Virus record (IMG/VR): IMGVR_UViG_3300020205_001316
DNA length: 64,000 bases
Reading direction: 5' to 3' (one strand)
Source: an uncultured virus (IMG/VR IMGVR_UViG_3300020205_001316)
Taxonomy: Duplodnaviria; Heunggongvirae; Uroviricota; Caudoviricetes
The position numbers were made by a program, and so were the translations under genes. This document shows, one piece after another, positions 1-64,000 of the stretch (its first letter is position 1; every line of letters starts with the position of its first letter). Under the pieces are notes generated by a model. The model was not told where the DNA came from. It saw nothing but the letters and a program-made list of their open reading frames with translations, and did no database searches.

Positions 1-923
1 AAGTTTACTTCATTGATTGTAGATTTCAATGATTTGATTACTGAAATAGCTTCTGCTAATTCTTTCTTCAATCTTTTTGATTCTTCTACTTTCTCTTTTT
101 CATCTTCTTCTGCTTTTTCTTCATCTTCTAACTCTTTGATGATTTCTTCGATATTCATATCGTCTTTGTCATCTTCATCATTGTCATCACTTTCGTTTTG
201 AGCAATAACTGCATCTGGTTCATCTGCATTCATTACTGTATCAACTTCATCAGCTGCTTCAGCTTGAACATCATCGTGTCCCATTGCATTGTAATCATCT
301 TCTGATTCCATATCATCAGAACCACCATGTAATTCGTCTTCCAACTCTTTAATGATTGCTTCTAAATCTAAGTCATCTTCTGATTGTTGGTCATCATTGT
401 TACCATCAAATGATTGTTGGTCGTCTTGTCCACCGAATTCATCTTCTGCACCTTCTTCTTTTGCAAATGGATTAGTGTTTGCTGTTAAATCTTCTCCATC
501 TTCACCATTTTCTTCTGTAATAGATTTTTCAAATGTGTAATCTTCTACTTCAGCTTCTGGTTTTTTAGAAGTTGATGTAACATCTGCTGCACCTAATTTG
601 TCTTCTGCACCAGCGTTGTGTTCAGTTGGTTTTTTGTTGTTCTGTCCTGATGTTGTACCACCAGTACCAGCACCAATGTTAGAAGAGTTGTAATCTTCTT
701 CCATTTTGTCTTCTTCTTTCTCATCATCTTCACCATAAACTTCTTTCATTTCATCTTCTTCAGATTCTTTGTCTTCAGCTTCGGCTCTTAATTTCTGAGA
801 TAGCATAGACTTCAATCTTGGTGTAAATGCTTCCTCTAACTGAATCTTAGCATTAGCCAAGGCAGTTTCGCGAACAGCTTTAGCATCAGCGATTGCTTCT
901 TTCAATAATTTTGAACTTGCCAT
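1..923 (-). CDS. Prohead core/scaffolding protein (partial, runs off the left edge)
   Basis: Not in the ORF track. Read manually from ATG at 923: MASSKLLKEAIADAKAVRETALANAKIQLEEAFTPRLKSML..., then a long D/E-rich low-complexity region and a coiled coil (ELAEAISVIKSLKSTINEVNL). It lies downstream of the prohead protease, where T4-like scaffold genes precede the major capsid gene. Confidence 0.75.
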   Translation of the reverse strand, partial: MASSKLLKEAIADAKAVRETALANAKIQLEEAFTPRLKSMLSQKLRAEAEDKESEEDEMKEVYGEDDEKEEDKMEEDYNSSNIGAGTGGTTSGQNNKKPTEHNAGAEDKLGAADVTSTSKKPEAEVEDYTFEKSITEENGEDGEDLTANTNPFAKEEGAEDEFGGQDDQQSFDGNNDDQQSEDDLDLEAIIKELEDELHGGSDDMESEDDYNAMGHDDVQAEAADEVDTVMNADEPDAVIAQNESDDNDEDDKDDMNIEEIIKELEDEEKAEEDEKEKVEESKRLKKELAEAISVIKSLKSTINEVN

Positions 924-932
924 TTCTTTATG

Positions 933-939
933 TCCTTTT
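933..939 (-). promoter_or_regulatory. Shine-Dalgarno-like site (AAAAGGA) of the scaffold gene
   Basis: AAAAGGA lies 9 nt upstream of the ATG at 923. Confidence 0.5.
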
Positions 940-945
940 GATTTG

Positions 946-1063
946 TTAAGCCATTATAGGATTAGGCGGCTTAAATAGAATTTTGATATTCTTTCGGAAC
1001 TCTATATGAGATAGAGTATTCATCGAGTATCTTTAATAAAATAAATTCTACATTATGTAGAAT
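946..1063 (-). other. Structured 5' leader of the scaffold/capsid operon (three inverted repeats)
   Basis: Stems at 946-952/968-974 (ttaagcc/ggcttaa) and 999-1005/1011-1017 (actctat/atagagt), plus a perfect palindrome at 1045-1063 (attctacat-t-atgtagaat). Confidence 0.55.
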
Positions 1064-1069
1064 ATATAA

Positions 1070-1078
1070 TATACATAT
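1070..1078 (-). promoter_or_regulatory. Variant late element ATATGTATA (1 mismatch to ATATTTATA)
   Basis: Located at the 5' end of the structured leader upstream of the scaffold gene. Confidence 0.4.
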
Positions 1079-1098
1079 ATACTTTTTATAGAAAACGA

Positions 1099-1338
1099 TT
1101 AAAGTCCGATGAATTTTTTCGGAATTTGTTTTAAATTTAGGAATTCAATTGCGTTTTTAGATGTTCTTAATTGTTTTCTAACTGCCGCTTCTTTTTGAAC
1201 TCTTTTTTTAGCAGAAGGTTTTGTGAAATATTTTCTATCTCTTAGTTGCTCAACCGTCTTAGAATCCTGCCATTTCTTTTTTAAGGTCTTTAATGCTTTT
1301 TGTAAATTGTCGTTATTTACGTTGTCGATAATAATCAT
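1099..1338 (-). CDS. rpsU: Phage-encoded 30S ribosomal protein bS21
   Basis: Basic 79-aa protein with the bS21 signature (ALKxLKKK...LRDRKYFTKPSAKKR). Located among head genes, as described for bS21-carrying Bacteroidota phages. Confidence 0.9.
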   Translation of the reverse strand: MIIIDNVNNDNLQKALKTLKKKWQDSKTVEQLRDRKYFTKPSAKKRVQKEAAVRKQLRTSKNAIEFLNLKQIPKKFIGL

Positions 1339-1363
1339 TCTTTATTTTTGTTTGTAACTTATA

Positions 1364-2002
1364 TTAGTGTTTATGATGTCCACCACAACCACAATCGTGT
1401 TGCTCATTACATCCACAATCTGATTTGCTTTCTTTTACTACTGATTCGTTAGGAACACAATTAGGAACTTGTCTACCACCCTTATCCTTCATTCCAATTT
1501 GTTTATATCCTTTCCAACACGGTCCCTGGTCTTCACTAACGTTTTGTGGCATTAATGCATTTAACTTAGATGATTGTTCCATCTTAGGAGGTCTCTTACC
1601 TAATCTAAAATCAGCATCTTCATCACTAATTTCTTGCATATCAAAATATCTACCTAAAACGTGTCCCATATCTTCATATAGAGAACTCATTCTTTGTTGT
1701 AATTGTTTTGCTTCTAATGCACTCTTTTCGAATTGTGCAGATAACTTTCCTAAATCACCCATATTACGTTTAACCGTTGCAGGATCAAAGTTATTTCCAC
1801 TTTCTTTTACTGCGAATGTTGTTGCAGCATCTACGATACCACCCAATGTATTTGCAATTTCTGCTAAATCATGTTCAGCTTGTAATTTTCTACCAAATGC
1901 TTTATAGGTAGAAATCACCTCTAAGAAATGTCTTCTTGCTTCGTTGTGCATAGGTGATTGTTGTTGCTTATCTTCACCCATTAATTTTTTTAACTTTATC
2001 AT
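1364..2002 (-). CDS. Putative capsid-internal/head protein
   Basis: N-terminal MIKLKKLMGE leader, the PCWKGYKQIGMK..GGRQVPNCVP module seen in phage head proteins, and a Cys/His-rich C-terminus. Confidence 0.55.
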   Translation of the reverse strand: MIKLKKLMGEDKQQQSPMHNEARRHFLEVISTYKAFGRKLQAEHDLAEIANTLGGIVDAATTFAVKESGNNFDPATVKRNMGDLGKLSAQFEKSALEAKQLQQRMSSLYEDMGHVLGRYFDMQEISDEDADFRLGKRPPKMEQSSKLNALMPQNVSEDQGPCWKGYKQIGMKDKGGRQVPNCVPNESVVKESKSDCGCNEQHDCGCGGHHKH

Positions 2003-2007
2003 ACTAT

Positions 2008-2016
2008 TATAAATAT
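2008..2016 (-). promoter_or_regulatory. Putative late promoter element ATATTTATA
   Basis: Exact intergenic copy 5 nt upstream of ATG 2002. Confidence 0.6.
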
Positions 2017-2017
2017 A

Positions 2018-2317
2018 TTAAAATGAACTATTGATTAACTTATAGTCCTTTTCGGATAATTCTTTCTTTGCTTTCTTTAATAACTTATCAACCATTTCAT
2101 CTCTTTTCTTTTGGTCAGCTGGAGTTATTGAACCATTTTTAATGTGGTCTTTTTTGATTTGGTTTAATTTATTAACTGCATCTCTATCATCCATATAGAT
2201 TGCCAATTCAACTGCCGCTTCACTATGTTCATTTCTATCGGTCATTTTACTAACCTTTTTGTTGAATGCTTCTGCTGGATTGTATGCTTCCCCTAATAAA
2301 TCTTTTAACTTTATCAT
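2018..2317 (-). CDS. Small putative capsid-internal protein
   Basis: MIKLKDLLGE leader; AGAGGAG SD-like site 8 nt upstream; adjacent to the prohead protease. Confidence 0.55.
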   Translation of the reverse strand: MIKLKDLLGEAYNPAEAFNKKVSKMTDRNEHSEAAVELAIYMDDRDAVNKLNQIKKDHIKNGSITPADQKKRDEMVDKLLKKAKKELSEKDYKLINSSF

Positions 2318-2898
2318 TAGTTTAACTCCTCTATAATTTGTCTCATTAAATCTTGTGCCTTACAAAATCTACCACACTCATCTATTTCTCTACTTACACC
2401 TTCGTTTACCGGAGTTAAGAATGCTCCATGTGTTGAAGGGTTAGAAACGAAATCAAATCCAATCAATTCAAAATCTTCTTGTACCATTACCTGGTCATTT
2501 CTCATTGGTTTAACTGAACCTAATCCTCTACTACTAATACCTAAACGAATATTGTTTTTGAATAATTCTTTTAAGATGTTTCCAGATGGTGTAGATAATA
2601 CTTCTACTGTCCCAACTAAATCAGTACCATCAAAATGCATTTCTACAATATTATGAGAAACGTTTTTAAGGTTGATTATAGTCGATTCTGGATGGTCTAA
2701 TTCTCCTAAAGCTCTTCTTTCATTAATCAATACATCGTACTTCTTTGCCTCTCTCATTAAGATTGCCATAGGGTATATACGATTGTTCTGATTAGGTGCA
2801 TCTGCTCTTTGTAAAACGCCCTTAACCAAAAACTTTCCGTTTTGGTCTTCACTAATCTTTCCTTCAAATAAGGTATGTTCTATTAATAATGGTTTCAT
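2317..2898 (-). CDS. Prohead core protease (T4 gp21-like)
   Basis: Motifs NxNNRIYP, GELDHP, GISSRGLGS and FDFVSNPS. Confidence 0.92.
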   Translation of the reverse strand: MKPLLIEHTLFEGKISEDQNGKFLVKGVLQRADAPNQNNRIYPMAILMREAKKYDVLINERRALGELDHPESTIINLKNVSHNIVEMHFDGTDLVGTVEVLSTPSGNILKELFKNNIRLGISSRGLGSVKPMRNDQVMVQEDFELIGFDFVSNPSTHGAFLTPVNEGVSREIDECGRFCKAQDLMRQIIEELN

Positions 2899-2906
2899 CT
2901 TATTTT

Positions 2907-3398
2907 TTAATTTATTTCGTGGTTATCATCGTTACTTAAATACTTAAATTGTTTTTGCATACCATTCCAATAATTATCATCATCTGGATTTTTATGTTTA
3001 TTAAAAATATTTATTTTATTTAACAATCCTTTTAATCCTTTTTCATCTTTACTTTTTTGATAATCCACTTTTAATTTATCATATTCTTTTTTTCTATCTT
3101 TGTAAAAATTATCCATATCATATTGATATCCTTTAAGTCCACTTTTAGTTGCCAATGTCATAGCTGCTTTTCTAGCAGGATGTGTTGCTGGATATCCCAT
3201 AGCTGTTTTTACAGATATTTCGTTTCCTGTTTCAGAGTTTACTACTTTCAATTTTTCAAACTTATCTCTTAACTCTTTATTCTTTTTTACTAATGCAAGT
3301 CTTTTTGCTTTTTCGGCAGGTTTTTCTCTACGCTTAGGTGAAGCAATAAACGGTACAAAAAATTCGTTTAATAAATCTCTTAATTTAATATGAGCCAT
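2907..3398 (-). CDS. Putative capsid-internal protein
   Basis: IKLRDLLNE leader; carries an NxETGxxIxVxxAxxYxxxHPAxxAA module shared with ORF 11712-15644. Confidence 0.5.
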   Translation of the reverse strand: MAHIKLRDLLNEFFVPFIASPKRREKPAEKAKRLALVKKNKELRDKFEKLKVVNSETGNEISVKTAMGYPATHPARKAAMTLATKSGLKGYQYDMDNFYKDRKKEYDKLKVDYQKSKDEKGLKGLLNKINIFNKHKNPDDDNYWNGMQKQFKYLSNDDNHEIN

Positions 3399-3399
3399 A

Positions 3400-4251
3400 C
3401 TATGTTAATAATTTATAATATTCGTTGAAATGTTTGATTCTATCAGGTAATCCGATAGTTCCACCATTTACTCTTTTTGTGATTGATGTTACTACTGCAT
3501 CATTTGCACCACCATCAGCCATTTTGTGTAATCCATTTTTATTGAAGAACCAAGCTGCTGAAGCTAATGCATATTTACTTGCTACCAAATCAGGGTTTGC
3601 AATACAATCTTCACCAATTGATTTAGTGAATGCTGTATAATTTTCTTTTCCTGTTAATTGTATAAATCCTCTACCATGAAACTTCCAACCTTCACCACTT
3701 GCTTCTGCACCATTACCCATTCTACCACCATATACTTTGTTGGCGATTTTCTCTGGTTTTCTTTCGTATGGAACTGCTGACTCTAATGTTGGGAAATATT
3801 TTTTAAAGATACCATTCAACCCTTTAGCTGAATAGTTTAGATTTTCTTTTGTTAATTTGAACCCACCACTTTCATGTCCACATTGTGCTAAGAAATGTGC
3901 CAATCTCAATGGAGTGTTGATTTCAAACTTAGATGCTACTTCAGGTATCATTGCTATAACACTATCCGGAATATGTCCTTTTAATGTATCTAACTTTAAA
4001 CCAGTTGTATTTGCTACCGGAGTTGGTGTTGATACTACTGCAGGTGTTACCGGAGCTACTGCTTCCGTAATACCCATAATTGGATTCCAAGTTCCGTTTC
4101 CTACAATACCATCTGCTGTTAAACCATTCTTTGATTGAAATGCTTTTACTGCTTCCTCAGTTTTAGGACCATAGTTTCCTATTGGCTCTAAACCTAATTT
4201 AGTTTGTAGTTGTTTTACACTTTCGTTATTATCACCTCTTTTCAATAACAT
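3400..4251 (-). CDS. Endolysin: peptidoglycan-binding domain plus glycoside hydrolase family 19
   Basis: N-terminal PG-binding repeat (LKRGD...VKQLQ...YGPKTEEAVKAFQ..NGLTADGIVGNGTW); GH19 motifs AHFLAQCGHESGG, GRGFIQLTG and TKRVNGG. Confidence 0.9.
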   Translation of the reverse strand: MLLKRGDNNESVKQLQTKLGLEPIGNYGPKTEEAVKAFQSKNGLTADGIVGNGTWNPIMGITEAVAPVTPAVVSTPTPVANTTGLKLDTLKGHIPDSVIAMIPEVASKFEINTPLRLAHFLAQCGHESGGFKLTKENLNYSAKGLNGIFKKYFPTLESAVPYERKPEKIANKVYGGRMGNGAEASGEGWKFHGRGFIQLTGKENYTAFTKSIGEDCIANPDLVASKYALASAAWFFNKNGLHKMADGGANDAVVTSITKRVNGGTIGLPDRIKHFNEYYKLLT

Positions 4252-4268
4252 ACAAATATCCTCTCTAA

Positions 4269-4769
4269 TTATTTTCTTTTTTTAGATTCGTTCTTACTTC
4301 TTAATTTAGCTAAATCAGAACCTTCGATTTCACCATCACCATCTACATCTAATTTCTTTTGTCCACCACTTAATTCAGCTTCTTTGATTTTCATTCTTTC
4401 TTTTAATTCAGTTTGAATACCCTTAACTAAAGTAAAGAATTTTTTCTTTTGTTCATCACTTAAATCAGCTGGAGAATTAACACCAAACTTACTTAGCATT
4501 TTTTGAAAGATTCTCTGATATTCAGATTCTTCTTTCATTACTTCTCTTACGATGTTTTTGAAATGCTCTCTACTTAATTGAATTTTATCATCACCTTGTG
4601 TTTGAGGTAATCCGTTTGCTACATTAGTTGGTTCGGATTCTTCACCCATACCACATTCACAAACTGCTTTACCACATTTCGGGCAAACTGATTCTTCTTC
4701 TTTAACTAATTTATGACTTCTTGAAGCCATTCCCAATGCTTGCATCGGTACTAATCCTGATAATTTCAT
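4269..4769 (-). CDS. Modular head-associated protein
   Basis: CPKCGKAVCEC knuckle, an EYQxxFxKxLxKFGVxSPxxL module and an EF-hand-like LDVDGDGEIEGSDL segment. Modules are separated by xKE-type sites. Confidence 0.5.
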   Translation of the reverse strand: MKLSGLVPMQALGMASRSHKLVKEEESVCPKCGKAVCECGMGEESEPTNVANGLPQTQGDDKIQLSREHFKNIVREVMKEESEYQRIFQKMLSKFGVNSPADLSDEQKKKFFTLVKGIQTELKERMKIKEAELSGGQKKLDVDGDGEIEGSDLAKLRSKNESKKRK

Positions 4770-4773
4770 AATA

Positions 4774-5439
4774 TTATGCTTTTTTTAATCTTACTGATTG
4801 ATATTTATCCATTTTTGTTAAACTCTTTAATTGTGATTGTGCTGAGTTTTTCGGAGCTGGTTTTGTTATTGTTCTTCTATCTGCATTTTTACTTGCACCT
4901 TTTGGAGTTGCAGTAACTACATATTTATCCAAAGCCATAGGTTTTGTACCTTCAACTTCTTCAATGTTAGTTTCACTTTCTGCTTTATCTATTTCTTGTA
5001 TAGAACTTGCAATTTTAATGATTCTTTCTTTAATTCTGTAAATGTTTGTATTGGTTCTTTTAAAGAAGTCATTTTTACCTAAATTGTTTTCACTTCTTAA
5101 TCTATTATACCAATTAACAAATCTTTCAATTTCTGCTAATTGATTTTTAACTTCTCTAATACCATGTGATACTTTTTGAGATGGAGTTCTTGTTTCATCT
5201 CTTTTTAAATCTAACCAACGATTTTCATCTATACTCTTAGCAAATTCAAATCCTTCACCTGATGATTTAACTTTACGTTTGATATCACCCTTAGTATCTT
5301 TACCAAATGCAAATGGTGTATTGTATCCATCAGCCGATGCCGTAGTATTTTCCTCTTCGATTTTTTTTTCTCTGAGTTTAGTACGAATCGTTTCTTTTAA
5401 TTTAGATATATCTTCGTTAGATAATTCCTTTTTGAACAT
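4774..5439 (-). CDS. Hypothetical head-module protein
   Basis: 221-aa ORF in the head operon; AAGGA 8 nt upstream; no recognisable catalytic motif. Confidence 0.5.
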   Translation of the reverse strand: MFKKELSNEDISKLKETIRTKLREKKIEEENTTASADGYNTPFAFGKDTKGDIKRKVKSSGEGFEFAKSIDENRWLDLKRDETRTPSQKVSHGIREVKNQLAEIERFVNWYNRLRSENNLGKNDFFKRTNTNIYRIKERIIKIASSIQEIDKAESETNIEEVEGTKPMALDKYVVTATPKGASKNADRRTITKPAPKNSAQSQLKSLTKMDKYQSVRLKKA

Positions 5440-6295
5440 CGCTCAATTCCTTTTCCAATTCATAACACATAATCAAAGATGTGATATGATTGTCTTTTAT
5501 TTTTTGTGAATTACCAATTTTTGATAACTGATTCATTGTTTCTGCTAATTTGATTTTTGTAACCTTATCATTAATTTTAGAAGAAATTCTTTTGAATTCT
5601 TTTATTAACGATTTAACTTCACCAACTACATGGTTTTTTAAATTATCAGAGTTAGTGTAAGAGTTTATATATTCTTTTAATAAACTTTTTTGTTTATCAT
5701 TAAGATTATTATATTTTTTATTAAAACTATCTACTAACATTTTATAAGAAAGTAATTGAATTTCTTTATCTTCTTTCTTTAAATCTGTATGTATTGTAGT
5801 TTCTGCTAATGTTTTATTTGATGGTGTTTTACCAATTAAATGTTCAACTAATGTATATTTTGTATTTACGAAATCTTTAGGGTCGTAGTTTTGGTCAACA
5901 TTTACTTTGTATTCAAATATTTTATATACTGATGCTAACACTTTGTAGTTAGGTATTTGAGAACGTAAAAAATCTTCAATTGCGTAATTATCTTTAATTT
6001 CTTTAATTAAATTATATTTTTCTTTTAAGATTTTCTTTTCATCTAATTTAGCTCTACTTTCTACCACAGCATCAACAAAGCGTTCTGCTCTATTTTCACT
6101 ATTATATCTTTCCGATACAATAAATTGATATAATTTCAACTCATTAGACAATTCAGTCTTTGAATTAAAGTATTTTTTTAATAATCCTTCTGCTATACCC
6201 TTTCTATTGTTAAGGATATCAGAGGTTACTTGTCTTACTAGCAATTCAAATAAAAAGCCGGTATTTCTGAATTTTGAATGTTTAATTTGTCTCAT
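5417..6295 (-). CDS. Hypothetical helical protein downstream of portal (head assembly?)
   Basis: 292-aa ORF beginning MRQIKHSKFRNTGFLFELL; follows the portal gene and has its own late element. Confidence 0.55.
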   Translation of the reverse strand: MRQIKHSKFRNTGFLFELLVRQVTSDILNNRKGIAEGLLKKYFNSKTELSNELKLYQFIVSERYNSENRAERFVDAVVESRAKLDEKKILKEKYNLIKEIKDNYAIEDFLRSQIPNYKVLASVYKIFEYKVNVDQNYDPKDFVNTKYTLVEHLIGKTPSNKTLAETTIHTDLKKEDKEIQLLSYKMLVDSFNKKYNNLNDKQKSLLKEYINSYTNSDNLKNHVVGEVKSLIKEFKRISSKINDKVTKIKLAETMNQLSKIGNSQKIKDNHITSLIMCYELEKELSDVQKGII

Positions 6296-6314
6296 TTATA
6301 TACATTATTCCATT

Positions 6315-6323
6315 TATAAATAT
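6315..6323 (-). promoter_or_regulatory. Putative late promoter element ATATTTATA
   Basis: Intergenic, 19 nt upstream of ATG 6295. Confidence 0.6.
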
Positions 6324-6341
6324 AAGGTGTTATAATAAGAA

Positions 6342-8228
6342 TTAGTTTTCTATGATATTTTGTTCATCTAACATAGATTTTCCTTCATTTATTATCTTTG
6401 AACCACCTTTAGTTATGTTTTTCTTTAACATATCTATAAAACTTTCGTTTTTATATTGATTTTTTAAGTCTTTACTACCAGTTACATCTCTACCAAATGG
6501 AGATTTATCTTTACCACGTGTTGAATATTCTTTAGGTCTACCTGCTAACTTAGCTTCTTGTTGTGGTTCTTCTTCCGTATCCTCACCACCCAATTGTGCT
6601 TTTAATTTTTGGATTTGGTCTTCAACATTTAATGGTTCGCCGTTTGGTGTTGGTTCTTCCTGTGGTTGTTCGTCACCTTCAATTGGTGGTTCATCTGTAT
6701 CCATAGGTTGTCCATTTTCATCACTTCCTAATGGTGGTTGTTGACCCATCATACCTTGTTGGTCTTGTGGTTTTTCAGTACCAGTTGTTTCTAAATTGGT
6801 AAGTTTAAAAGTAAGCATTGCATCTTTCTTTAATCCCTCAACTTGTAAAGCTGCTTCTTCGTAACTGAAATTAAGTATATTTTTATACATCCATTCTTTA
6901 GAAATTACTTTTAATTGGTCCATTTTTTGAATCAATTCCATTTTCATTGTCCAAAGATTAACTTTCTCTTGTTCGTATATTAATGATGGTAATGTTAATT
7001 CTAATTCAAAGTTTGTTAATTCACTATCATCAATACCTTGTGAGTATAAGTGAGCAATTGCAATCTTTTCTAACCCATCAACTACAATTCTTTGTAATCT
7101 TTCGATAGTTTTTGCAAATCTCATATCCATTGCTGCTAATGTAGCTTTAGAGTTTCCATCTTCTAAGTAACCTAAATGTTGTTTAGGTATCTTTAATGCT
7201 GCAAACATCTTATTCTTTAAGTAATCTATATCTTCAATTGGTGCGTACTCTAACCCATCTAAGTTTGTAATTTCAGTACCACTATCATTACCTCTAACCG
7301 GTAAATAGAAATCTTCCATTAAGTTTTGAACATTATACTTTAAGTTATACTCACCTGTATCTGCGTTCACATATGGAGTTTTCTTTGATTTGTTTATAAT
7401 TCTTTGAATGTATTGGTCTACTTCATTTGGAGCAATACCACCTACATCAATTTTGAATATTCTTTTTTGAGGAGCTCTTACAATTCTATGAATAATCATT
7501 GCATCTTCCATCAATGATATTTGTTTCCATAATCTTCTAGCACCTTCTAATAGTGATTTTCCATAAGGTAAGAAGTTTGTATCTGATAATAAACGGAAGT
7601 GAGCAATCTCATAGTTTTCATATTCAGTTTTTTGTCCTGCTATGAATAATGATTTAGTTGCTAATGGAGTATGAACAAACTTTACGGCTTGCCAATTGTT
7701 TGGGTCAAATCCTTCTACTCTCGTAATTTCATATGCCGATAATGGTTGAACCCCTACTATACCTAAGTTTTCTGCAATCTCTAAATGTAAAAAGAAATCA
7801 CCATACTTAACCATATTTCTAACCCAAGGCCATAAATTGAATTCTACATTTACTACATCATAGAATAAGTTAGTTAAGATATCTTTAATATGGTCATTAT
7901 TGGTTTTTATTTCAATAACTCTACCATATTCATTTCTACTCGTTGATTCGTCTGCATATATGTCTAATGCCGATGTGATGATTGGATCCTGGTCCATTGA
8001 ATCATAATCTCTAAATAACTCTTGTCTTATTTGTTGATAAGCCAAATAGTTTTCAAATGTATTGTTCATTGCTGATGAATGCAATCTCATATACCTATCT
8101 CTAAGATTGGTAGCTATTGCCTGTGTTTCATCGTAATCAATTACCTTTAACTTTCCACCTTGATTTCTTACGATAACCGCTGTTGAAAATAATTTCTTTA
8201 ACCTGCCGTAAAATGAAGTATCTGCCAT
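6342..8228 (-). CDS. Portal protein (T4 gp20-like)
   Basis: Motifs LMEDAMIIHRIVRAPQKRIFKIDVG, EDFYLPVRG..SGTEITNL and DIDYLKNKMFAALKIP; acidic low-complexity C-terminal tail. Confidence 0.93.
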   Translation of the reverse strand: MADTSFYGRLKKLFSTAVIVRNQGGKLKVIDYDETQAIATNLRDRYMRLHSSAMNNTFENYLAYQQIRQELFRDYDSMDQDPIITSALDIYADESTSRNEYGRVIEIKTNNDHIKDILTNLFYDVVNVEFNLWPWVRNMVKYGDFFLHLEIAENLGIVGVQPLSAYEITRVEGFDPNNWQAVKFVHTPLATKSLFIAGQKTEYENYEIAHFRLLSDTNFLPYGKSLLEGARRLWKQISLMEDAMIIHRIVRAPQKRIFKIDVGGIAPNEVDQYIQRIINKSKKTPYVNADTGEYNLKYNVQNLMEDFYLPVRGNDSGTEITNLDGLEYAPIEDIDYLKNKMFAALKIPKQHLGYLEDGNSKATLAAMDMRFAKTIERLQRIVVDGLEKIAIAHLYSQGIDDSELTNFELELTLPSLIYEQEKVNLWTMKMELIQKMDQLKVISKEWMYKNILNFSYEEAALQVEGLKKDAMLTFKLTNLETTGTEKPQDQQGMMGQQPPLGSDENGQPMDTDEPPIEGDEQPQEEPTPNGEPLNVEDQIQKLKAQLGGEDTEEEPQQEAKLAGRPKEYSTRGKDKSPFGRDVTGSKDLKNQYKNESFIDMLKKNITKGGSKIINEGKSMLDEQNIIEN

Positions 8229-8239
8229 ATTATTTTATA

Positions 8240-8773
8240 TTACCATTTTCTACAAGACCAGTATCTTGCTTTTGTTCTAGGTCCTGGATTATCACAATTA
8301 TGTCTAGCTCTAAACGATTTTCTCGCTTTTGGGTTAGATTTTCTTATTCTCATTGTTTTTTCACCTTTAGCTGCTGCGGATGTTCCACCATGTCCAAAGT
8401 TTACTTTAACAACTTTACCAGCTGGATTCTTTACATACACTTTAAACTTCTTAACATCACCTTGCGTTGGTTTACCCAATTCAACTTTTCTACCTTGATA
8501 TTCTGCTTCATTTAAAGATTCATTGTATGCATCTTTTTCTTTAACTTTAATTTTAAGAAAAGATATAAAATCTTCCATTTCTTCTATATCATCCTCATCT
8601 ACATCATACTCATCAATATCGTCATCATCGATATCTTCTTTTATTTTACCAAATGCTTTAGCAAATGGATTAGAATAAACTTTACCTAATTCTATTTGTT
8701 GACCATCGGGCATAGTGTGACTTGACTTACTCAAAGATACACCATAAAATTCATATAAAAAACTTTTCTTCAT
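8240..8773 (-). CDS. Head-associated protein with DUF6321-like C-terminal domain
   Basis: AEYQGRKVELGKP...RKSFRARHNCD...ARYWSCRKW domain following an LNE site. Start moved to ATG 8773 (SD-like AGAAAGGA 7 nt upstream) rather than TTG 8794. Confidence 0.6.
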   Translation of the reverse strand: MKKSFLYEFYGVSLSKSSHTMPDGQQIELGKVYSNPFAKAFGKIKEDIDDDDIDEYDVDEDDIEEMEDFISFLKIKVKEKDAYNESLNEAEYQGRKVELGKPTQGDVKKFKVYVKNPAGKVVKVNFGHGGTSAAAKGEKTMRIRKSNPKARKSFRARHNCDNPGPRTKARYWSCRKW

Positions 8774-8796
8774 ATTATTTTCCTTTCTATACAATA

Positions 8797-8805
8797 TATA
8801 AATAT
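8797..8805 (-). promoter_or_regulatory. Putative late promoter element ATATTTATA
   Basis: Intergenic, 23 nt upstream of ATG 8773. Confidence 0.6.
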
Positions 8806-8809
8806 TATA

Positions 8810-10399
8810 TTATTTAATAAGCCACCTTAAATCATCAAAATCATCTTTACCTATATTCATTCTATAAGGGTCTTCTCTTAAATCTTTTTGTGTATAAACT
8901 GGACTATATTCTGTTTTAACAAATCCATTCAATGCACTTTGTGCTAATGAACCTCTTTCGTTTCTTAATCTTAATGCTGTATCTCTCACCCATAACCCAA
9001 TACCCAATGCCATTGTTAAATCATCATTATATCCTCTTGCTGCTTCGGCTCTACCATTGTTCCATATAAAAGTAAATAACTCATCTATGGTTCTCTTAGA
9101 GTGTATAATAACCGATTTATCTTTCATATATTGGTCAATCTTAGAAACAATCATAGGTCTTGTCTTAGATGAAATTGTGAAACCAGGAATCATTTGTTTT
9201 TGTTCTCTATAATATTTGTTAGTCCATTGTGTATTAACATCTACATATTGAACATCTTTATGACTCCAAAATAAATTCTTATAATCTCTATCTAATATTT
9301 GTTGTATTGTTGCCCAACCGATGTTTGCATTATCTACAATTAGTAATGCATCGTTGTAATCAGTTGCTATACTAATTAACATATTACCAAAATCGGTTGG
9401 TTCTACTTTACCTTTGTACTCAGCAACTTGTTCCATTGATTCTATATCTATGATGTGGAATGCTGAATAATCGTTACCATCACCTCTACTTACATCCGCT
9501 GTTACTACATATGAACGATTGTAATCCGGTTTTTTCCATAACCATATATTATTATCAAATCCTGTCTTTTCAATTGGTTCACATACATTGTTTTCACTAT
9601 ACCATATTAGGAGGTCACCATCAATTACGTTATCACCCGAACTAATGAAATCACAATCACACTCTTGTGCTGCTTGCTTATCACCTAATTGTTGTGTTTG
9701 TTCATCTCTCCAATCTTGTTCTCTATCAGGATGTACCGTCCAGTGAAGTTTGATAGGATTAAATAAGTTTTCACCATTTTCTGAACCTATCCACATTCTA
9801 TGAAACCAATTACCCACACCATTCGGAGTAGATAATGCAATACAATCACCACCGGTAGCCAACGTCAATTGAGTACCAGTCCATATCTCATCAATGTAAT
9901 CAATAAAGGCTGCTTCATCAAATACTAAAAGTGATAAGGCTTCAGAACGACCAGAGTCAGGTTTTGAAGATACTGCTTTTACTTGTGAACCATTTTTTAA
10001 TCTAAGGGAAAGTTTGTTATCTTCCGATTCTGCAACTCTTAACCATACAGGCAAAAGTTGGTTCATCGTTCTAACTTTTAATACTAAGTTCTTTGCTACA
10101 TCTTGTTTGTTTGCAATAATAAGAACGTTGAAATCCTCATTGAATATCATTTTCCATAGTGCATAACCTGCTACTAATGTTGATATACCTAACTGACGAG
10201 ATTTAAGAACAATGTTATATCTATGTTCTTTAAAATTTGTTAAAGTATCTTCTTGAAATGGATATAATTCAAATGGTATTTTTCCTCTAATTGGATGTTG
10301 AATTTTACAATATTTTTTCATAAAGTACACCGGGTCTCCGGCACACTTTTGATATTGTTCCTTAATTACATCCTTTAGGGATTTTTGTGGAGTATTCAT
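8810..10399 (-). CDS. terL: Terminase large subunit (T4 gp17-like)
   Basis: Q motif (LYPFQ), Walker A KSRQLGIST, Walker B LLVFDEAAF, STPNG coupling motif, and nuclease domain ADVSRG...DYSA...NDDL. Confidence 0.95.
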   Translation of the reverse strand: MNTPQKSLKDVIKEQYQKCAGDPVYFMKKYCKIQHPIRGKIPFELYPFQEDTLTNFKEHRYNIVLKSRQLGISTLVAGYALWKMIFNEDFNVLIIANKQDVAKNLVLKVRTMNQLLPVWLRVAESEDNKLSLRLKNGSQVKAVSSKPDSGRSEALSLLVFDEAAFIDYIDEIWTGTQLTLATGGDCIALSTPNGVGNWFHRMWIGSENGENLFNPIKLHWTVHPDREQDWRDEQTQQLGDKQAAQECDCDFISSGDNVIDGDLLIWYSENNVCEPIEKTGFDNNIWLWKKPDYNRSYVVTADVSRGDGNDYSAFHIIDIESMEQVAEYKGKVEPTDFGNMLISIATDYNDALLIVDNANIGWATIQQILDRDYKNLFWSHKDVQYVDVNTQWTNKYYREQKQMIPGFTISSKTRPMIVSKIDQYMKDKSVIIHSKRTIDELFTFIWNNGRAEAARGYNDDLTMALGIGLWVRDTALRLRNERGSLAQSALNGFVKTEYSPVYTQKDLREDPYRMNIGKDDFDDLRWLIK

Positions 10400-11037
10400 T
10401 ATTTTTTCAATCTAATCTTCCAATATACACCACCACCAATGTAAGGTGCTAAAGTGCCGCTTGTACCATCAATTGTTCTATTTGCAACTCCTAATCCTAA
10501 ATGAAACATCTTATCTTGTTTTGTATTAATTAAAACACCTAAGCCTAAATGAGATACAACATCTGCTTTATTAAATCCACCTTCCAAACCATAGAATACT
10601 TTGGTCTTTGGTAATTCTTTTACAATTGTTGTTTCTTTAATAGTTCTTTGTTTAACACTTGCATTAAAAGTTCTACCTAAGATTTTGTTTTGGGTAATCG
10701 TATCAATTAAAGATACAGTTCCTAAACTATCTGGTAAATTTAATGTATCTTTGTAAATGTTCTTTGCAAAGTAGTCTTGTAATAACGCCTGAGTATCTAC
10801 TATTGTAGGGATTGTTACTTCTTTAATTGTTTCGTGATAAATATCTTCACCCTTTTTAGTTACTACTTTTGTTTTAACTATTTCGAATGTATCAATTTCA
10901 TGTTTAATCAGTTCATACTTTTTACCATCAACTTTTACAATTTCACCTGTCGTTTTTTTGTTTCCACCACATTGTTGGAAAACTACTACTACAATCAATA
11001 ATGCGATTGCAATGTTCTTAATGTTCAAAAATTTCAT
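10399..11037 (-). CDS. Membrane-anchored/lipoprotein-like protein (possible lysis accessory)
   Basis: Hydrophobic N-terminal segment ending FQQCGG; aromatic beta-strand-like C-terminus YIGGGVYWKI; AAGGAG 7 nt upstream. Confidence 0.45.
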   Translation of the reverse strand: MKFLNIKNIAIALLIVVVVFQQCGGNKKTTGEIVKVDGKKYELIKHEIDTFEIVKTKVVTKKGEDIYHETIKEVTIPTIVDTQALLQDYFAKNIYKDTLNLPDSLGTVSLIDTITQNKILGRTFNASVKQRTIKETTIVKELPKTKVFYGLEGGFNKADVVSHLGLGVLINTKQDKMFHLGLGVANRTIDGTSGTLAPYIGGGVYWKIRLKK

Positions 11038-11680
11038 TATATTTCTCCTTTATTATTTCCCAATCCTCATCTATTGCGGTTTGGAATGTTATTATTAATT
11101 CGTTTAGACCATCTATATCTGAATCTAAATCTCTTTTTACTTTTTCTATATCACCATCGATACTCCACTTTTCAATACTACCATCTTCGTTTACAATAGT
11201 AGGAACTGTGTCTGCATCTTTTCTAGCTTGTTTAAATTTAGCTAAATCATCTTTAATTCTACCCAATGCATTTGAATTCATTTTCCAATACTCATAATTC
11301 TGATAAATTCCTTCTGCTCTAAGTTTAGATTCTCTTTCTACTAAACAATTGATACAATATCCAGTTTGTTTAATAAATCTTAAATTAGCCCCTTTAGGAT
11401 TAAATGTTTTACATTCTTTAGATTTACAAGTATTTAGTGTATCTAAATATTCTCTTGCTTCATCATATTGAGTAACTGCACTTTTAAATCCTTCGTGTTG
11501 CTCCCACTCTTTACCATTTGCATCAAACCATCTATCACCAACTTCTTTCTTTTCTTTTGCCTTATCCCATCCTACAGTTGCGTTTCCACTTTCTCTACCA
11601 TGCATTACATCCAAAATTTTTTTTCTACTCGGATGCATCCAGGCTTTCTTATCTTTGTTACCTTTGCTCTTAATTAACAT
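11018..11680 (-). CDS. Hypothetical protein with Cys cluster
   Basis: CKSKEC...CINC possible Zn site; 220 aa. Confidence 0.5.
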   Translation of the reverse strand: MLIKSKGNKDKKAWMHPSRKKILDVMHGRESGNATVGWDKAKEKKEVGDRWFDANGKEWEQHEGFKSAVTQYDEAREYLDTLNTCKSKECKTFNPKGANLRFIKQTGYCINCLVERESKLRAEGIYQNYEYWKMNSNALGRIKDDLAKFKQARKDADTVPTIVNEDGSIEKWSIDGDIEKVKRDLDSDIDGLNELIITFQTAIDEDWEIIKEKYNEIFEH

Positions 11681-11696
11681 AAATTATAACTTTATA

Positions 11697-11705
11697 TATA
11701 AATAT
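11697..11705 (-). promoter_or_regulatory. Putative late promoter element ATATTTATA
   Basis: Intergenic, 16 nt upstream of ATG 11680. Confidence 0.6.
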
Positions 11706-11711
11706 ATATTT

Positions 11712-14700
11712 TTATCGGCTAAACTTAAAAATTCCCAAAATTTGGTTTAAAGGTGCGAATGCTCCCGTTAATTTGTAAGCATTTCCTTTGTAACTAAATA
11801 CGATTCCTTCACTCGGTACAATCTTATCAAATCCACCTATTGCGTTTAATCTACTTAATTCTTTTTCTAATTTTTTTATTTGAGTTATAGTTCCACCACT
11901 CATAATTTGACTAGCAGTTGATTCTAATTCAGCTCTCATTGATTGTAATGCTTTATCAGGTTGAGCAGTTAATACTGAACCCATAAACGAAAGAACTTCT
12001 GCACCCACACCTAAAAAGATATCTTCAAACTTTCTAAGATTACCACTCATAATAGTAGTTTTAGGTCCTTTATCTATTCCTTCTGCCCATGCTCTTGCTT
12101 TTTCATCTTTTATATCACCTACTCTCATGCTTTTATTATCAAATGCCCATCTCTTAACTAAACCTGCTTTTTCTAATGCTGATATTTTCTTTTTTGAATT
12201 ATCTACAAAGTTTTCCCACCAAGCTTGATGGTAATCTGCTACACCATCTTTATCGGTTAAACCAAATTCAGATTGTAGTTTTGAAATCATTCCTTTAAAC
12301 TTACCTTTTTGAGAACTTAATTCTTTTGTTTTAGGTAATTTAACAATTGGAGGTCCTTGAATTGTGTATTTAGATTGAACATGTGCATTGATTTGCTTTA
12401 TCATTCCACCCAATACACTTTCTGCACCATCTACTTTAGCAATAGGGTTACCAGCTTCATTGTATTCAACTGCATTATGGAAAACTAAAAGTGCTTGATT
12501 ATATGGAATTACATTTACTGATGTTGGCCATATTACTTCTAAATTTACAAAACACTTACCTTCTTTAAATATTTTATCTTTTTGTGCTTTTGATAAACCT
12601 CTAATTGCATTTTCCAAATCTTTCATTGCAAAATTATATGCATCGGTTAATCCACCTCTACCACCAAACTTAGTTGCTACACCATTGATATCCATTGCAT
12701 TTGCTCCAGCGTTTGCTAAGTGCCCTTTGTTTCTAGCTGATATCAATCTTCCATTCTTCCAACTTATTGCCAATGCTTGCCCATCAGTCTTCTCTCTAAC
12801 CACACCTAAATTACCATCTAATGCATTATTTACAATTGCTTTCAAATCACCAAATGATAAATTCATTCTAACATCAAACGGATGATTCATATGTCCATAC
12901 GCACCACCTTCGTTTATAATACCTTCTTCTACTTTTCTGAATGTTGTTGCTTGTTTACCATTAATTGTTGGCATTCCATGTGGGTCTTTACCAATATCTT
13001 TAATAGTTACTCTTTTGTTTTTAAACTTACCCATTAGAACATCATCACCTTTATCCACATTTACATTAATATCTTCATCTATTTCTATTCCAGCTTCTTT
13101 TTCTACATCCGTAATTTCTTTGTAACCCATATTACGAAGTTCTTTAGCAATATCATTTATAGATGCATTATATTTACCAACCACTGCCATTGTTATTTTC
13201 TTACGAATAGTAAAGTTTCCTTTTTTATATTTTTCAATTACATTCTTAAAATGAATATCGTTTGTACTCATTTCAGTAATTACTTCTGCTACCGTATTTG
13301 TATCACCATCTACCTTACCATCTTCTGAATCTTTCATATAATCTTGTACTGTACTTTCCCAAACATCCAATGGAATTTTACCATCTTTCATTTGTTGTGC
13401 AAAGTATAATCCAAACCATTCTACAAATTTATCATTATCACCATCTATTTCTGCACTCGCATTTTGTGCTACTTTACCAACACCATTTGTTATAATATCA
13501 TCTGCAATATGTGCTGCTAAATGTTTTCCCAAATGTTGCATTAATGCCTTACTATGTTTATCTTTGTTATCTATTGATTTAATTGAACTAACCGATAATA
13601 CTTGTGCCATTTTTTTAATAGCATCTTTACTTTTATCACCAACAGGCTTGCCATCAAATAATGAAGCTAATCCTTCACCTGCAAATTGATAAGTATGTCC
13701 TAAATGTTCCATTTCTTGTTTTATCGATGGAACTAAATTTTGCATTGTGTTGTTAAGTGTTTTACCAATATTACTTCTCAATGATGAATTTGCTTTGTGT
13801 TGTCCTGTTTTAAATACCTGCTTAGCTTCATTAGGCATTTTACTAATATTATGTTTAATAGTTGCTGCTGTTACTTTAGAGTTTTGTTTTGCTTTTGTAT
13901 CAACTTGACCTTCACCATTATCACTTGCATCTGTTGTTCCTTTTGTCGGTTGTATTCCGTTTTTAGGAGTTTCTTTATTTGCATCTGCTGTTTTTGCTTG
14001 CACTCCAATATCTTGTGCGAATTGATTTGATTCTCTTACTAATTGTTCAATTGGCATATCAATTACTCTAACATTCATCATTGCTTCTCTACCACTCATT
14101 ATTTCATGTGAGGTTACAGCTGCCCATCTATGATGACCATCTAATACATATCCATCTGAACTTATATAAATTGGTGCAGTTATTCCTGGATTGTTAGGGT
14201 CAGAATCTAATGCTTTACTCATACCCGCTACCTTTGAACCTACTAATTCTGTTTGAGTTGCTTTTAATTGGTCAGCCGGAACTTGCGTTGGGTCTGATAC
14301 TTTGATTCCTTTATCTTCCAACATTTTTTTAAACATTGCTTCTGTATCTACTTCTCCATCTTTATCTTTTGGTAAACCATCTGCGATTGAACCTGGTTGT
14401 GGTTTTCCTTTAAATTGAGGCATTTGTTCTCTAGGAATACCTTTGTTACCACCACAATATAAGTTTGTTCCAGGAATTGTTATATCACATAAATTAAAGT
14501 TAGGTGCTTTTTCACCATTTGCCTTTGCTTCTGCTGATTTTTTAGCCAAATCATCAATTTTCATAGATACAGCTCTACGTTGCTTAACTGATATTTTTCC
14601 TATATCCGATTTATCACTTACATTAAAATTAGGAATATCTTTTTTAACTTTATCTACCGAAACTGTTTGTTGTGGTTGAGATTGTTGTGGTTTTTCTTGA

Positions 14701-15644
14701 GCTTGTGTTGGATTGGTTAATGGTTTTTCTGCTGGTTTTTGTGTTTTGTTTGTACTATTTGTACCATTTTGATTATTTGCACCTGGTGTTGGTTTTGCTC
14801 CAACTCTATTATTTGTACCGGTCATTGGTCCGCCGGCGTTTCTATTTTGTGGTTGTTGTGGTTTTGCCACAGGTCTTTGTTGGTTTGGTTGCGGTTTTGC
14901 ACCACTCTTACCAACTATTGCCATTGCTGCTCTATATGCAGGATGATTCTTATCGTAATTTAATGCTGAGCGAACTTTTACTTTTTCACCTGTTTCAGGA
15001 TTATCTACTAATTGGTCTAACGTTTTTTCATCATATCCACTACCTGCTGCACTTGCTTCGTTTAACGATTTAATTAATTTAGTGTAAATTGCTTTATCAA
15101 ATTTACCAAAAAACTTTTCAAATTCTTTTTGTTTTCTTTCACCACCCATTCTATTGTTACGGAACATATTTCTAACATCCGTTGCACCAAATGAGTTTGA
15201 AGGTAACTCTGAATAAACATACGCATTTACTGCATATCCTTTTAAGTTTTTATCGTTTGTATATGGTTTGAAATATGAACCACCTAATCGTGCATCATCT
15301 TTTTCACCAACCGCTACAATTAATGCAGTAGTTGTATCATCATATCCTCTCAATATTTCTACTGGTTGGTAAGGTTTTTTTACTTTTACAAATTTTGAAG
15401 ATGGTATTCCGAATAATTTAGTAGCAAGTTCTTTCTTATCGTTAAATGATAATGGTGATTTGTCACCATCTTGTACATCGGATGTTGCAATATAAACATT
15501 TTTAGAGCCAAACTTGCCTACTAATGCATCATAAACTTTTTTATGACCTTTGTGAAATGGTTGAAAACGTCCACCATAAACAACAATTTTGTCGGTAACT
15601 GCCTGTTTTAAAACAGCTTCAACAATAAAATTAGCTAATTCCAT
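11712..15644 (-). CDS. Multidomain protein: HxGH cytidylyltransferase-like, ParB/Srx-like and KxDG ligase-like nucleotidyltransferase domains
   Basis: GGRFQPFHKGH at the N-terminus; LKATQ...PIYISSDGYVLDGHHRWAA centrally; GHMNHPFD...EKTDGQAL...EGIVF...YKLTG at the C-terminus. Confidence 0.7.
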   Translation of the reverse strand: MELANFIVEAVLKQAVTDKIVVYGGRFQPFHKGHKKVYDALVGKFGSKNVYIATSDVQDGDKSPLSFNDKKELATKLFGIPSSKFVKVKKPYQPVEILRGYDDTTTALIVAVGEKDDARLGGSYFKPYTNDKNLKGYAVNAYVYSELPSNSFGATDVRNMFRNNRMGGERKQKEFEKFFGKFDKAIYTKLIKSLNEASAAGSGYDEKTLDQLVDNPETGEKVKVRSALNYDKNHPAYRAAMAIVGKSGAKPQPNQQRPVAKPQQPQNRNAGGPMTGTNNRVGAKPTPGANNQNGTNSTNKTQKPAEKPLTNPTQAQEKPQQSQPQQTVSVDKVKKDIPNFNVSDKSDIGKISVKQRRAVSMKIDDLAKKSAEAKANGEKAPNFNLCDITIPGTNLYCGGNKGIPREQMPQFKGKPQPGSIADGLPKDKDGEVDTEAMFKKMLEDKGIKVSDPTQVPADQLKATQTELVGSKVAGMSKALDSDPNNPGITAPIYISSDGYVLDGHHRWAAVTSHEIMSGREAMMNVRVIDMPIEQLVRESNQFAQDIGVQAKTADANKETPKNGIQPTKGTTDASDNGEGQVDTKAKQNSKVTAATIKHNISKMPNEAKQVFKTGQHKANSSLRSNIGKTLNNTMQNLVPSIKQEMEHLGHTYQFAGEGLASLFDGKPVGDKSKDAIKKMAQVLSVSSIKSIDNKDKHSKALMQHLGKHLAAHIADDIITNGVGKVAQNASAEIDGDNDKFVEWFGLYFAQQMKDGKIPLDVWESTVQDYMKDSEDGKVDGDTNTVAEVITEMSTNDIHFKNVIEKYKKGNFTIRKKITMAVVGKYNASINDIAKELRNMGYKEITDVEKEAGIEIDEDINVNVDKGDDVLMGKFKNKRVTIKDIGKDPHGMPTINGKQATTFRKVEEGIINEGGAYGHMNHPFDVRMNLSFGDLKAIVNNALDGNLGVVREKTDGQALAISWKNGRLISARNKGHLANAGANAMDINGVATKFGGRGGLTDAYNFAMKDLENAIRGLSKAQKDKIFKEGKCFVNLEVIWPTSVNVIPYNQALLVFHNAVEYNEAGNPIAKVDGAESVLGGMIKQINAHVQSKYTIQGPPIVKLPKTKELSSQKGKFKGMISKLQSEFGLTDKDGVADYHQAWWENFVDNSKKKISALEKAGLVKRWAFDNKSMRVGDIKDEKARAWAEGIDKGPKTTIMSGNLRKFEDIFLGVGAEVLSFMGSVLTAQPDKALQSMRAELESTASQIMSGGTITQIKKLEKELSRLNAIGGFDKIVPSEGIVFSYKGNAYKLTGAFAPLNQILGIFKFSR

Positions 15645-15647
15645 AAG

Positions 15648-15656
15648 TATAAATAT
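15648..15656 (-). promoter_or_regulatory. Putative late promoter element ATATTTATA
   Basis: Intergenic, 3 nt upstream of ATG 15644. Confidence 0.6.
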
Positions 15657-15659
15657 ATA

Positions 15660-15779
15660 CTAAACGTTCTTATAGATAAATGGATCTCTTTTTCTTAGTT
15701 CTTTTATTTTCTTTTTGAACTCTTTTTTCAACTTGTAGTTTTTATATAACTGCATTAATTTGTTGAATAATTTTTTCAT
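15660..15779 (-). CDS. Small basic protein of the 'KRDPFIY' type (39 aa)
   Basis: Below the ORF-track cutoff. Manual translation MKKLFNKLMQLYKNYKLKKEFKKKIKELRKRDPFIYKNV*; fills the intergenic gap almost exactly. Confidence 0.7.
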   Translation of the reverse strand: MKKLFNKLMQLYKNYKLKKEFKKKIKELRKRDPFIYKNV

Positions 15780-15785
15780 ATTAAA

Positions 15786-17012
15786 TTATTTAGTTTGTAA
15801 TTGTAACTTTAATTCTTTGTATATATCAATATAACTATAATTATCATTTTTTATATTTTTGATAAAATAATCTTCTGTAATTTCTATTTGTTTACCAAAT
15901 GTATTTAATAAATCATAATTATGTTTTAATGTATCAACATTTGATTTTATAATATCATGTAATTCATACATAGGAATATTATTTAATTTTTTAATTTCTT
16001 TTATAATCAATTCCATTCTTAAATCATTATCTTCAATTGTATCATATGTTTCATCTATTAAAAAATCAAATGTTTTAAAACCAATATCTCTAAGATATTT
16101 TAATAAATGTGGTCTGCCAACTACAATAAATGGATGAAACTGATACAATGGTTTCCATATCTTTTCGCTAATAAAATCATTATCAATATAAAATGATGTT
16201 TCTGTAACAATACTAATATACGAATCTAAAAACAATTTTGGATTATCGTGTTTATACCCATTAATATTTTCAATATCGTCTATATCAGCTACAACTTTAT
16301 CCGGAAGATTATTAAATTTAATTTCTATATCAGGTTTTTGAATAAATAAATTAGGTACTTCATTCGTAATTAATGTTTTATCAAAAGATACCAATGATTC
16401 GTATTTTATTTCATTTAAAATTTCACTTAATAATACTACTCTATGTAAATCCAATCTTCTATTTAAACATACAAATTTATAAGGTTTAATTACGTTTATA
16501 TGTTTTGAGGGTAAATCTATATATTTGTATGTTTGATAAAAATGATTAGAAGAAGCGGTTAAATAAAATGAATAATTTATAACTTTAGGATAATCTTCAA
16601 TATTATATTTTTCTTTAAATTTAATTAATTTATCTTCTAAATTATAATCGTTTAAAACCAATACAATATTTTTAAATTTTATTCCTGCATTTTTTGCACC
16701 TAAATAAAATCCTTTTAATGACCATTCACTCACCCACCCTTCATGTGAATAATTAATTAATAATTTACCATTATCATTATTTATTTGTTGAATTACTCCA
16801 ATTGGTATATTTTCAAAAAAATTTGCATAATCATCGGTTGCTTCTATGTTTAAAGAATACATTAGATGGCCCCATGGTTCAATTGGATATACCCATCCAG
16901 TAGAATTAATATCTGAAATTTTTGGTAACGTTTTATTCTTTATACCCACATTAGTTGACCATAAATTACAATTAGCGGTTGGATACTTATCGTATAATAG
17001 TTTCAATTGCAT
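15786..17012 (-). CDS. GT10 (fucosyltransferase)-like glycosyltransferase
   Basis: LNRR..HR, ISIVTET, FISEKIWKP..HPFIVVG and GFKTF..DETYD; paralog of three other cluster genes. Confidence 0.55.
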   Translation of the reverse strand: MQLKLLYDKYPTANCNLWSTNVGIKNKTLPKISDINSTGWVYPIEPWGHLMYSLNIEATDDYANFFENIPIGVIQQINNDNGKLLINYSHEGWVSEWSLKGFYLGAKNAGIKFKNIVLVLNDYNLEDKLIKFKEKYNIEDYPKVINYSFYLTASSNHFYQTYKYIDLPSKHINVIKPYKFVCLNRRLDLHRVVLLSEILNEIKYESLVSFDKTLITNEVPNLFIQKPDIEIKFNNLPDKVVADIDDIENINGYKHDNPKLFLDSYISIVTETSFYIDNDFISEKIWKPLYQFHPFIVVGRPHLLKYLRDIGFKTFDFLIDETYDTIEDNDLRMELIIKEIKKLNNIPMYELHDIIKSNVDTLKHNYDLLNTFGKQIEITEDYFIKNIKNDNYSYIDIYKELKLQLQTK

Positions 17013-17901
17013 CGTTTTCTATTGAATTAATTATACTATTTGCAATTATTTTATGACATTCTGGTGTTTGATGGTCATCCGGGACGGGTTTACCATTCAC
17101 AAGAAATCCAGATGTACTTATTTTAAATTTAGGATGTGCTAGCATTAAATCATATAAACAATCAAATTCAGTATCTTCATATTTTAATTTAATAAATTTT
17201 TTAGATAGATAATCATGTTTTTTTATAAATGGTGTATACTCATTGTGCCAACTCCATAGTTTACATTTTATTCCTAAAGCTTCTACTTCTTTAAACAATT
17301 CTATTACACCTTTTAAATTTTCTAATATAAAATAATCTTCCATTTCTTCCCAACTATTGAAATTATCAGTATAGAATTTAAAAAATTTATTAAAAGTTTC
17401 ATTATCCAATGTATCTTTGAATTTATTAATATCATTTCTATTAAATTCATTCGTATCTCTTTGTCTAATTTGTGCAATATTAACTACTAATTTTTCACCA
17501 TTTACATTAATATGATAATTTCTAAATGGGTCAGTTAATTGAAACACAACACAATCAATTTCATCTGGAGAATATCTTTGCATTTTAATATTTTCAAATT
17601 GTTTATCGATACGTCCTTCTGAATGTTTTCCTAATGCTAACATCATTTTAACTTGATCAATTGAACCATCATCTGAGCCACCACAATTTAATCTATTTGC
17701 TTCCCACATTTCAAAATGGTTTGCTACAAATCTACTAAACCTATTTGCTTTAATAAAATTCATTATTGCAAATGTAGTATTTTTTTCATCATACTGAAAT
17801 GCATATGGATTTGGAATATCTTTAAATGGTGGGTAATATTCTAATCCCCCACCCCATGTAAACGAACATCCTACAAATATAATACCTTTTCCTTTATGCA
17901 T
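16987..17901 (-). CDS. SGNH/GDSL-like hydrolase or acyltransferase
   Basis: Block I FVGCSFTWG, GGS, QLT and a C-terminal DDH. Confidence 0.5.
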   Translation of the reverse strand: MHKGKGIIFVGCSFTWGGGLEYYPPFKDIPNPYAFQYDEKNTTFAIMNFIKANRFSRFVANHFEMWEANRLNCGGSDDGSIDQVKMMLALGKHSEGRIDKQFENIKMQRYSPDEIDCVVFQLTDPFRNYHINVNGEKLVVNIAQIRQRDTNEFNRNDINKFKDTLDNETFNKFFKFYTDNFNSWEEMEDYFILENLKGVIELFKEVEALGIKCKLWSWHNEYTPFIKKHDYLSKKFIKLKYEDTEFDCLYDLMLAHPKFKISTSGFLVNGKPVPDDHQTPECHKIIANSIINSIENDAIETIIR

Positions 17902-18439
17902 AATATAACTCCGGATATTCTACTAAACAATGAATACCACCTTCTTTTGTTGCATATTTGTAAGCTAATTCAATATCGGTAGGTGTTTTTAAATCGTGAA
18001 ATTCTATATTTTTACATAAAGATTTAAACTCTTCAAAATAATTTCCTCTATGTTGATGACCTGGATCAATTGGTTTATCACTACCTTTACCTAATCTAAT
18101 AATTAAATTTGGTTTCCATTTTCCTTCACTCATTATACCAATTTTATCAACATGATTTATTAATTGATTACTTGCACAAATAATAAAATCCCAACGAGGA
18201 TAGAATGTAATAACTCTTTTACCTGCCATTGCCATACCTAAACTCATTCCCATTTGTGATTCTTCCATTACAGGAACTTCAATCATTTTATCTTTTGAAA
18301 CCCCACCTAATGTTGTACTCATAGGATTACCTTGATAAATTATTTGTTGTCCTATAAAAACTGAATCTTCTAATTCCGCTAAGTTTGTCATTGCGGTTGT
18401 TAATGCATCTTTATATGGAGTGTATTGTGGACTGCTCAT
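17894..18439 (-). CDS. Pyruvate dehydrogenase E1 beta / transketolase pyrimidine-binding domain (stand-alone)
   Basis: VFIGQ, EVPVMEESQMGMSLGMAMAG, NQLINH, GHQH and a C-terminal LVEY. Confidence 0.8.
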   Translation of the reverse strand: MSSPQYTPYKDALTTAMTNLAELEDSVFIGQQIIYQGNPMSTTLGGVSKDKMIEVPVMEESQMGMSLGMAMAGKRVITFYPRWDFIICASNQLINHVDKIGIMSEGKWKPNLIIRLGKGSDKPIDPGHQHRGNYFEEFKSLCKNIEFHDLKTPTDIELAYKYATKEGGIHCLVEYPELYYA

Positions 18440-19265
18440 ATTTTTCTATTTTTTTAATTATTGCGTTTGCTTGTATATTATGTGCTTCTAATGATGTGTG
18501 TCCATTATAAACAATTATTTTTTTATTTAAAAAGAAAGTATCATTATTTAAACTCATACCTTTCTCTTTTTGTAAATCCCAAATTGAATTATATATTTTA
18601 TCATCTATTTTATATGTAATCCATCGTTCATTTAAATACGGATTATTTTGAAAAAATGGTATTGGTTCATTTTGCCAAGTATGAATAAAACATCTTTTAA
18701 TTCCTTTTGATTCATATAATTTAAATTTTTCTATTGTATTATTCATTAATTTTTGTAAATAATATTCAATAAATTTGTTTATATCATTATTAAATTCATC
18801 TTTTAAATAATGTATGAATCCGGAATTTTCCATATTTTCTCTTGATTTAATATTACAATATCCAATTATATCTTTATATCCAAATTTAACTTCATCTCTA
18901 AACATATCGGTTAATTGTAATACAATATAATCAAAATCTTCTAATCTATATTCAACAGACCTGCGAACAGTATCACTACCGACTCCTGGCATATTATTTA
19001 ATTTATATTGCTTAGGTAAATTATCTATAAAATCGAATATCATATTATTTGAACCACCATTTGATGTTCTTGTTAATTCAAATGTATTAAAATGGTTTGC
19101 TACTTTTCTAGCAAATCTATTAGCTTCTATAAATTTAATATGAGCAGGTGTATAATTTCTACCATCATGTCCCTGTTCATCAAATTTTATATCAGGTAAT
19201 TCGGAATACATATGCAATCCTTCACCCCAAGTAAATGAATCTCCTGGAAATAAAATACCTTTCAT
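18411..19265 (-). CDS. SGNH/GDSL-like hydrolase or acyltransferase (paralog of 16987-17901)
   Basis: FPGDSFTWG, NGGSN, QLT and NGH; shares FIxANRFxRxVANHF with its paralog. Confidence 0.5.
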   Translation of the reverse strand: MKGILFPGDSFTWGEGLHMYSELPDIKFDEQGHDGRNYTPAHIKFIEANRFARKVANHFNTFELTRTSNGGSNNMIFDFIDNLPKQYKLNNMPGVGSDTVRRSVEYRLEDFDYIVLQLTDMFRDEVKFGYKDIIGYCNIKSRENMENSGFIHYLKDEFNNDINKFIEYYLQKLMNNTIEKFKLYESKGIKRCFIHTWQNEPIPFFQNNPYLNERWITYKIDDKIYNSIWDLQKEKGMSLNNDTFFLNKKIIVYNGHTSLEAHNIQANAIIKKIEKYEQSTIHSI

Positions 19266-20908
19266 TAATTTTGAAATTCATCTTTATGTTCTAAATACCA
19301 CTCATATGCACTTTGCAATCCATCTTCTAATGATGTGGTTGCTTGCCATCCTAAGTTATCAAAAATCTTAAATGAATCAATTTTACGAGTTGGAATCATT
19401 GATGGTTTACCTTTTATAAATTCAGTTGGTGCATTGAAGTTTGCAATTCTTTTCATTATTTCTAATACTTCTAATACTGAGTATACTCTATTAGAACCAA
19501 TATTATAAACTTGATAATCTTCTTTTTCTTTTTCCATCACTAATTGTAATGCTTGTACAAAATCTTCAATGTATAATAAATCTCTTAATTCACTACCATC
19601 ACCCCAAACTGGAATTGGGTCCATCTTATCTGCTACTTTTCTAATTGTTGCAGGAGTTACATGACATTTATTGAAATCATATTTATCATGCGGTCCAAAT
19701 AAGTTTGCAGGTCTAATAACGGTACATTTCATTTTTACCGGTAAATACTTTGCATATAATTCACATTGAACTTCTGCATATCTTTTCATCCAACCCACAG
19801 GAAAGTAAACAGGATATGGTTCATCAAATAGGAAATCTGTCTCTACTACCGGCTTGTCTCCTTTTGGTGGATAAACTGTATTAGATGATAAGAAAATGTA
19901 ATGTGAAACTTTATTTCTCCACGCTGAATCAATTAAGAAATTGTTCATTGCTACATTTGGTGTAACATGTGCTAATGGGTCAACTACCGTATCTACTGCG
20001 TTTGATGTACTTGCTGCACAATGGTAAACCACATCAACATCTTTAGTTGCTTCTAAACATTGTTCATATGTTTTTAAATCAAAGTGAGTATATTCAACTC
20101 CTTCAATTGGATTTCTTACACCTCTTTTGTGTAAATTTACTTTAATGTTTTTGTAACCTTCTTTGTGTAATCGGTTTGTTAAGTTCTGTCCGACTAAACC
20201 AGAACCACCTGTTATCAGGATTTTTGAATCTTTAGTTATCATTCTATTTTGTTTTTTTATTGGTGCTAAATGTATAAAACTTATTAATGCCTTTCTATGA
20301 AAATTATCGTCCGTAATTTTTTTTACTTCGTGTTTTAAATTATAATTTTGAAAATCTAATATTGCAAAGTTACCAAATTCTGGTGTAATTTCCAAATTAT
20401 TATCATGCTCATCTGTAATTATTAATTCTCCACCCATCCCTTTTTTCCAATCTTTATTAAGATATAATATTACTACACATAATCTACTTTTGTCATCATC
20501 ATCTCCATCTTTATGCTTTTCTATAAAACAATCTTTATCATATAATGTAAATTCAAACAATGGATTTCCAAATCTTCTATTGTGTGTTGGGTATAATTTA
20601 GATAATTTATTAAAACAATATTCGGATATTTTATTACACCCTGTACCGGTTATTTCTGATTGATACCATACTTGTGCTAATTTTTCTTTTTTTAATATTA
20701 CATCATTTTTAAAATATTGTTGTGTTTTAAAACTAGCTTCCGGAACTATACTAACATTATTTACTCTTTCTAATGAATATATTAATTTATAATCAAAATC
20801 AATATAATTTTCTATTGATTGATATACTTTTTCCAATCTTTCAGAATATTCTTTTCCAAAAAATTCATTTCCATTTCCAGCATAATATGATTTATCGTTA
20901 TTAAACAT
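19265..20908 (-). CDS. 2OG-Fe(II) oxygenase fused to GDP-L-fucose synthase-like SDR (possibly two genes; second start at 20242)
   Basis: N-terminal HKD...ILYLN..W..GMGGEL...H.V...R; then MITKDSKILITGGSGLVG, RPANLFGP, VWGDGSELRDLLY. Confidence 0.75.
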   Translation of the reverse strand: MFNNDKSYYAGNGNEFFGKEYSERLEKVYQSIENYIDFDYKLIYSLERVNNVSIVPEASFKTQQYFKNDVILKKEKLAQVWYQSEITGTGCNKISEYCFNKLSKLYPTHNRRFGNPLFEFTLYDKDCFIEKHKDGDDDDKSRLCVVILYLNKDWKKGMGGELIITDEHDNNLEITPEFGNFAILDFQNYNLKHEVKKITDDNFHRKALISFIHLAPIKKQNRMITKDSKILITGGSGLVGQNLTNRLHKEGYKNIKVNLHKRGVRNPIEGVEYTHFDLKTYEQCLEATKDVDVVYHCAASTSNAVDTVVDPLAHVTPNVAMNNFLIDSAWRNKVSHYIFLSSNTVYPPKGDKPVVETDFLFDEPYPVYFPVGWMKRYAEVQCELYAKYLPVKMKCTVIRPANLFGPHDKYDFNKCHVTPATIRKVADKMDPIPVWGDGSELRDLLYIEDFVQALQLVMEKEKEDYQVYNIGSNRVYSVLEVLEIMKRIANFNAPTEFIKGKPSMIPTRKIDSFKIFDNLGWQATTSLEDGLQSAYEWYLEHKDEFQN

Positions 20909-21626
20909 TTTTAATTTCTATAAAATTTAAATATGAAAATCTATTAAAATCACCAATTACTTTATGTACTGAATGCACCGGTGAGTTTTTTGTAAAATCT
21001 ATTATTGCATAGTTTCCCAAAACAGGATATACAATATCAATTGTGTTTTGTCTATTTTTTAAAACCAATTCACCACCATTTCCAATTTTGTAAAAATCAG
21101 ACGGTGTTAAATAAATTAATAAAGCACATATTCTATCATTAGATGGCCCATCATCGTGCATTTTAATAAAGTCACCCTCAGTATACCAAGTTAATTGTGC
21201 TCTTTGAACAAATTCATTAGCATTTATATTTTTATTATAATGGTAATTTACAATTTTTGCGGCAATTGTATCCATTATTTTATAAAAAATATTTTCAAAA
21301 TATTTGTATTCTAATTCAAATCTTTTTTCTGCTTCAAACAAATCATTATGTAACAATTTATTTTGTTGATGCGGTTGTATTAATTCATCACCATTAAAAT
21401 TAATATATTGTTTAATTTCTTCAAATGTTTCTTTATCGTAATAACCAGATTGTTTACATTTTGGATGATCATTCATTGATGAACATAAGTAAGTAACTAA
21501 ATCAGTATTATCTTTGAATTTTATTAAAATATCAGAGTATAACGATTTAATATATTGTTCTTCTTCTTCGGTTAAAAATTCCCAAATAGAACCGCTAATG
21601 TATTCATTTTTTTGAACATCTAACAT
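20901..21626 (-). CDS. 2OG-Fe(II) oxygenase (prolyl-hydroxylase-like)
   Basis: HDD, LIYL, GGEL, HSV and R facial-triad/2OG-binding pattern. Confidence 0.8.
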   Translation of the reverse strand: MLDVQKNEYISGSIWEFLTEEEEQYIKSLYSDILIKFKDNTDLVTYLCSSMNDHPKCKQSGYYDKETFEEIKQYINFNGDELIQPHQQNKLLHNDLFEAEKRFELEYKYFENIFYKIMDTIAAKIVNYHYNKNINANEFVQRAQLTWYTEGDFIKMHDDGPSNDRICALLIYLTPSDFYKIGNGGELVLKNRQNTIDIVYPVLGNYAIIDFTKNSPVHSVHKVIGDFNRFSYLNFIEIKNV

Positions 21627-22028
21627 TTATACTATTTTATTTTTTTTCATGTTTTCTAAATTTGCCGTTTCAATTGCAATTATTTCATGTAATTCCATTC
21701 GTATTTTATCTAATCGTTTTCTATCTTCTGTTAATTGCAATTCTAATTCATCATTTTTTTCTTTTCTTATTTTTGCAATTTCTTTTTCAGTTTCAGTTGT
21801 ATATTCGTTATGTATTTTTTCTAATTCAAATTGTAAATCACCGCGCATTTTACTAACTCTTTCCTGGTCTTTTTGTATAGATTCATCTGTTTCCTGTATT
21901 TCTTTCCATTGATAATACAAACGACTTCTTTCTAACATTATTTTTTCTCTTTCCGTTTTTAATAATGCTTTTTGTTTTTCTAAAAATTCAAATTCTTTAT
22001 CTAATTCTGTTTGAGATATAACTTTCAT
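21627..22028 (-). CDS. Coiled-coil hypothetical protein
   Basis: E/K/R/L-rich heptads, 133 aa. Confidence 0.5.
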   Translation of the reverse strand: MKVISQTELDKEFEFLEKQKALLKTEREKIMLERSRLYYQWKEIQETDESIQKDQERVSKMRGDLQFELEKIHNEYTTETEKEIAKIRKEKNDELELQLTEDRKRLDKIRMELHEIIAIETANLENMKKNKIV

Positions 22029-22935
22029 ATGTTAATTTTAATGCTTCATTGAAACCTAATATTGGTAACAAACCTATTTCTTTTTGTTTAGTGGTATCCA
22101 TTTGTCTTCTCATATCACCATTTGGTTTAGTAATATCCCACTTAATATAAATATCCTTTCCACTAATTTTTATTAATTGTTCAATCATTGATTTGATTGT
22201 AATTTCTTCACCTGCTCCAAAGTTAATAGTAGTATGTATTTGTTTTTCATACAAAGATAATATTGCATTTGCTACATCACCTGCATAAACAAAATCTCTA
22301 ATTGGTGTTCCATCTCCCCATGCTTCAATTTCATTTTCAGCTTCAAACACTTTTTTACATTGAGTTGCAATTACTGTTCCTGTTCCGTCAAAATTATCAT
22401 ACTCACCAAAGATGTTTGCTGGTCTTATGATTGCCCAATTTGTATAATTGTATTGAACTTTGTATGCTTCTAATAAAACTTCTCCCATTCTTTTACTCCA
22501 ACTTGGAAACCAATCTGCTTCCGATGGTAATGTTTTCCACACACTATCTTCTATAAATGTTTCCGCCGGTGCATATACTCCAACTGAACTAACAAACACT
22601 AACCAAATATTATTCTTTGCACATTGATTTATAATCTCTGTATTGATTTTAAATGATGGGTAAAGGAAATCTACTGGATTATTCTTTGCTCTCAATGGTG
22701 AACCTTTAATACCGAAGCAATTGAATACTGCATCAGGTGTTTCATAAAAGAAAAGATTTTTAACATTATCTTCTATTGTTAAATCCATTTCATAGAATGT
22801 AAATTTTTCCGATGTTGGTAGATTTTCAGAATGTCTCATGTCGACACCTACTACTTCATATCCCGCTACTAAACATTTTTTTACTAAGTGTATTCCAACT
22901 AAACCACTACAACCTGTTATTAAAACTTTTTTCAT
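21997..22935 (-). CDS. GDP-L-fucose synthase-like NDP-sugar epimerase/reductase (extended SDR)
   Basis: TGCSGLVG, RPANIFG, AWGDGTPIRDFVY and KPNGDMRR. Confidence 0.8.
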   Translation of the reverse strand: MKKVLITGCSGLVGIHLVKKCLVAGYEVVGVDMRHSENLPTSEKFTFYEMDLTIEDNVKNLFFYETPDAVFNCFGIKGSPLRAKNNPVDFLYPSFKINTEIINQCAKNNIWLVFVSSVGVYAPAETFIEDSVWKTLPSEADWFPSWSKRMGEVLLEAYKVQYNYTNWAIIRPANIFGEYDNFDGTGTVIATQCKKVFEAENEIEAWGDGTPIRDFVYAGDVANAILSLYEKQIHTTINFGAGEEITIKSMIEQLIKISGKDIYIKWDITKPNGDMRRQMDTTKQKEIGLLPILGFNEALKLTYESYISNRIR

Positions 22936-24227
22936 TATATTATTTTTGTTTCTATTAATTTTGAGTATATTCCATATAACACTTCATTTCGATTGAATCC
23001 TAAAAGTAATTTTTGATTTGCTTCTATTTTATCCATATCGAACTCAGGAAGTGAATCATGTTCTTCATAGTATTTTAATAATTTTCTAATCTCTTCAAAT
23101 GTTTTTACTAATCTTAACCAAGGAAATTCTTCTTTATCTAAATATTCATAATTTATAAAAGGTGGAATATAAAATCCCATATCTTCTAAAATCTTTGTTG
23201 TATATCTTGGACCTATTACTATAAATGGATGACAATTTGCAATTGGTCTTAATACTTTTTCTGAAATCATAATATCTCTTTCAAAAAATTTAGTTTCTAA
23301 TACAATTGAAAATAAACTTTCTGCATATAACCAACTATCATTATTCCAATTGTGTAATAAGTTTTCTACATAACCAGGATCATCTGTTTTAACATCTACT
23401 GATACTTCATTATGTGGATAATTTTCTAAATAGAATTTTTTATATGTTTCTAATTCTTCTAATCCCATTGTATTATAAAATTCAACATGCTCATCTGGAA
23501 ATTCTAAAAAAGAAATATAATTATCATCTATAATTCCTTGCATTTTACAAAAATTATAAAAGTAAAATCTATGTTCTCTTTTTACATTTCTATTAAATGA
23601 TAATATTAATTTTCGTTTGGCCGTAGTATCTGCCATTTCTCTACTACACACACTAAACATACTACCATCGTTTTTAAAATTATGGTCTAAATCGTAAGTT
23701 AAAAATGGAAAGAAAATATGATTACCTTTTGCGAATTTTTCTATATTATAAGATGGTGTTATTGTATAAATTTGATTTACATATTTATTTTGATTTATCC
23801 ATTTATAAAATGTAGGATATACCCCACTTTCGTGAAAACTAATAAATAATATTTTATTTCCTTTTTCTAATATAGTATCATAGTATGGTAAATATTCTCC
23901 TAAATCTTCCATATGAACTTTTGGTGTAACTAAATAATAATTTTCATTAGCACCCTCTAATTTAGCTTTATCAGTTAAAACTATTTTTAAATCTTTATGT
24001 TCAAATACAATTGCATATCTTTGTTGACCATATTGTGCTCTTAAAAAGATTTCATTTAAACTACTTTGTAATTCACTATCTCGTATTTCATCAATAACAC
24101 CTGTAAAGTTATTTACCGCAAATGATTGTTTAAATTTAAAATCAAAGACACCATTTGGTAATGGAGTATAACCATCATTAATTCCATCGTTTGCCCAATT
24201 TTCAATATAAAAATTAATTAATTTCAT
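22935..24227 (-). CDS. GT10-like glycosyltransferase
   Basis: SFNR..K.HR, FSIVLET and ISEKVLRPIANCHPFIVIG. Confidence 0.5.
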   Translation of the reverse strand: MKLINFYIENWANDGINDGYTPLPNGVFDFKFKQSFAVNNFTGVIDEIRDSELQSSLNEIFLRAQYGQQRYAIVFEHKDLKIVLTDKAKLEGANENYYLVTPKVHMEDLGEYLPYYDTILEKGNKILFISFHESGVYPTFYKWINQNKYVNQIYTITPSYNIEKFAKGNHIFFPFLTYDLDHNFKNDGSMFSVCSREMADTTAKRKLILSFNRNVKREHRFYFYNFCKMQGIIDDNYISFLEFPDEHVEFYNTMGLEELETYKKFYLENYPHNEVSVDVKTDDPGYVENLLHNWNNDSWLYAESLFSIVLETKFFERDIMISEKVLRPIANCHPFIVIGPRYTTKILEDMGFYIPPFINYEYLDKEEFPWLRLVKTFEEIRKLLKYYEEHDSLPEFDMDKIEANQKLLLGFNRNEVLYGIYSKLIETKII

Positions 24228-25735
24228 ATTTCAAATATGTTATAAAATAATTCTTGTATTGTTTGATAATCTGAAAATGTTCTACATAATTTTGAGTTGT
24301 ATATAACATCTTCTTTACTATCCATAAATATTTTGTGTAGTTTTTTTGAATCGTTTAATTCATCGGTAAGTTTTACTACTGCTTTCATTCTATCTCTATG
24401 GTTAAATATTTTATCATAACTTTCATCAAAATATTTATCAAATGTTCTAAATCCTTTTTCTTTTAACATTTCTAAATATAATGGGCCGGCTACTGCAATA
24501 AATGGATGATAATAACGTAATGCCTTTACTCCCTTTTCAGAAACTTGACAACTTGTAAAGGATGATTCAGTAAGTAATGTCATATATGTTCTTAAAAAAG
24601 TAAAATCAAATGTTGGTTTACTCCAATCAATCCAACCATAATGAACTCTCTTTCCGTTTGCAAAAAATGTAGTATCTTCAAACGTATCTACATCATCAAT
24701 TTTAACTACACCCCTATCTTTTACTTGTTGCATATAGGGTAACAATGCTTTAAATTCTTCTTCTGTTGCAAATGCAGGAAATCCTCTATAAATGTCTTGT
24801 CCAAATTGTATTTCTCTATCATATGGGAATATCATAGAAAATAAACAATCATCTAATATTTTATTTTTTTGTAATTGTGATAAATACCAAAATCTATGGT
24901 CTTTGAATACTGAACGATTGAATATTAAAAAATTCTTTTCTCTACCACCTTCATAATTTAATACATCTTCATCATATGGATTATTAGAATACGCCCCACA
25001 TGCAGTTGTAAATAACCAATCTACAAAATGACAATGTATTTTATTTTTCTTAGGTATTAAATCTTTATTACAAAATTTACTATGTTGTAAATTTATATTT
25101 GCGTCAGCATTAACATAATGAATACTATCTGGACTAATTCCTAATATTTTACAACTATCATATAATTTTGTAAAAAAAGAATCATAATGAACACCACCTT
25201 CGTGAAACGTAGCAATTATTAATTTCAAATCACCTTCTCTAATTGCATTTATTATCCTTTCATCTAAATTTAAAAGTGGTTTATTTGGTGATTGTTGTTC
25301 TTCTAAATTAGTTACTGTTAATGATGGTGTTTGGAATAAAAAATCTTCATTACCAAATAAATTTATTGCGTAATAATTGTTTTCACCTTTTTGTATATGG
25401 TCTGGTTTAATTAAATTAACCTCAAATTCCTTATCATTTTTTGAAAAGGTATATTTTCTATCATTTACTTTTGTAAAAAAATGTAAAATATTTTCATAGA
25501 TAGTTCTTGTATAAAATACATTGAATGTTTTTTCAGGATATCTCGATGATAAATTAATTACCATATGATGGTCAGTATATCCTCTTGTAAAAAAATCATT
25601 TGTAGATACACCATGCAATTGTATTTGCTCTAATGTGCTATTATATGCTTCCTCAGTTAAACCATTTGGGAATATAACACCATCTTGTTCATATTCGTAT
25701 ATAAAATTAATTTTCTTCATTAAAATATAACCCAT
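24224..25735 (-). CDS. GT10-like glycosyltransferase
   Basis: FNR...KDHR, LLTES, VSEKGVKAL..HPFI and GFRTF...DESYD. Confidence 0.5.
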   Translation of the reverse strand: MGYILMKKINFIYEYEQDGVIFPNGLTEEAYNSTLEQIQLHGVSTNDFFTRGYTDHHMVINLSSRYPEKTFNVFYTRTIYENILHFFTKVNDRKYTFSKNDKEFEVNLIKPDHIQKGENNYYAINLFGNEDFLFQTPSLTVTNLEEQQSPNKPLLNLDERIINAIREGDLKLIIATFHEGGVHYDSFFTKLYDSCKILGISPDSIHYVNADANINLQHSKFCNKDLIPKKNKIHCHFVDWLFTTACGAYSNNPYDEDVLNYEGGREKNFLIFNRSVFKDHRFWYLSQLQKNKILDDCLFSMIFPYDREIQFGQDIYRGFPAFATEEEFKALLPYMQQVKDRGVVKIDDVDTFEDTTFFANGKRVHYGWIDWSKPTFDFTFLRTYMTLLTESSFTSCQVSEKGVKALRYYHPFIAVAGPLYLEMLKEKGFRTFDKYFDESYDKIFNHRDRMKAVVKLTDELNDSKKLHKIFMDSKEDVIYNSKLCRTFSDYQTIQELFYNIFEI

Positions 25736-26352
25736 TTACCTGTCCCATAATGCGGCCATACTTTTTCATATGAATACCAAATAACTTTTTCTGATGGGAT
25801 ATCTCTTTTTTCTCCGTTCCAAGTTGCTTCAGTTGGTGTGTTTGTTGATACGCCATTATCTTCTACTACAAATATAATAGGTAAATCATATCTAACTGCA
25901 TATTTGTGCATTTCATAAAATCCGCCAGTCTCAAATGCCATATCACCTATGAAACAAAATACTTTATCATTTTTACCATCTCTTTTGTTTGCCATTGCTA
26001 CACCCGTTGCTATTGGTATGATTGCACCTACAATTGCCGATGCATAGAATCTTTGTTCCTCACTAACAATTGTAATACTTCTACCCGCTAAGATTTCGTC
26101 TTCTAGCCACTTAGGGTCAACACCTTTGATTAGTGCGTGATAGTGAGAACGCCAGGTTGAAAATACCCAATCTGTATCTTTAATTCTTTTACCAATTTCA
26201 ATTAGTTGTTCTTCGTTACCACCACTAAGATGCACCGGTCCTTTAATCTTACCTGCTTCCCAATGGTCTGCAATCATTCTTTCGTATTTAATTAATTCAT
26301 CCTTTGTAAATCTAGCTTCAGATACAATTGGATATTTTTCTAAGTATGTCAT
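25720..26352 (-). CDS. Pyruvate dehydrogenase E1 alpha-like TPP-binding subunit (stand-alone, short)
   Basis: GPVHLSGGNE, STWRSHYH, SAIVG and the TPP motif GDMA...EDN. Confidence 0.82.
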   Translation of the reverse strand: MTYLEKYPIVSEARFTKDELIKYERMIADHWEAGKIKGPVHLSGGNEEQLIEIGKRIKDTDWVFSTWRSHYHALIKGVDPKWLEDEILAGRSITIVSEEQRFYASAIVGAIIPIATGVAMANKRDGKNDKVFCFIGDMAFETGGFYEMHKYAVRYDLPIIFVVEDNGVSTNTPTEATWNGEKRDIPSEKVIWYSYEKVWPHYGTGKWVIF

Positions 26353-26978
26353 ATATATTTTTTAAATACAGGTTGTTTTGTTAAATCATTATATGTTTTA
26401 TATGAACCACAATCTTCATTAAAGTCTTTAATTTTATTATTAAAAATATTAATTCCAATTTCAGCATCTTCTGGTGTCATATACATATGATATCCTATAC
26501 AATCTAACTCATCTTCATTATACATTTTATCTATATGTCTTCCATCATATATCATAGGTCTACTCCAATATACGAAATTTTTATCATTCGTCAAAATAAT
26601 TCCACCTTTTCCTATGTTAAGTATTTTCCTATGATGAAACGATAATATCATATATGAATCATGTGTTGTATCGTAATACATTCCTTTATAAAACGCACAT
26701 GCTGCATCTACAATTGGTACTCCACCAAATTTATATTTACCATGCCAATGAATCTCATCAAATTTAGGAATATTACCACTATGAATAATTTGCATAGGAA
26801 CTGATGCGTATGTATTTTTTGGTATTTCAATTTCTTTATTTTTAATATTCAGATATTCTAATACCAATTTTATTGCGTTTGAATTACTATCACATGCTAC
26901 TGCATATTTTGAACCACAATAATCTGCAATAAGTTGTTCAAATTCTAATACTTTATCCCAATCGTTATTTAATTTCAT
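26349..26978 (-). CDS. Short DegT/DnrJ/EryC1/StrS-family PLP sugar aminotransferase
   Basis: FEQLIADYCGSKYAVA, TYASVP, DAA and LSFHHRKILNIGKGG with the PLP lysine. Confidence 0.75.
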   Translation of the reverse strand: MKLNNDWDKVLEFEQLIADYCGSKYAVACDSNSNAIKLVLEYLNIKNKEIEIPKNTYASVPMQIIHSGNIPKFDEIHWHGKYKFGGVPIVDAACAFYKGMYYDTTHDSYMILSFHHRKILNIGKGGIILTNDKNFVYWSRPMIYDGRHIDKMYNEDELDCIGYHMYMTPEDAEIGINIFNNKIKDFNEDCGSYKTYNDLTKQPVFKKYI

Positions 26979-27660
26979 CTACTGCTTTTTTACCATCAAA
27001 CCAATATAAACTTCTATGTGGATTTGTGTTTACAGAATTTGATGTGTAATAAAATAATCTAAATCCATCTCTATATTGACCCTCTGGACAATTCAATGGA
27101 TTTGGGTGTCCGTGAAACCCTAATTCATCGTATTCAGATATTACTGCATTACCCCAATTAGGAAAATAACTTTTAACACATTTTTTATTTTTTTTATCCC
27201 AAAATTGTATATCACCATGCCATTCTTTTTGCCAACCTTCATTAAGATAGATTACTAATGTTAATATTCTATTCAATTTAATTGTGTCATTCCAATTAAA
27301 ATCCGTATGTATTTTTAAACTATCACCCACGCCACATCTCATATAACCTGCACCATGTAAATGAATATCGGGTAACAATCCACTAATATTTGTTGTTTCT
27401 TCTAACCATGTAACAAATTCAGTTGAATGTAAATATGAAACTAAACTATATGCAATTGGTGTATTGTTTTGATTATAGTTACACCACTCATACATTGCCG
27501 AACCATTTCTATTGAAAAATTTAAATTCATTCTTACGATACTCAAATAAATTATTCAATTCTTCTTTTAATTTTGAAGCAACTTCATAATCTATAAATTT
27601 ATCAAAAGTCCAATGATTTATAGGTTTGGTTTCTTTGTTATATAATTTATTTATTTTCAT
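26965..27660 (-). CDS. 2OG-Fe(II) oxygenase
   Basis: LHGAG, LKIHTDFN, VIYLNEGW, FHGHP and R..FRLFYY. Confidence 0.82.
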   Translation of the reverse strand: MKINKLYNKETKPINHWTFDKFIDYEVASKLKEELNNLFEYRKNEFKFFNRNGSAMYEWCNYNQNNTPIAYSLVSYLHSTEFVTWLEETTNISGLLPDIHLHGAGYMRCGVGDSLKIHTDFNWNDTIKLNRILTLVIYLNEGWQKEWHGDIQFWDKKNKKCVKSYFPNWGNAVISEYDELGFHGHPNPLNCPEGQYRDGFRLFYYTSNSVNTNPHRSLYWFDGKKAVDEIK

Positions 27661-28789
27661 TTAATAATTTTTCAATAAAAGTATTGTTTTTTATATATGA
27701 ATCAAATATTTCCATATTTTCTTTTGCAACTTGATACAATTCTTTTTTTATTAATGCATACTCATCTTCTTTACACATTAAAATATGATGTATTATTCTT
27801 GTTTCATCTGAAAATTTATTAAATATTTCTAATTTTTTATAATTTTTAAATCCAAACTTTTCCATAAACTGGTCGGTAACAGGACACATTGCTATAAATG
27901 GTTTACCTACTGCTAACATATCATATGTTTTTTCTGTAACTAGATTTTTTTGCATATCACCTTCAGTACCATTATCCGTTTCCATTAGGATTGATATATC
28001 ACTTTTAATTGTAGTATTTATAAATTTTTTGAAATTAATTTTATAGTCTAAATCACCATTACCATCGAAAAAATCATCTATAATAAATTCTTTATCCATA
28101 TTAGCAAAAAAACCTAAATCATCCTTATACATGCTTTCCATATTTTGATATTGTTCTAATAATGATTGATTATATTTGTTATAATCAATATTATTTTTAA
28201 TCATTTCAATATGAAAGTTATTTACTGAATAAAATAATGTTTTATATCTTTTGTAAAATAATTTGGCGTATTTTATTCTATTTGGTTTGAATGGTAAATA
28301 AATTGAATAATCCATTCTATATGGTTTCGCGTGTATCATACCAAATGTTTCTCTTAACAAATAATGATAGTTCCAATCTTTGTGGTAAACATATCTATTC
28401 AATAACAATGATAAATCAAATATACAATTTTCTTCATCTGTTATTTCTGATGTTAGATAAAACAAATTTGGATAATCCTCGTCTGCTTTTTTAGGTATAT
28501 GATGGTCTAAATTTAATGGACATAATTCAAAAAACTTTTTATCCGGATTTCTTTTTATTAATTCTTGAATTTCTTTTACATCACAACAATCCCATAAAAA
28601 ATTTACATCACATTCAAAATCAGGAACTAATCTTATATCATGCACATCTATTAATTTAAAATATGCATATTCCCATTGAAAATCATTTAAATTTTTTAAA
28701 TCATATTTTGAATTTTTAAACATCCAAAATAATGTTGCTACCTTTTGTATATCCAAATTAGGACTTCTAAAAAATACTCCTATTTCCAT
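27647..28789 (-). CDS. Divergent GT10-like glycosyltransferase
   Basis: ISILMET, VTEKTYD..VGKPFI and GFKNY. Confidence 0.45.
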   Translation of the reverse strand: MEIGVFFRSPNLDIQKVATLFWMFKNSKYDLKNLNDFQWEYAYFKLIDVHDIRLVPDFECDVNFLWDCCDVKEIQELIKRNPDKKFFELCPLNLDHHIPKKADEDYPNLFYLTSEITDEENCIFDLSLLLNRYVYHKDWNYHYLLRETFGMIHAKPYRMDYSIYLPFKPNRIKYAKLFYKRYKTLFYSVNNFHIEMIKNNIDYNKYNQSLLEQYQNMESMYKDDLGFFANMDKEFIIDDFFDGNGDLDYKINFKKFINTTIKSDISILMETDNGTEGDMQKNLVTEKTYDMLAVGKPFIAMCPVTDQFMEKFGFKNYKKLEIFNKFSDETRIIHHILMCKEDEYALIKKELYQVAKENMEIFDSYIKNNTFIEKLLNENK

Positions 28790-29325
28790 TATCTATCTCT
28801 TTTTTGTAATATTGGTTTTGTTGTTGGCCATTCCATTTGATATTCCGGGTCGTTCCATTTAACTACACCTTGCTCATCTGCATCCACATAACCATCTTTG
28901 TAGAATAAGTTATAGTGAAACATACAATCAGTTAATGCGTAGTGTCCGTTTGCAAAACCTGGTGGAACTAATACTTGATTTCTATCTTTCTCAGTTATCA
29001 TAAAAGATTCCCACTCTCCAAAGGTAGGACTATTTTTTCGCATATCCAAAACAATTAGGTAAATATCTCCAACTGCTGCTTGTACTAATTTCCAAGTCTT
29101 ATTATCGTAGTGTAATCCTCTTAATACACCTTTGTATGATTTTGAGAATCTACCATGTATTTCGTTTCCTTCACCTATGTTTGTCATAACAGGATGTTCG
29201 CCTGAATGAAATGTTGTAAATATCTCACCTCTATATTCTCTATAAATTGAGGGTGTATATGTTGGTACTTCGTAACCAAATTTTTTCGATGGAGTAATTT
29301 TAAACTCATCCCATTTATTGCTCAT
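28789..29325 (-). CDS. rmlC: dTDP-4-dehydrorhamnose 3,5-epimerase family protein
   Basis: RG.I, S.KGVLRGLHY, DMRKNSPTFG.W, VPPGFANG and WNDP. Confidence 0.85.
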   Translation of the reverse strand: MSNKWDEFKITPSKKFGYEVPTYTPSIYREYRGEIFTTFHSGEHPVMTNIGEGNEIHGRFSKSYKGVLRGLHYDNKTWKLVQAAVGDIYLIVLDMRKNSPTFGEWESFMITEKDRNQVLVPPGFANGHYALTDCMFHYNLFYKDGYVDADEQGVVKWNDPEYQMEWPTTKPILQKRDR

Positions 29326-30841
29326 TGTTCAAATGTTTTATTATATCGTTTTCTAATTCATCCGTTACCACATAATTTTTAATATATGGATTATTTTCAT
29401 CACCTCTAACTTTTTTGATTTCAGTTACTTTTGATAATCTATTTTCTCTAAGTGAATCATACCAATCTTCTAATTCAGGAAATGTTTCTACAAAATTCTT
29501 ACCACGTCTAACATCGTATTGTTGATAAAATGCTTTAAAATCTCGTTGTCTACTTCTTAAATCTGATGAAAATCTATGTCCCTGTGTTACTTCTCTAAGG
29601 TATTCACATAATCTATATATTTGATTTACTAATCCCCATAAATCAGTGTCATTGTAATATGAAGGTTTACTATTAACAAATGTTTCAACCCAATTTTGAA
29701 GGTGTTCTGCTCTTTCTAAACGTACTTCTTCGGGTAAGGTACTAACTGATTGAAATGATGGAAAACGTAAAATATTTAGGGTCATTAATACTGATGTTTT
29801 ATCAATATATTTTTCTCTTAACTTATTCATCTCATCTAAAAAATCAGTAATACTAAAAATACATAATGCGTTAATTGTCATCATTATATTAAACGTTCTA
29901 AGATTACCATCTCTAATCATTCTTTCTGCATTCTCTCGCCATACTTCCCATTTCAAACCATCTCTAATATATTCTGCATGCTTACCAAAACTTTCATTTG
30001 ATGTATAAATGTCAATTGATTTAAAACTATGTGTTGCTTTAATTAATCTATCTACTAATTCTTTTTTTTGTCCTAAGTTTGAATTAACTGCAAAGTGAAC
30101 TTCACAATTTGGATTTTTTTCCCACCAATCCATTAACTTCCAAAAATCTTTACTCATTGTAGGCTCACCACCCGTCACTCTTAATTCTCTTAATGAATGT
30201 TGTAACTCACCTTCCCACCATTTCCAAAATGCTTCAACGTATGGATTATCTTTGTTATCTTTACCATATATCATCGCATCATCTCCGGCGTGGTGAAATG
30301 CTCCTGCACCATCGGTTACTAAATTTTGGTATGCACCATTTGTTTTAATATCCGTTTGCCAAGTTGTACTAAATGATGCATTACAATATGAACAGGCAAA
30401 GTTACAATTAGCATCAAAACTAATTTCTAATGTTTTTAAATCAACATCTTTGGTATATCCTAATTCACTCTTTGCTTCTATCAATTCTTCATCTGTATAG
30501 ATTACTGATTTGTAAACTCTATCACTTACTTTATCCGGACCTAAATCTTCAATCTTCCAACAATACTCACATTCATTTGGTCTAATACCTTCCATCATTT
30601 CTTTACGAACCATTTTTTTATAATTCGTATTGTGTAATGCTTTATATGATTTACTCAATTCCTCTAATGGTATTTTATGCGCCGGTGGGTGGTGACACGA
30701 AGTAGTTTGTCCCATATTTAACCATATTGTAGCATTATACCACTTTGCTCCACAAAAAGAATTAGAAAGTGAGTTTATTGCTCTATCTCTATATTCTTGA
30801 AATGTTTCATCACCTTTTTTTGCATATACAAATTCTGCCAT
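29315..30841 (-). CDS. Radical SAM protein with N-terminal twitch/SPASM-like domain
   Basis: FCGAKW, SCHH, CEYCW, CNFACSYC and GGEP. Confidence 0.85.
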   Translation of the reverse strand: MAEFVYAKKGDETFQEYRDRAINSLSNSFCGAKWYNATIWLNMGQTTSCHHPPAHKIPLEELSKSYKALHNTNYKKMVRKEMMEGIRPNECEYCWKIEDLGPDKVSDRVYKSVIYTDEELIEAKSELGYTKDVDLKTLEISFDANCNFACSYCNASFSTTWQTDIKTNGAYQNLVTDGAGAFHHAGDDAMIYGKDNKDNPYVEAFWKWWEGELQHSLRELRVTGGEPTMSKDFWKLMDWWEKNPNCEVHFAVNSNLGQKKELVDRLIKATHSFKSIDIYTSNESFGKHAEYIRDGLKWEVWRENAERMIRDGNLRTFNIMMTINALCIFSITDFLDEMNKLREKYIDKTSVLMTLNILRFPSFQSVSTLPEEVRLERAEHLQNWVETFVNSKPSYYNDTDLWGLVNQIYRLCEYLREVTQGHRFSSDLRSRQRDFKAFYQQYDVRRGKNFVETFPELEDWYDSLRENRLSKVTEIKKVRGDENNPYIKNYVVTDELENDIIKHLNNEQ

Positions 30842-30842
30842 A

Positions 30843-31811
30843 TTAAAATGTTTGTGAGTAACCTAATGGGAAACCATTTCTAAATTCAAATGAAAGTCTA
30901 GGAATTAGGACCTGATAGGTTTTCATCAATTCTATAATGCCATCATCTAAACTATATTTTGGATTCCAACCGGTTTTTTCTATTTTTGCGTTTGATACAA
31001 TATAATCTCTTTTATCCGGGTCTTCATAAAAATCTGAATAACTAATTGCGAAATCTGGAATATATTGTTGTATTTTTTCTAATAATTCTTGTTTACTTAA
31101 ATTTGCATTGCTTAAACCAACATTGTAAACATTATGTTTCATTGTTTCATAGTTATTTAATGCCCATAAAAATACATTTGCTACATCTTCAATATGAATA
31201 AAGTTTCTCTTAAAATGTTTTTCAAATACCGTAATGTATTTATCTGTCATTGCTTTATACACAAACTCATTAACTAATAAATCAGTTCTCATTCTAGTTG
31301 ATGTTCCAAAAACTGTTGCTAATCTAAAACATATTGCCTGTGAACACTCTAATAATAATTTTTCAGCTGCACATTTACTTTCACCATAAACTGAAATTGG
31401 GTTTAGTGGAGATTCTTCCGTACATTCACTTTGTCCTTCACCAATACCATATCCACTATTTGTATTAGGATATAATATAATATGCTCATCACCGATGGAA
31501 TCTAATATAGTTTCTATTTGAGTAAAATTAACTTCCCAAGCTAACTTAGGGTCTGCTTTACACGCTGGAAATCCTACAATTGCTGCTAATGGAATAATAA
31601 CATCATGTATACCAACTTGATGTTTTAAAAAATCCACATTCCTTACATCACCATAAATAAAATTATAATTTGGATTTGATGTAAATTGTAATGGTGATAA
31701 TTGTTTAAATGATAAATTATCAATAGCAGTAACACTATGTCCTGCTTCTAACATTTTTTTTGTGATTACCGAACCTAAGTAACCTGCTCCACCTGTAATT
31801 AGTATTTTCAT
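30843..31811 (-). CDS. NAD-dependent NDP-sugar epimerase/dehydratase (extended SDR)
   Basis: TGGAGYLGS, catalytic YGESK and FRLATVFG. Confidence 0.85.
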   Translation of the reverse strand: MKILITGGAGYLGSVITKKMLEAGHSVTAIDNLSFKQLSPLQFTSNPNYNFIYGDVRNVDFLKHQVGIHDVIIPLAAIVGFPACKADPKLAWEVNFTQIETILDSIGDEHIILYPNTNSGYGIGEGQSECTEESPLNPISVYGESKCAAEKLLLECSQAICFRLATVFGTSTRMRTDLLVNEFVYKAMTDKYITVFEKHFKRNFIHIEDVANVFLWALNNYETMKHNVYNVGLSNANLSKQELLEKIQQYIPDFAISYSDFYEDPDKRDYIVSNAKIEKTGWNPKYSLDDGIIELMKTYQVLIPRLSFEFRNGFPLGYSQTF

Positions 31812-32497
31812 TATATTAATGTTTTTGGTATATTTGTAATATCTGCTGTTTCTAATGAATTTCCAGCAATTCTTTTATTTAATTTAATTTGTATTTGTTT
31901 GTTCATAAATTCTTCAATATATGCAAAATTTCCATTTCCACTTTTATCCCAAACTTTAAATCTATTTACATTTGTAAAATCCAAATCCGTAATAATACCA
32001 TAATTATTTGAAACTATAAATTCAGATATTGTTCCATTAAAATAATTTTTGTTTTGTACAAATGGATTAGATGTTCCTATCCACAATGGTACATTTGAAT
32101 AATCACTTACTTTATTATTATTCTTTAATTTTTTAACATCTGAATTTAATGTTGTTATAAATTTATTGTTTTCAACATTTACTTCATAAATAAGTTTATA
32201 TTCTTTATCATATTCAAATTCATGTATCATAAATGCTTCATTATTTGAAAAATCTATATCATTAGAACTTGTTGATAATGTGCAATACAATTTATCACCA
32301 TTTATATAAACACCACTATTAACTATACCCTGCTTAGAAAAAATCCATTGTGCTTTTCCATTATCTTCTGCTACAAATTTACATTCTATTTTAAATGAAT
32401 GTTGAAATAAATCTGCTAATAAATTTGGTTTCAATGAGGTGTTATGTTTACTTTCTTTAAATAAACTACAACAAAAAGTATCTTTAAATTGTTCCAT
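31811..32497 (-). CDS. LamG/concanavalin-like beta-sandwich protein
   Basis: LWIG...YFNGTISEF and DKSGNGN motifs matching the LamG inserts of the neighbouring GT7 proteins. Confidence 0.5.
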   Translation of the reverse strand: MEQFKDTFCCSLFKESKHNTSLKPNLLADLFQHSFKIECKFVAEDNGKAQWIFSKQGIVNSGVYINGDKLYCTLSTSSNDIDFSNNEAFMIHEFEYDKEYKLIYEVNVENNKFITTLNSDVKKLKNNNKVSDYSNVPLWIGTSNPFVQNKNYFNGTISEFIVSNNYGIITDLDFTNVNRFKVWDKSGNGNFAYIEEFMNKQIQIKLNKRIAGNSLETADITNIPKTLI

Positions 32498-33888
32498 TAT
32501 TTCATTTCTTTACATTTGTTATAAAAATCAGCTAACTCAGGAAATGTTTTTTCAAAGTTAGTTCCTCTACGTTTATCATGCTCACTAAAGAATTTATAAA
32601 AATCTTTTCTATGTGCCATTCTATCTTCATCATCTATTGATATAAAGTAATCATAAATTCTTCTAATTTTAACAATTTCAACATCACTATATCCATAACA
32701 ATTTACATCTTCTCTTAACATTTCATAAAACTCAACTAATTGTGCTTGTTTAAATATTTCTTCTGACCATTCTTTATCTAATATTTTAATAGATTGGTGA
32801 TTAGGATATCTTAAATATGAACTATCTAATAACAATGGTTGTCTATAATATCTTAATGCGTTTGTATGTTTTGCTTTTAATGAATACACATCCTCAATTA
32901 ATTTACGATATGATGGTACTGATAATGCGTTATATGTACTCATTATATCCACCGTTAATCTTGGAATATACTGGCATAAATCATCTATTCTATCCATTAA
33001 TTGATTATATACTAAACCATTTCTAACATATTCAGCCTGTGCACCATACCCATCACAGCTTGTATAAATAATTAATTCTTTAACTAATTCTCTATCGGAA
33101 ATGATTTTAAATTTTTCTCTAAACTTTTTGTATAAACTATCGGGTACTCCTAAGTTTGAATTAATACTTAAACATAAATTTTTATTGGGGTTTGGTGAAT
33201 CAATGATGTAATCTAATACTTTCATAGTATCTTTATGCATCATAGGTTCTCCACCGGTGATTCTAAAGGTGTAAAGGTCTTTATACAACTCCGGCCACCA
33301 CTTCCAAAATGCTTCTACATACGGATTATGTTGATTTTGCGGAATTGGTATTCTACCACTACTTGTAAAATGTTTTAAATCGTTAAAAGAATCCGATGTT
33401 GGATAACCACCATGTTGTTCAATTTCTTCCATCCATTTTGTTGAGAATGGTGGTGCACAATATGAACACGCAAAGTTACAGGCATTACTAAATGAAACCT
33501 CTACATAAGATGGATTAATGTTTTCTCTCCAATGTGATTCTTTTATTTTTTCTAAATGTGGATATGCCCATGGTTCCGATGATTTAAATGTTCTATCACT
33601 AAATTGATTTGAACTATCCTCTACACCCCAACAATAATCACACTCTGCTGGTTTTTTACCTTCTAACATTTCCTTTCTCTTTTCTTTTTTGAATCGAGTA
33701 TTATGTAGTGCCGAAGGGTCTCTTTCAATTTCCGTTATTGATGTTTGGTGTGTCATCGGATGGTGACAACTATGGTTATGCCCAATATGTAAATGCATTG
33801 TTACTTGCATCCATTTAGCTAAACAAAATCCCACACCTACTGCATTTAATTGTTCTCTTACACTTTCAAACTTTTCGTAACTTGCCAT
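32497..33888 (-). CDS. Radical SAM protein with N-terminal twitch/SPASM-like domain (paralog of 29315-30841)
   Basis: FCLAKW, SCHHP, CDYCW, CNFACSYC, GGEP and D.RRG.NF..TFPEL. Confidence 0.85.
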   Translation of the reverse strand: MASYEKFESVREQLNAVGVGFCLAKWMQVTMHLHIGHNHSCHHPMTHQTSITEIERDPSALHNTRFKKEKRKEMLEGKKPAECDYCWGVEDSSNQFSDRTFKSSEPWAYPHLEKIKESHWRENINPSYVEVSFSNACNFACSYCAPPFSTKWMEEIEQHGGYPTSDSFNDLKHFTSSGRIPIPQNQHNPYVEAFWKWWPELYKDLYTFRITGGEPMMHKDTMKVLDYIIDSPNPNKNLCLSINSNLGVPDSLYKKFREKFKIISDRELVKELIIYTSCDGYGAQAEYVRNGLVYNQLMDRIDDLCQYIPRLTVDIMSTYNALSVPSYRKLIEDVYSLKAKHTNALRYYRQPLLLDSSYLRYPNHQSIKILDKEWSEEIFKQAQLVEFYEMLREDVNCYGYSDVEIVKIRRIYDYFISIDDEDRMAHRKDFYKFFSEHDKRRGTNFEKTFPELADFYNKCKEMK

Positions 33889-35333
33889 TATGCTTTACAA
33901 TTTATTATTACGGAATTATTACCAATATCATCTACTGATATTAGTTCATACTCCAAACTATTCATACCATCATTCTTCCAATTATATTTACCCTGCTGCA
34001 TTTCTAAAATATATCTTCTCTCATTTCTTGCAGTAGTTTCTCCCTTTGCCCATTTATCTACCCCTCCTATTGTTATTAGACCTTCGGTTTGGTGTGGTAA
34101 ACATTCAAACTTTCCATCTCTACGAAAAGGTAAGATAGTATTGTGAACTTTTAAAATATCTTCTTCTTTTATTTCTACATTATATATTTCACCATGATTT
34201 TGATTATCTGTCAAATCGGTTAGTATATTACCTTCTACATTATTAAAATCATAATGTGCTACCATCTCATCCGGAAACTCTAATATTTCACTTTCTTCTA
34301 AACATCTATCCCATATCATAAGTTTTGCAATATCACCTTTAAACCATCTATTAACTTCATTTATACCAACCGATGTAGTTGTTCCAATATAGTAAGGGTC
34401 TACTCCATATCTTTTTAAAAACCCTTCATATTTTAATGGTGATGATAATCCTGTTCCAAATCTTGCATCACTTTTTTTTCCATTTATATAAAGTGAAATT
34501 TCTTTACTATCATCATCAACTGTCAATGTAACCCAAGTCCATTGTTCTTCATATCGTTTAGCCCATAGATACAAAAACTCTCTTTGATTATTCCACATCA
34601 TTGTAGTAAATGCTCTACTATTGTTATAACTCAATCCCCAATCATGTCCTGGTCTTCTGAAAATTGGATATTCACAAAATCTTCTATCTTCATCACCAAT
34701 TAAATAAATAGGAACTTTCTCTTCTTGTTGGTGTGCCTTTACTAATATTGAAATGGTATGAGAACGAGAACAAACATTTCTAATTGAACGAGATGGTTCT
34801 ATTTTTACATATGAATCTTTACCATTAAAATAACCATACTTTTGATTTTTAAATTTCTCTGATAAATAATGTTGTTCTGCATTACCAGTTAATACACATC
34901 TCCAAAATAGGTCATCATCTTCCATTCCCCAATCCCAATAATCATTTGAGTAACCATTTGTCGCTTCAACTTGTTCTTTTGTAAATAACACAGCACCACC
35001 GAAATACTCCTCATATTTAAGGTTATAATCTGTTTGAGATATTCTTACTGCTAAATGCTTTGGGTTCTCAGGATTGAACGTATAATCACAAGAATCATCT
35101 TCTGGTACCATATCGATATCATGCCATACAATATAATCACACCCATCATCAAATGCGTGTTTTGCTGCAATATTTTTCATCTTACCTCTGTTGAATAACT
35201 TATCATCACATTGATGCGCAAAATATATTTTATGTTCAATCCCCTGTTCTTCTAAAAATTTATGAACTCTTGGTGAAAACTCTTTTAAGTGAGCTTCTCT
35301 ATTTCTATATGGTACACACACACCTAACTTCAT
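33888..35333 (-). CDS. GT7 (beta-1,4-galactosyltransferase-like) glycosyltransferase with inserted LamG domain
   Basis: VPYRNR, FNRGK, HDIDM, YFGG, NGYSN and WDWGMEDDD; LamG region; GT7 C-terminal segment GMNSLEY. Confidence 0.85.
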   Translation of the reverse strand: MKLGVCVPYRNREAHLKEFSPRVHKFLEEQGIEHKIYFAHQCDDKLFNRGKMKNIAAKHAFDDGCDYIVWHDIDMVPEDDSCDYTFNPENPKHLAVRISQTDYNLKYEEYFGGAVLFTKEQVEATNGYSNDYWDWGMEDDDLFWRCVLTGNAEQHYLSEKFKNQKYGYFNGKDSYVKIEPSRSIRNVCSRSHTISILVKAHQQEEKVPIYLIGDEDRRFCEYPIFRRPGHDWGLSYNNSRAFTTMMWNNQREFLYLWAKRYEEQWTWVTLTVDDDSKEISLYINGKKSDARFGTGLSSPLKYEGFLKRYGVDPYYIGTTTSVGINEVNRWFKGDIAKLMIWDRCLEESEILEFPDEMVAHYDFNNVEGNILTDLTDNQNHGEIYNVEIKEEDILKVHNTILPFRRDGKFECLPHQTEGLITIGGVDKWAKGETTARNERRYILEMQQGKYNWKNDGMNSLEYELISVDDIGNNSVIINCKA

Positions 35334-36745
35334 AGATTAACCGAAATTTTAATTGCATTATTTGTTATATCTTTTCTTTCTACTTCTTTGAAAATGCAGG
35401 TGTTTAATCCATCAATAGATAAATCTACAATATTACCTTTCATTTCATTATAAAATCTTTCTTGATTTGTTCGTGTTTCTGAATGAACCCATTTGTTTCC
35501 TATTGTAGAATTTGAACTATGTTTTAATGTTTTGAATTTTCCTTCTCTTCTAATTGGAACTACAATATCTGTTTCAAATTTATCTATCATTACATTATCT
35601 TCACAATTGTAAATAATACCATTGTTTCTATTACCACTTAAATCTTGTATGATATCTCCTTTAAAATTTTTGAAATCATAATAGCATTTTAAAAATTTAG
35701 ATTTATTATATTTCTTATAATCATTTATAATTGATTTATATAATGATGTTTCATATATTTCGTTTATATTATTTTCATCCAATGCAATATTCCAAATAGC
35801 AAACTCAGCAACTAATCCTTTAAAATAAAATTGTTCACTATCTAATGTTGGGTTACCTACACCAATGTAAAAATAATCATTATCATATTCATATAATTGC
35901 TCACTCAATTCTTTAGTATTAATTAATTCACCATTCATATAAAAACAAAATTGATTGTCTGCTTTTGTAATTACTAAATGTGACCACACCTCACCAATAA
36001 TGTCACTTTGAATTGATGTTGAAATATCATCCTTTGTCCAAATTTCACCTTTGTATCGTTTGAATGATGTGTATGATATACCTGTGTTTCTACCGGGTAT
36101 TGATACTGCATAATACTCATCAAACTCTTCTTTTAATGATGTTTTACTATCTTCTGGTTTTAACTTAATAGATAATGTAAAATCATTATTGAATATTGAT
36201 TGTAAATTTTTATATGGAATTTTTATGTAAGATGTTTTACCATCAAATTTAAAATAATTTATTAAATAGTTTTTATCTGGTATACCAATTGAAATTTTAT
36301 CTAATGGTATATTTCTTTGAATACATCTATATAATAAATCATCATCTTCAAATCCCCATCCCCAATACTCATTAGAATATCCATTAACCAATTTATAATC
36401 ATGTACATTAAATAAAGTAACTCCACCAAAGTAATCAATGAATGGAACTTCTTTATCAACTTTAGATATCAAATGAACAGGTGTTTCTGGATATGAATAA
36501 TCTACACCTTTCAATGGTAACATATCTACATCATGTAATGCAAAGTAATCAAACCCTTCTTTGATTGCAATCTTAGCTCCTACATTTAATAGCTTACCTC
36601 TATTAAAAGGTTTACTATCACTCTGTTCTATGACAAAGATTTTGTAGTCGTAATCTTTCAAATACTCTTGCATATACGGAACAAACACTTCTAAATGAGA
36701 TGCTCTATCCCTATATGGTATTATGATTGCTAATTTATTTTTCAC
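35330..36745 (-). CDS. GT7 glycosyltransferase with inserted LamG domain
   Basis: IPYRDR, FNRGKLLN, HDVDM and WGWGFEDDD. Start placed at GTG 36745 by alignment to the paralogs. Confidence 0.85.
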   Translation of the reverse strand: MKNKLAIIIPYRDRASHLEVFVPYMQEYLKDYDYKIFVIEQSDSKPFNRGKLLNVGAKIAIKEGFDYFALHDVDMLPLKGVDYSYPETPVHLISKVDKEVPFIDYFGGVTLFNVHDYKLVNGYSNEYWGWGFEDDDLLYRCIQRNIPLDKISIGIPDKNYLINYFKFDGKTSYIKIPYKNLQSIFNNDFTLSIKLKPEDSKTSLKEEFDEYYAVSIPGRNTGISYTSFKRYKGEIWTKDDISTSIQSDIIGEVWSHLVITKADNQFCFYMNGELINTKELSEQLYEYDNDYFYIGVGNPTLDSEQFYFKGLVAEFAIWNIALDENNINEIYETSLYKSIINDYKKYNKSKFLKCYYDFKNFKGDIIQDLSGNRNNGIIYNCEDNVMIDKFETDIVVPIRREGKFKTLKHSSNSTIGNKWVHSETRTNQERFYNEMKGNIVDLSIDGLNTCIFKEVERKDITNNAIKISVNL

Positions 36746-36992
36746 TATTAGAATCTCTTTCGTAATCTTTATCAGGACGTGAAGATGAACCACCTACTTG
36801 TCTTGTTTTTAAGATTTGATGAAACTCATACAAATACCATTCTAATTTTTCAGTAAATTTTCCGATATCAGCAGTATGAAAGAAGTCTGCAATATCTTCT
36901 ACTGCATACGTTAATTTTTCAGTTGCTTTTGCTTGTTTTTCTAAAGCGATAACCTGTCTTTCTTCTAATGATAATTCTTTTTTGTCTGCCAT
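36735..36992 (-). CDS. Small hypothetical protein
   Basis: 85-aa ORF with an A-rich upstream region, between GT7 genes. Confidence 0.55.
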   Translation of the reverse strand: MADKKELSLEERQVIALEKQAKATEKLTYAVEDIADFFHTADIGKFTEKLEWYLYEFHQILKTRQVGGSSSRPDKDYERDSNSEK

Positions 36993-37002
36993 ATTTTTTA
37001 TT

Positions 37003-38484
37003 TTAAAGTATTATTTTAATCCAATTTGTATTTTCATCAAATTTTTCATTTTCAATAAATTTATATTTTAGATTGTTTAATCCAATCTTTTTTGTTGAAA
37101 ATTTTTCAGTAAGAATATCATTAAAAAATATAATACCATTTTCAATAGTATCCGGATCAAATCCTTTATATCTTTCTACAATGTTTGTATCATTATCATG
37201 TGGTAATGATTGAAATGTTGCTTCAATTCTTTTTGGTAATTTTATTTTAGTAGTTTTTATAATTTCATCTTTCTTTATATATTCGGAATAATTGCTACCA
37301 TGTGTATTATATAATGTAGAATGATTGTGATTTTTACTACCATCCATTACAAAATTCTTATAAAAATTATTAAACTGATATTTTAATATTGGTTCAAATT
37401 GAGTTTGTAATGTTCTATTACTTACTAATCCATTTAAATATAAGTTCTTAATTTCGTTTTCACTTAATGAATAATCAAAAATATACAAATTAGCTAACTT
37501 ACCTCTAAACATACTTTTACCATGTGAACCACATCCAATATAAATTTTATCTTTGGTGTAATCCCATAATGGTAACTCAAATTCAGTAAGTGTATCGAAC
37601 TTTTTAGTTTCTTCAAACGTATCAATTACTAATTTAAGTTTATTAGAATCATAATCAATATTAGCAACAATGTGATGCCATTGATTTGGTTTTAATTTTC
37701 TATAATTAAAATAGTATTGTGATTCTTTTCCCCAAAAATTAAATCTAAGTGTGTTATCAGGTTGAATTGAAATACCACTATTATATCCAGGAAATGAAAG
37801 TATGTATTGTTCTTCTTTAACAAAATCATCAAAGTTTATCCAAGCTGATATTGTAAATGAATCGGTAGTTATTGGTTTAAGAAATTTATTTGGTAATATT
37901 TCCATTTGTGTTTCACCATCAAATTTTAAATAAGTTACTTTTTCTTTTTTAATAGAATCAGTAATTTTTAATCTATCTAATTCGTATTCACTATCAATTC
38001 TAGGAAAAATATATTCAGAATCTAATTTCAATCCTGCTTTATCCATTCTATATAATAAATCTAAATCATGATAGCCCCAACCATAATATTCGTTTGAGAA
38101 TCCATTAACTTCTTCAAATTGTTCTTTTGGAATTATAAATACACCACCTAAGTATTGTAAGTATGGTAATGTATTTTCATGTACCTGCACTCTTGTTGCT
38201 AAATGAATTGGTGTTTTAGGATATGAATAATCCGCTTTATCCGATGTAGGTAACATATCAATATCATGAAAACAAAAGTAATCATAATCTTCTTTTAGTA
38301 AATCAAATGCTACATTACATACTTTACCATAGTTAAATGGTTTATCATCTGCTTGTTCTACTATAAATAATTTATAATCAATATTTTTGTTACTTAAAAA
38401 CGCAACCATATGTGGCAAGAAAATATCGAGATGCTCTCTCCTATCTCTATACGGAACTACTATTGCTAATGTATGATTACTCAT
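37003..38484 (-). CDS. GT7 glycosyltransferase with inserted LamG domain (variant acceptor motif)
   Basis: VPYRDR, FNYGK, HDIDM and YGWGYHDLD in place of WGWGxEDDD. Confidence 0.8.
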   Translation of the reverse strand: MSNHTLAIVVPYRDRREHLDIFLPHMVAFLSNKNIDYKLFIVEQADDKPFNYGKVCNVAFDLLKEDYDYFCFHDIDMLPTSDKADYSYPKTPIHLATRVQVHENTLPYLQYLGGVFIIPKEQFEEVNGFSNEYYGWGYHDLDLLYRMDKAGLKLDSEYIFPRIDSEYELDRLKITDSIKKEKVTYLKFDGETQMEILPNKFLKPITTDSFTISAWINFDDFVKEEQYILSFPGYNSGISIQPDNTLRFNFWGKESQYYFNYRKLKPNQWHHIVANIDYDSNKLKLVIDTFEETKKFDTLTEFELPLWDYTKDKIYIGCGSHGKSMFRGKLANLYIFDYSLSENEIKNLYLNGLVSNRTLQTQFEPILKYQFNNFYKNFVMDGSKNHNHSTLYNTHGSNYSEYIKKDEIIKTTKIKLPKRIEATFQSLPHDNDTNIVERYKGFDPDTIENGIIFFNDILTEKFSTKKIGLNNLKYKFIENEKFDENTNWIKIIL

Positions 38485-38487
38485 ATC

Positions 38488-38519
38488 TAAATGTAACGAA
38501 TTTTATTTATAAAACCAAA
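38488..38519 (-). promoter_or_regulatory. Bacteroidota housekeeping-sigma-type promoter (near consensus)
   Basis: TTTG (38516-38519), a 20 nt spacer, then TACATTTA (38488-38495); 3 nt from ATG 38484. Confidence 0.6.
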
Positions 38520-39359
38520 TTAAATCGATTGAATTATTCTAAAAAGTTTATCCCAGTGTGAATACCCATAGTAACCACAATTTTCAATCATAAACCTTTC
38601 ATCATAAATATCAATTTTAAAATTATTTAGTTTTATAGCATCGTACATTTGTTGATATTCTTTTGAATACGAATATGTTTGATTAATATCTGCTACCGCT
38701 TTAATTCTATCAATACACGTTGCATCCCATTTAAAATGATTAACTTGAACACTATATTCATTTGTGGGTGCAATTAGTGGATGATTCCAACCTTGCCATT
38801 TCCAGGTTGTTTCACCATTTATTTTTGCGTAATGTTGACCTGCTGTTATTTCTATATAACCTTTCATAATACACACCTTATTTGGACATGCACCACTTAA
38901 AGGATAACGAAAGAAACCTGCTAATGGAAATTGTTCAAATATATCCACATCTTCTTTTAGTTCTGAAAATTCTCCCCCTATACCTATTCTATCAATAAAA
39001 CCACCTCTTACCAATTCCCAACCATTTCTTTCACATGCTGATATAATTTGATTTAACGGTTTTGAATAAACATGAAACTCGTCATCATCTGCTACAATCC
39101 ACCAATCATTAGGATGCAACATTTTAGTTTGATTATAAAGATACGTTACATGCTCCCAATTAAATTTTTCTTTTTTAGAACGTTTAATTATTTGTACATT
39201 TGAAAATTCTTTTGATATTCTTTCTACTTCATCATATGTACTCATTCCTTCCCACTCATATACAACCACATAAATTTCATCTACTAATGTTTCATAGTAT
39301 TTAAAAAAATGCGATAATGTATTTGTTCTACTTCCGGTAACTGTAACTAATCTTTTCAT
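38520..39359 (-). CDS. GT-A fold glycosyltransferase (GT2/GT92-like)
   Basis: HFFKYY, WWIVADDDEF (DxD), GQH and HFKW. Confidence 0.65.
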   Translation of the reverse strand: MKRLVTVTGSRTNTLSHFFKYYETLVDEIYVVVYEWEGMSTYDEVERISKEFSNVQIIKRSKKEKFNWEHVTYLYNQTKMLHPNDWWIVADDDEFHVYSKPLNQIISACERNGWELVRGGFIDRIGIGGEFSELKEDVDIFEQFPLAGFFRYPLSGACPNKVCIMKGYIEITAGQHYAKINGETTWKWQGWNHPLIAPTNEYSVQVNHFKWDATCIDRIKAVADINQTYSYSKEYQQMYDAIKLNNFKIDIYDERFMIENCGYYGYSHWDKLFRIIQSI

Positions 39360-39886
39360 ATTAATTTTGTACTTGTATTGTTTCTTAATCTATTTGTAAT
39401 ATCTAAATAATGTAAATATTTTAAATCATTTAATCCTAAATATGTTTTAATTCTATCAATATCCATTTTAGTTTCAAATATATTTTCATATGTTATTTGA
39501 AATATTGGTAAATTACTTATACATTTATGCATATTTTCAATTATTAACATTTCATTTTCTATTCTATCTATATTAGATTCTATCCACCCATTCGGCAGTG
39601 TATATTTATTATGCCCACTTTTATTATCACCTCCCCACAAACCACTAATTGCACACTCAAATAAGTTTGTTCTTGTTATTCCAATTATTTTATCCCAATT
39701 GTTATTAATTAATGTTGGAGTGTCTATTGAATATATTATTTTAGTAACACAATCACCCTTTAACCATTTAGATTGATTATTAATATTATCCGGTTCCATA
39801 GAAAATGGTATTCCTAATTCTAATAATAACCAATTACCAAACGATGTTCCACCAACTCTAGTTCCAGCTATTATTAAAATTCTCAT
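39356..39886 (-). CDS. Sulfotransferase-like / P-loop protein
   Basis: ILIIAGTRVGGTS (5'-PSB-like), EP, R.N....IS (3'-PB-like) and ITYE. Confidence 0.5.
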   Translation of the reverse strand: MRILIIAGTRVGGTSFGNWLLLELGIPFSMEPDNINNQSKWLKGDCVTKIIYSIDTPTLINNNWDKIIGITRTNLFECAISGLWGGDNKSGHNKYTLPNGWIESNIDRIENEMLIIENMHKCISNLPIFQITYENIFETKMDIDRIKTYLGLNDLKYLHYLDITNRLRNNTSTKLI

Positions 39887-40638
39887 TTTCTTCTCACTAA
39901 TGTTAATCCGGTTGATGCTGGTTTGTTTTTTATAATACCAAAATTAAATAAATCAAATACTTGCCATTTATCCGTATCTATTTCTTTTGCTAATTGTATA
40001 GGTCCTTTCCAATCATCAAAATCACCCCTATCTTTTACTTCGTTTGTAACTATGTATTTATCTGCGTAGTTAGGGTCGGTGTCGTGAATTGATATAATAC
40101 CATTTGGACTCATTAACTGAGAATATAATTCAAAATCTTCTTTTACATTTTCGTAACTATGTCCCGCATCAATATGCAAATAATCAATCTTAATATCATT
40201 TAATACAAAGTAATTGTGAAACGCATTTGCTGTTGTATCTGCTATAATTCTTGGTGAAAATAATCTTCTAAAAAAACTTTCTTCGTTAAACCAACTTACA
40301 TTACCACCAATACCATTCATTGCATCAACTACATATGTTGTCCCAATATCTCCCCAGTTTTTGTTATCATCACCTTCAAATATATTTTGAGAATGTAAAT
40401 CAATTCTTGCCTGAGTCATAATTCTAGGTATAAATCCTCCACCACTTCCTAAACATACACATACCTTTGCTCTCATATATTGAATTAGGGAATAAATAAT
40501 TAATCCGTCCCCTAAATGGTCATCGGTTGCACCATGTGACCAACGATATGGAACATTTATTAAAGTTTGGTCTCCATAATCATCTATTTCTTGATTATTA
40601 GAAATAAATTCTTTTATGTAATCTTTATTAGTTATCAT
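39883..40638 (-). CDS. Class I SAM-dependent methyltransferase (Methyltransf_24-like)
   Basis: CLGSGGG, IDYLHIDAGHSYE and GIISIHD. Confidence 0.8.
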   Translation of the reverse strand: MITNKDYIKEFISNNQEIDDYGDQTLINVPYRWSHGATDDHLGDGLIIYSLIQYMRAKVCVCLGSGGGFIPRIMTQARIDLHSQNIFEGDDNKNWGDIGTTYVVDAMNGIGGNVSWFNEESFFRRLFSPRIIADTTANAFHNYFVLNDIKIDYLHIDAGHSYENVKEDFELYSQLMSPNGIISIHDTDPNYADKYIVTNEVKDRGDFDDWKGPIQLAKEIDTDKWQVFDLFNFGIIKNKPASTGLTLVRRK

Positions 40639-41648
40639 TTATTTAACAAATTTACTATTGATTTTACCCATTCCATTTTGTTATCATATACTAATAATGC
40701 TTCTTTTAATTTATTAAAGTTGTATTGTCTTTCAATTTCAAAATCATTACACATTATTTTATACATTTCATTGAACTGCTCTTTTGTATTTGCTCTATAT
40801 TTGTAATCTATTTTAGGTAACCAAAACTTATTTAGAATTGGAAGCTTACCATAATCAATTGCGTTAAATATCGAATACCCAAATGGTTCATTCACATAAC
40901 AGCCGTGAAATATCGTAAAGTCTAAGTTAAAGAAATTTCTGTGGTTTTCCAAATTATATGGGTAGAATCTTACTTTTTTTAAATCTAAGTTTAATCCTTC
41001 TTTTAAATTTTCATATCCCATCCAATCTGTAATTGCATATCCTTTATGTTTATCTAAGAAATGAAAACACTTTCGTGTCTCACTACGAGCTGCATATCCT
41101 ATCTTATCCGTATTCCAACTATATTCATTACCAATCTGAAACTCATAATAATTTGGTATCTGAATTGTTTTATCTTTAAAATCTTTTTGAACTAATCCAT
41201 CATTACATCCAATCCAAACTATTTGTTTACACCTATTCATTACATCTTGTTCCCATTGTAAATCCATTGTAGTAGGTAAATACACTCTATCTAATCCTAA
41301 ATCTACATTAGTGTTTATAATTTCTTTAATATAAGCGTGGCAAAATATTGTATGAAATTTATAATTATAATTCCACAATTCATCTCTACGATAATAGTTG
41401 TTATGTAAAAAATGTATTCTTCTTGCGTTTCTTAAAAGAGGTTCTACTAATAGTGGTTGTTCTTTTGAAAAACAAAATTGACAAGGAATAGATGATGGTT
41501 CAAATCCATTTGGTTTTCTACCATCAATTAATAATACTATTGGGTATTCTAAAAACGGAACTACATTTTCTAAAAAATTGTTTACCCAAATATCACTACC
41601 ACCCATAGGAACATTACCTGCTCCTGTTGTAACTAATAAATCAAACAT
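40635..41648 (-). CDS. GT-B (GT4-like) glycosyltransferase
   Basis: N-terminal GGSD, R.E.RK and EPFGYSIFNAIDYG. Confidence 0.6.
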   Translation of the reverse strand: MFDLLVTTGAGNVPMGGSDIWVNNFLENVVPFLEYPIVLLIDGRKPNGFEPSSIPCQFCFSKEQPLLVEPLLRNARRIHFLHNNYYRRDELWNYNYKFHTIFCHAYIKEIINTNVDLGLDRVYLPTTMDLQWEQDVMNRCKQIVWIGCNDGLVQKDFKDKTIQIPNYYEFQIGNEYSWNTDKIGYAARSETRKCFHFLDKHKGYAITDWMGYENLKEGLNLDLKKVRFYPYNLENHRNFFNLDFTIFHGCYVNEPFGYSIFNAIDYGKLPILNKFWLPKIDYKYRANTKEQFNEMYKIMCNDFEIERQYNFNKLKEALLVYDNKMEWVKSIVNLLNK

Positions 41649-41657
41649 AACTTATTT

Positions 41658-44600
41658 TTATATTGAACCGCTTTGTATTTTAGTTATATATTCTTCTACT
41701 AAAATTTTAGAATATTCCGATGTATATCTTTCTGGTTTATAATTACCATTTGAATCATATAATGGACTATTTAATATATCTTCATCTCTTCTTTCTGCAA
41801 CAACCATCCAACTAATTACATCATTTGAATTAATATTTTCTGAAATTACACTTATAGAACCACTTATGACATTTCCTTTTACTCTATCGAAACCATTTTC
41901 ATTTTGTAAAAATAATTGTGAGTTTTTTGTAAGGGATTCAAATGTACCATCTGTCATTCTAGATGATGAATCTATTAAACAACTACCACTTCCATTTTCT
42001 AATTGGATATGACCTCTATAAATCAAATCTGCTCTAGGTGCTTCTATTGAAGTATGATATAACCATTTATTTTCTATAACTGGATGTTTAATTTTAAATT
42101 GTTTATTAACTGCACTAAATCCTGATGTGACATTTAATGACCCAATAATTTCAGTTTTTCCTTTAATTAAACAAAAATTACTAGCTACTCCAGTTGAACC
42201 TGATGGACTGGATACATTCATATAGTTTCTAAAACCCTGATAAACTTGTAATCCACCGGGTGACAAAGTCGAAAAACCATTAGCTACTCTACCAAATCTT
42301 ACTACAATATTACTTGCCGGCCTTCTTAAAGAAATAGAGTCAAACGCTGATTCACCATCATATTGACCATTCCATTGTTGGTATACTTCAACTCTATACC
42401 AATTGGCAGTACCTGCGGTATTTATACCCCCTCCACCAGGAGCTTCTATTGTTCCACCATATACATTACTAACATCTGTAAATGGAGTTCCATTATCTTT
42501 ACCTAATTGTGCTTCCGCTACCACAACTTGTTTATCACCAAACCCAGCCTCAGCATTTGTTTGATTTACTGCATCGGTAGATGTTGGAAATTTTCTTACT
42601 CTCAACACACAAATATAACTCGAATATGAATTTCCATCGTAAGTATTATCTTGAATAACATTTGCAATACTTGGAAACTCAGCCGGGTCAATTCCTATTT
42701 CTTCGTTTGCATATTGTAATCCAATAATACCAAAATATCCTGTTCCATAGTCACTAGAACCACCATTACCTAATTCCCATCCAGTATTATAAGCATTATA
42801 AGGAGTTGATGTATCTACAGTAGCAACTACTTGACTATTATTTGGATAATTAATAGTTGCAGTATCACTTGCAACAATCTGTGGAATTGTTTCATTTGCA
42901 TCTAATACAACTACATCCAAAGAATCTATTGGATTTGTTTTTGTAATTGATATTTTTTGTGCATTTGCACTTAATTTTAGAATATAATTCCCACTTACTT
43001 TTTGCAATCCGGTTGTTCCATCGATAGTCCATCCACCTATTGAACCGGTATTAAATTGTGCATTTCTTCCGAAAAATTCCAAAGAAGCAATTTTTTCCGC
43101 AACAATTTGGTTTGCTAATATTTTACCAGTAGTAATTGAATTATCATCTATATGAGTAGCATTAACCGTGTTTCGTGTTGCTAATGTACCTAAATCTGTT
43201 ACATATGTTGAATCTATTGTAGATTTGGTTGCTAACGAACCAAGTCCTTGTACCGAACCATTTGGGATTGTTACACCTGAAATTAGTGTTATTGATGTTG
43301 CTGTGATTGCTCCTCTTATTTCTAAACCACTACCATTCCATAATAATGAATTTCCTGCACTACCACTTAAATAAAATAAACCACTACTACTCATAAAGGT
43401 AGACCATCCCGCTCCACTTTTATAATATCCTAAATGTGAAGAATCCATATATAAACCACTACCCGCCGGTGTTGCGGTTCTATTCACTAAACCCGCCGCA
43501 TCGGTAAATATTTTAAGATTTGTGGTTGCTATGGATGCGGTTGTATTATTTGCTATTGCGTAGGTTAATGCACCTGAACCAGATGATGCCGCATTTGCTA
43601 TATCAGTTGCTGCTTGTCCACCTGTGATGTTTATTGAACCTTTTATTTCCAACGTTGAATTACCACTATCCCATGCTAAATATCCACCATTAGCGGCCGA
43701 ACTTGTTAAAAAAAAGTTACCATTATTAGCCATAAAAGTTTTCCAACCATTAACATTACCATTTCCATTATGATAACCTAAATATGATTGTCCTAAATAT
43801 AAACCAGCTACTCCGTTGGATGGTGCTTTGTTTACTAAACCAGTTGCATCGGTAAATATTCTACTATTTACATCGGTAAAGGTTGTTGCCGTTGATGCAC
43901 TAATTAGTGCTATACTTGCACTTGATAGTGCTACTGAGGTTGAAATAGAAGATGATACACTACTACTTAAAGATGCACTAACATTTGATATTGTACCACT
44001 TATAGATGAACTTATAAATAATGATGAACTTTGTAATGATGCCGAAAATGCTGATGATGTTACAAATGATTGTGATATACTTCCCGTAACCAATCCTATT
44101 GTTCCACTTACTGATTGTGATAATGCTAATATAGATGCGTTTGATGCCGATGTAGAACCACTAATTAAAATTAAGGTTCCACCAATGTTATTATTACCGC
44201 CCGTAAATAATGCGGATTGTGTAACTGCTACCGGAACATAATTATTGTTTACATCGTAAAACTCAAATTTAAAATTGTAAGTTTCGTTACCCAATACTGT
44301 TGGCATTGATGTAACAAATGAAATTTCAGATGGAGAAAATGCACTATCTTCTGATAATTTTAAACTAATATTTCCAACATGCCATTCACTTTGAGATTGT
44401 GATAAATATAAACTTGCTGTTGGTTCTGCTTTATCTAATATAAATGCAAATACTTGATCTGTTAAATTTTTAGTAGGAACGATACCATTTAGTGTACCTA
44501 TTAATTTTTCACCATTTTGAGAACCACTTATGTAAATCCCCATATTACTAGCAGTAGATGATGAATAAAATGCATCTATTCCTAATTCATAGGTATTTCC

Positions 44601-45455
44601 ATTATTTAAATTTAATGAACTTGTATATCTTAAATACCCACTATTTTTTAGACTTAAACCATTATCAATTTTACTGCTTGTCAATGCAGTATTTAGTGAA
44701 CCCGTATTCCATAATTTTTGTAAAGTTTCCGAAGTAAACAATCCGGCGTCACCTACTACACTACCACTAAGCGTTGTAGTAGTTAATAATTCTTTTGATT
44801 CAACTAATATATCTTGTATTAAATCATAATCCGAAATATCGCCTTCGGATGTTCTATAAACTTTTACTCTTTTTACATCTCCGGCAAATGTATCTAATTG
44901 AGAAACTTTAATATTTGCAAATGATTGTGTAACCAACGATGCTATTTTTGAACCAGTAGCATCAAATGCGTATATAGGTGATAATTGTTCTACAATTGAA
45001 ACAATAGGTCTTTTATAAAATCTTACTCTAGTTGTGTTCGATAATGCAGGATTTATATTAATTTGTTTTTCCCACTTAACACTATATAATCCATTCCATT
45101 CTTGAGGAACGTCTTTTAATTGACCTAATATGGTAATAGTTGCTGGTCCAAATGCAGTTAATGTAGGATATACATAAACTGCAGCTACTTTAGAAATACC
45201 TTCGTAATATTCAGGACTACCATTAGCATATTCTACATAACATACTTTGCCGGCTGCATCTCTAATTTGAATTTTAATTTCAGTATTAGCTAATAATTTA
45301 TTAGTACCCGCTATTAAGAATGCGTTTTTACCTCCCGAAAAAGTATCAGGAAGTTCACTTATGTTAAAATAATCTGAATTTAAACTAGTATCTGTAATGT
45401 AAGTTTGTACTAGTTCTAATTTCTCATCTGGTGCAACTTTGATATCAACTGCCAT
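41658..45455 (-). CDS. Tail fibre / receptor-binding protein with C-terminal chaperone-like domain
   Basis: 1265 aa, S/T/G-rich beta-structure with internal repeats and GSIGGW; C-terminal KQFKIKHP...LYHTSIEAP..YRG. Confidence 0.7.
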   Translation of the reverse strand: MAVDIKVAPDEKLELVQTYITDTSLNSDYFNISELPDTFSGGKNAFLIAGTNKLLANTEIKIQIRDAAGKVCYVEYANGSPEYYEGISKVAAVYVYPTLTAFGPATITILGQLKDVPQEWNGLYSVKWEKQININPALSNTTRVRFYKRPIVSIVEQLSPIYAFDATGSKIASLVTQSFANIKVSQLDTFAGDVKRVKVYRTSEGDISDYDLIQDILVESKELLTTTTLSGSVVGDAGLFTSETLQKLWNTGSLNTALTSSKIDNGLSLKNSGYLRYTSSLNLNNGNTYELGIDAFYSSSTASNMGIYISGSQNGEKLIGTLNGIVPTKNLTDQVFAFILDKAEPTASLYLSQSQSEWHVGNISLKLSEDSAFSPSEISFVTSMPTVLGNETYNFKFEFYDVNNNYVPVAVTQSALFTGGNNNIGGTLILISGSTSASNASILALSQSVSGTIGLVTGSISQSFVTSSAFSASLQSSSLFISSSISGTISNVSASLSSSVSSSISTSVALSSASIALISASTATTFTDVNSRIFTDATGLVNKAPSNGVAGLYLGQSYLGYHNGNGNVNGWKTFMANNGNFFLTSSAANGGYLAWDSGNSTLEIKGSINITGGQAATDIANAASSGSGALTYAIANNTTASIATTNLKIFTDAAGLVNRTATPAGSGLYMDSSHLGYYKSGAGWSTFMSSSGLFYLSGSAGNSLLWNGSGLEIRGAITATSITLISGVTIPNGSVQGLGSLATKSTIDSTYVTDLGTLATRNTVNATHIDDNSITTGKILANQIVAEKIASLEFFGRNAQFNTGSIGGWTIDGTTGLQKVSGNYILKLSANAQKISITKTNPIDSLDVVVLDANETIPQIVASDTATINYPNNSQVVATVDTSTPYNAYNTGWELGNGGSSDYGTGYFGIIGLQYANEEIGIDPAEFPSIANVIQDNTYDGNSYSSYICVLRVRKFPTSTDAVNQTNAEAGFGDKQVVVAEAQLGKDNGTPFTDVSNVYGGTIEAPGGGGINTAGTANWYRVEVYQQWNGQYDGESAFDSISLRRPASNIVVRFGRVANGFSTLSPGGLQVYQGFRNYMNVSSPSGSTGVASNFCLIKGKTEIIGSLNVTSGFSAVNKQFKIKHPVIENKWLYHTSIEAPRADLIYRGHIQLENGSGSCLIDSSSRMTDGTFESLTKNSQLFLQNENGFDRVKGNVISGSISVISENINSNDVISWMVVAERRDEDILNSPLYDSNGNYKPERYTSEYSKILVEEYITKIQSGSI

Positions 45456-45472
45456 TATAGAATATTCTTTTT

Positions 45473-45481
45473 TATAAATAT
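45473..45481 (-). promoter_or_regulatory. Putative late promoter element ATATTTATA
   Basis: Intergenic, 17 nt upstream of ATG 45455. Confidence 0.6.
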
Positions 45482-45482
45482 T

Positions 45483-46118
45483 CTATTTTTGAGTATTTCG
45501 TGCTAATTCAACTATTATGGTAATTCTTCTAAAATTATCATCTAAAACTTCGGTTACAGCGTGTACTGGGTTGTTTTGTGAAAAATCAAGAATTGCTACC
45601 TTTCCTAATTCAGGATTAACTTTTATATTATCATTAATAATTATTTCACCACCCATTCCATCAACATAATCATCATTCAAATAAATTAATATATTTGTAA
45701 GTCTATTGCCACCTGTACCATCTTGATGTCTATTTATATAACATAGTTTGTTATACATTGTACAATTTATAAAAAAATTAGTATCGTATGAATCTGATGG
45801 ATACACATCCTCTATTATAGAAGTAAATACTTCTCTTAAAAAGATACATTCTTCATTTGTTAGTTTAGATACAAAATTATTATCTTGATACCAAACTTGC
45901 CATTTTTTTAATGGTGCATATTCTTCTTTTAATTTTTCTAAATTTTCAAAAGAATCATATGATTTATCATTTTCACCACACCCAGTATGTCTTAAATTTG
46001 TAAACTCTATTTGTTTTATTTTATCTGCAATTGGTTTTAATTTTTCCTTTGTTTCATTATCTAAATCAAATGAAAGATAACCATCACTTATTAATTTGGT
46101 ATGTAATTCGGTATTCAT
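45483..46118 (-). CDS. 2OG-Fe(II) oxygenase (prolyl-hydroxylase-like)
   Basis: HQD, LIYLN, GMGGEI, HAV and R; paralog of 20901-21626 and of the N-terminus of 19265-20908. Confidence 0.82.
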   Translation of the reverse strand: MNTELHTKLISDGYLSFDLDNETKEKLKPIADKIKQIEFTNLRHTGCGENDKSYDSFENLEKLKEEYAPLKKWQVWYQDNNFVSKLTNEECIFLREVFTSIIEDVYPSDSYDTNFFINCTMYNKLCYINRHQDGTGGNRLTNILIYLNDDYVDGMGGEIIINDNIKVNPELGKVAILDFSQNNPVHAVTEVLDDNFRRITIIVELARNTQK

Positions 46119-46121
46119 ACT

Positions 46122-46130
46122 TATAAATAT
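46122..46130 (-). promoter_or_regulatory. Putative late promoter element ATATTTATA
   Basis: 3 nt upstream of ATG 46118. Confidence 0.6.
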
Positions 46131-49100
46131 TACTTATATTGTATTTGAGAGAACCCATCTACTTTTTTAATCTCAACTAATGTATCTACAATATCTCGCA
46201 TTGCATCCAAGTGAGAAATGATATTAATAAAATCAAATTGTGTTTTAAGGTAATCAAACATCATAAAGATAGATTGTAAATTATCACTATCTAATGTACC
46301 AAATCCTTCATCAATTACTAAGAAATTCGGACGAGGTAAATTACATACATTAATAAGTGCAACTCTAATTGCCAATCCACTAACGAACTTTTCCATACCA
46401 CTACACATCTCTAATGGCCAATGTTGGTCCTCATAAACAATCCTAGCGTTCACATTCTTGCCACTCATATCAAAAACGATACCAAACTCTACAATTTGTT
46501 GTAAGATGTTATTAACCTCACCTTCTATCACAGGTAGAGCCTTTGCAATCAATTCATATGAAACACCATCTCTTTTTACTGCATCTAAGTAGTATTCGTA
46601 GATTTGGAACTTTTCTTCTAAATCTTTTGCTTCTGTCATCTTATCGGTAACTGATGTAATATAAGATTGTGTTTGAACTATTTGTCCATTCATATCTAAT
46701 AATCTCGCTGCTATCTCTCTTAGGTCTTTACTAACTCCCGCTAACTCTTGTTTCTTAATATCAATTTGTTCCTCTAAAGAATCGTTGTTTTGAATAGTAG
46801 TTTCGTTGGCGTGGTATCTTTCAATATCCAATTCTACCGCTGTTAGTTGTGCTTCATATAATTCTTTTTGAGTAATTATTCCACTTAATTCTAAGTAAGT
46901 AGTTTTATGAAGGGCTTTACCCTTTTCTAATTTAGCTTTATAATCCTCAAATTGTAAATATTGTTCTTCAATACCTTCCCATGAATCTAACGTTTGTTGA
47001 ATACCAGTAGCATTGATTGTTGCTTGTTTAAGTTCTTCTTTCAATTGAGGTAACAATTCTTTTACTCTCATTGCATCTTTTACAAAAGTATTATCACAAC
47101 AAAATTTACAATTAGGGTCATATTCATGATTATCCAAATGTTTAATTGTTTCTTCTGCGGAACTTAGATGTAATTTTGCAATATCATAAATTTTTGTAGC
47201 TTCAATTAAATCCTTTTGTTGTTGTTGATAGTTGGAATATACAACTTCTATATCAATACCATTGAATTGTTTTTTACTATCAATTGCAATTGTCAACTCA
47301 GCCATTACATCCATTATCTTACCAATACTTAAAGATTTGGTTTGGATAGTTGCATCGGAGCCTGTGATTTGAGATTGTAAAGTTGATTGTTTACTTTCTA
47401 AGTCAGCAATATCTAAGTTACCATCAATAGGAACTAATTGAGCTGATAGATTAGTTATTTCTTCATTCAAATCATCTTGTCTATCTTCATAACCTTCTTT
47501 CTCAATTTCAAATTCCTCATACTCATCCTTTAAGGTTTCTAATTTATTTTCAGCGGTTGCTAATTCAGATGTAAAATCAGTTCTTTTAAAGTTTCTTAAT
47601 AGGACCTGTACTTCTTTAATATCTTCACTAGCTAAATCATATAACTTATCAAATACATTAATACCCATAAACTGAGCTAATAAATCCTTTCTTTCTGATT
47701 GTGATTTATCAATGAATAATGAATTGTTACCTTGTAAAGATAATGCAGTTAATACAAAATCTTCATACTTTCCTAAATAACTTTCAATTACTTTATCTGT
47801 TCCTCTACGTTCATCACCATTTAGGTTTACGATTTCACCACCCTCTATTTTCCAAAAGTTTACATCACACTTAACCGCATCACCTTTCTTTGTAGTTTTA
47901 GCAGTTCTCTCAATGAAAAATCTCTCATCATTAATATCAAACTCTAACTTACAACTAAATGATGTTTTACGATTGTTTAGAATGTTAGCTGCCTTAAATG
48001 CTCTACTACTCTTATCAAATATACAAAATGAAAGAGCATCGAATAGAGAGGACTTACCACTAGCGTTTGGAGCGAACACACCCATTAACCCTTTCATATT
48101 CTCAAAGTTAACGATATTATCCTCACCATAAGAGAACATATTATCAAACTCAAAACGAATTGGTTTCCAAGCTATGTTTTTAACTAAATCATCATCATTT
48201 AATCGTTTGTTTAGTTTATTGTTCAAATCCTCAATCTTACCTAATGTCTCATTATCCAACATATAGTTTCTACCTAAGTAATCTTTAATAAGACCGGCTT
48301 GATATTGAGGGTCATTCACATTACCCACATTCAACTTACCATCTTTATTACCCGTCCTTAAACGAGCTAAAGTGTCGGTACGAGTAATAGTGAACTCATC
48401 TACTTTATATTTCTTTTTAATCTCAGTAGTAACTCTCTTAATATCTGATGCATCGGTTTTAGATACAAACACTCTAAGACGAGGTTTAATCGGCATATCG
48501 GTTACATCAGGCACAACACCATTCTCAACATGCAAAGTATAATAACCATAATCATTTGGAACATCTACATATTCAACTGATAAATCATCCATATTCCAAA
48601 TAGCGTATCCATGTTTGTCTAATGCTTCACCATGATTCTGTTGTATTAAAGAACCTGGATAAACTACTTTACATCCTTTTGGAGAAATCATAGTTTGTCT
48701 TCTATGTATATCACCTAATAAAGCTAAATCATATCCATCAAACATTTCTGATGTAAAATGACGAGAGGAAATTGTATAACCAACATCCGTAGTTGCATCT
48801 AATACAGGTCCATGAAACAATGCAATATTTTTAGTATCTGATGTTAATGGTTCAAACACCCAATTTTCTTTTTCATCAAAAATAGAAAATGTATCAAATC
48901 TTACACCCCCATAGGTATAACTTTGAGTATTTCTTAAATAAGTTAAATTAGGTAAATCTAATGCTTCTACAATTGGAGTTAATACATCCAATCTACCAGC
49001 ATTGTTTAAGTTACAATCATGGTTTCCAGCGATTAATATGGTAGGACATAATTCACAGCACTTCTTAAGAAAATAATTTATTTCGTTAAGAAGCTCCGGT

Positions 49101-49276
49101 GACATTTCTAATTTTGCGTGAGCTAAGTCTCCCGCTAAATAAATAAGGGAATCTTCTGTTCCCTTTTGCTTTATATCATTAAATAATCTATCAAATACCT
49201 CTCTATATTCCTGGTGTCTTTTTAGATTTCTAATGTGAATGTCCGCAATGTGATAAATTTTCTTTAATTTACTCAT
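46130..49276 (-). CDS. Single-chain Mre11/SbcD-Rad50/SbcC (T4 gp47-gp46-like) recombination nuclease
   Basis: Phosphoesterase motifs DIH, GD, GNHD, HG and GDIH; Walker A NASGKSS; coiled coil with CKFC Zn hook; signature CSGMEK; Walker B VIDEGFG; ISH. Confidence 0.92.
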   Translation of the reverse strand: MSKLKKIYHIADIHIRNLKRHQEYREVFDRLFNDIKQKGTEDSLIYLAGDLAHAKLEMSPELLNEINYFLKKCCELCPTILIAGNHDCNLNNAGRLDVLTPIVEALDLPNLTYLRNTQSYTYGGVRFDTFSIFDEKENWVFEPLTSDTKNIALFHGPVLDATTDVGYTISSRHFTSEMFDGYDLALLGDIHRRQTMISPKGCKVVYPGSLIQQNHGEALDKHGYAIWNMDDLSVEYVDVPNDYGYYTLHVENGVVPDVTDMPIKPRLRVFVSKTDASDIKRVTTEIKKKYKVDEFTITRTDTLARLRTGNKDGKLNVGNVNDPQYQAGLIKDYLGRNYMLDNETLGKIEDLNNKLNKRLNDDDLVKNIAWKPIRFEFDNMFSYGEDNIVNFENMKGLMGVFAPNASGKSSLFDALSFCIFDKSSRAFKAANILNNRKTSFSCKLEFDINDERFFIERTAKTTKKGDAVKCDVNFWKIEGGEIVNLNGDERRGTDKVIESYLGKYEDFVLTALSLQGNNSLFIDKSQSERKDLLAQFMGINVFDKLYDLASEDIKEVQVLLRNFKRTDFTSELATAENKLETLKDEYEEFEIEKEGYEDRQDDLNEEITNLSAQLVPIDGNLDIADLESKQSTLQSQITGSDATIQTKSLSIGKIMDVMAELTIAIDSKKQFNGIDIEVVYSNYQQQQKDLIEATKIYDIAKLHLSSAEETIKHLDNHEYDPNCKFCCDNTFVKDAMRVKELLPQLKEELKQATINATGIQQTLDSWEGIEEQYLQFEDYKAKLEKGKALHKTTYLELSGIITQKELYEAQLTAVELDIERYHANETTIQNNDSLEEQIDIKKQELAGVSKDLREIAARLLDMNGQIVQTQSYITSVTDKMTEAKDLEEKFQIYEYYLDAVKRDGVSYELIAKALPVIEGEVNNILQQIVEFGIVFDMSGKNVNARIVYEDQHWPLEMCSGMEKFVSGLAIRVALINVCNLPRPNFLVIDEGFGTLDSDNLQSIFMMFDYLKTQFDFINIISHLDAMRDIVDTLVEIKKVDGFSQIQYK

Positions 49277-49279
49277 ATT

Positions 49280-50281
49280 TTATTTTAATATACTACTACT
49301 GAAATTAGATAGCTTTTCTTTTAATACGCTTTCCCAACTTAAAGTTACGGAATTTTTCTGATATTTCAAAATATTTTGGAAGTTATTTTCACCCGCATCC
49401 TTACCATCTAACTTAATGTTCCTCACCACCTTTACATATGATTTAATTTTGTTATATAATACCAATGCATCCTCTTGAGCATCGGAATCTAAACAAATAT
49501 AGACCTCAGGATTGGTACTTTTTATAGCCCCCATTAATGTATTTTGAACGAATTTACCTAATAATGGAATAGCATTTCTTTTTAGAGCAATTGCATCAAA
49601 TACACCCTCACATAAAGTAATAGGTTGTTTCCAATTGATTTGATTAGAAAATACTATAACATCTTTAGACACAGGAGGATTTTTATATTTTTGCTTCTCG
49701 TCAGGAAAGATGCTTCTTGCTATAAAATAATTCAATTGATTTCTACTATCATACGAAGGAACGATAATTCTACCACCATATAATCCTTTTGGACAAAATC
49801 CGATGTTATACCTAATAATATGTTTTTTAGTAATACCTCTTTGTTTAAGATATGCAATTGCGTTTCTTTCTAATGGATTTGATATACTACTTGATAATTC
49901 TAATGCTGATTTAAATTCTGGTGGTAAAAATAATTGTGATGTATTTTCGGTTTCTTGTTCTCCCGCTTCTGATGTAATATTATCTAACAGTTCTTTAATA
50001 GAACCACCCCAATCATCTTTTAGTTTCTTTCTTATTTCTGCACTAATACCACAATGACCTATCAAATCATTTAGGTCTATATCATTCATTCCAATTCTCT
50101 TACCTAAATAAATAAGATTACCACCCGCATTACAAGTCCAACAATGAAACTTAAAAGTCTTATCGTTTATTTGTAGTTTTGGTTTAGCGTGATGACAGAA
50201 AGGACAATGATATGCATGCTCATTTTTCTTTAGAGGTTTGCTTGGTCCTATGTATTTATCAAAAAGTTGTATTATCTCCAT
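49280..50281 (-). CDS. DNA primase (Zn finger plus TOPRIM)
   Basis: CPFC...HCWTC, YLKQRGI, KYKNP, EGVFDA and LDSDA. Confidence 0.85.
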   Translation of the reverse strand: MEIIQLFDKYIGPSKPLKKNEHAYHCPFCHHAKPKLQINDKTFKFHCWTCNAGGNLIYLGKRIGMNDIDLNDLIGHCGISAEIRKKLKDDWGGSIKELLDNITSEAGEQETENTSQLFLPPEFKSALELSSSISNPLERNAIAYLKQRGITKKHIIRYNIGFCPKGLYGGRIIVPSYDSRNQLNYFIARSIFPDEKQKYKNPPVSKDVIVFSNQINWKQPITLCEGVFDAIALKRNAIPLLGKFVQNTLMGAIKSTNPEVYICLDSDAQEDALVLYNKIKSYVKVVRNIKLDGKDAGENNFQNILKYQKNSVTLSWESVLKEKLSNFSSSILK

Positions 50282-50285
50282 ATAT

Positions 50286-50317
50286 CAAAGATATGGAAAA
50301 TAGTCCAAATTACCAAA
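50286..50317 (-). promoter_or_regulatory. Consensus Bacteroidota housekeeping-sigma promoter (-33 TTTG / -7 TAnnTTTG)
   Basis: TTTG (50314-50317), a 20 nt spacer, then TATCTTTG (50286-50293); 4 nt from ATG 50281. Confidence 0.75.
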
Positions 50318-50725
50318 TTATTCTGAGAACCATTCTTCAGGTATTACCTTATCGGCATACTTAAATCCATGCTTCTCACACCAATCGGCGTAGGTAGTTT
50401 TGGATTTTTTAGTTATTTTGTTCTTTGAATTGGTAAATACGAAACGAATATCTATTGTAGGGTTTTGTTCTTTAACTAATAGATGTTTTTTTCTATCTTG
50501 TAATACAAACCTACCTTTTGTTTCTACCCTAATATTATTGGGTAATTTAAAATCAGGACTATATGTGTGAGGTGAGGAAGGTATAATATAATTAACCTTT
50601 TCAGTTTCATATTCTACTTTAATACCCATTGATTCGATTTGTTGGGAAACCGTATCTTCTAATCCACTTTTATAACCATTCTTTTTTGCTACCCAACCTG
50701 TTTTTGTAACCTTTTTTTTACTCAT
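50318..50725 (-). CDS. T7 endonuclease I-like Holliday junction resolvase
   Basis: YKSGLE, YSPDF, VETKGRF, DIRFVF and TTYADWC.K.GF. Confidence 0.88.
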   Translation of the reverse strand: MSKKKVTKTGWVAKKNGYKSGLEDTVSQQIESMGIKVEYETEKVNYIIPSSPHTYSPDFKLPNNIRVETKGRFVLQDRKKHLLVKEQNPTIDIRFVFTNSKNKITKKSKTTYADWCEKHGFKYADKVIPEEWFSE

Positions 50726-51114
50726 TATCCCTTTGGATTTGTTAACGCACCACCATTAAAGGTTTTAGTAGGATTATATCCTTTTATCTTCTTTTCGCTA
50801 GCGCTAAATGCAACACCCAGTGTATAATCATTATTTGTATTTAATGGGTCAAATTCTCCTACGCTCTTTGTATTTGTTTTATCTAACATATTAAAATCAG
50901 ACTGATTTATATCTGCTTTTGTTCTATTTGCAATAAATCCTCTAGCCGCATCACCTTCATACTTTAATGTAAATTGTTGTGGTGTTATACCTTTAATAAC
51001 ATCAGTAGTTGCTGGATGTTGTACAGCCGCTTGGTTTGCGGTCTTTCTACCTGCAAATGAATTATTAATTCCTAATTTAAATACACCTGCTTTGTATAAA
51101 TCTAATATTGCCAT
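50725..51114 (-). CDS. Hypothetical late protein
   Basis: 129 aa; has both a late element and an SD-like AAAAAGGA upstream. Confidence 0.55.
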   Translation of the reverse strand: MAILDLYKAGVFKLGINNSFAGRKTANQAAVQHPATTDVIKGITPQQFTLKYEGDAARGFIANRTKADINQSDFNMLDKTNTKSVGEFDPLNTNNDYTLGVAFSASEKKIKGYNPTKTFNGGALTNPKG

Positions 51115-51136
51115 TTTAAAATTCCTTTTTGTTTAA

Positions 51137-51145
51137 TATAAATAT
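51137..51145 (-). promoter_or_regulatory. Putative late promoter element ATATTTATA
   Basis: Intergenic, 22 nt upstream of ATG 51114. Confidence 0.6.
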
Positions 51146-51148
51146 ATG

Positions 51149-52327
51149 TTAACTGTCAAATCGAACTAAAAAGTTTACAGGAAGGTCTGGCATTGATTTT
51201 ACAGGCTTTGCTAATTTAGCTACTGCTACCATATCCATATTCTCATCATATAAACCAATCGTTGTAATATAGGGTGCCAAATAAGAACCAGTTGTATCTA
51301 TCGATGCACTATATTCATATACATCAAATCCACTTGCACTAACACCATTATTTGCTGAAACATATGGAGTATTTAATGTAGTTCTTTGGTATTTATCACT
51401 ATTTCTCCATGCTTTAACTCCTTCAAATGTTGTATTTATTGAACCCGTTACAACATTTAATTCACTATATGTGGTTGGGTTTGTTGATACATTAAATTCA
51501 TCTTCACCTACTACTAATAAAAATTCATTTTCGTAAATAGTATTTGTAGATTTATAAGTTAAACTATATTGATTTAAAGCATTTTCTCTGGCCGCACCTA
51601 TTTGTGTTTGTTTTGTAAGAGTAATAATACCATGCGAATAAAATACATTACCTACATTTGGAATAACCAAGTTAGATAGTGACGTTGTTAATCCTGTAAA
51701 GGTTAATGTTTTATTTTCAATATCAACTACTAAATTTGTAAATGGTAAATCGCCCTCATCCTCAAAATAAATAATTCCAGTATTCATATCAATACTATAC
51801 GGACTTCCTATTGCCCATAAATTTAAAGTATATGAAACAAGTTCTACATCTAAAAATACAATCCTTTCTTCTGGTATATTAAATTCTAATAATTCATATG
51901 TATTTCTATCTGAGAATAAGTTACTAAATCCATCATCATTTATATTGTCATCCGTTTCCTCTAATACCAATTGTATTGAATTTTTCTTAATCCCTTCTCC
52001 AAATTTTGTTTGTGGTATTTTTAAAACCAATGCTCTATCGTTTATAACTCTTTGTTTAGCATCAATATATGGTGTATATTTTGGTTTAAAATCTCCAAAA
52101 GATACAAATGGATTTAATGCATTATCACCATTGTAATACATTGTTTTTAATTGATGATATAATGCTTTCTTTTCTAATATAGTAGAATCAGTATATCCCA
52201 AATTAGTTGAATCTTCTGCAATTGAAACAATATATCCACTACCACTACTATTTTCAGTTGCAGTAAACGTTTTATACACCTTAAAAGGTCTTAAATTAAT
52301 ATCGGATTTTGGGATGCGTTTTAACAT
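51149..52327 (-). CDS. Baseplate/tail structural protein
   Basis: C-terminal PYITTIGLYD...VAVAKLAKPVK...VRFD shared with 52437-53663. Confidence 0.6.
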   Translation of the reverse strand: MLKRIPKSDINLRPFKVYKTFTATENSSGSGYIVSIAEDSTNLGYTDSTILEKKALYHQLKTMYYNGDNALNPFVSFGDFKPKYTPYIDAKQRVINDRALVLKIPQTKFGEGIKKNSIQLVLEETDDNINDDGFSNLFSDRNTYELLEFNIPEERIVFLDVELVSYTLNLWAIGSPYSIDMNTGIIYFEDEGDLPFTNLVVDIENKTLTFTGLTTSLSNLVIPNVGNVFYSHGIITLTKQTQIGAARENALNQYSLTYKSTNTIYENEFLLVVGEDEFNVSTNPTTYSELNVVTGSINTTFEGVKAWRNSDKYQRTTLNTPYVSANNGVSASGFDVYEYSASIDTTGSYLAPYITTIGLYDENMDMVAVAKLAKPVKSMPDLPVNFLVRFDS

Positions 52328-52334
52328 AATCTAT

Positions 52335-52343
52335 TATAAATAT
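52335..52343 (-). promoter_or_regulatory. Putative late promoter element ATATTTATA
   Basis: 7 nt upstream of ATG 52327, immediately after a terminator. Confidence 0.65.
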
Positions 52344-52350
52344 CTTATTA

Positions 52351-52381
52351 AACAAAAACCCAACTTTTTTAAGGTTGGGTT
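52351..52381 (-). terminator. Rho-independent terminator
   Basis: Minus strand reads AACCCAAC-CTTAAAAAA-GTTGGGTT followed by TTTGTT, downstream of ORF 52437-53663. Confidence 0.75.
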
Positions 52382-52436
52382 CTTAAGTTATGTGTTTGGT
52401 TTTTGTCCTACGATACTCCCAAACAAATCTTTTTTA

Positions 52437-53663
52437 TTAGAAATCTAACTTAACTTTCAATAATAATTCTTTACTGAAAGATTTGGCAATTGGTTGAGAT
52501 GTTTTAGCTACTGCAATCATTTCATTTGCATCGTTATACAAACCAACTGTTGTAATATATGTTAATGGATCTACTTGGAATGTTGGTTGTTTCATTGAAC
52601 CGGTTACATCTACATATGTAGGATTATTTGAGAAGTTAAATTCTCTATTATTAACTCTTACAAAATAATGTGCCGTTGATACATTTTCAATTCTACGAGC
52701 TTGAAAATCACCACCACCACTAATTGCATTAAATAAATTTTTGTGTTTAAATTCATACGAAGAAGATACACTTGTACCTGCCAATGCCCCACCTACACTT
52801 GCACTTAAGGCTAATGGATTGAATACCATTATACCATAATCAGGATAGAATTTACCAAAACCATATCCACCAGTTGGTGTAGAATAATTTGTAATTGAAT
52901 TTCCTAAATTTGTTCCTAAATTTAATGAACCTTCAACAATGTTGTATTCGTTTGTACCCGCATTTGTAGTATTGAATTTTTCACCACTATCATCAATAAA
53001 AGTTTTTGAACCCCAACTACCACTTAATGTGATTGACCAGTTACCTGGATCAACTCTTTCTCTATAATTTGCTCTACTAATATTAATAGCATAAATGTCA
53101 TCTGAAGTCATACCATCTAATGTACTTCCACTATAAAAACGGAATTTAGGTTCATCAGTATCAGTTAATAATGCTCTATATTGAAAATATGTAGCTTTTG
53201 TTGGTAAAGTTGCATCATCATCATTTCCTAATGTCATTGCACCCGCACCACTAATATGTCCATAAGCTACTGCAAATTCAGGAGTTGTAGAACCAGTAAT
53301 ATAAACATTATAATAATATTCATCTGTTTTTGAACCACTATTTCCTGCAACTGAAGAATTTGAACCCGTAACTAATGTAGTAGATCCTGTACCAATACTA
53401 CCATTACCATTACTCCATAATCCTGTTGTTACAATTTCATTTTTAGCAGGAACAATATCAGTTGTATTAAATGTTTTATATACGGAATTAGTAGTTACTC
53501 CAGTTTCCATTATTAACTTCTCACCTGTTGTAAGGTAGTTGTTGATAATAGCTGCTAATTGAGTTGTATCTAATGTTCCATTAGCATTTTGCTTTTGTTG
53601 ATTAAGATACGTTGCTAAATCGTTTGTTAATTGTGTTCCCGTATTTGTACCTAAAGTTGCCAT
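52437..53663 (-). CDS. Baseplate/tail structural protein (paralog of 51149-52327)
   Basis: FNFSNNPT, YITTVGLYND..IAVAKTSQPI and VKLDF; S/T/G-rich. Confidence 0.6.
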   Translation of the reverse strand: MATLGTNTGTQLTNDLATYLNQQKQNANGTLDTTQLAAIINNYLTTGEKLIMETGVTTNSVYKTFNTTDIVPAKNEIVTTGLWSNGNGSIGTGSTTLVTGSNSSVAGNSGSKTDEYYYNVYITGSTTPEFAVAYGHISGAGAMTLGNDDDATLPTKATYFQYRALLTDTDEPKFRFYSGSTLDGMTSDDIYAINISRANYRERVDPGNWSITLSGSWGSKTFIDDSGEKFNTTNAGTNEYNIVEGSLNLGTNLGNSITNYSTPTGGYGFGKFYPDYGIMVFNPLALSASVGGALAGTSVSSSYEFKHKNLFNAISGGGDFQARRIENVSTAHYFVRVNNREFNFSNNPTYVDVTGSMKQPTFQVDPLTYITTVGLYNDANEMIAVAKTSQPIAKSFSKELLLKVKLDF

Positions 53664-53680
53664 ATTCGTTTGTTATTATT

Positions 53681-54304
53681 TTATGCTGCTACATAAGTAA
53701 CTGTTACAGGAATAGTAATACTACCACCAGTTTCGTTACCAAATATAGTTAATGTTGTTGTTAATGTAGAAGTTAATGAACCATTAGGAATGAAAGTAAA
53801 TGTCATACCTTTAACTACCTCTGCCGTTGCAGTTACACTATTTGTAAATGTAGTTGAGGTTGTTGTTACATTTGCTAATCCTTCACCAACGATAGTACCT
53901 GCATTTTTATTACCTAATACTGCGGTATAACCACCATTTTTATTTCCTGCTGGAGATGTAGAAGGTGTAATTGGAAATTGTCCACCTGTTGTTTTAGCTG
54001 AAATCGTGGATGCATTAATTGAAACTACCGGTAATTTTGTTGTACCTTTTGGTAATGTTACTAATTTATATTTCAATGCTTGCGTTTCATCTGGACTAGC
54101 TTCTAAAATTGGAGTTGCTAAAATAGCTGAATCATAATATGCAGACCCCTTTGGATGTCCTGCATCATATAAATCGTAATCAATTTCATCATCACCCAAT
54201 GCGAATTGCGAAATGTTTAATGGTTGACCAGCTGCTAATTTTTCTCTACCTTTTTTTGTAAGGATAGCATCTACTGTAATTGTTGTGTTATCTAAATATG
54301 CCAT
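53681..54304 (-). CDS. Tail/baseplate structural protein (tail-collar-like N-terminus)
   Basis: ILTKKGREKLA...ISQFALGDDEIDY; Thr-rich Ig-like C-terminus. Confidence 0.55.
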   Translation of the reverse strand: MAYLDNTTITVDAILTKKGREKLAAGQPLNISQFALGDDEIDYDLYDAGHPKGSAYYDSAILATPILEASPDETQALKYKLVTLPKGTTKLPVVSINASTISAKTTGGQFPITPSTSPAGNKNGGYTAVLGNKNAGTIVGEGLANVTTTSTTFTNSVTATAEVVKGMTFTFIPNGSLTSTLTTTLTIFGNETGGSITIPVTVTYVAA

Positions 54305-54323
54305 AGTTTGTTTATTATTCTGT

Positions 54324-54332
54324 TATAAATAT
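54324..54332 (-). promoter_or_regulatory. Putative late promoter element ATATTTATA
   Basis: Intergenic, 19 nt upstream of ATG 54304. Confidence 0.6.
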
Positions 54333-54359
54333 ATAAAATATTTTTTTGTTACATTATTT

Positions 54360-57300
54360 TTAATCTACTTCTAATATTGGTTCGTTATTACTTCTACCTT
54401 GTGATGTTACTCTTAATGTGGTTGGGTTAGTTGTAAATGTTTCAACCGGTGATTTTCCATCTATGGTTGTATAAGAACTTGTTACACCATTTTCAATATA
54501 AGATGTTTGTTTACATCCTCTATAAAACAAATTTTCAATACCACTATGTTTATCACCTTTATAAATATAATGTGATGGTAAATATCCACTAGCAGTTGTA
54601 ATTGCTACTATTTTATCTTTACCATTTAATTTTAAGCCTACACTTGCACTAAAGTCTTGTACAATTAATTCTTGTGAATACGATGATGTTACTATATTTT
54701 GTTCACTACCACTCACACCATTAACTGTTAATTGTGTAAGAATAGTATTTTGTTTTGTTACTAAAAATGCTCTTATACCTTTAGATTTTACTGAACCATT
54801 TTCTTCATAAAAATATTTACCATATCCATTATTAAAATATGTTCCATATCCATAATCACTATATCTATCAAATCCAATAATAGAGTTTCCATAATTTAAA
54901 TCTAATTCTGTTAATATGGTAGGGTCTTTTAATCTAAAATCAATTTCACCTTCATATGTTATATACGAAGCATCCGCCACATTTTCTAAATCAGTATTAA
55001 TTGTAGTAGTAATTGAATCTACTTCTGCATTAAAATTATATGTATTTGATGCAATAAGTGTTCCATCTAAGGTTTCGTTTACACCACTAATGTTTTCAAT
55101 AGAAGCAGTTAAATTTAAATTAGCTTCTTTGTAATCAAACGTAGAAGATAAGTCAGTAATTTGTGTTTCGGTTATTACACCATCTAAACTTTCAGCAGTT
55201 GCTTCTGGTCTATTTATTTTAATTCGGTTTCGTTCTAATAAATGTGGTGCTATTAAAAGACCTGTTGTTGTTACTGCTCTTACTGGTAACATTTCTTTTA
55301 AATTAACAAATAATGATTTATCGTAAAATTTAATTAAACGAATAAATTCATATAAGTTTCTTTCACCCACTCTTTCAAAATAATAATTTCTTAAATTATC
55401 TAATTCAGGATAATTTATAGTATTGTATTCATATTGAGGGTCACCGATAAAATCATCAAATGATTCACCACCTAACGATTTTGCAATATCTAAATCTAAA
55501 TCTTTATTCGGAGAGAAAAATAAACCAACTCTATTAGAATCTTTTGTAGAACTTTCAAATGCTTTTTTAGTTGCTCTTTTTATTGGAGATAAATTATTTA
55601 CTAATTCTTGTGATTCTAATCTTACTTTATTTGTATAATATCTGCTTGCTCCACTATTAGGAATTGTTAATGCTACTTCTCTTTCTAATACATCATAATT
55701 AAATGGATATGCACTTGCGGTTGCAAACCCACTTGCACTAACCGCTGCTACATAAGTCAAAGAAGGTGCAATATTATTAATAGTTCGATTAGATGCTAAA
55801 TTTTGAGGTCTTTCGAAATCTAATCTTAATAATAAATCTTGCGTTGAACTATGTAAATGATTACCATTAATAGCTTCCGGCATAATGACGTGATTATTAA
55901 ATACACTTTCACTTAAATTAGTTTCCCATAATCTAATTTCTTCTAAATGCCCTTTAAAACCTGTAAATGATAATGTAGAGGTGGCTTCGTAATTACTACC
56001 TGTAATATTTTTTGTCCATTCGCCACTATGTATTATTCTATCTTTATCATTTGTTTTAGCGTATACATTAACGGAACTACTACTTTTGTTAAGTAATATA
56101 CTATGATAGTTTCCATCATAAAATGGATACGAAGAATCTACCGAACTACCATTTACTCTAATATAACCATATTTACTACCAATAATAGAGGATGCTGTAT
56201 CTTTTACTATTTCTAATTTAAAATCGCCACTACCCGTTAGTAACATATAATTTTCAAACTCATTTGGTTTAAATTTAAACTCAATTGATTGTGGTTTAGG
56301 TGTTCCGGTAAATGGAATTTCTAAACTCGCACTTATATTATCAAATACTAAATTATGTGTTAAACTTTCATATATAAACTTAGGTGCATCTTCTACTATA
56401 TCAATATTAGGTCCACCAAATTCCATTATAGAAAGATTTGATGATGGTATACCATAACAAGTTAATAAAGCTTTAATACCCCTATGTGAACCTTTATGTT
56501 TTAATAAATAAGGTAAGTTATTAGCAATTCTTCTCCAAACTTGATGTGTAGCTTTTTCCGGTGTGATTAATTCTATATTCTCACCTAAATGCTCATCTGA
56601 TGTAAATGAACCAGTAACACCACTATTATTATAACCAAAGGTATAATCCCAAAGTTGTTTATTTGAATTTAAATTTTTAGGATTCCAACCAAATGATTGT
56701 AAATATTGATATAAGAATTTATCTTCAATGCCATCTGTATTAGTTTCAGCTATTTTCTTTTGGTCACTCATTCCTTTAATATACGACCAAATAATATCAA
56801 AATAATTACCAATCATGTCTAAAAATAAAAGATAATCTATATTTCCATTATCTTCTACAATATGAAGTGGTATGTTATTTTTTAATGCATTATTATTATT
56901 TTTATCAAATTCCGCTGCTGTATTTAAATAACTGGTATATAATGTTGCAGTATTAGAATCATATTCTTCCGGTTGTCCATATGAATTAAAAGAAGTAATA
57001 AATGAACCAGTAAATATACTTTGTGTTAAATAAGTTTCCCAACTATCTAATCCAGTTAATAAATTTGTTTTTTTAGTTTCTATATTAACCGAATCTAATT
57101 GAGCGGTAATTGATGTTGAATCACTTAATATATCAATGTTTGTTTGATACAATTCTGCTAATTCTTTTTTGTATCTAAAGTTTGCTAATCTTTCAACCGC
57201 ACTACTATATTTTACAAAATTAGAAAAATTACTATAATCAATATTAATACCATTTACATCAATAAAATTTTCTACTAAATATTTATCTACTATTTGTTGT

Positions 57301-59234
57301 GATGTCTGTGAACCACTTAAAATCAAATTATCATATGATTCAAATCCAGTAGATTGTCCGCCTACAAAATCAATATCAATATTAAAATTAGCGGCCCTTA
57401 ATGGAATACAAATATCATCGGCTACACCACTTAATACTACTGATTGTAAAATAGGTAATGCACTTAATTCGGAAATCCAAAGTGTGTCATTTTTATTTAT
57501 ATTAGTAGGTAATGGTTCGTATAATTTTATTACAACACTTTTATTTATTTGACCGTCTGGAATTTGGTTACCTAATTCATCTGTTTTAAATTTAGTAAAC
57601 GTAGTATTATCAACATCCCAATTTGAAATTACAATTTGTTTATCATCTTTATCAAATGATGCTAAATGATTTAAATATTTTGGTTTGCTTAAATTAAGTT
57701 TTAATTGAGATGAAATTGCATTAAACAATTCATCTTTTAAATTTTGAGTAGAAACATAAAATCCAGGATCATCAAATGAAATACTTATTCTTTCTATTTC
57801 ACCTTTAATGGAGCCGTTGTAAGGTACTAATAATAAATCAAGTATACCATTTTTTACAAATGTCTTTAAATTATTATATGTACTATTGTAACTTGTTTTT
57901 GCTGCACCATTTGCTAATAGATAATTATCATCTTCTTTGGTATGATATACTAATATTTTTGTTGCTAAATTAGATTCATATTCAATTTTAAATGCAACAT
58001 CTCCAAAACTATAAATTGGTATTATTACTACTGTAGGATAATCTATTTTATCTATAATAGGAACATCAAATGTTTTTGATATTGTTACAATAGTTGGTTG
58101 TGTAATACCATCACCAAACACATTTGAATATGGTGTTAATAATATTTTAAATTGACCCTCATTATTTAAAAAATGAGTTTTTAAATCTAATGTAATTTTT
58201 TTAGTATCAACTGCTTTAGTAGAAATATCATATACAAATTCTTTATATGGGGTGGTAATTCTAACGGAATCTGAATTTTCTAATGTAAATTCAATATTAA
58301 TATCAGCTGATGCTGTTTTTGAATCAAATATTGATTCTAATATTTTTGCATTAAAATTTTTATATGAATCGGAAATTGTTAATTTAGGATATAGGATATC
58401 ATTAGGTTCTACTTCTATTAAAACTATAATGTTATTATTAAAAATATTTGCTGGTATTATAACTTCTATACCATTAGTTCCTATAATATTAAAATCATTT
58501 ATATCAAATGTACTATTACTATTAAATTTACTAGCATATTGCCATCTAATATTTTTAGGTTTAAATTTAGCTAAACCAGATACTAATATTTTAACATCAT
58601 CAATTGTATATCCTATAATGTCAATATCATTTTTAACACCCAAATTAGTTAAATCATATTGAACACCATTTGATGTTACTCGTATTTTTAATTCATTTAT
58701 TAAATCTGCATTTAAAAAATTACTTACAAATGATATGTTTTGAATTTTAGTAACAACCGGATCACGTTTAGGTTTAGCTGCTTCTATATCAAATCCCAAC
58801 TCAATTGTCAATGGTAGTATGCAATCTTTTGTTGATTGTATATCACCATTTTCATTATATGCGTTTAAAGTTATACCATTTATTGTTTTTTTAAATTCAA
58901 AATAATTTTTTGAAATATACCCATCATTAATAGTGGGTTTAATTAATAAACTATCATTTATTGTATTTGAATCAATTGAAACTGAATTTGTTTCTTGATA
59001 TGTTTGACCTTGTACATCGAAGGTCATTTGATTTTTAAAATTGGTAGAATTTTTAAAAGTAATTCGTATATCATTACCTCTTACCTTTGGTGAATACACT
59101 GGTGGTGTTGAACCACCAATAGTGCCACTATTACCATATACTCCGGTATTTTCATTTAAAATATCTAATGAAGTAAACGGAATGTAGTTACCACCCATCA
59201 TATTTTTTGAATACAAATTTTCTAAATATCCCAT
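54360..59234 (-). CDS. Large baseplate wedge-type protein with LamG-like domain
   Basis: 1624 aa; FLDMIGNYFD and NLPYLLKHKGSHRGIKALL (baseplate wedge/P2 gpI-like core); FKGHLEEIRLW (LamG-like). Confidence 0.6.
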   Translation of the reverse strand: MGYLENLYSKNMMGGNYIPFTSLDILNENTGVYGNSGTIGGSTPPVYSPKVRGNDIRITFKNSTNFKNQMTFDVQGQTYQETNSVSIDSNTINDSLLIKPTINDGYISKNYFEFKKTINGITLNAYNENGDIQSTKDCILPLTIELGFDIEAAKPKRDPVVTKIQNISFVSNFLNADLINELKIRVTSNGVQYDLTNLGVKNDIDIIGYTIDDVKILVSGLAKFKPKNIRWQYASKFNSNSTFDINDFNIIGTNGIEVIIPANIFNNNIIVLIEVEPNDILYPKLTISDSYKNFNAKILESIFDSKTASADINIEFTLENSDSVRITTPYKEFVYDISTKAVDTKKITLDLKTHFLNNEGQFKILLTPYSNVFGDGITQPTIVTISKTFDVPIIDKIDYPTVVIIPIYSFGDVAFKIEYESNLATKILVYHTKEDDNYLLANGAAKTSYNSTYNNLKTFVKNGILDLLLVPYNGSIKGEIERISISFDDPGFYVSTQNLKDELFNAISSQLKLNLSKPKYLNHLASFDKDDKQIVISNWDVDNTTFTKFKTDELGNQIPDGQINKSVVIKLYEPLPTNINKNDTLWISELSALPILQSVVLSGVADDICIPLRAANFNIDIDFVGGQSTGFESYDNLILSGSQTSQQIVDKYLVENFIDVNGINIDYSNFSNFVKYSSAVERLANFRYKKELAELYQTNIDILSDSTSITAQLDSVNIETKKTNLLTGLDSWETYLTQSIFTGSFITSFNSYGQPEEYDSNTATLYTSYLNTAAEFDKNNNNALKNNIPLHIVEDNGNIDYLLFLDMIGNYFDIIWSYIKGMSDQKKIAETNTDGIEDKFLYQYLQSFGWNPKNLNSNKQLWDYTFGYNNSGVTGSFTSDEHLGENIELITPEKATHQVWRRIANNLPYLLKHKGSHRGIKALLTCYGIPSSNLSIMEFGGPNIDIVEDAPKFIYESLTHNLVFDNISASLEIPFTGTPKPQSIEFKFKPNEFENYMLLTGSGDFKLEIVKDTASSIIGSKYGYIRVNGSSVDSSYPFYDGNYHSILLNKSSSSVNVYAKTNDKDRIIHSGEWTKNITGSNYEATSTLSFTGFKGHLEEIRLWETNLSESVFNNHVIMPEAINGNHLHSSTQDLLLRLDFERPQNLASNRTINNIAPSLTYVAAVSASGFATASAYPFNYDVLEREVALTIPNSGASRYYTNKVRLESQELVNNLSPIKRATKKAFESSTKDSNRVGLFFSPNKDLDLDIAKSLGGESFDDFIGDPQYEYNTINYPELDNLRNYYFERVGERNLYEFIRLIKFYDKSLFVNLKEMLPVRAVTTTGLLIAPHLLERNRIKINRPEATAESLDGVITETQITDLSSTFDYKEANLNLTASIENISGVNETLDGTLIASNTYNFNAEVDSITTTINTDLENVADASYITYEGEIDFRLKDPTILTELDLNYGNSIIGFDRYSDYGYGTYFNNGYGKYFYEENGSVKSKGIRAFLVTKQNTILTQLTVNGVSGSEQNIVTSSYSQELIVQDFSASVGLKLNGKDKIVAITTASGYLPSHYIYKGDKHSGIENLFYRGCKQTSYIENGVTSSYTTIDGKSPVETFTTNPTTLRVTSQGRSNNEPILEVD

Positions 59235-59238
59235 TGAG

Positions 59239-59247
59239 TATAAATAT
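59239..59247 (-). promoter_or_regulatory. Putative late promoter element ATATTTATA
   Basis: 4 nt upstream of ATG 59234. Confidence 0.6.
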
Positions 59248-59260
59248 CCTTATTTAATTT

Positions 59261-60484
59261 TTATTTTTGATAATCTTGATAAAGTGAGTTATCTACTTGA
59301 CCATAATTAAATTCACCAGGCATTGTTTGATTTCTTCCTCCACCTCTTCCACCTCCTCCACCATAGATAGGTGTAGGTTCAATAACTTTAATTGGTTGTG
59401 GTGGAACCGGAGGTACTATAACAGATGCAGTAACAGGTGGTGTAGTATTTATTACAACACTTGATTGTTTAACAACTCCTAATTTATTATTTTGTGTTAA
59501 ATTACTTTTTGATATGTAATTTGTATTAATTAATGATTGTAATAACTGAGAATCTACTTTGGTTTGTGTGTAATCTTTTGTTATTTGTGGGATATCATAG
59601 AATGCTAAAGATTTTGAATTATAATCAATGGATTCATGTAATCTATTATGTAACATATTTAATATTTCATCTGCAGAATAAAACTCATCCATATCAAATG
59701 AATTATTTGATATTTTACCATAATTAGATGATTGTATATTAAATTCTTTTCCTTCTAATTGGTAATTAACTGACTTTTTAAAATCGATAAATATTTTTTG
59801 TTTAAATTTAGTATATGTAAGTTCATTACCAAATTTAAATTCTTTAATAATTGAATCTAACCAAATTTTACCATGTTTAGTCACAAAATATGCATCAATT
59901 AAATCACTAATTTGGGTTTCAATCGAATCAATTGCATTTTTAATTACATCTACTAATTCTCTTAGTTCACTTGTTTTAGTTAGAAACGTATTATATCTAT
60001 GTTGAATTTTGTTATTATTTTCAGCATCTATACTTAATAATGGCATTACTCTAATTTCGCTTCTACTTGGTGAAATTTCATGTATCCAAACTCTTTGTTT
60101 TTTATCTTCGTTTCCTACATAGTTTTTTAAAAAATTAAAAGAAACTTTAAACTGACCATTTCCATATCCAGATTCTCTAATTAATTTTTCAACATCAATA
60201 TCAAATATTTTTTCTTGTGTTATTGTATCGATATCACTTTTAAGATATTTTGATAAATTATCTTTATGAATATATCTTACTTTTATACCACCGGTTTGTT
60301 CCAATAAATTATTAGAAATATCATATACTCTAAATTCAATAACATCATTTTTTGACATTCCAAAATCAGTAATGTTTTTTGCACCTGTTTTGAATATCTT
60401 TAAATCTTTGGATTCTACTAATTGCGCAGTACCATCTAAATTAAGATTTATATTTTCAATATTTTTAAAATCGTTTATTGCCAT
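59261..60484 (-). CDS. Hypothetical tail-module protein
   Basis: IHEISPSRSEIR motif; Pro-rich and poly-Gly C-terminal tail. Confidence 0.55.
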   Translation of the reverse strand: MAINDFKNIENINLNLDGTAQLVESKDLKIFKTGAKNITDFGMSKNDVIEFRVYDISNNLLEQTGGIKVRYIHKDNLSKYLKSDIDTITQEKIFDIDVEKLIRESGYGNGQFKVSFNFLKNYVGNEDKKQRVWIHEISPSRSEIRVMPLLSIDAENNNKIQHRYNTFLTKTSELRELVDVIKNAIDSIETQISDLIDAYFVTKHGKIWLDSIIKEFKFGNELTYTKFKQKIFIDFKKSVNYQLEGKEFNIQSSNYGKISNNSFDMDEFYSADEILNMLHNRLHESIDYNSKSLAFYDIPQITKDYTQTKVDSQLLQSLINTNYISKSNLTQNNKLGVVKQSSVVINTTPPVTASVIVPPVPPQPIKVIEPTPIYGGGGGRGGGRNQTMPGEFNYGQVDNSLYQDYQK

Positions 60485-60490
60485 AATTTA

Positions 60491-61726
60491 TTAGTTATAT
60501 GAATGAACTTTACCTTGGAATGTTTTACTTTCTACTTTACCACCTTTATCTATATCTGTTACTGTAATTGTAATTGTTTCTTCGTAATCAGTATATTTTT
60601 TTTGTGTTGCACCAAATATAGCCGCACCTATTGCAACTGCCGCTAATGCTGCCCAACCAACCGGACCTAATGCACCCAATATTGCTGCACCCGTACCAAG
60701 TGCAGCAGTAGTACCCGCCACCACTAATGCGGCACCGGCAGCTGCAGATGCCACTGCACCTGCAGCTATATAAGCCCCCGTAGCTACTGCAATTGCACTC
60801 GCTGCATATGCTGCATTTTTTAATCCCTTATTTTTAGGTGAAGGAACTGCATATATATTCGGTTTATCAAATTTAAATCTATCTTGTGAATTTGCTTTTA
60901 ATGTAAATGTTGATGGAACTAAAAAGAATGTTTGTTTAATATCTACTTTAATATCTTTAGGTCCAGCGATTACATCAACATATCCACTGCTCCATGCCTT
61001 AGCGTATCCCGCCGGTCCTTTTACTTTTTGACCACCATCTGATAAATCCATATCGTAAGCCAATCCTTTAGCTTCTGTGTTTTTAGCGGGGTCACCTTTT
61101 TCCCAAAGTATAGTAGCTAACTCACCAGTTGAAACACCCCCTGCTGCTATTGCCTGTGCTTTTGCACTTAATTGTTGTTGTGCTACTTGTAAACTTGCAT
61201 TTGCCTGAGCTAATAAATTGTTTAATGTATCTATTTGTTTAATTAATGCATTCTTTTGTGCCGTTAAACCACTATTCTCAGCTTCCAATGTTGTTCTTTC
61301 GGTTGCTTCATTAATTGCTTTAGTTAATGATGTTGTTAAACTAGTTCTTAATTCTAACGTTGTTTGTTGTATAGATACTATTGTATTTTCTAATTTAGCA
61401 TTTGTAACTTTTAAATTATCATTATCAATATATAAAGAACTACTATCCGATTTTAATGATTCAACTTGAGATAATAGGCCATCAACTTGTATCTGTAATG
61501 TATTTATTTCTCTTTCTAATTCTAAACTATGCGATACTTCTGCATCATAAACCGGTTTTGGTATTAAATCTAAATTAGTTTCCGGCAATGCTTTAATTAA
61601 CTCTATAACTTTAGTATCTACCGATTTTATTAACTCGGCTGTATTATATTGGTCAACATATAATTTTGTATTTATATTGTTGTCAACATTATCCGATATG
61701 TTAATATATGTTTTATCTATTGCCAT
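60491..61726 (-). CDS. Coiled-coil protein with long Ala/Gly hydrophobic segment
   Basis: Heptad region at about aa 65-190; a ~70-aa uncharged stretch ending LGPVGWAALAAVAIGAAIFGA. Confidence 0.55.
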   Translation of the reverse strand: MAIDKTYINISDNVDNNINTKLYVDQYNTAELIKSVDTKVIELIKALPETNLDLIPKPVYDAEVSHSLELEREINTLQIQVDGLLSQVESLKSDSSSLYIDNDNLKVTNAKLENTIVSIQQTTLELRTSLTTSLTKAINEATERTTLEAENSGLTAQKNALIKQIDTLNNLLAQANASLQVAQQQLSAKAQAIAAGGVSTGELATILWEKGDPAKNTEAKGLAYDMDLSDGGQKVKGPAGYAKAWSSGYVDVIAGPKDIKVDIKQTFFLVPSTFTLKANSQDRFKFDKPNIYAVPSPKNKGLKNAAYAASAIAVATGAYIAAGAVASAAAGAALVVAGTTAALGTGAAILGALGPVGWAALAAVAIGAAIFGATQKKYTDYEETITITVTDIDKGGKVESKTFQGKVHSYN

Positions 61727-63561
61727 TATTTGTAAATATCAAATGTACCGATTTCAAAAATTTCTTCATTATCGTCATCGATTGATTTTACTAATAATGT
61801 GTAGTTTCTACCAACTGACCAATTTGAAAAATTTAATTTTATTAAGTTATTAAATTCACCTTGTATAACTCTACTTGCATCTGAATATCCTATTATTGTT
61901 TCTTTTGTTAAAGTATCAATTATACTATAATATGCAGTTGATGGTAAGTAGTATTTTACTTGATATGCAAACGTAGTGTTAAATTGTTTAACTGGATATA
62001 ATTCTCTTGCATCAATTTTAAGTGTTACTTTTTGTCCTTGACGATATGATGTTTTTAAATTTGGTGAATAACATCTATACGAAACATCATAACTACTACT
62101 ATTAATAAAATCAGTAATTGTTGTTAAATCTCCACCCACCACATCATCTTCTAAATAAGTAATAACTAATTTAGGTTGATATATTGTATTAGTTTCTTTT
62201 GAGAACATTTTAATACTGCCATAATCAACTGAACCGGTTTCTTTATCAGTTGGAAATTTAAGTATAATACCATTATTTGCTATACTACCACTATTCCATT
62301 TTTTAACAAATGAAGTAACATCTAAATTAATATCTTCTATGGTGTATTGGAACGATTGTGATGCTACCGAAGATGTAAACCATGTACCACCAAGCCCAGT
62401 ATCAGAACCGGTTGTGAAGGCGTTAAAACTAGCTCCTTGTCCGTCTACATATGTATTGTTCCAAATAGTAGATGTATCATCTCCGTTTTTATAGTACCAA
62501 GTTGCACCATTTGTAGTAATTTTATCAAAACGAGTACCAGTACCATTTTCCCAACTTTGAGAAATTGGATATGCTTCAATATTAAAACTAGCAGCAATTT
62601 CATCTGCCTTAGTTATTTTTAATTGTAATGATGCACTAAACGGGAAATCATATCCACCATTTTGAATTGTACTTAAAATTGATTGTGATGTTGCATTATA
62701 TGATGCACTAATGGTACTAGAACTTATATCTGCTAGTTGCCAAATTAAATACTTTATATTTTTACTTTCATTTAATGTAAAAATTGATGCGGATAATATT
62801 GAAGCCGATGCTTGTAATTGAGGTATTTGTTTTCCCGCAAATATAGATGCCGATGTAGGTATATTATTTACTGCTATGTTAAATAAAACATTTAATTCAT
62901 CAATTTCATTTCTTAATGAAGATGATTGTAACAATAATGATGCCGATTGTTCTAATTGTGTAACATATGATTGTGAAATTGCATTAAAAGATGCACTTAA
63001 AGTATTGTCGGTTATTGAACTTGTTAATGCTGAATTATTTAATGTAAAATACGAAGATGACATTAAACTATATGATTCTGATATACCTGTTATTGTTGAA
63101 TTTATAATTGCAATTGATGCACTATTGGGAATTATTTGATTATATATGGATTGAGAAGCTTCTAAATAATCTGCAGAAATGGAAGTTGCGGTAATTGTTG
63201 TATAAGTAAATAAGGATGCCGATACTACACTAGCACTTGCATTTGTAATAAATAATGATTGTGATGTTGTACTATATGATGCAGATAAATAATTAGAAGC
63301 AGAAACACTAGATGACCAAGAACTAGAAATTAAATTATTACTATATATCGAAGATGATATCGTTTGTAATTTTGTATTTTGTAATTCAAATATACTTTTA
63401 GATATTTCCGTAGTATCAAACTGAATTAATACTCTACTAATATCCGGGGTTGAACCATAATCTACTCTTGAAATTTCTAGTATTTCATCTATACCAGTGT
63501 TTTGGTAAGGTTGTTGTAAGTATATAGTTGCATCTTGTGATGCTGTATAAAATAATATCAT
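61726..63561 (-). CDS. Tail/baseplate structural protein with Ser-rich insert
   Basis: DATIY...NTGIDEILEI...SRVLIQFD; W.NGTG; NNGIILK...FSKETNTIYQPKL; central SxS-dense region. Confidence 0.55.
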   Translation of the reverse strand: MILFYTASQDATIYLQQPYQNTGIDEILEISRVDYGSTPDISRVLIQFDTTEISKSIFELQNTKLQTISSSIYSNNLISSSWSSSVSASNYLSASYSTTSQSLFITNASASVVSASLFTYTTITATSISADYLEASQSIYNQIIPNSASIAIINSTITGISESYSLMSSSYFTLNNSALTSSITDNTLSASFNAISQSYVTQLEQSASLLLQSSSLRNEIDELNVLFNIAVNNIPTSASIFAGKQIPQLQASASILSASIFTLNESKNIKYLIWQLADISSSTISASYNATSQSILSTIQNGGYDFPFSASLQLKITKADEIAASFNIEAYPISQSWENGTGTRFDKITTNGATWYYKNGDDTSTIWNNTYVDGQGASFNAFTTGSDTGLGGTWFTSSVASQSFQYTIEDINLDVTSFVKKWNSGSIANNGIILKFPTDKETGSVDYGSIKMFSKETNTIYQPKLVITYLEDDVVGGDLTTITDFINSSSYDVSYRCYSPNLKTSYRQGQKVTLKIDARELYPVKQFNTTFAYQVKYYLPSTAYYSIIDTLTKETIIGYSDASRVIQGEFNNLIKLNFSNWSVGRNYTLLVKSIDDDNEEIFEIGTFDIYK

Positions 63562-64000
63562 TATAATGCTCTCCCTTTGATATCGGTATTAGGAAACTTC
63601 AATTCAAAAATAGAAGGGTCTAATGATGGATATACAATTTTATTCTTAGTTGCTGCTTTAATATCATATATGTATTTAGAATAACTTTCCATAGAACCAT
63701 CCCCACATATATTTGTTATTTCAACACTTGGTACCGATGATACACCCTCTACATTTGCAATATCCAATTCTAATTCACTAATATTAATTGGTTGATTTAT
63801 TTTTCTATTATATACGTTGAAATAATTAGTAATAGCTTGTACACAATTTAATATAACTTCTCTCTTATTATAATTTGAGTAAGTTGTTATTTCAAAATTT
63901 ACACCTACATTTATAACAAATCCATCTAATATATTAATTGCATCTGTAATTAATCTATACTCATTTAAATATGTTTTTAAGTTATTTTTAGTTGAATTAT
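63561..64000 (-). CDS. Baseplate wedge subunit (T4 gp6/BplJ-like), C-terminal part
   Basis: The frame is open to the window edge: NLKTYLNEYRLITDAINILDG...INQPINISEL..IANVEGVSSV...PSIFELKFPNTDIKG*. The ORF track shows only the last 68 aa. Confidence 0.75.
   Translation of the reverse strand, partial: NSTKNNLKTYLNEYRLITDAINILDGFVINVGVNFEITTYSNYNKREVILNCVQAITNYFNVYNRKINQPINISELELDIANVEGVSSVPSVEITNICGDGSMESYSKYIYDIKAATKNKIVYPSLDPSIFELKFPNTDIKGRAL

Follow-up and report, generated by a model that had tools for sequence, protein, structure and literature searches.

Gene modules and Shine-Dalgarno sites in the window

The window, the whole 64,000-nt stretch of phage DNA analyzed here, consists of two virion modules with a block of non-virion genes between them. 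The head, packaging and lysis module (1..11680, minus strand) includes a large terminase (8810..10399), a T4-type portal (6342..8228) and a prohead protease (2317..2898), all on the minus strand, together with an endolysin, a ribosomal protein bS21 and a scaffold-like gene. The last of these (3..923) runs off the end of the window and corresponds to the scaffold-like gene of about 400 aa that lies directly upstream of the major capsid gene; the complete gene, with the capsid gene downstream, is visible in relative L100. The baseplate and tail-fibre module (50725..63998, minus strand) was assigned through homology to positions 83.7-93.4 kb of Flavobacterium phage vB_FspM_immuto (NC_055915; immuto), whose annotation there runs from baseplate wedge to tail fibre. 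The non-virion block (11712..50725, minus strand) carries replication genes (endonuclease I, primase, a fused SbcD-SbcC and a 1265-aa protein), an island of sugar and glycan genes spanning about 26 kb, and a 1310-aa cytidylyltransferase-like protein.

An earlier note on this DNA cited eight Shine-Dalgarno (SD)-like sites, and all have the letters and spacing given there; every site listed here is on the minus strand, and coordinates are those of the whole 64,000-nt window. The endolysin gene (PG_binding_1 and GH19; ATG 4251) is preceded at 7 nt by intergenic AGAGAGGA (4259..4266), with a duplex energy of -10.1 kcal/mol. Of 18 distinct upstream sequences from orthologues, 14 retain a core, with varying letters (GAGGA, GAGGT, GGAGA, GAGGG). 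Intergenic AGAAAGGA (8781..8788) stands downstream of a TATTTATA motif and 7 nt before ATG 8773, the start of a 177-aa gene between terminase and portal; this site can form an 8-bp duplex with the tail ..UCCUUUCU (-10.2 kcal/mol), and 9 of 15 relatives retain it, one as AAGGAGGA. Also intergenic and downstream of TATTTATA is AAAAAGGA (51123..51130), 8 nt before ATG 51114 of the 129-aa gene that ends the baseplate and tail-fibre module, and orthologues of this gene have a core in G005 (AAAAGGA) and probably in G002 (AAAGGAG). At the scaffold-like gene, AAAAGGA (933..939) lies 9 nt before ATG 923; 3 of the 9 distinct upstream sequences from orthologues retain it.

Other sites lie inside the upstream gene. 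AGAGGAG (2326..2332), 8 nt before ATG 2317 of a 99-aa gene that follows the prohead protease, is built within the protease gene from the codons GAG GAG (synonymous-resampling probability 0.13) and is kept in 2 of 5 relatives. AAGGA (5448..5452), 8 nt before ATG 5439 of a 221-aa head-module gene, is read AAG GAA (kept in 9 of 18 relatives), and AAGGAG (11045..11050), 7 nt before ATG 11037 of the 212-aa gene that precedes the large terminase, is read AAG GAG (7 of 14). At the 611-aa gene adjoining the baseplate wedge homologue, AAAGGGAG (63571..63578) lies 9 nt before ATG 63561 in the codons AAA GGG AGA; the site is kept in the orthologues of G005 (AAAGGGAG) and G006 (AAGAGGGAG).

Two motifs were absent from the earlier list. 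GGAG (17909..17912) lies 7 nt before ATG 17901 of a 304-aa glycan-cluster gene and is the one core of the non-virion block that stands at SD spacing; the G005 orthologue reads CCGGAA, so that the core is lost there. AAGGA (59247..59251), 12 nt before ATG 59234 of a 1624-aa baseplate-module gene, is probably not a working SD, since its spacing exceeds the 5-10 nt range and it precedes a TATTTATA at 59239..59246. The starts cited earlier as controls (36992, 41648 and 49276) are A/T-rich and carry no core.

Selected Shine-Dalgarno elements, nearly exclusively on virion genes

We defined an SD core as AGGA, GGAG or GAGG ending 5-10 nt upstream of a start. By this measure 9 of the 56 starts in the window carry a core where 1.81 are expected from a background of all sense-strand positions (p=7e-5), and restricting the spacing to 7-9 nt gives p=4e-7. 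Nearly all core matches within 0-40 nt upstream fall at 7-10 nt. The anti-SD energy check over all starts that had been suggested for this genome came out divided. A loose test, with duplexes to CACCUCCUU over -20..-3, found 11 of 56 starts at or below -4.5 kcal/mol against a background of 14.9%, which is not significant (p=0.2). A tighter test, with the tail CACCUCCUUUCU over -18..-5, is significant: 5 of 56 starts reach -8 kcal/mol or lower, where the background is 1.6% (p=0.002), and all five strong duplexes are in the virion modules.

Several sites inside upstream genes had been described as using GAG/AAG codons in a genome that prefers GAA/AAA, and codon-preserving resampling bears this out. 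GAG makes up 12.5% of the Glu codons, AAG makes up 15% of those for Lys, and GGG is likewise rare, yet the in-gene sites read AAG GAG, GAG GAG, AAG GAA and GGG AGA. Synonymous resampling in the virion modules predicts 0.47 such sites where 4 of 7 are observed (P=9e-5); in the middle block 1 of 26 is observed and 0.18 expected. The enrichment at exact spacing, the rare-codon build and the conservation with changing letters establish that the AGGA-type motifs are real, selected SD elements, complementary to the 16S rRNA 3′ end (..CCUCCUUUCU) at the canonical distance.

These elements are distributed unequally, as the earlier note had proposed in saying that they mark structural genes. Cores precede 6 of 15 starts in the head block, counted over 1..11700 (0.54 expected), and 2 of 8 in the baseplate block, counted over 50731..64000 (0.21 expected), as opposed to 1 of 33 in the replication and glycan block, which is background (1.09 expected); the split of 8/23 against 1/33 gives p=0.002. 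Pooling the window with L100 and G005, phages of the same type, yields 14/33 virion against 3/85 other starts (P=6e-7). Non-virion genes of the window type are at background (1/33, 0/39, 2/52). A second lineage, G006, repeats the pattern with 24/54 against 0/28 (P=5e-6). Glycan genes are 38-65% identical between the window and G006, and the SD-free state persists across that divergence. Mis-called starts were considered as a cause of the gap between classes and rejected, as just one alternative middle-block start has a core. This phage lineage thus uses SD sequences nearly exclusively on genes that build the virion.

A phage bS21 and the reading of the split

The head module encodes a bS21 of 79 aa (1099..1338, minus strand; PF01165, 46 bits). 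Its first half is Bacteroidota-like: 78 of the 80 nearest cellular loci are Bacteroidota, and its best solved match is the bS21 of F. johnsoniae. The second half is a 37-aa basic C-terminal domain that ends in IPKKFIGL, with a net charge of +10 compared to +3 in cellular bS21. Position 54 is Tyr or His in 69 of 69 distinct cellular C-terminal domains and Arg in the bS21 types of the window, G002, G006 and G007, in an ungapped column. According to Jha 2021 (PMC7797042), the bS21 of Bacteroidetes is marked by Tyr54 and by a C-terminal domain that is less basic; judged from its sequence, the window protein has neither of these anti-SD occlusion signatures. None of 10 distinct sequences upstream of the bS21 gene itself contains an SD core.

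Because of the Bacteroidota-like first half of bS21, the kinship with immuto and the SD-free non-virion genes, we provisionally infer a host that ignores SD sequences. We tentatively take a late switch based on bS21 exchange, proposed in the earlier note, to be the best reading of the split. We speculate that in a Bacteroidota-type host the anti-SD would be tucked away under bS21, bS18 and bS6, and that replication, glycan and early genes would therefore be SD-free, with translation started in the host's way. Phage bS21, made from an SD-free message, would use its Bacteroidota-like first half to fit the host 30S and bring in Arg for Tyr54 and a long basic tail. Ribosomes carrying it would expose the anti-SD and favor the SD-bearing virion messages, giving a translational boost late in infection. 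Together, the SD split and a bS21 of its own in a lake phage suggest that the host ribosome may be retuned late in infection.

What stands of this proposal is the selected, virion-confined SDs, their replication in G006, a phage bS21 that lacks the occlusion signatures, and the lack of SD sites in Bacteroidota-type comparators, namely immuto with no bS21, head loci with a Tyr54 bS21, and G008 (cores on 7 of 253 genes); what tells against it is that the SDs are short and that a Microcystis relative has SDs genome-wide. McNutt 2023 (PMC9976891) report that strong-SD reporters are translated 2- to 5-fold more when bS21 carries Y54A or lacks its C-terminal region. However, in their F. johnsoniae without bS21 only extended SDs (< -13 kcal/mol) responded and a weak SD did not, and the window sites, at about -6 to -10 kcal/mol, are short. 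Also counting against the switch, the sister lineage G002 has fewer SDs (21/221), with DnaB and RecA among the genes bearing them. As the bS21 gene is inside the late head module, its product may arrive too late to act as a switch. The link between bS21 type and SD use comes from few related lineages and possibly reflects one evolutionary event.

It is less probable, though the strongest of the alternatives, that the anti-SD of a non-Bacteroidota or atypical host is freely accessible. The SDs would then be ordinary high-expression signals, bS21 would have no part in reading them, and Arg54 would be there merely because phage bS21 copies a normal bS21. Microcystis phage Mel-JY01 (PP395634) fits this: it has the same gene order, a bS21 without Tyr54 and cores on 59 of 228 genes, richer in the virion class (19/48 against 40/180). 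So does G007, an Arg54 phage with cores on 83 of 196 genes all over the genome. Because both carry SDs genome-wide, Arg54 may only be a mark of phages of SD-using hosts. HTVC008M (21/45 virion, 45/132 other) and S-ShM2 (7/23, 7/38) lean the same way, not significantly, and the Bacteroidota-type promoter TAnnTTTG gave no signal upstream of genes in the window, G005 or G006. On the other hand, HTVC008M, Mel-JY01 and S-ShM2, whose hosts are SD-competent, show no such split and no SD-free non-virion class: their non-virion cores stand at 18-34%, 3.6 to about 12 times background, while window-type phages are at background and G006 has 0/28. Accessible anti-SDs also sit poorly with the SD-free state held between the window and G006, the kinship of the first half of bS21, and the TAnnTTTG enrichment upstream of G002 early genes (18 vs 4.4).

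We consider it improbable that late SD reading comes from another phage-induced change, such as loss or breakdown of host bS21 or another factor at the 30S platform, with phage bS21 a bystander or gap-filler. According to McNutt 2023 (PMC9976891), ribosomes lacking bS21 already read SDs better, and those authors speculate on phage products that aid bS21 exchange. G003 also has SDs on head genes (9/38) with no bS21 in its partial 70-kb fragment, an observation that counts against the bS21 switch as well; that fragment is, however, an estimated 37% of the genome, and its nearest kin with bS21 (L122, L123 and L153) have it in the head module. A search for phage bS18 or bS6 in G002 and G005-G008 found none, and the window showed no candidate for such a factor.

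More doubtful still is a purpose apart from 16S rRNA, the purine motifs serving as the site of a phage RNA-binding regulator or nuclease or as part of a transcription start region. The sites at 8773 and 51114 are directly downstream of the promoter-like TATTTATA, and T4-like phages do have genes for RNA-binding regulators, such as the RegA annotated in HTVC008M and S-ShM2. However, spacing is tied to the start codon (7-10 nt) and not to the promoter motif, half of the sites are inside upstream genes, and the variants GAGGA, GGAGA, GAGGT and AAGGAGGA all stay complementary to CCUCCUUU. Chance, or a by-product of a purine-rich sense strand (40% A, 17% G), is very improbable: the loose energy test would allow it, but the spacing-restricted tests, codon resampling, conservation in relatives and the G006 replication do not.

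Comparison with known systems

Two cultured phages share much of the window's architecture. Immuto belongs to the same T4-like clade (portal 49% identical), with a common order of baseplate, primase, terminase, portal, protease and capsid genes and with TATTTATA upstream of its genes (20 vs 1.9 expected). Unlike the window, it has no bS21, and SD cores are depleted (2/211 starts vs 18.4 expected). Among cultured relatives with a syntenic bS21, Mel-JY01 (portal 47% identical) is the nearest; its bS21 gene again lies between protease and scaffold/capsid genes with matching orientation, and the product likewise lacks Tyr54. However, Mel-JY01 was grown on a cyanobacterium, its bS21 is extended at the N-terminus and does not resemble that of Bacteroidota, and its SD cores occur in all gene classes.

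Freshwater T4-like phages described by Chen 2022 (PMC9723584) have a bS21 that is transcribed with the late genes and is proposed to select late phage messages. As in the window, these are lake myophages with bS21 within a terminase-portal-protease-capsid block. Their bS21 is on the opposite strand with an aromatic residue 54 in 61/61, and the authors argue that it keeps the anti-SD blocked, which counts against the switch proposed here. The window bS21 differs from the type they describe in being co-oriented, in having Arg54 and a basic C-terminal domain, and in lying amid SD-bearing genes; among the loci examined here, SD cores precede 1 of 89 genes in head loci of the Chen type, whose bS21 keeps Tyr54. 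In Francisella tularensis, swapping bS21 homologues alters which mRNAs are translated (Trautmann 2022, PMC9578407), as we propose for the phage. The paralogues there are cellular, the gammaproteobacterium itself uses SDs, and the account given involves no anti-SD unmasking.

In F. johnsoniae, whether ribosomes read SDs depends on Tyr54 and the C-terminal region of bS21 (McNutt 2023, PMC9976891; Jha 2021, PMC7797042), and a ribosome sub-population with a freed anti-SD prefers SD-bearing mRNA, as proposed for the phage. The trigger described there is the absence of bS21 and the target a single gene, rpsU, in an autoregulatory loop with an extended SD (< -13 kcal/mol); GAAAGGAGGTG is seen upstream of many Flavobacteriales rpsU genes. 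In the window, the proposed trigger would instead be a viral Arg54 bS21 with a basic tail, and the targets would be many virion genes with short SDs.

Gene classes and Shine-Dalgarno sites in the window

All genes of the window, 56 complete and one cut, lie on the minus strand, and the G+C content is ~29%. Matches in Pfam and PHROGs identify it as part of a T4-like myophage: a T4-type portal (Portal_T4, 6342..8228), a large terminase (Terminase_6N, 8810..10399), a prohead protease (Peptidase_S77, 2317..2898), an endolysin (3400..4251) and the 79-aa bS21 gene (1099..1338). A scaffold-like gene of ~400 aa (3..923) is cut by the window end and precedes the major capsid gene, which itself lies outside. 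Judged by the portal, the named phages most closely related to it are Flavobacterium phage vB_FspM_immuto (hereafter immuto, 49% identity) and Microcystis phage Mel-JY01 (47%). Since the stretch at 50725-63998 on the minus strand has no family match in PHROGs or Pfam, its class was assigned by homology to immuto, where it corresponds to the baseplate-to-tail-fibre block at 83.7-93.4 kb. By homology and synteny, the head, packaging, baseplate and tail genes would form the late (virion) class of a T4-like phage. Lake metatranscriptome contigs of 90-95% relatives span parts of the head module; neither ends nor levels can be read from these contigs, and some of them may stem from carried-over DNA.

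Between the two virion modules lie replication genes, identified by Pfam and PHROGs as endonuclease I, primase and a fused SbcD-SbcC, the last joining an SbcD-like phosphoesterase and an SbcC-like ATPase in one 1048-aa protein (46130-49276). The same block holds a sugar/glycan island of ~26 kb (15786-41648) with a G+C content of 25-28%, below the rest of the window. The island encodes three paralogous GT7 + Laminin_G_3 proteins, radical-SAM enzymes, 2OG-Fe(II) oxygenases, epimerases, a split TPP enzyme and an aminotransferase. It is common to the window and the related contigs G005 and G006 and is absent from the related genome G002. Among relatives, giant genes are found downstream of the head module in G003 (26231-65000; 4800, 3735 and 3558 aa) and in G006 (86628-102994; 2103 and 1791 aa).

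The earlier note listed eight Shine-Dalgarno (SD)-like sites on structural genes, and we found all of them as described. The glycan cluster adds a ninth core, the GGAG that precedes 17901. With an SD core (AGGA, GGAG or GAGG) required to end 5-10 nt before the start codon, 9 of 56 starts carry one where 1.81 are expected (p=7e-5), and nearly all core hits within 0-40 nt of starts fall at 7-10 nt. The nine sites form 4-8 contiguous pairs with the 16S tail CACCUCCUUUCU, with duplex energies of -5.9 to -10.2 kcal/mol; this tail was derived from rpsU SD complements and the residue numbers in Jha 2021, and may not be that of the host. A wide energy test, scoring duplexes with CACCUCCUU over positions -20 to -3, gave 11/56 starts against a background of 14.9%, which is not significant. 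The background is high because the strand is purine-rich, and therefore we used spacing-restricted and narrower tests. In the narrower test with a Bacteroidota-type tail, 5/56 starts reached -8 kcal/mol or lower against a background of 1.6%, a significant excess.

The sites are unevenly distributed among the gene classes. Cores precede 6/15 starts in the head block (0.54 expected) and 2/8 in the baseplate block (0.21 expected), as compared with 1/33 in the middle block (1.09 expected), so that virion genes differ from middle genes at 8/23 versus 1/33 (Fisher's test, p=0.002). GAG and AAG are minority codons that the in-gene sites nevertheless use, as had been remarked before, and when synonymous codons were resampled, in-gene cores stood at 4/7 observed versus 0.47 expected. 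A check of alternative starts led us to reject misplaced starts as an explanation for the SD-free block. Two local observations concern start codons: within the gene at 4269..4769, the in-frame ATG at 4745 follows an SD core and may be the true start of that gene, and AAAGGGA lies 2-3 nt before the ATG at 50725, too near the start for SD action.

Conservation of the split and control phages

Relatives were drawn from 80 IMG/VR loci around portal homologues, ranging from 100% down to 50% identity. The intergenic endolysin site has a core in 14/18 distinct upstream sequences, with varying letters. The remaining sites are retained in 2/5 to 9/15 relatives, with turnover to other head genes, and in distant tiers the head genes preceded by cores are those for terminase, protease and portal. 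No core was found before the bS21 gene itself in any of 10 distinct upstream sequences. On the downstream side of bS21, outside the window, 6/10 further late genes carry a core, the capsid gene included.

G005, a 100-kb contig of the window type, has a core on 0/39 glycan and replication genes and on 2/52 genes of another stretch, in which most genes are small. Pooled over the window type, the counts are 14/33 for virion genes versus 3/85 for others (p=6e-7). The more distant lineage represented by G006 has the gene order of the window and a homologous glycan island, and its split is 24/54 versus 0/28. In the complete genome of the sister lineage, G002, cores occur on 21/221 genes versus 9.3 expected, a weaker signal than in G006; they precede the sheath, tube, capsid, terminase and endolysin genes, but DnaB and RecA have them too, and in its small-gene region only 2 of ~75 genes have one. 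Complementarity to the 16S tail, the excess at canonical spacing and retention by selection in relatives together suggest that the sites function as SDs, and that these putative signals are confined to virion genes.

The split is not what control phages would lead us to expect. In immuto, which infects Flavobacterium and has no bS21, cores precede 2/211 genes versus 18.4 expected. Head loci with an opposite-strand bS21 of the Tyr54 type have 1/89, and G008, a relative whose bS21 also has Tyr54, has 7/253. Phages of SD-competent hosts carry cores in both classes: HTVC008M (Pelagibacter host, bS21 present) on 66/177 genes, with 21/45 virion and 45/132 other; Mel-JY01 (Microcystis host, bS21 without Tyr54) on 59/228, with 19/48 virion and 40/180 other; and S-ShM2 (Synechococcus host), in a 50-kb stretch only, on 7/23 virion and 7/38 other genes. 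For either kind of host it is therefore unusual that the two classes are split so sharply, the non-virion genes being at background level.

The phage bS21 and the anti-SD

According to Jha 2021 (PMC7797042), the signatures of Bacteroidetes bS21 are Tyr54 and a C-terminal domain that is less basic. McNutt 2023 (PMC9976891) describe higher translation from strong SDs, and no response of a weak SD, when bS21 carries Y54A or lacks its C-terminal region; they report bS21 as by far the commonest phage-encoded ribosomal protein. The window protein matches the PF01165 profile over residues 8-56 at 46.1 bits (cut-off 27) as well as phrog_21469; among solved structures, F. johnsoniae bS21 (7jil chain z) is the best match to it. 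Its N-terminal half is of the Bacteroidota type that an anti-SD-occluding bS21 has; of the 80 cellular loci closest to it, 78 belong to Bacteroidota, with 35-50% identity. The two occluding features themselves are missing from it. Among 69 distinct C-terminal domains of cellular Bacteroidota, position 54 is Tyr in 68 and His in 1. It is Arg in the window, G002, G006 and G007 types, in an alignment ungapped from KPS to that column, and positions 47-65 of the window protein contain no aromatic residue. The C-terminal domain of the window type is 37 aa long with a net charge of +10 (range 9-11), and that of cellular Bacteroidota 22 aa with a median of +3 (0-5); in Tyr54-type phage bS21 the net charge is +4. 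We found no phage copies of bS18 or bS6 in G002 or G005-G008.

Duplicated bS21 genes and neighboring reading frames were also seen. In two close relatives (L100 and L096, 9738-9977 in each), another ORF of 79 aa lies immediately upstream of bS21, where the window has no ORF of matching length. Among cellular loci, Tenacibaculum skagerrakense (L177, L242) and Tenacibaculum sp. MEBiC06402 (L180, L249) have two bS21 genes per genome, one with an extended GGAAGGAGGTG-type leader and the other a divergent paralogue that keeps Tyr54 and has no SD.

If the phage bS21 cannot keep the 16S tail in place, the anti-SD would be freed late in infection, and we consider this the best explanation of SD sites confined to virion genes. 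The bS21-swapped ribosome that the earlier note proposed as a translational late switch is close to this. Chen 2022 (PMC9723584) describe position 54 as aromatic throughout their phage bS21 proteins and infer a blocked anti-SD. We found no publication that pairs late genes bearing SDs with a phage bS21 lacking Tyr54, in a search that stopped short of the Chen 2022 supplements.

Promoter-like motifs, host and implications

The motif TATTTATA is probably the clade's own promoter, judging by its placement. For 11 of its 17 minus-strand copies in the window it lies in short spacers just upstream of genes, and spacers of ≤100 nt hold 9 versus 0.2 expected. The 11 copies upstream of genes are at 2008-2015, 6315-6322, 8797-8804, 11697-11704, 15648-15655, 45473-45480, 46122-46129, 51137-51144, 52335-52342, 54324-54331 and 59239-59246. 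It is also enriched in G002, G005, G006, G007 and immuto, and not in G008; HTVC008M has in its place TATAAATA, the T4 late promoter.

The main rival to a bS21-driven release of the anti-SD is that the host ribosome may read SDs anyway. In its favor, Mel-JY01 combines a syntenic bS21 and a cyanobacterial host with SD sites everywhere, and G007 has Arg54 yet carries SD sites on 83/196 genes. Against such a host stand the background level of non-virion genes, maintained over deep divergence, the Bacteroidota-like first half of bS21, and promoters of the TAnnTTTG type in the early region of G002 (~163-195 kb, L090-L091). Spacers there contain TTGAC, ~18 nt and TAnnTTTG, as in ..GACTTGACA..TTACCTTTG.., and resemble Bacteroidota sigma-A promoters. 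Among the window, G002, G005, G006 and immuto, TAnnTTTG is enriched in G002 only; the lack of enrichment elsewhere carries no weight on the host, because immuto, with its Flavobacterium host, is also unenriched. The reading of the sites as relics of a virion module recently acquired from a phage of an SD-using host was rejected, because the window type and G006, at 40-65% protein identity, both show the split, and because the sites turn over yet persist.

Release of the anti-SD by the phage protein has a fuller form, to which we give somewhat less than even credence: a viral bS21 with Tyr54 replaced by Arg and a basic tail would make the SD-blind ribosomes of a Bacteroidota host SD-reading, only virion genes would gain a private late initiation signal, and two or more phage lineages whose bS21 tails differ would have conserved the arrangement. 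The locus thereby offers a concrete, testable hypothesis for the role of phage-encoded bS21: a proposed effector without either of the features by which bS21 is known to hide the anti-SD, a defined set of SD-bearing virion messages as targets, an internal control of some 30-90 genes of the same genome that are SD-free, and natural contrasts in the relatives that have a Tyr54 bS21 or, like immuto, no bS21, and that lack SD sites. If the host reads SDs normally, the sharp gene-class split would still need an explanation. If the hypothesis is true, the phage would be a clear example of viral reprogramming of the ribosome's choice of messages via a switch already described in F. johnsoniae.

What the first reader, a model, noticed from the sequence alone, without database searches (positions are those of the whole stretch)
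41658..63561. Dense [S/T]-[G/A/S/Q]-S motif in tail/baseplate proteins: candidate sequon of a phage-encoded virion glycosylation system
Seen in sequence: the tail fibre (41658-45455) and tail/baseplate ORFs 51149-52327, 52437-53663, 54360-59234 and 61726-63561 are studded with SGS/TGS/SAS/TAS/SSS/SQS/TQS, usually after a hydrophobic residue. Examples are ISGSTSASNAS, VTGSISQSFVTSSAFSASLQSSSLFISSSISGT, LSASFNAISQSY, FTGSF and VSASG; the fibre even ends in QSGSI*. Head proteins, enzymes and replication proteins show no such density. The motif recurs in unrelated folds, so it looks like a convergent linear tag rather than a domain repeat. Inference: it is the acceptor sequon for Ser/Thr O-glycosylation (or another modification) by the ~26 kb transferase cluster transcribed directly downstream of the fibre, giving a glycan-coated tail.
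Basis: partly seen in the sequence, partly recalled or inferred. Interest (0 to 1): 0.85.

Follow-up and report, generated by a model that had tools for sequence, protein, structure and literature searches.

The report
Serine motif on phage tail proteins
The tail proteins of this uncultured T4-like phage and its relatives are studded with a short serine motif that is far too frequent and too specific to be chance, and it may mark sugar-attachment sites, but related phages keep the motif without this window's sugar-enzyme cluster, so that link is unproven.

Summary
[ST][GASQ]S is 3-4 times over-represented in five tail proteins (z 3.9 to 8.5) and at chance level in 44 non-tail proteins. The motif is directional and Ser-specific: hydrophobic-[ST]-[GAQS]-S-hydrophobic is about 14 times enriched, while [ST][GAQ]T is not enriched. 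About half of the sites lie in length-variable fibre modules with a hydrophobic period near 3.6, as in alpha-helical coiled coils. The rest are scattered through globular tail proteins.

The downstream 26 kb holds only soluble sugar enzymes and glycosyltransferases: a GT-B enzyme 9 nt after the fibre, a weak GT2-like protein, and three GT7-lectin fusions. This fibre-cluster synteny is kept in 25 of 26 related contigs.

The cultured relatives immuto and Mel-JY01 carry the same motif grammar but lack this GT-B and GT7. They share a different glycosyltransferase set with the window's clade. T4 and RM378 show no enrichment, and LR756508 shows about 2 times.

I read the motif as a clade-wide serine-faced structural element (0.45). 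A true O-glycosylation sequon read by a conserved enzyme is the main rival (0.3).

This scan has noted serine-rich fibre plus glycosyltransferase pairings before, on other DNA. No chemistry exists for any of them.

The parts
41658..45455 (-). Tail fibre, 1265 aa, 13% Ser, 38 motif sites. Conserved N-terminal part (aa 1-420), variable shaft, and a C-terminal ~150 aa like cyanophage fibre ends.
   Evidence: No Pfam or PHROG hit. No PDB relative by sequence.
43866..44183 (-). Periodic Ser-rich shaft block of the fibre (aa 425-530): 36% Ser, no charged residue, 8 pentapeptide sites. Its length varies among homologues.
   Evidence: Hydrophobic period 3.6-3.67. Top hydrophobic lags 15 and 11 here; lags 11 and 22 in homologues.
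61726..63561 (-). 611-aa baseplate-region protein next to a gp6-like wedge gene, 16% Ser, 31 motif sites.
   Evidence: 77 related loci.
62641..63390 (-). 250-aa Ser-rich insert (aa 58-307) in a loop of the 611-aa protein. Present in 3 long forms and absent from about 60 short forms of 357-370 aa.
   Evidence: AF2 pLDDT 20-36, mostly helix, not reliable.
54360..59234 (-). 1624-aa baseplate or tail protein, 19 motif sites, scattered.
   Evidence: Homologues in G002, immuto and LR756508.
52437..53663 (-). 408-aa tail protein, 9 sites. Its C-terminal segment resembles that of 51149-52327.
   Evidence: Homologues in immuto, Mel-JY01, LR756508 and RM378.
51149..52327 (-). 392-aa tail protein, 5 sites.
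40635..41648 (-). GT-B fold (GT4-like) glycosyltransferase, starting 9 nt after the fibre stop codon.
   Evidence: AF2 pLDDT 87. Foldseek top hits are GT4 enzymes with TM about 0.65. No Pfam or NCBIfam hit. In 65 of 72 loci a long Ser-rich ORF lies upstream.
38520..39359 (-). Weak GT2-like protein.
   Evidence: PF13704, E 3.8e-5, below the family cut-off.
33888..38484 (-). Three tandem GT7 (beta-1,4-GalT-like) enzymes, each fused to a Laminin_G_3 lectin-type domain (33888-35333, 35330-36793, 37003-38484).
   Evidence: E 1e-33 to beta4GalT1 and beta4GalT7, with an FHDIDM motif aligned to the DXD motif. The family is found only in metagenomes. None in 50,697 phage records.
15786..33888 (-). Soluble sugar-nucleotide tailoring genes. 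They include three SDR epimerase/dehydratases (one fused to a 2OG oxygenase), an RmlC-like epimerase, a DegT-type aminotransferase fragment, a split TPP enzyme, two twitch-domain radical SAM proteins, 2OG oxygenases and unknowns.
   Evidence: No multi-pass membrane protein.
45473..45481 (-). ATATTTATA, a candidate late-promoter box upstream of the fibre gene. The next intergenic copy downstream is at 15648, so fibre and cluster are probably one transcription unit.
   Evidence: No convincing terminator in 27000-46500.

Best explanation
The motif is a real, protein-level feature of the virion tail proteins of a whole clade of distant T4-like phages: the window, the complete relative G002, Flavobacterium phage immuto and Microcystis phage Mel-JY01. 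Its grammar is hydrophobic-[S/T]-[G/A/Q/S]-Ser-hydrophobic.

In the fibres it is the i to i+4 step of 7-, 11-, 15- and 18-residue repeats with a hydrophobic period of about 3.6. I infer that these tracts are uncharged, serine-coated alpha-helical coiled-coil shafts whose length is easily changed. In globular tail proteins the motif sits singly, mostly at the ends of secondary-structure elements.

On this reading the motif is first of all a structural way of presenting serines on the tail surface. It is not a sequon defined by this window's 26-kb cluster, because the motif survives in relatives that lack that cluster's transferases.

The cluster itself is a soluble glycan-building system, probably late and co-transcribed with the fibre. 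It most likely decorates the neighbouring Ser-rich fibre; I put the odds of that step at about 0.45, by inference. Shown here: the statistics, the grammar, the periodicity, the folds and the synteny. Inferred: the helical shaft, the late expression and any glycosylation.
For: - Enrichment and tail specificity.
- Grammar and Ser-versus-Thr asymmetry in four phages.
- Mixed Ser codons, so selection acts on the protein.
- Periodic, length-variable modules.
- Hydrophobic autocorrelation peaks at lags 4, 7, 11, 15, 18 and 22, as for a period of about 3.63, not at even lags as in beta strands.
- A weak SF-assemblin coiled-coil hit in the 1592-aa, 26% Ser protein of G002, and Peptidase_S74 ends on two G002 Ser-rich fibres.
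- The motif is retained in immuto (97 against 26.4) and Mel-JY01 (57 against 12.1), which lack the GT-B and GT7 families.
- Motif serines are hardly more conserved than other serines.
Against: - Orthologous tail proteins of T4 (34 observed, 36.7 expected) and RM378 (about 1x) lack the enrichment and those of LR756508 show only about 2x, so those folds do not require it.
- It occurs in unrelated folds, including the sheath (G002 z 4.1, Mel-JY01 z 4.1).
- A purely structural amphipathic pattern would be expected to accept Thr at the last position, yet [ST][GAQ]T is not enriched.
- Exclusion of charged residues from what would be the most exposed helix position is unusual for coiled coils.
- AF2 gave no confident model of the Ser-rich insert, and no trimer model could be made.
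Confidence: 0.45

Rival explanations
1. The motif is a true O-glycosylation acceptor motif, with the last Ser as acceptor. It is read by a glycosyltransferase conserved across the motif-bearing clade and encoded outside this window, for example the GT4-like enzyme at G002 174485-175762 (immuto gp180). The window's variable 26-kb cluster then builds or extends a clade-specific glycan, giving a sugar-coated tail.
For: - Ser-specific, directional grammar restricted to exposed virion tail proteins, including the sheath.
- Orthologues in T4 and RM378 are not enriched, and those of LR756508 only about 2x.
- A glycosyltransferase set is shared in synteny by G002, immuto and Mel-JY01. Its 'B' member occurs in G002, G003, immuto and Mel-JY01. 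It is absent from LR756508, RM378 gives only a marginal hit (E 8.7e-4), and no other of 50,697 phage records holds it.
- immuto DNA shows canonical dA, dC and dT plus fdPreQ1, so its transferases do not visibly glycosylate DNA (PMC10516641, passages read).
- G002 and G003 have no ThyA-type pyrimidine hydroxymethylase, while the T4 control is detected.
- The cluster has no lipid-carrier or membrane enzymes.
- A GT-B gene follows Ser-rich fibres in 65 of 72 loci, and follows both fibre clusters of G002.
Against: - No glycan has been observed.
- The sample is four phages with the 'B' enzyme (motif statistics made for three of them) against three without, and it is confounded by relatedness.
- The shared transferase set lies beside a nuclease gene in a non-structural region.
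- Its 'A' member is also present in LR756508 and RM378, which show little or no enrichment.
- Motif serines are barely more conserved than others.
- The major capsid protein and tail tube are not enriched.
Confidence: 0.3
2. One reading: the motif is the sequon of the 26-kb cluster directly downstream of the fibre, whose own transferases start the glycosylation.
For: - The GT-B gene starts 9 nt after the fibre stop codon.
- Fibre-cluster synteny holds in 25 of 26 loci.
- The promoter-like box stands before the fibre and no intergenic copy lies within the cluster (the one copy at 22146 is inside an ORF).
- The GT7-lectin architecture recalls, from memory, the mucin-type ppGalNAc-transferases.
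Against: - immuto and Mel-JY01 keep the same grammar without GT-B or GT7 homologues.
- LR756508 has the GT-B but its fibre homologue has 1 site in 725 aa.
- Fibre homologues with a non-Ser-rich module still carry the cluster.
Confidence: 0.1
3. The motif serves another serine-directed function. One possibility is a different modification by the radical SAM or 2OG oxygenase enzymes. Another is a serine surface that binds host polysaccharide. On this reading the cluster acts on the host surface or on DNA.
For: - Two twitch-domain radical SAM proteins score far above the family cut-off, and five P4H-type 2OG oxygenases lie in or beside the cluster.
- The Atlas lead from the GT-B to the T4 DNA alpha-glucosyltransferase family (score 0.97).
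Against: - T4 AGT ranks only 36-39 among Foldseek hits, behind generic GT4 enzymes.
- No ThyA-type hydroxymethylase in G002 or G003.
- No Wzx, Wzy or WaaL-like membrane proteins.
- The cluster lies within the virion gene block.
Confidence: 0.1
4. The pattern is a by-product of serine-rich composition or of chance.
For: The tail proteins are Ser-rich, 8-16%.
Against: - Shuffles that keep global and local composition give z up to 8.5.
- The pentapeptide reaches z 16.8 in the window and z 38 in G002.
- Ser-rich T4 and RM378 proteins show no excess.
Confidence: 0.01

Closest known systems
Mycobacteriophage virion O-glycosylation (Freeman et al. 2023). The paper is not held; it is known here only through a passage of PMC12619734 and recall.
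   Same: Phage-encoded glycosyltransferases are proposed to decorate the phage's own virion proteins.
   Different: There, glycans were observed, at the C-termini of the capsid and tail-tube subunits. Here nothing was observed, the candidate sites are internal and spread over fibres, baseplate proteins and sheath, and the major capsid protein and tail tube are not enriched. The enzymes are of other families.
Serine-rich repeat glycoproteins of Gram-positive cocci with GtfA/GtfB (recalled; PMC2952246 seen as a search listing and abstract only)
   Same: Long tracts of Ser-x-Ser type lie beside a GT4-like GT-B transferase gene.
   Different: No GtfB partner and no accessory Sec genes are seen in the window. 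The phage tracts have a regular hydrophobic period of about 3.6, where the bacterial tracts are hydrophilic dipeptide repeats. The motif also occurs in globular proteins.
Animal beta-1,4-galactosyltransferases (CAZy GT7; beta4GalT1 and beta4GalT7) and, by architecture only, ppGalNAc-transferases (catalytic domain plus lectin domain; recalled)
   Same: E 1e-33 to beta4GalT1 and beta4GalT7, with the DXD region aligned. A catalytic domain is followed by a lectin-type domain.
   Different: Only about 155 residues of the catalytic domain align. The lectin part is Laminin_G_3, not ricin-B. The donor and the acceptor are unknown.
Coiled-coil phage fibres such as T4 fibritin, and hendecad coiled coils in general (recalled)
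   Same: Hydrophobic periodicities of 7, 11, 15 and 18 residues, and shafts of variable length.
   Different: T4 fibritin shows no motif excess (1 observed, 2.7 expected). The tracts here are nearly free of charge and up to 36% Ser, which is unusual for coiled coils.
Virus-encoded glycosylation machinery of giant viruses (chlorovirus capsid, mimivirus fibrils; recalled)
   Same: A large viral cluster of soluble sugar-nucleotide enzymes plus transferases without a lipid-carrier pathway.
   Different: Those are eukaryotic viruses with shown glycans. This is a bacteriophage with no chemistry.

Membership tests
Phage virion O-glycosylation system (mycobacteriophage type) | Phage-encoded glycosyltransferases | tested here: met
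   GT-B fold, three GT7 domains above the Pfam cut-off, and a weak GT2-like protein.
Phage virion O-glycosylation system (mycobacteriophage type) | Glycan shown on virion proteins | not testable with these tools
   This needs mass spectrometry or glycan staining of virions.
Phage virion O-glycosylation system (mycobacteriophage type) | Sites at the C-terminal tails of the capsid and tail-tube subunits | tested here: not met
   G002 major capsid protein z 1.3; tail tube 0 sites. The motif lies inside fibres, baseplate proteins and sheath.
Serine-rich repeat glycoprotein system (GtfA/GtfB type) | Long Ser-x repeat tract in the substrate | tested here: inconclusive
   Ser-rich tracts of 106 and 250 aa, and up to 1592 aa with 26% Ser in G002. 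They carry a regular hydrophobic period.
Serine-rich repeat glycoprotein system (GtfA/GtfB type) | Adjacent GT4 enzyme with a GtfB partner and accessory Sec genes | tested here: not met
   A GT-B fold enzyme is adjacent. The Pfam scans of the window's ORFs returned no Sec or GtfB-like hit; no search was aimed at them.
CAZy GT7 / Pfam Glyco_transf_7N + 7C | Both Pfam domains above the gathering score | tested here: met
   Three proteins, 7N 71-84 bits against 27, 7C 57-68 bits against 23.
CAZy GT7 / Pfam Glyco_transf_7N + 7C | DXD metal-binding motif and the GWG...D region | tested here: met
   FHDIDM aligns with FSDVDL, and GWGYHDLD with GWGGEDDD, in the phmmer alignment to 6fwu. Which residues are catalytic is recalled, not tested.
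GT-B (GT4-like) glycosyltransferases | Two-Rossmann GT-B fold | tested here: met
   Model pLDDT 87; at least 500 Foldseek hits with E <= 0.001; top hits are GT4 enzymes with TM 0.6-0.7.
GT-B (GT4-like) glycosyltransferases | Membership by sequence profile | tested here: not met
   No Pfam or NCBIfam hit up to E 1 and 0.1 respectively.
Alpha-helical coiled-coil fibre shaft | Hydrophobic periodicity of 3.5-3.67 residues | tested here: met
   Spectral peak at 3.6-3.67 in the fibre block. Autocorrelation lags 4, 7, 11, 15, 18 and 22. The 611-aa insert is less regular, with a peak near 4.0.
Alpha-helical coiled-coil fibre shaft | Confident helical model and oligomer | tested here: inconclusive
   AF2 monomer gives helices at pLDDT 20-36. 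No trimer model was made.

The most novel reading that the evidence does not exclude
A clade of distant T4-like phages of aquatic bacteria uses a Ser-specific linear acceptor motif, hydrophobic-[ST]-[GAQS]-S-hydrophobic, spread over fibres, baseplate and sheath. A conserved phage glycosyltransferase starts O-glycosylation at this motif, and large variable gene clusters such as this window's 26 kb extend it with rare sugars. The result would be a glycan-coated tail whose sugar type differs between lineages, a phage counterpart of the sequon-based glycan shields of animal viruses.
Probability: 0.3. Interest if true: 0.85.

Novelty: new variant of a known kind. Interest (0 to 1): 0.6.

Why it matters
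If the serines carry sugars, this would be the first sequence-defined glycosylation motif on a phage tail. It would also give a function to the large sugar-gene clusters of aquatic phages, with consequences for host recognition, stability and escape from defence or grazing. If they do not, the motif is still an unreported structural signature of uncharged, serine-coated fibre shafts in one phage clade, and it is useful for recognising fibre genes. Two motif-bearing relatives, immuto and Mel-JY01, are in culture, so the question can be settled directly by virion mass spectrometry.

Tried and rejected
- Whole-genome look-up: no assembly is held for the window. The complete relative G002 (237 kb) was used instead.
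- AF2 of the 611-aa protein: the Ser-rich insert was not modelled with confidence. Mapping of the 9 non-insert sites found 2 in strands and 7 in coil or at element ends, at pLDDT 30-73, which is too weak to call exposure.
Nothing was folded.
- PDB sequence searches of the fibre and of the 611-aa protein: nothing. PHROGs and Pfam: nothing for the tail proteins.
- TRF: no DNA tandem repeats under the Ser-rich blocks.
- The T4 late promoter TATAAATA in the sense orientation is not enriched. Its complement-strand form led to the ATATTTATA box.
- Search for a motif-bearing relative without any glycosyltransferase: none found. immuto and Mel-JY01 both carry GT1 and GT2 genes.
- The ORF upstream of the LR756508 GT-B homologue (z 3.5) is not a Ser-rich fibre.
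- Conservation test of motif serines: only marginal.
- Literature: four searches found no paper describing this motif or tail-fibre glycosylation by phage enzymes. The search for Mel-JY01 found no paper.
- Rejected: composition artefact and a DNA-level motif.


Full report
**What the window is.** All 54 long ORFs lie on the minus strand of a 29-30% GC sequence. A T4-type portal, large terminase and prohead protease and a gp6-like wedge fragment mark a distant T4-like myophage. The nearest named relatives by portal are Microcystis phage Mel-JY01 (47%), Flavobacterium phage immuto (49%), the uncultured 484-kb record LR756508 (46%) and Rhodothermus phage RM378 (33%). No assembly is held for the window. 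A complete 237-kb relative in IMG/VR, G002, is syntenic over the whole window.

**Checking the observation.** Counts of [ST][GASQ]S are 38, 31, 19, 9 and 5 in the five named proteins, and 0 or 1 in each of the 40 ORFs from 3 to 41648. Whole-protein shuffles give z 7.8, 8.5, 5.8, 4.9 and 3.9. Shuffles within 60-aa windows, which keep local composition, give 6.2, 6.7, 5.9, 5.0 and 3.8. Forty-four non-tail proteins together show 14 sites against 16.0 expected. The quoted peptides are all there. An unbiased scan of every tripeptide ranks SAS, TGS, SGS and SQS first in the tail set. None of these stands out in the controls. Serine codons in the motif are as mixed as elsewhere, so the signal is at the protein level. 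The range given also contains a 2OG oxygenase, an SbcCD fusion, a primase and endonuclease I, which are not tail proteins and are not enriched.

- S[GAQ]S is 5.4x enriched and T[GAQ]S 3.7x. S[GAQ]T is 0.6x and T[GAQ]T 1.7x (not significant).
- S[NT]S and S[DEKR]S are depleted, and S-hydrophobic-S is at expectation.
- The pentapeptide hydrophobic-S-[GAQS]-S-hydrophobic is 14.4x enriched in the window (23 against 1.6, z 16.8). It is 14.6x enriched in 13 Ser-rich or tail proteins of G002 (113 against 7.7, z 38).
- The Ser-not-Thr rule at the last position holds outside the repeat tracts and in G002, immuto and Mel-JY01.

**Where the sites lie.** Two tracts hold about half of the sites of their proteins.
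- Fibre aa 425-530 has 36% Ser, no charged residue, 14 tripeptide sites and 8 pentapeptide sites.
- Aa 58-307 of the 611-aa protein holds 22 of its 31 sites.
- The second tract is an insert into a loop. Three long forms exist (window, L045, L083), against about 60 homologues of 357-370 aa that have a short loop there.
- The fibre tract varies in length among 30 distinct homologues (26 of them 150 aa or longer in this region). In 15 of those 26 it is Ser-rich (shown for 14). In 11 an unrelated module replaces it.
- In homologues the repeat is plainly 11 residues, for example L-S-G-S-V-S-G-S-I-T-T, with two motif copies per unit.
- Hydrophobic autocorrelation peaks at lags 4, 7, 11, 15, 18 and 22 in the window, in three homologues and in a 1592-aa, 26% Ser protein of G002. 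This is the series expected for about 3.63 residues per turn, not for beta strands. I therefore read the tracts as coiled-coil-like helical shafts. That is an inference. AF2 drew helices there but at pLDDT 20-36, and a trimer could not be modelled.
- Outside the two tracts the motif is still 66 against 18.3 (z 11.9) in 3944 aa of globular tail proteins. In G002 it is enriched in the sheath (10 against 3.0) and in a 416-aa protein next to the capsid gene. It is not enriched in the major capsid protein, tube, portal or terminase.
- In the weak model of the 611-aa protein, 7 of 9 non-insert sites are in coil or at element ends.

**The gene cluster.** The fibre stop codon is followed after 9 nt by a 337-aa protein without any family hit. 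Its confident model (pLDDT 87) has a GT-B, GT4-like fold. T4 DNA glucosyltransferases appear only at ranks 36-48. Next come:
- a methyltransferase;
- a weak GT2-like protein;
- three GT7 (beta4GalT-like, E 1e-33) enzymes each fused to a Laminin_G_3 domain;
- two twitch-domain radical SAM proteins;
- three SDR enzymes, an RmlC-like epimerase, an aminotransferase fragment, a split TPP enzyme and several 2OG oxygenases.

No protein of the cluster has more than one borderline hydrophobic segment, so there is no flippase, polymerase or ligase of a lipid-linked pathway. The box ATATTTATA occurs 13 times, always on the coding strand. Eleven copies lie in intergenic gaps 3-25 nt before a start codon. 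One stands before the fibre and the next intergenic one before the 1310-aa gene at 15644. No convincing terminator lies between them. The cluster is therefore probably transcribed with the fibre.

In 25 of 26 related contigs with enough sequence, the fibre is followed by the same cluster head. In 65 of 72 loci of the GT-B family, a Ser-rich ORF (>=10% Ser) of 500 aa or more ends within 3 kb upstream. The background in G002 is 6 of 27 long ORFs. G002 has a second GT-B copy directly after a second fibre cluster that includes two Peptidase_S74 fibres. These loci are related, so they are not independent counts.

**Does the motif follow the cluster?** It does not.
- Eight immuto tail proteins give 97 [ST][GAQ]S sites against 26.4. 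Its 1053-aa tail spike gives 61 against 21.6 (z 9.3). Six Mel-JY01 tail proteins give 57 against 12.1.
- Neither phage has a homologue of the GT-B or of GT7 (positive controls).
- LR756508 has the GT-B, yet its fibre homologue has 1 site in 725 aa. Its five orthologues together have 15 against 7.5.
- T4 (19 proteins, 34 against 36.7) and RM378 show nothing.

No glycosyltransferase-free control exists, however. immuto, Mel-JY01 and G002 share, in synteny after a PD-(D/E)XK nuclease gene, a set of transferases at 36-63% identity. One of them (G002 174485-175762) is found only in immuto and Mel-JY01 among 50,697 phage records. It is present in G003, absent from LR756508, and gives only a marginal hit (E 8.7e-4) in RM378. 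Another is present in all of them. With four phages carrying that enzyme (motif statistics made for three) against three without, and with relatedness as a confounder, this is a lead and not a test.

**Other targets for the sugars.** For immuto, published LC-MS of digested DNA found dA, dC and dT as canonical nucleosides and G replaced by fdPreQ1 (PMC10516641, passages read). So its transferases do not visibly glycosylate DNA. G002 and G003 have no ThyA-family enzyme that could make hydroxymethyl pyrimidines, while the T4 control is detected three times. They also lack a true QueC. That glycosylated phage DNA requires hydroxymethyl pyrimidines is my recollection, not a result. The absence of membrane enzymes argues against building a host surface polymer.

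**Verdict.** The best-supported reading is that the motif is a clade-wide, serine-presenting element of tail proteins. It is periodic and probably helical in the fibre shafts and single in globular parts, and it is not defined by this window's cluster (0.45).

The main rival is that the last Ser is an O-glycosylation acceptor read by a conserved transferase and extended by variable clusters. It explains the Ser-not-Thr rule, the restriction to exposed tail proteins and the lack of the motif in T4 and RM378 orthologues better than a structural account does. It has no chemical support, and the conservation signal is weak (0.56 against 0.48, p 0.04).

**What is in print.** The only phage virion glycosylation I could trace is that of mycobacteriophages, at the C-termini of capsid and tail-tube subunits (passage in PMC12619734; the original paper is not held). 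Four literature searches found no description of this motif. Earlier notes of this scan describe Ser-rich fibres next to transferase clusters in other phage genomes. They are unchecked AI notes and were not used as evidence.

Noticed in passing
window 2008-2016, 6315-6323, 8797-8805, 11697-11705, 15648-15656, 45473-45481, 46122-46130, 51137-51145, 52335-52343, 54324-54332, 59239-59247 (minus strand): ATATTTATA occurs 13 times, all on the coding strand. Eleven copies lie in short intergenic gaps 3-25 nt upstream of start codons. It is a candidate late-promoter box of this phage clade, unusually close to the start codons.
   Followed up: partly
window 46130-49276 (-): The SbcD-like nuclease and the SbcC-like ATPase are fused into one 1048-aa ORF. 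In LR756508 the two parts are separate ORFs with a 305-aa ORF between them.
   Followed up: no
window 29315-30841 and 32497-33888 (-): Two paralogous 'twitch domain-containing radical SAM' proteins (NF033640, 313 and 325 bits against a cut-off of 170) lie inside the sugar cluster. Their substrate is unknown.
   Followed up: no
window 17894-18439 and 25720-26352 (-): A TPP-dependent enzyme is split into an E1/TPP-binding part and a transketolase pyrimidine-binding part, encoded 7 kb apart. This suggests a branched-chain or two-carbon-extended sugar (the chemistry is recalled).
   Followed up: no
window 19265-20908 (-): A P4H-type 2OG-Fe(II) oxygenase domain is fused to an NAD-dependent sugar epimerase/dehydratase. 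Four further 2OG oxygenases lie at 20901-21626, 26965-27660 and 45483-46118, and one inside this fusion.
   Followed up: no
window 11712-15644 (-): A 1310-aa protein has a weak N-terminal cytidylyltransferase-like domain. Related large ORFs follow the fibre region in LR756508 and G002 (BLAST hits). Large ORFs at the corresponding position in Mel-JY01 (annotated FkbM methyltransferase, with a GT1 hit) and immuto (annotated NadR-like) were not aligned to it.
   Followed up: partly
window 60491-61726 (-): A 411-aa, 14.6% Ala protein has coiled-coil-type Pfam hits and three hydrophobic segments at aa 308-370. It may be a tape-measure-like or membrane-active tail protein.
   Followed up: no
G002 100860-116825 (L131): A second fibre cluster after the capsid genes holds proteins of 696, 218, 1592 (25.9% Ser, 128 sites), 882 and 1183 aa. 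Two have Peptidase_S74 chaperone ends. They are followed by a second GT-B copy and a Laminin_G_3 protein.
   Followed up: partly
window 52328-52436: A GC-rich hairpin followed by a T-run lies between genes 52437-53663 and 51149-52327. It looks like an intrinsic terminator just ahead of an ATATTTATA box.
   Followed up: no
window 3400-4251 (-): A likely endolysin with a PG_binding_1 domain and a glycoside hydrolase 19 (chitinase class I) domain sits among the head genes.
   Followed up: no
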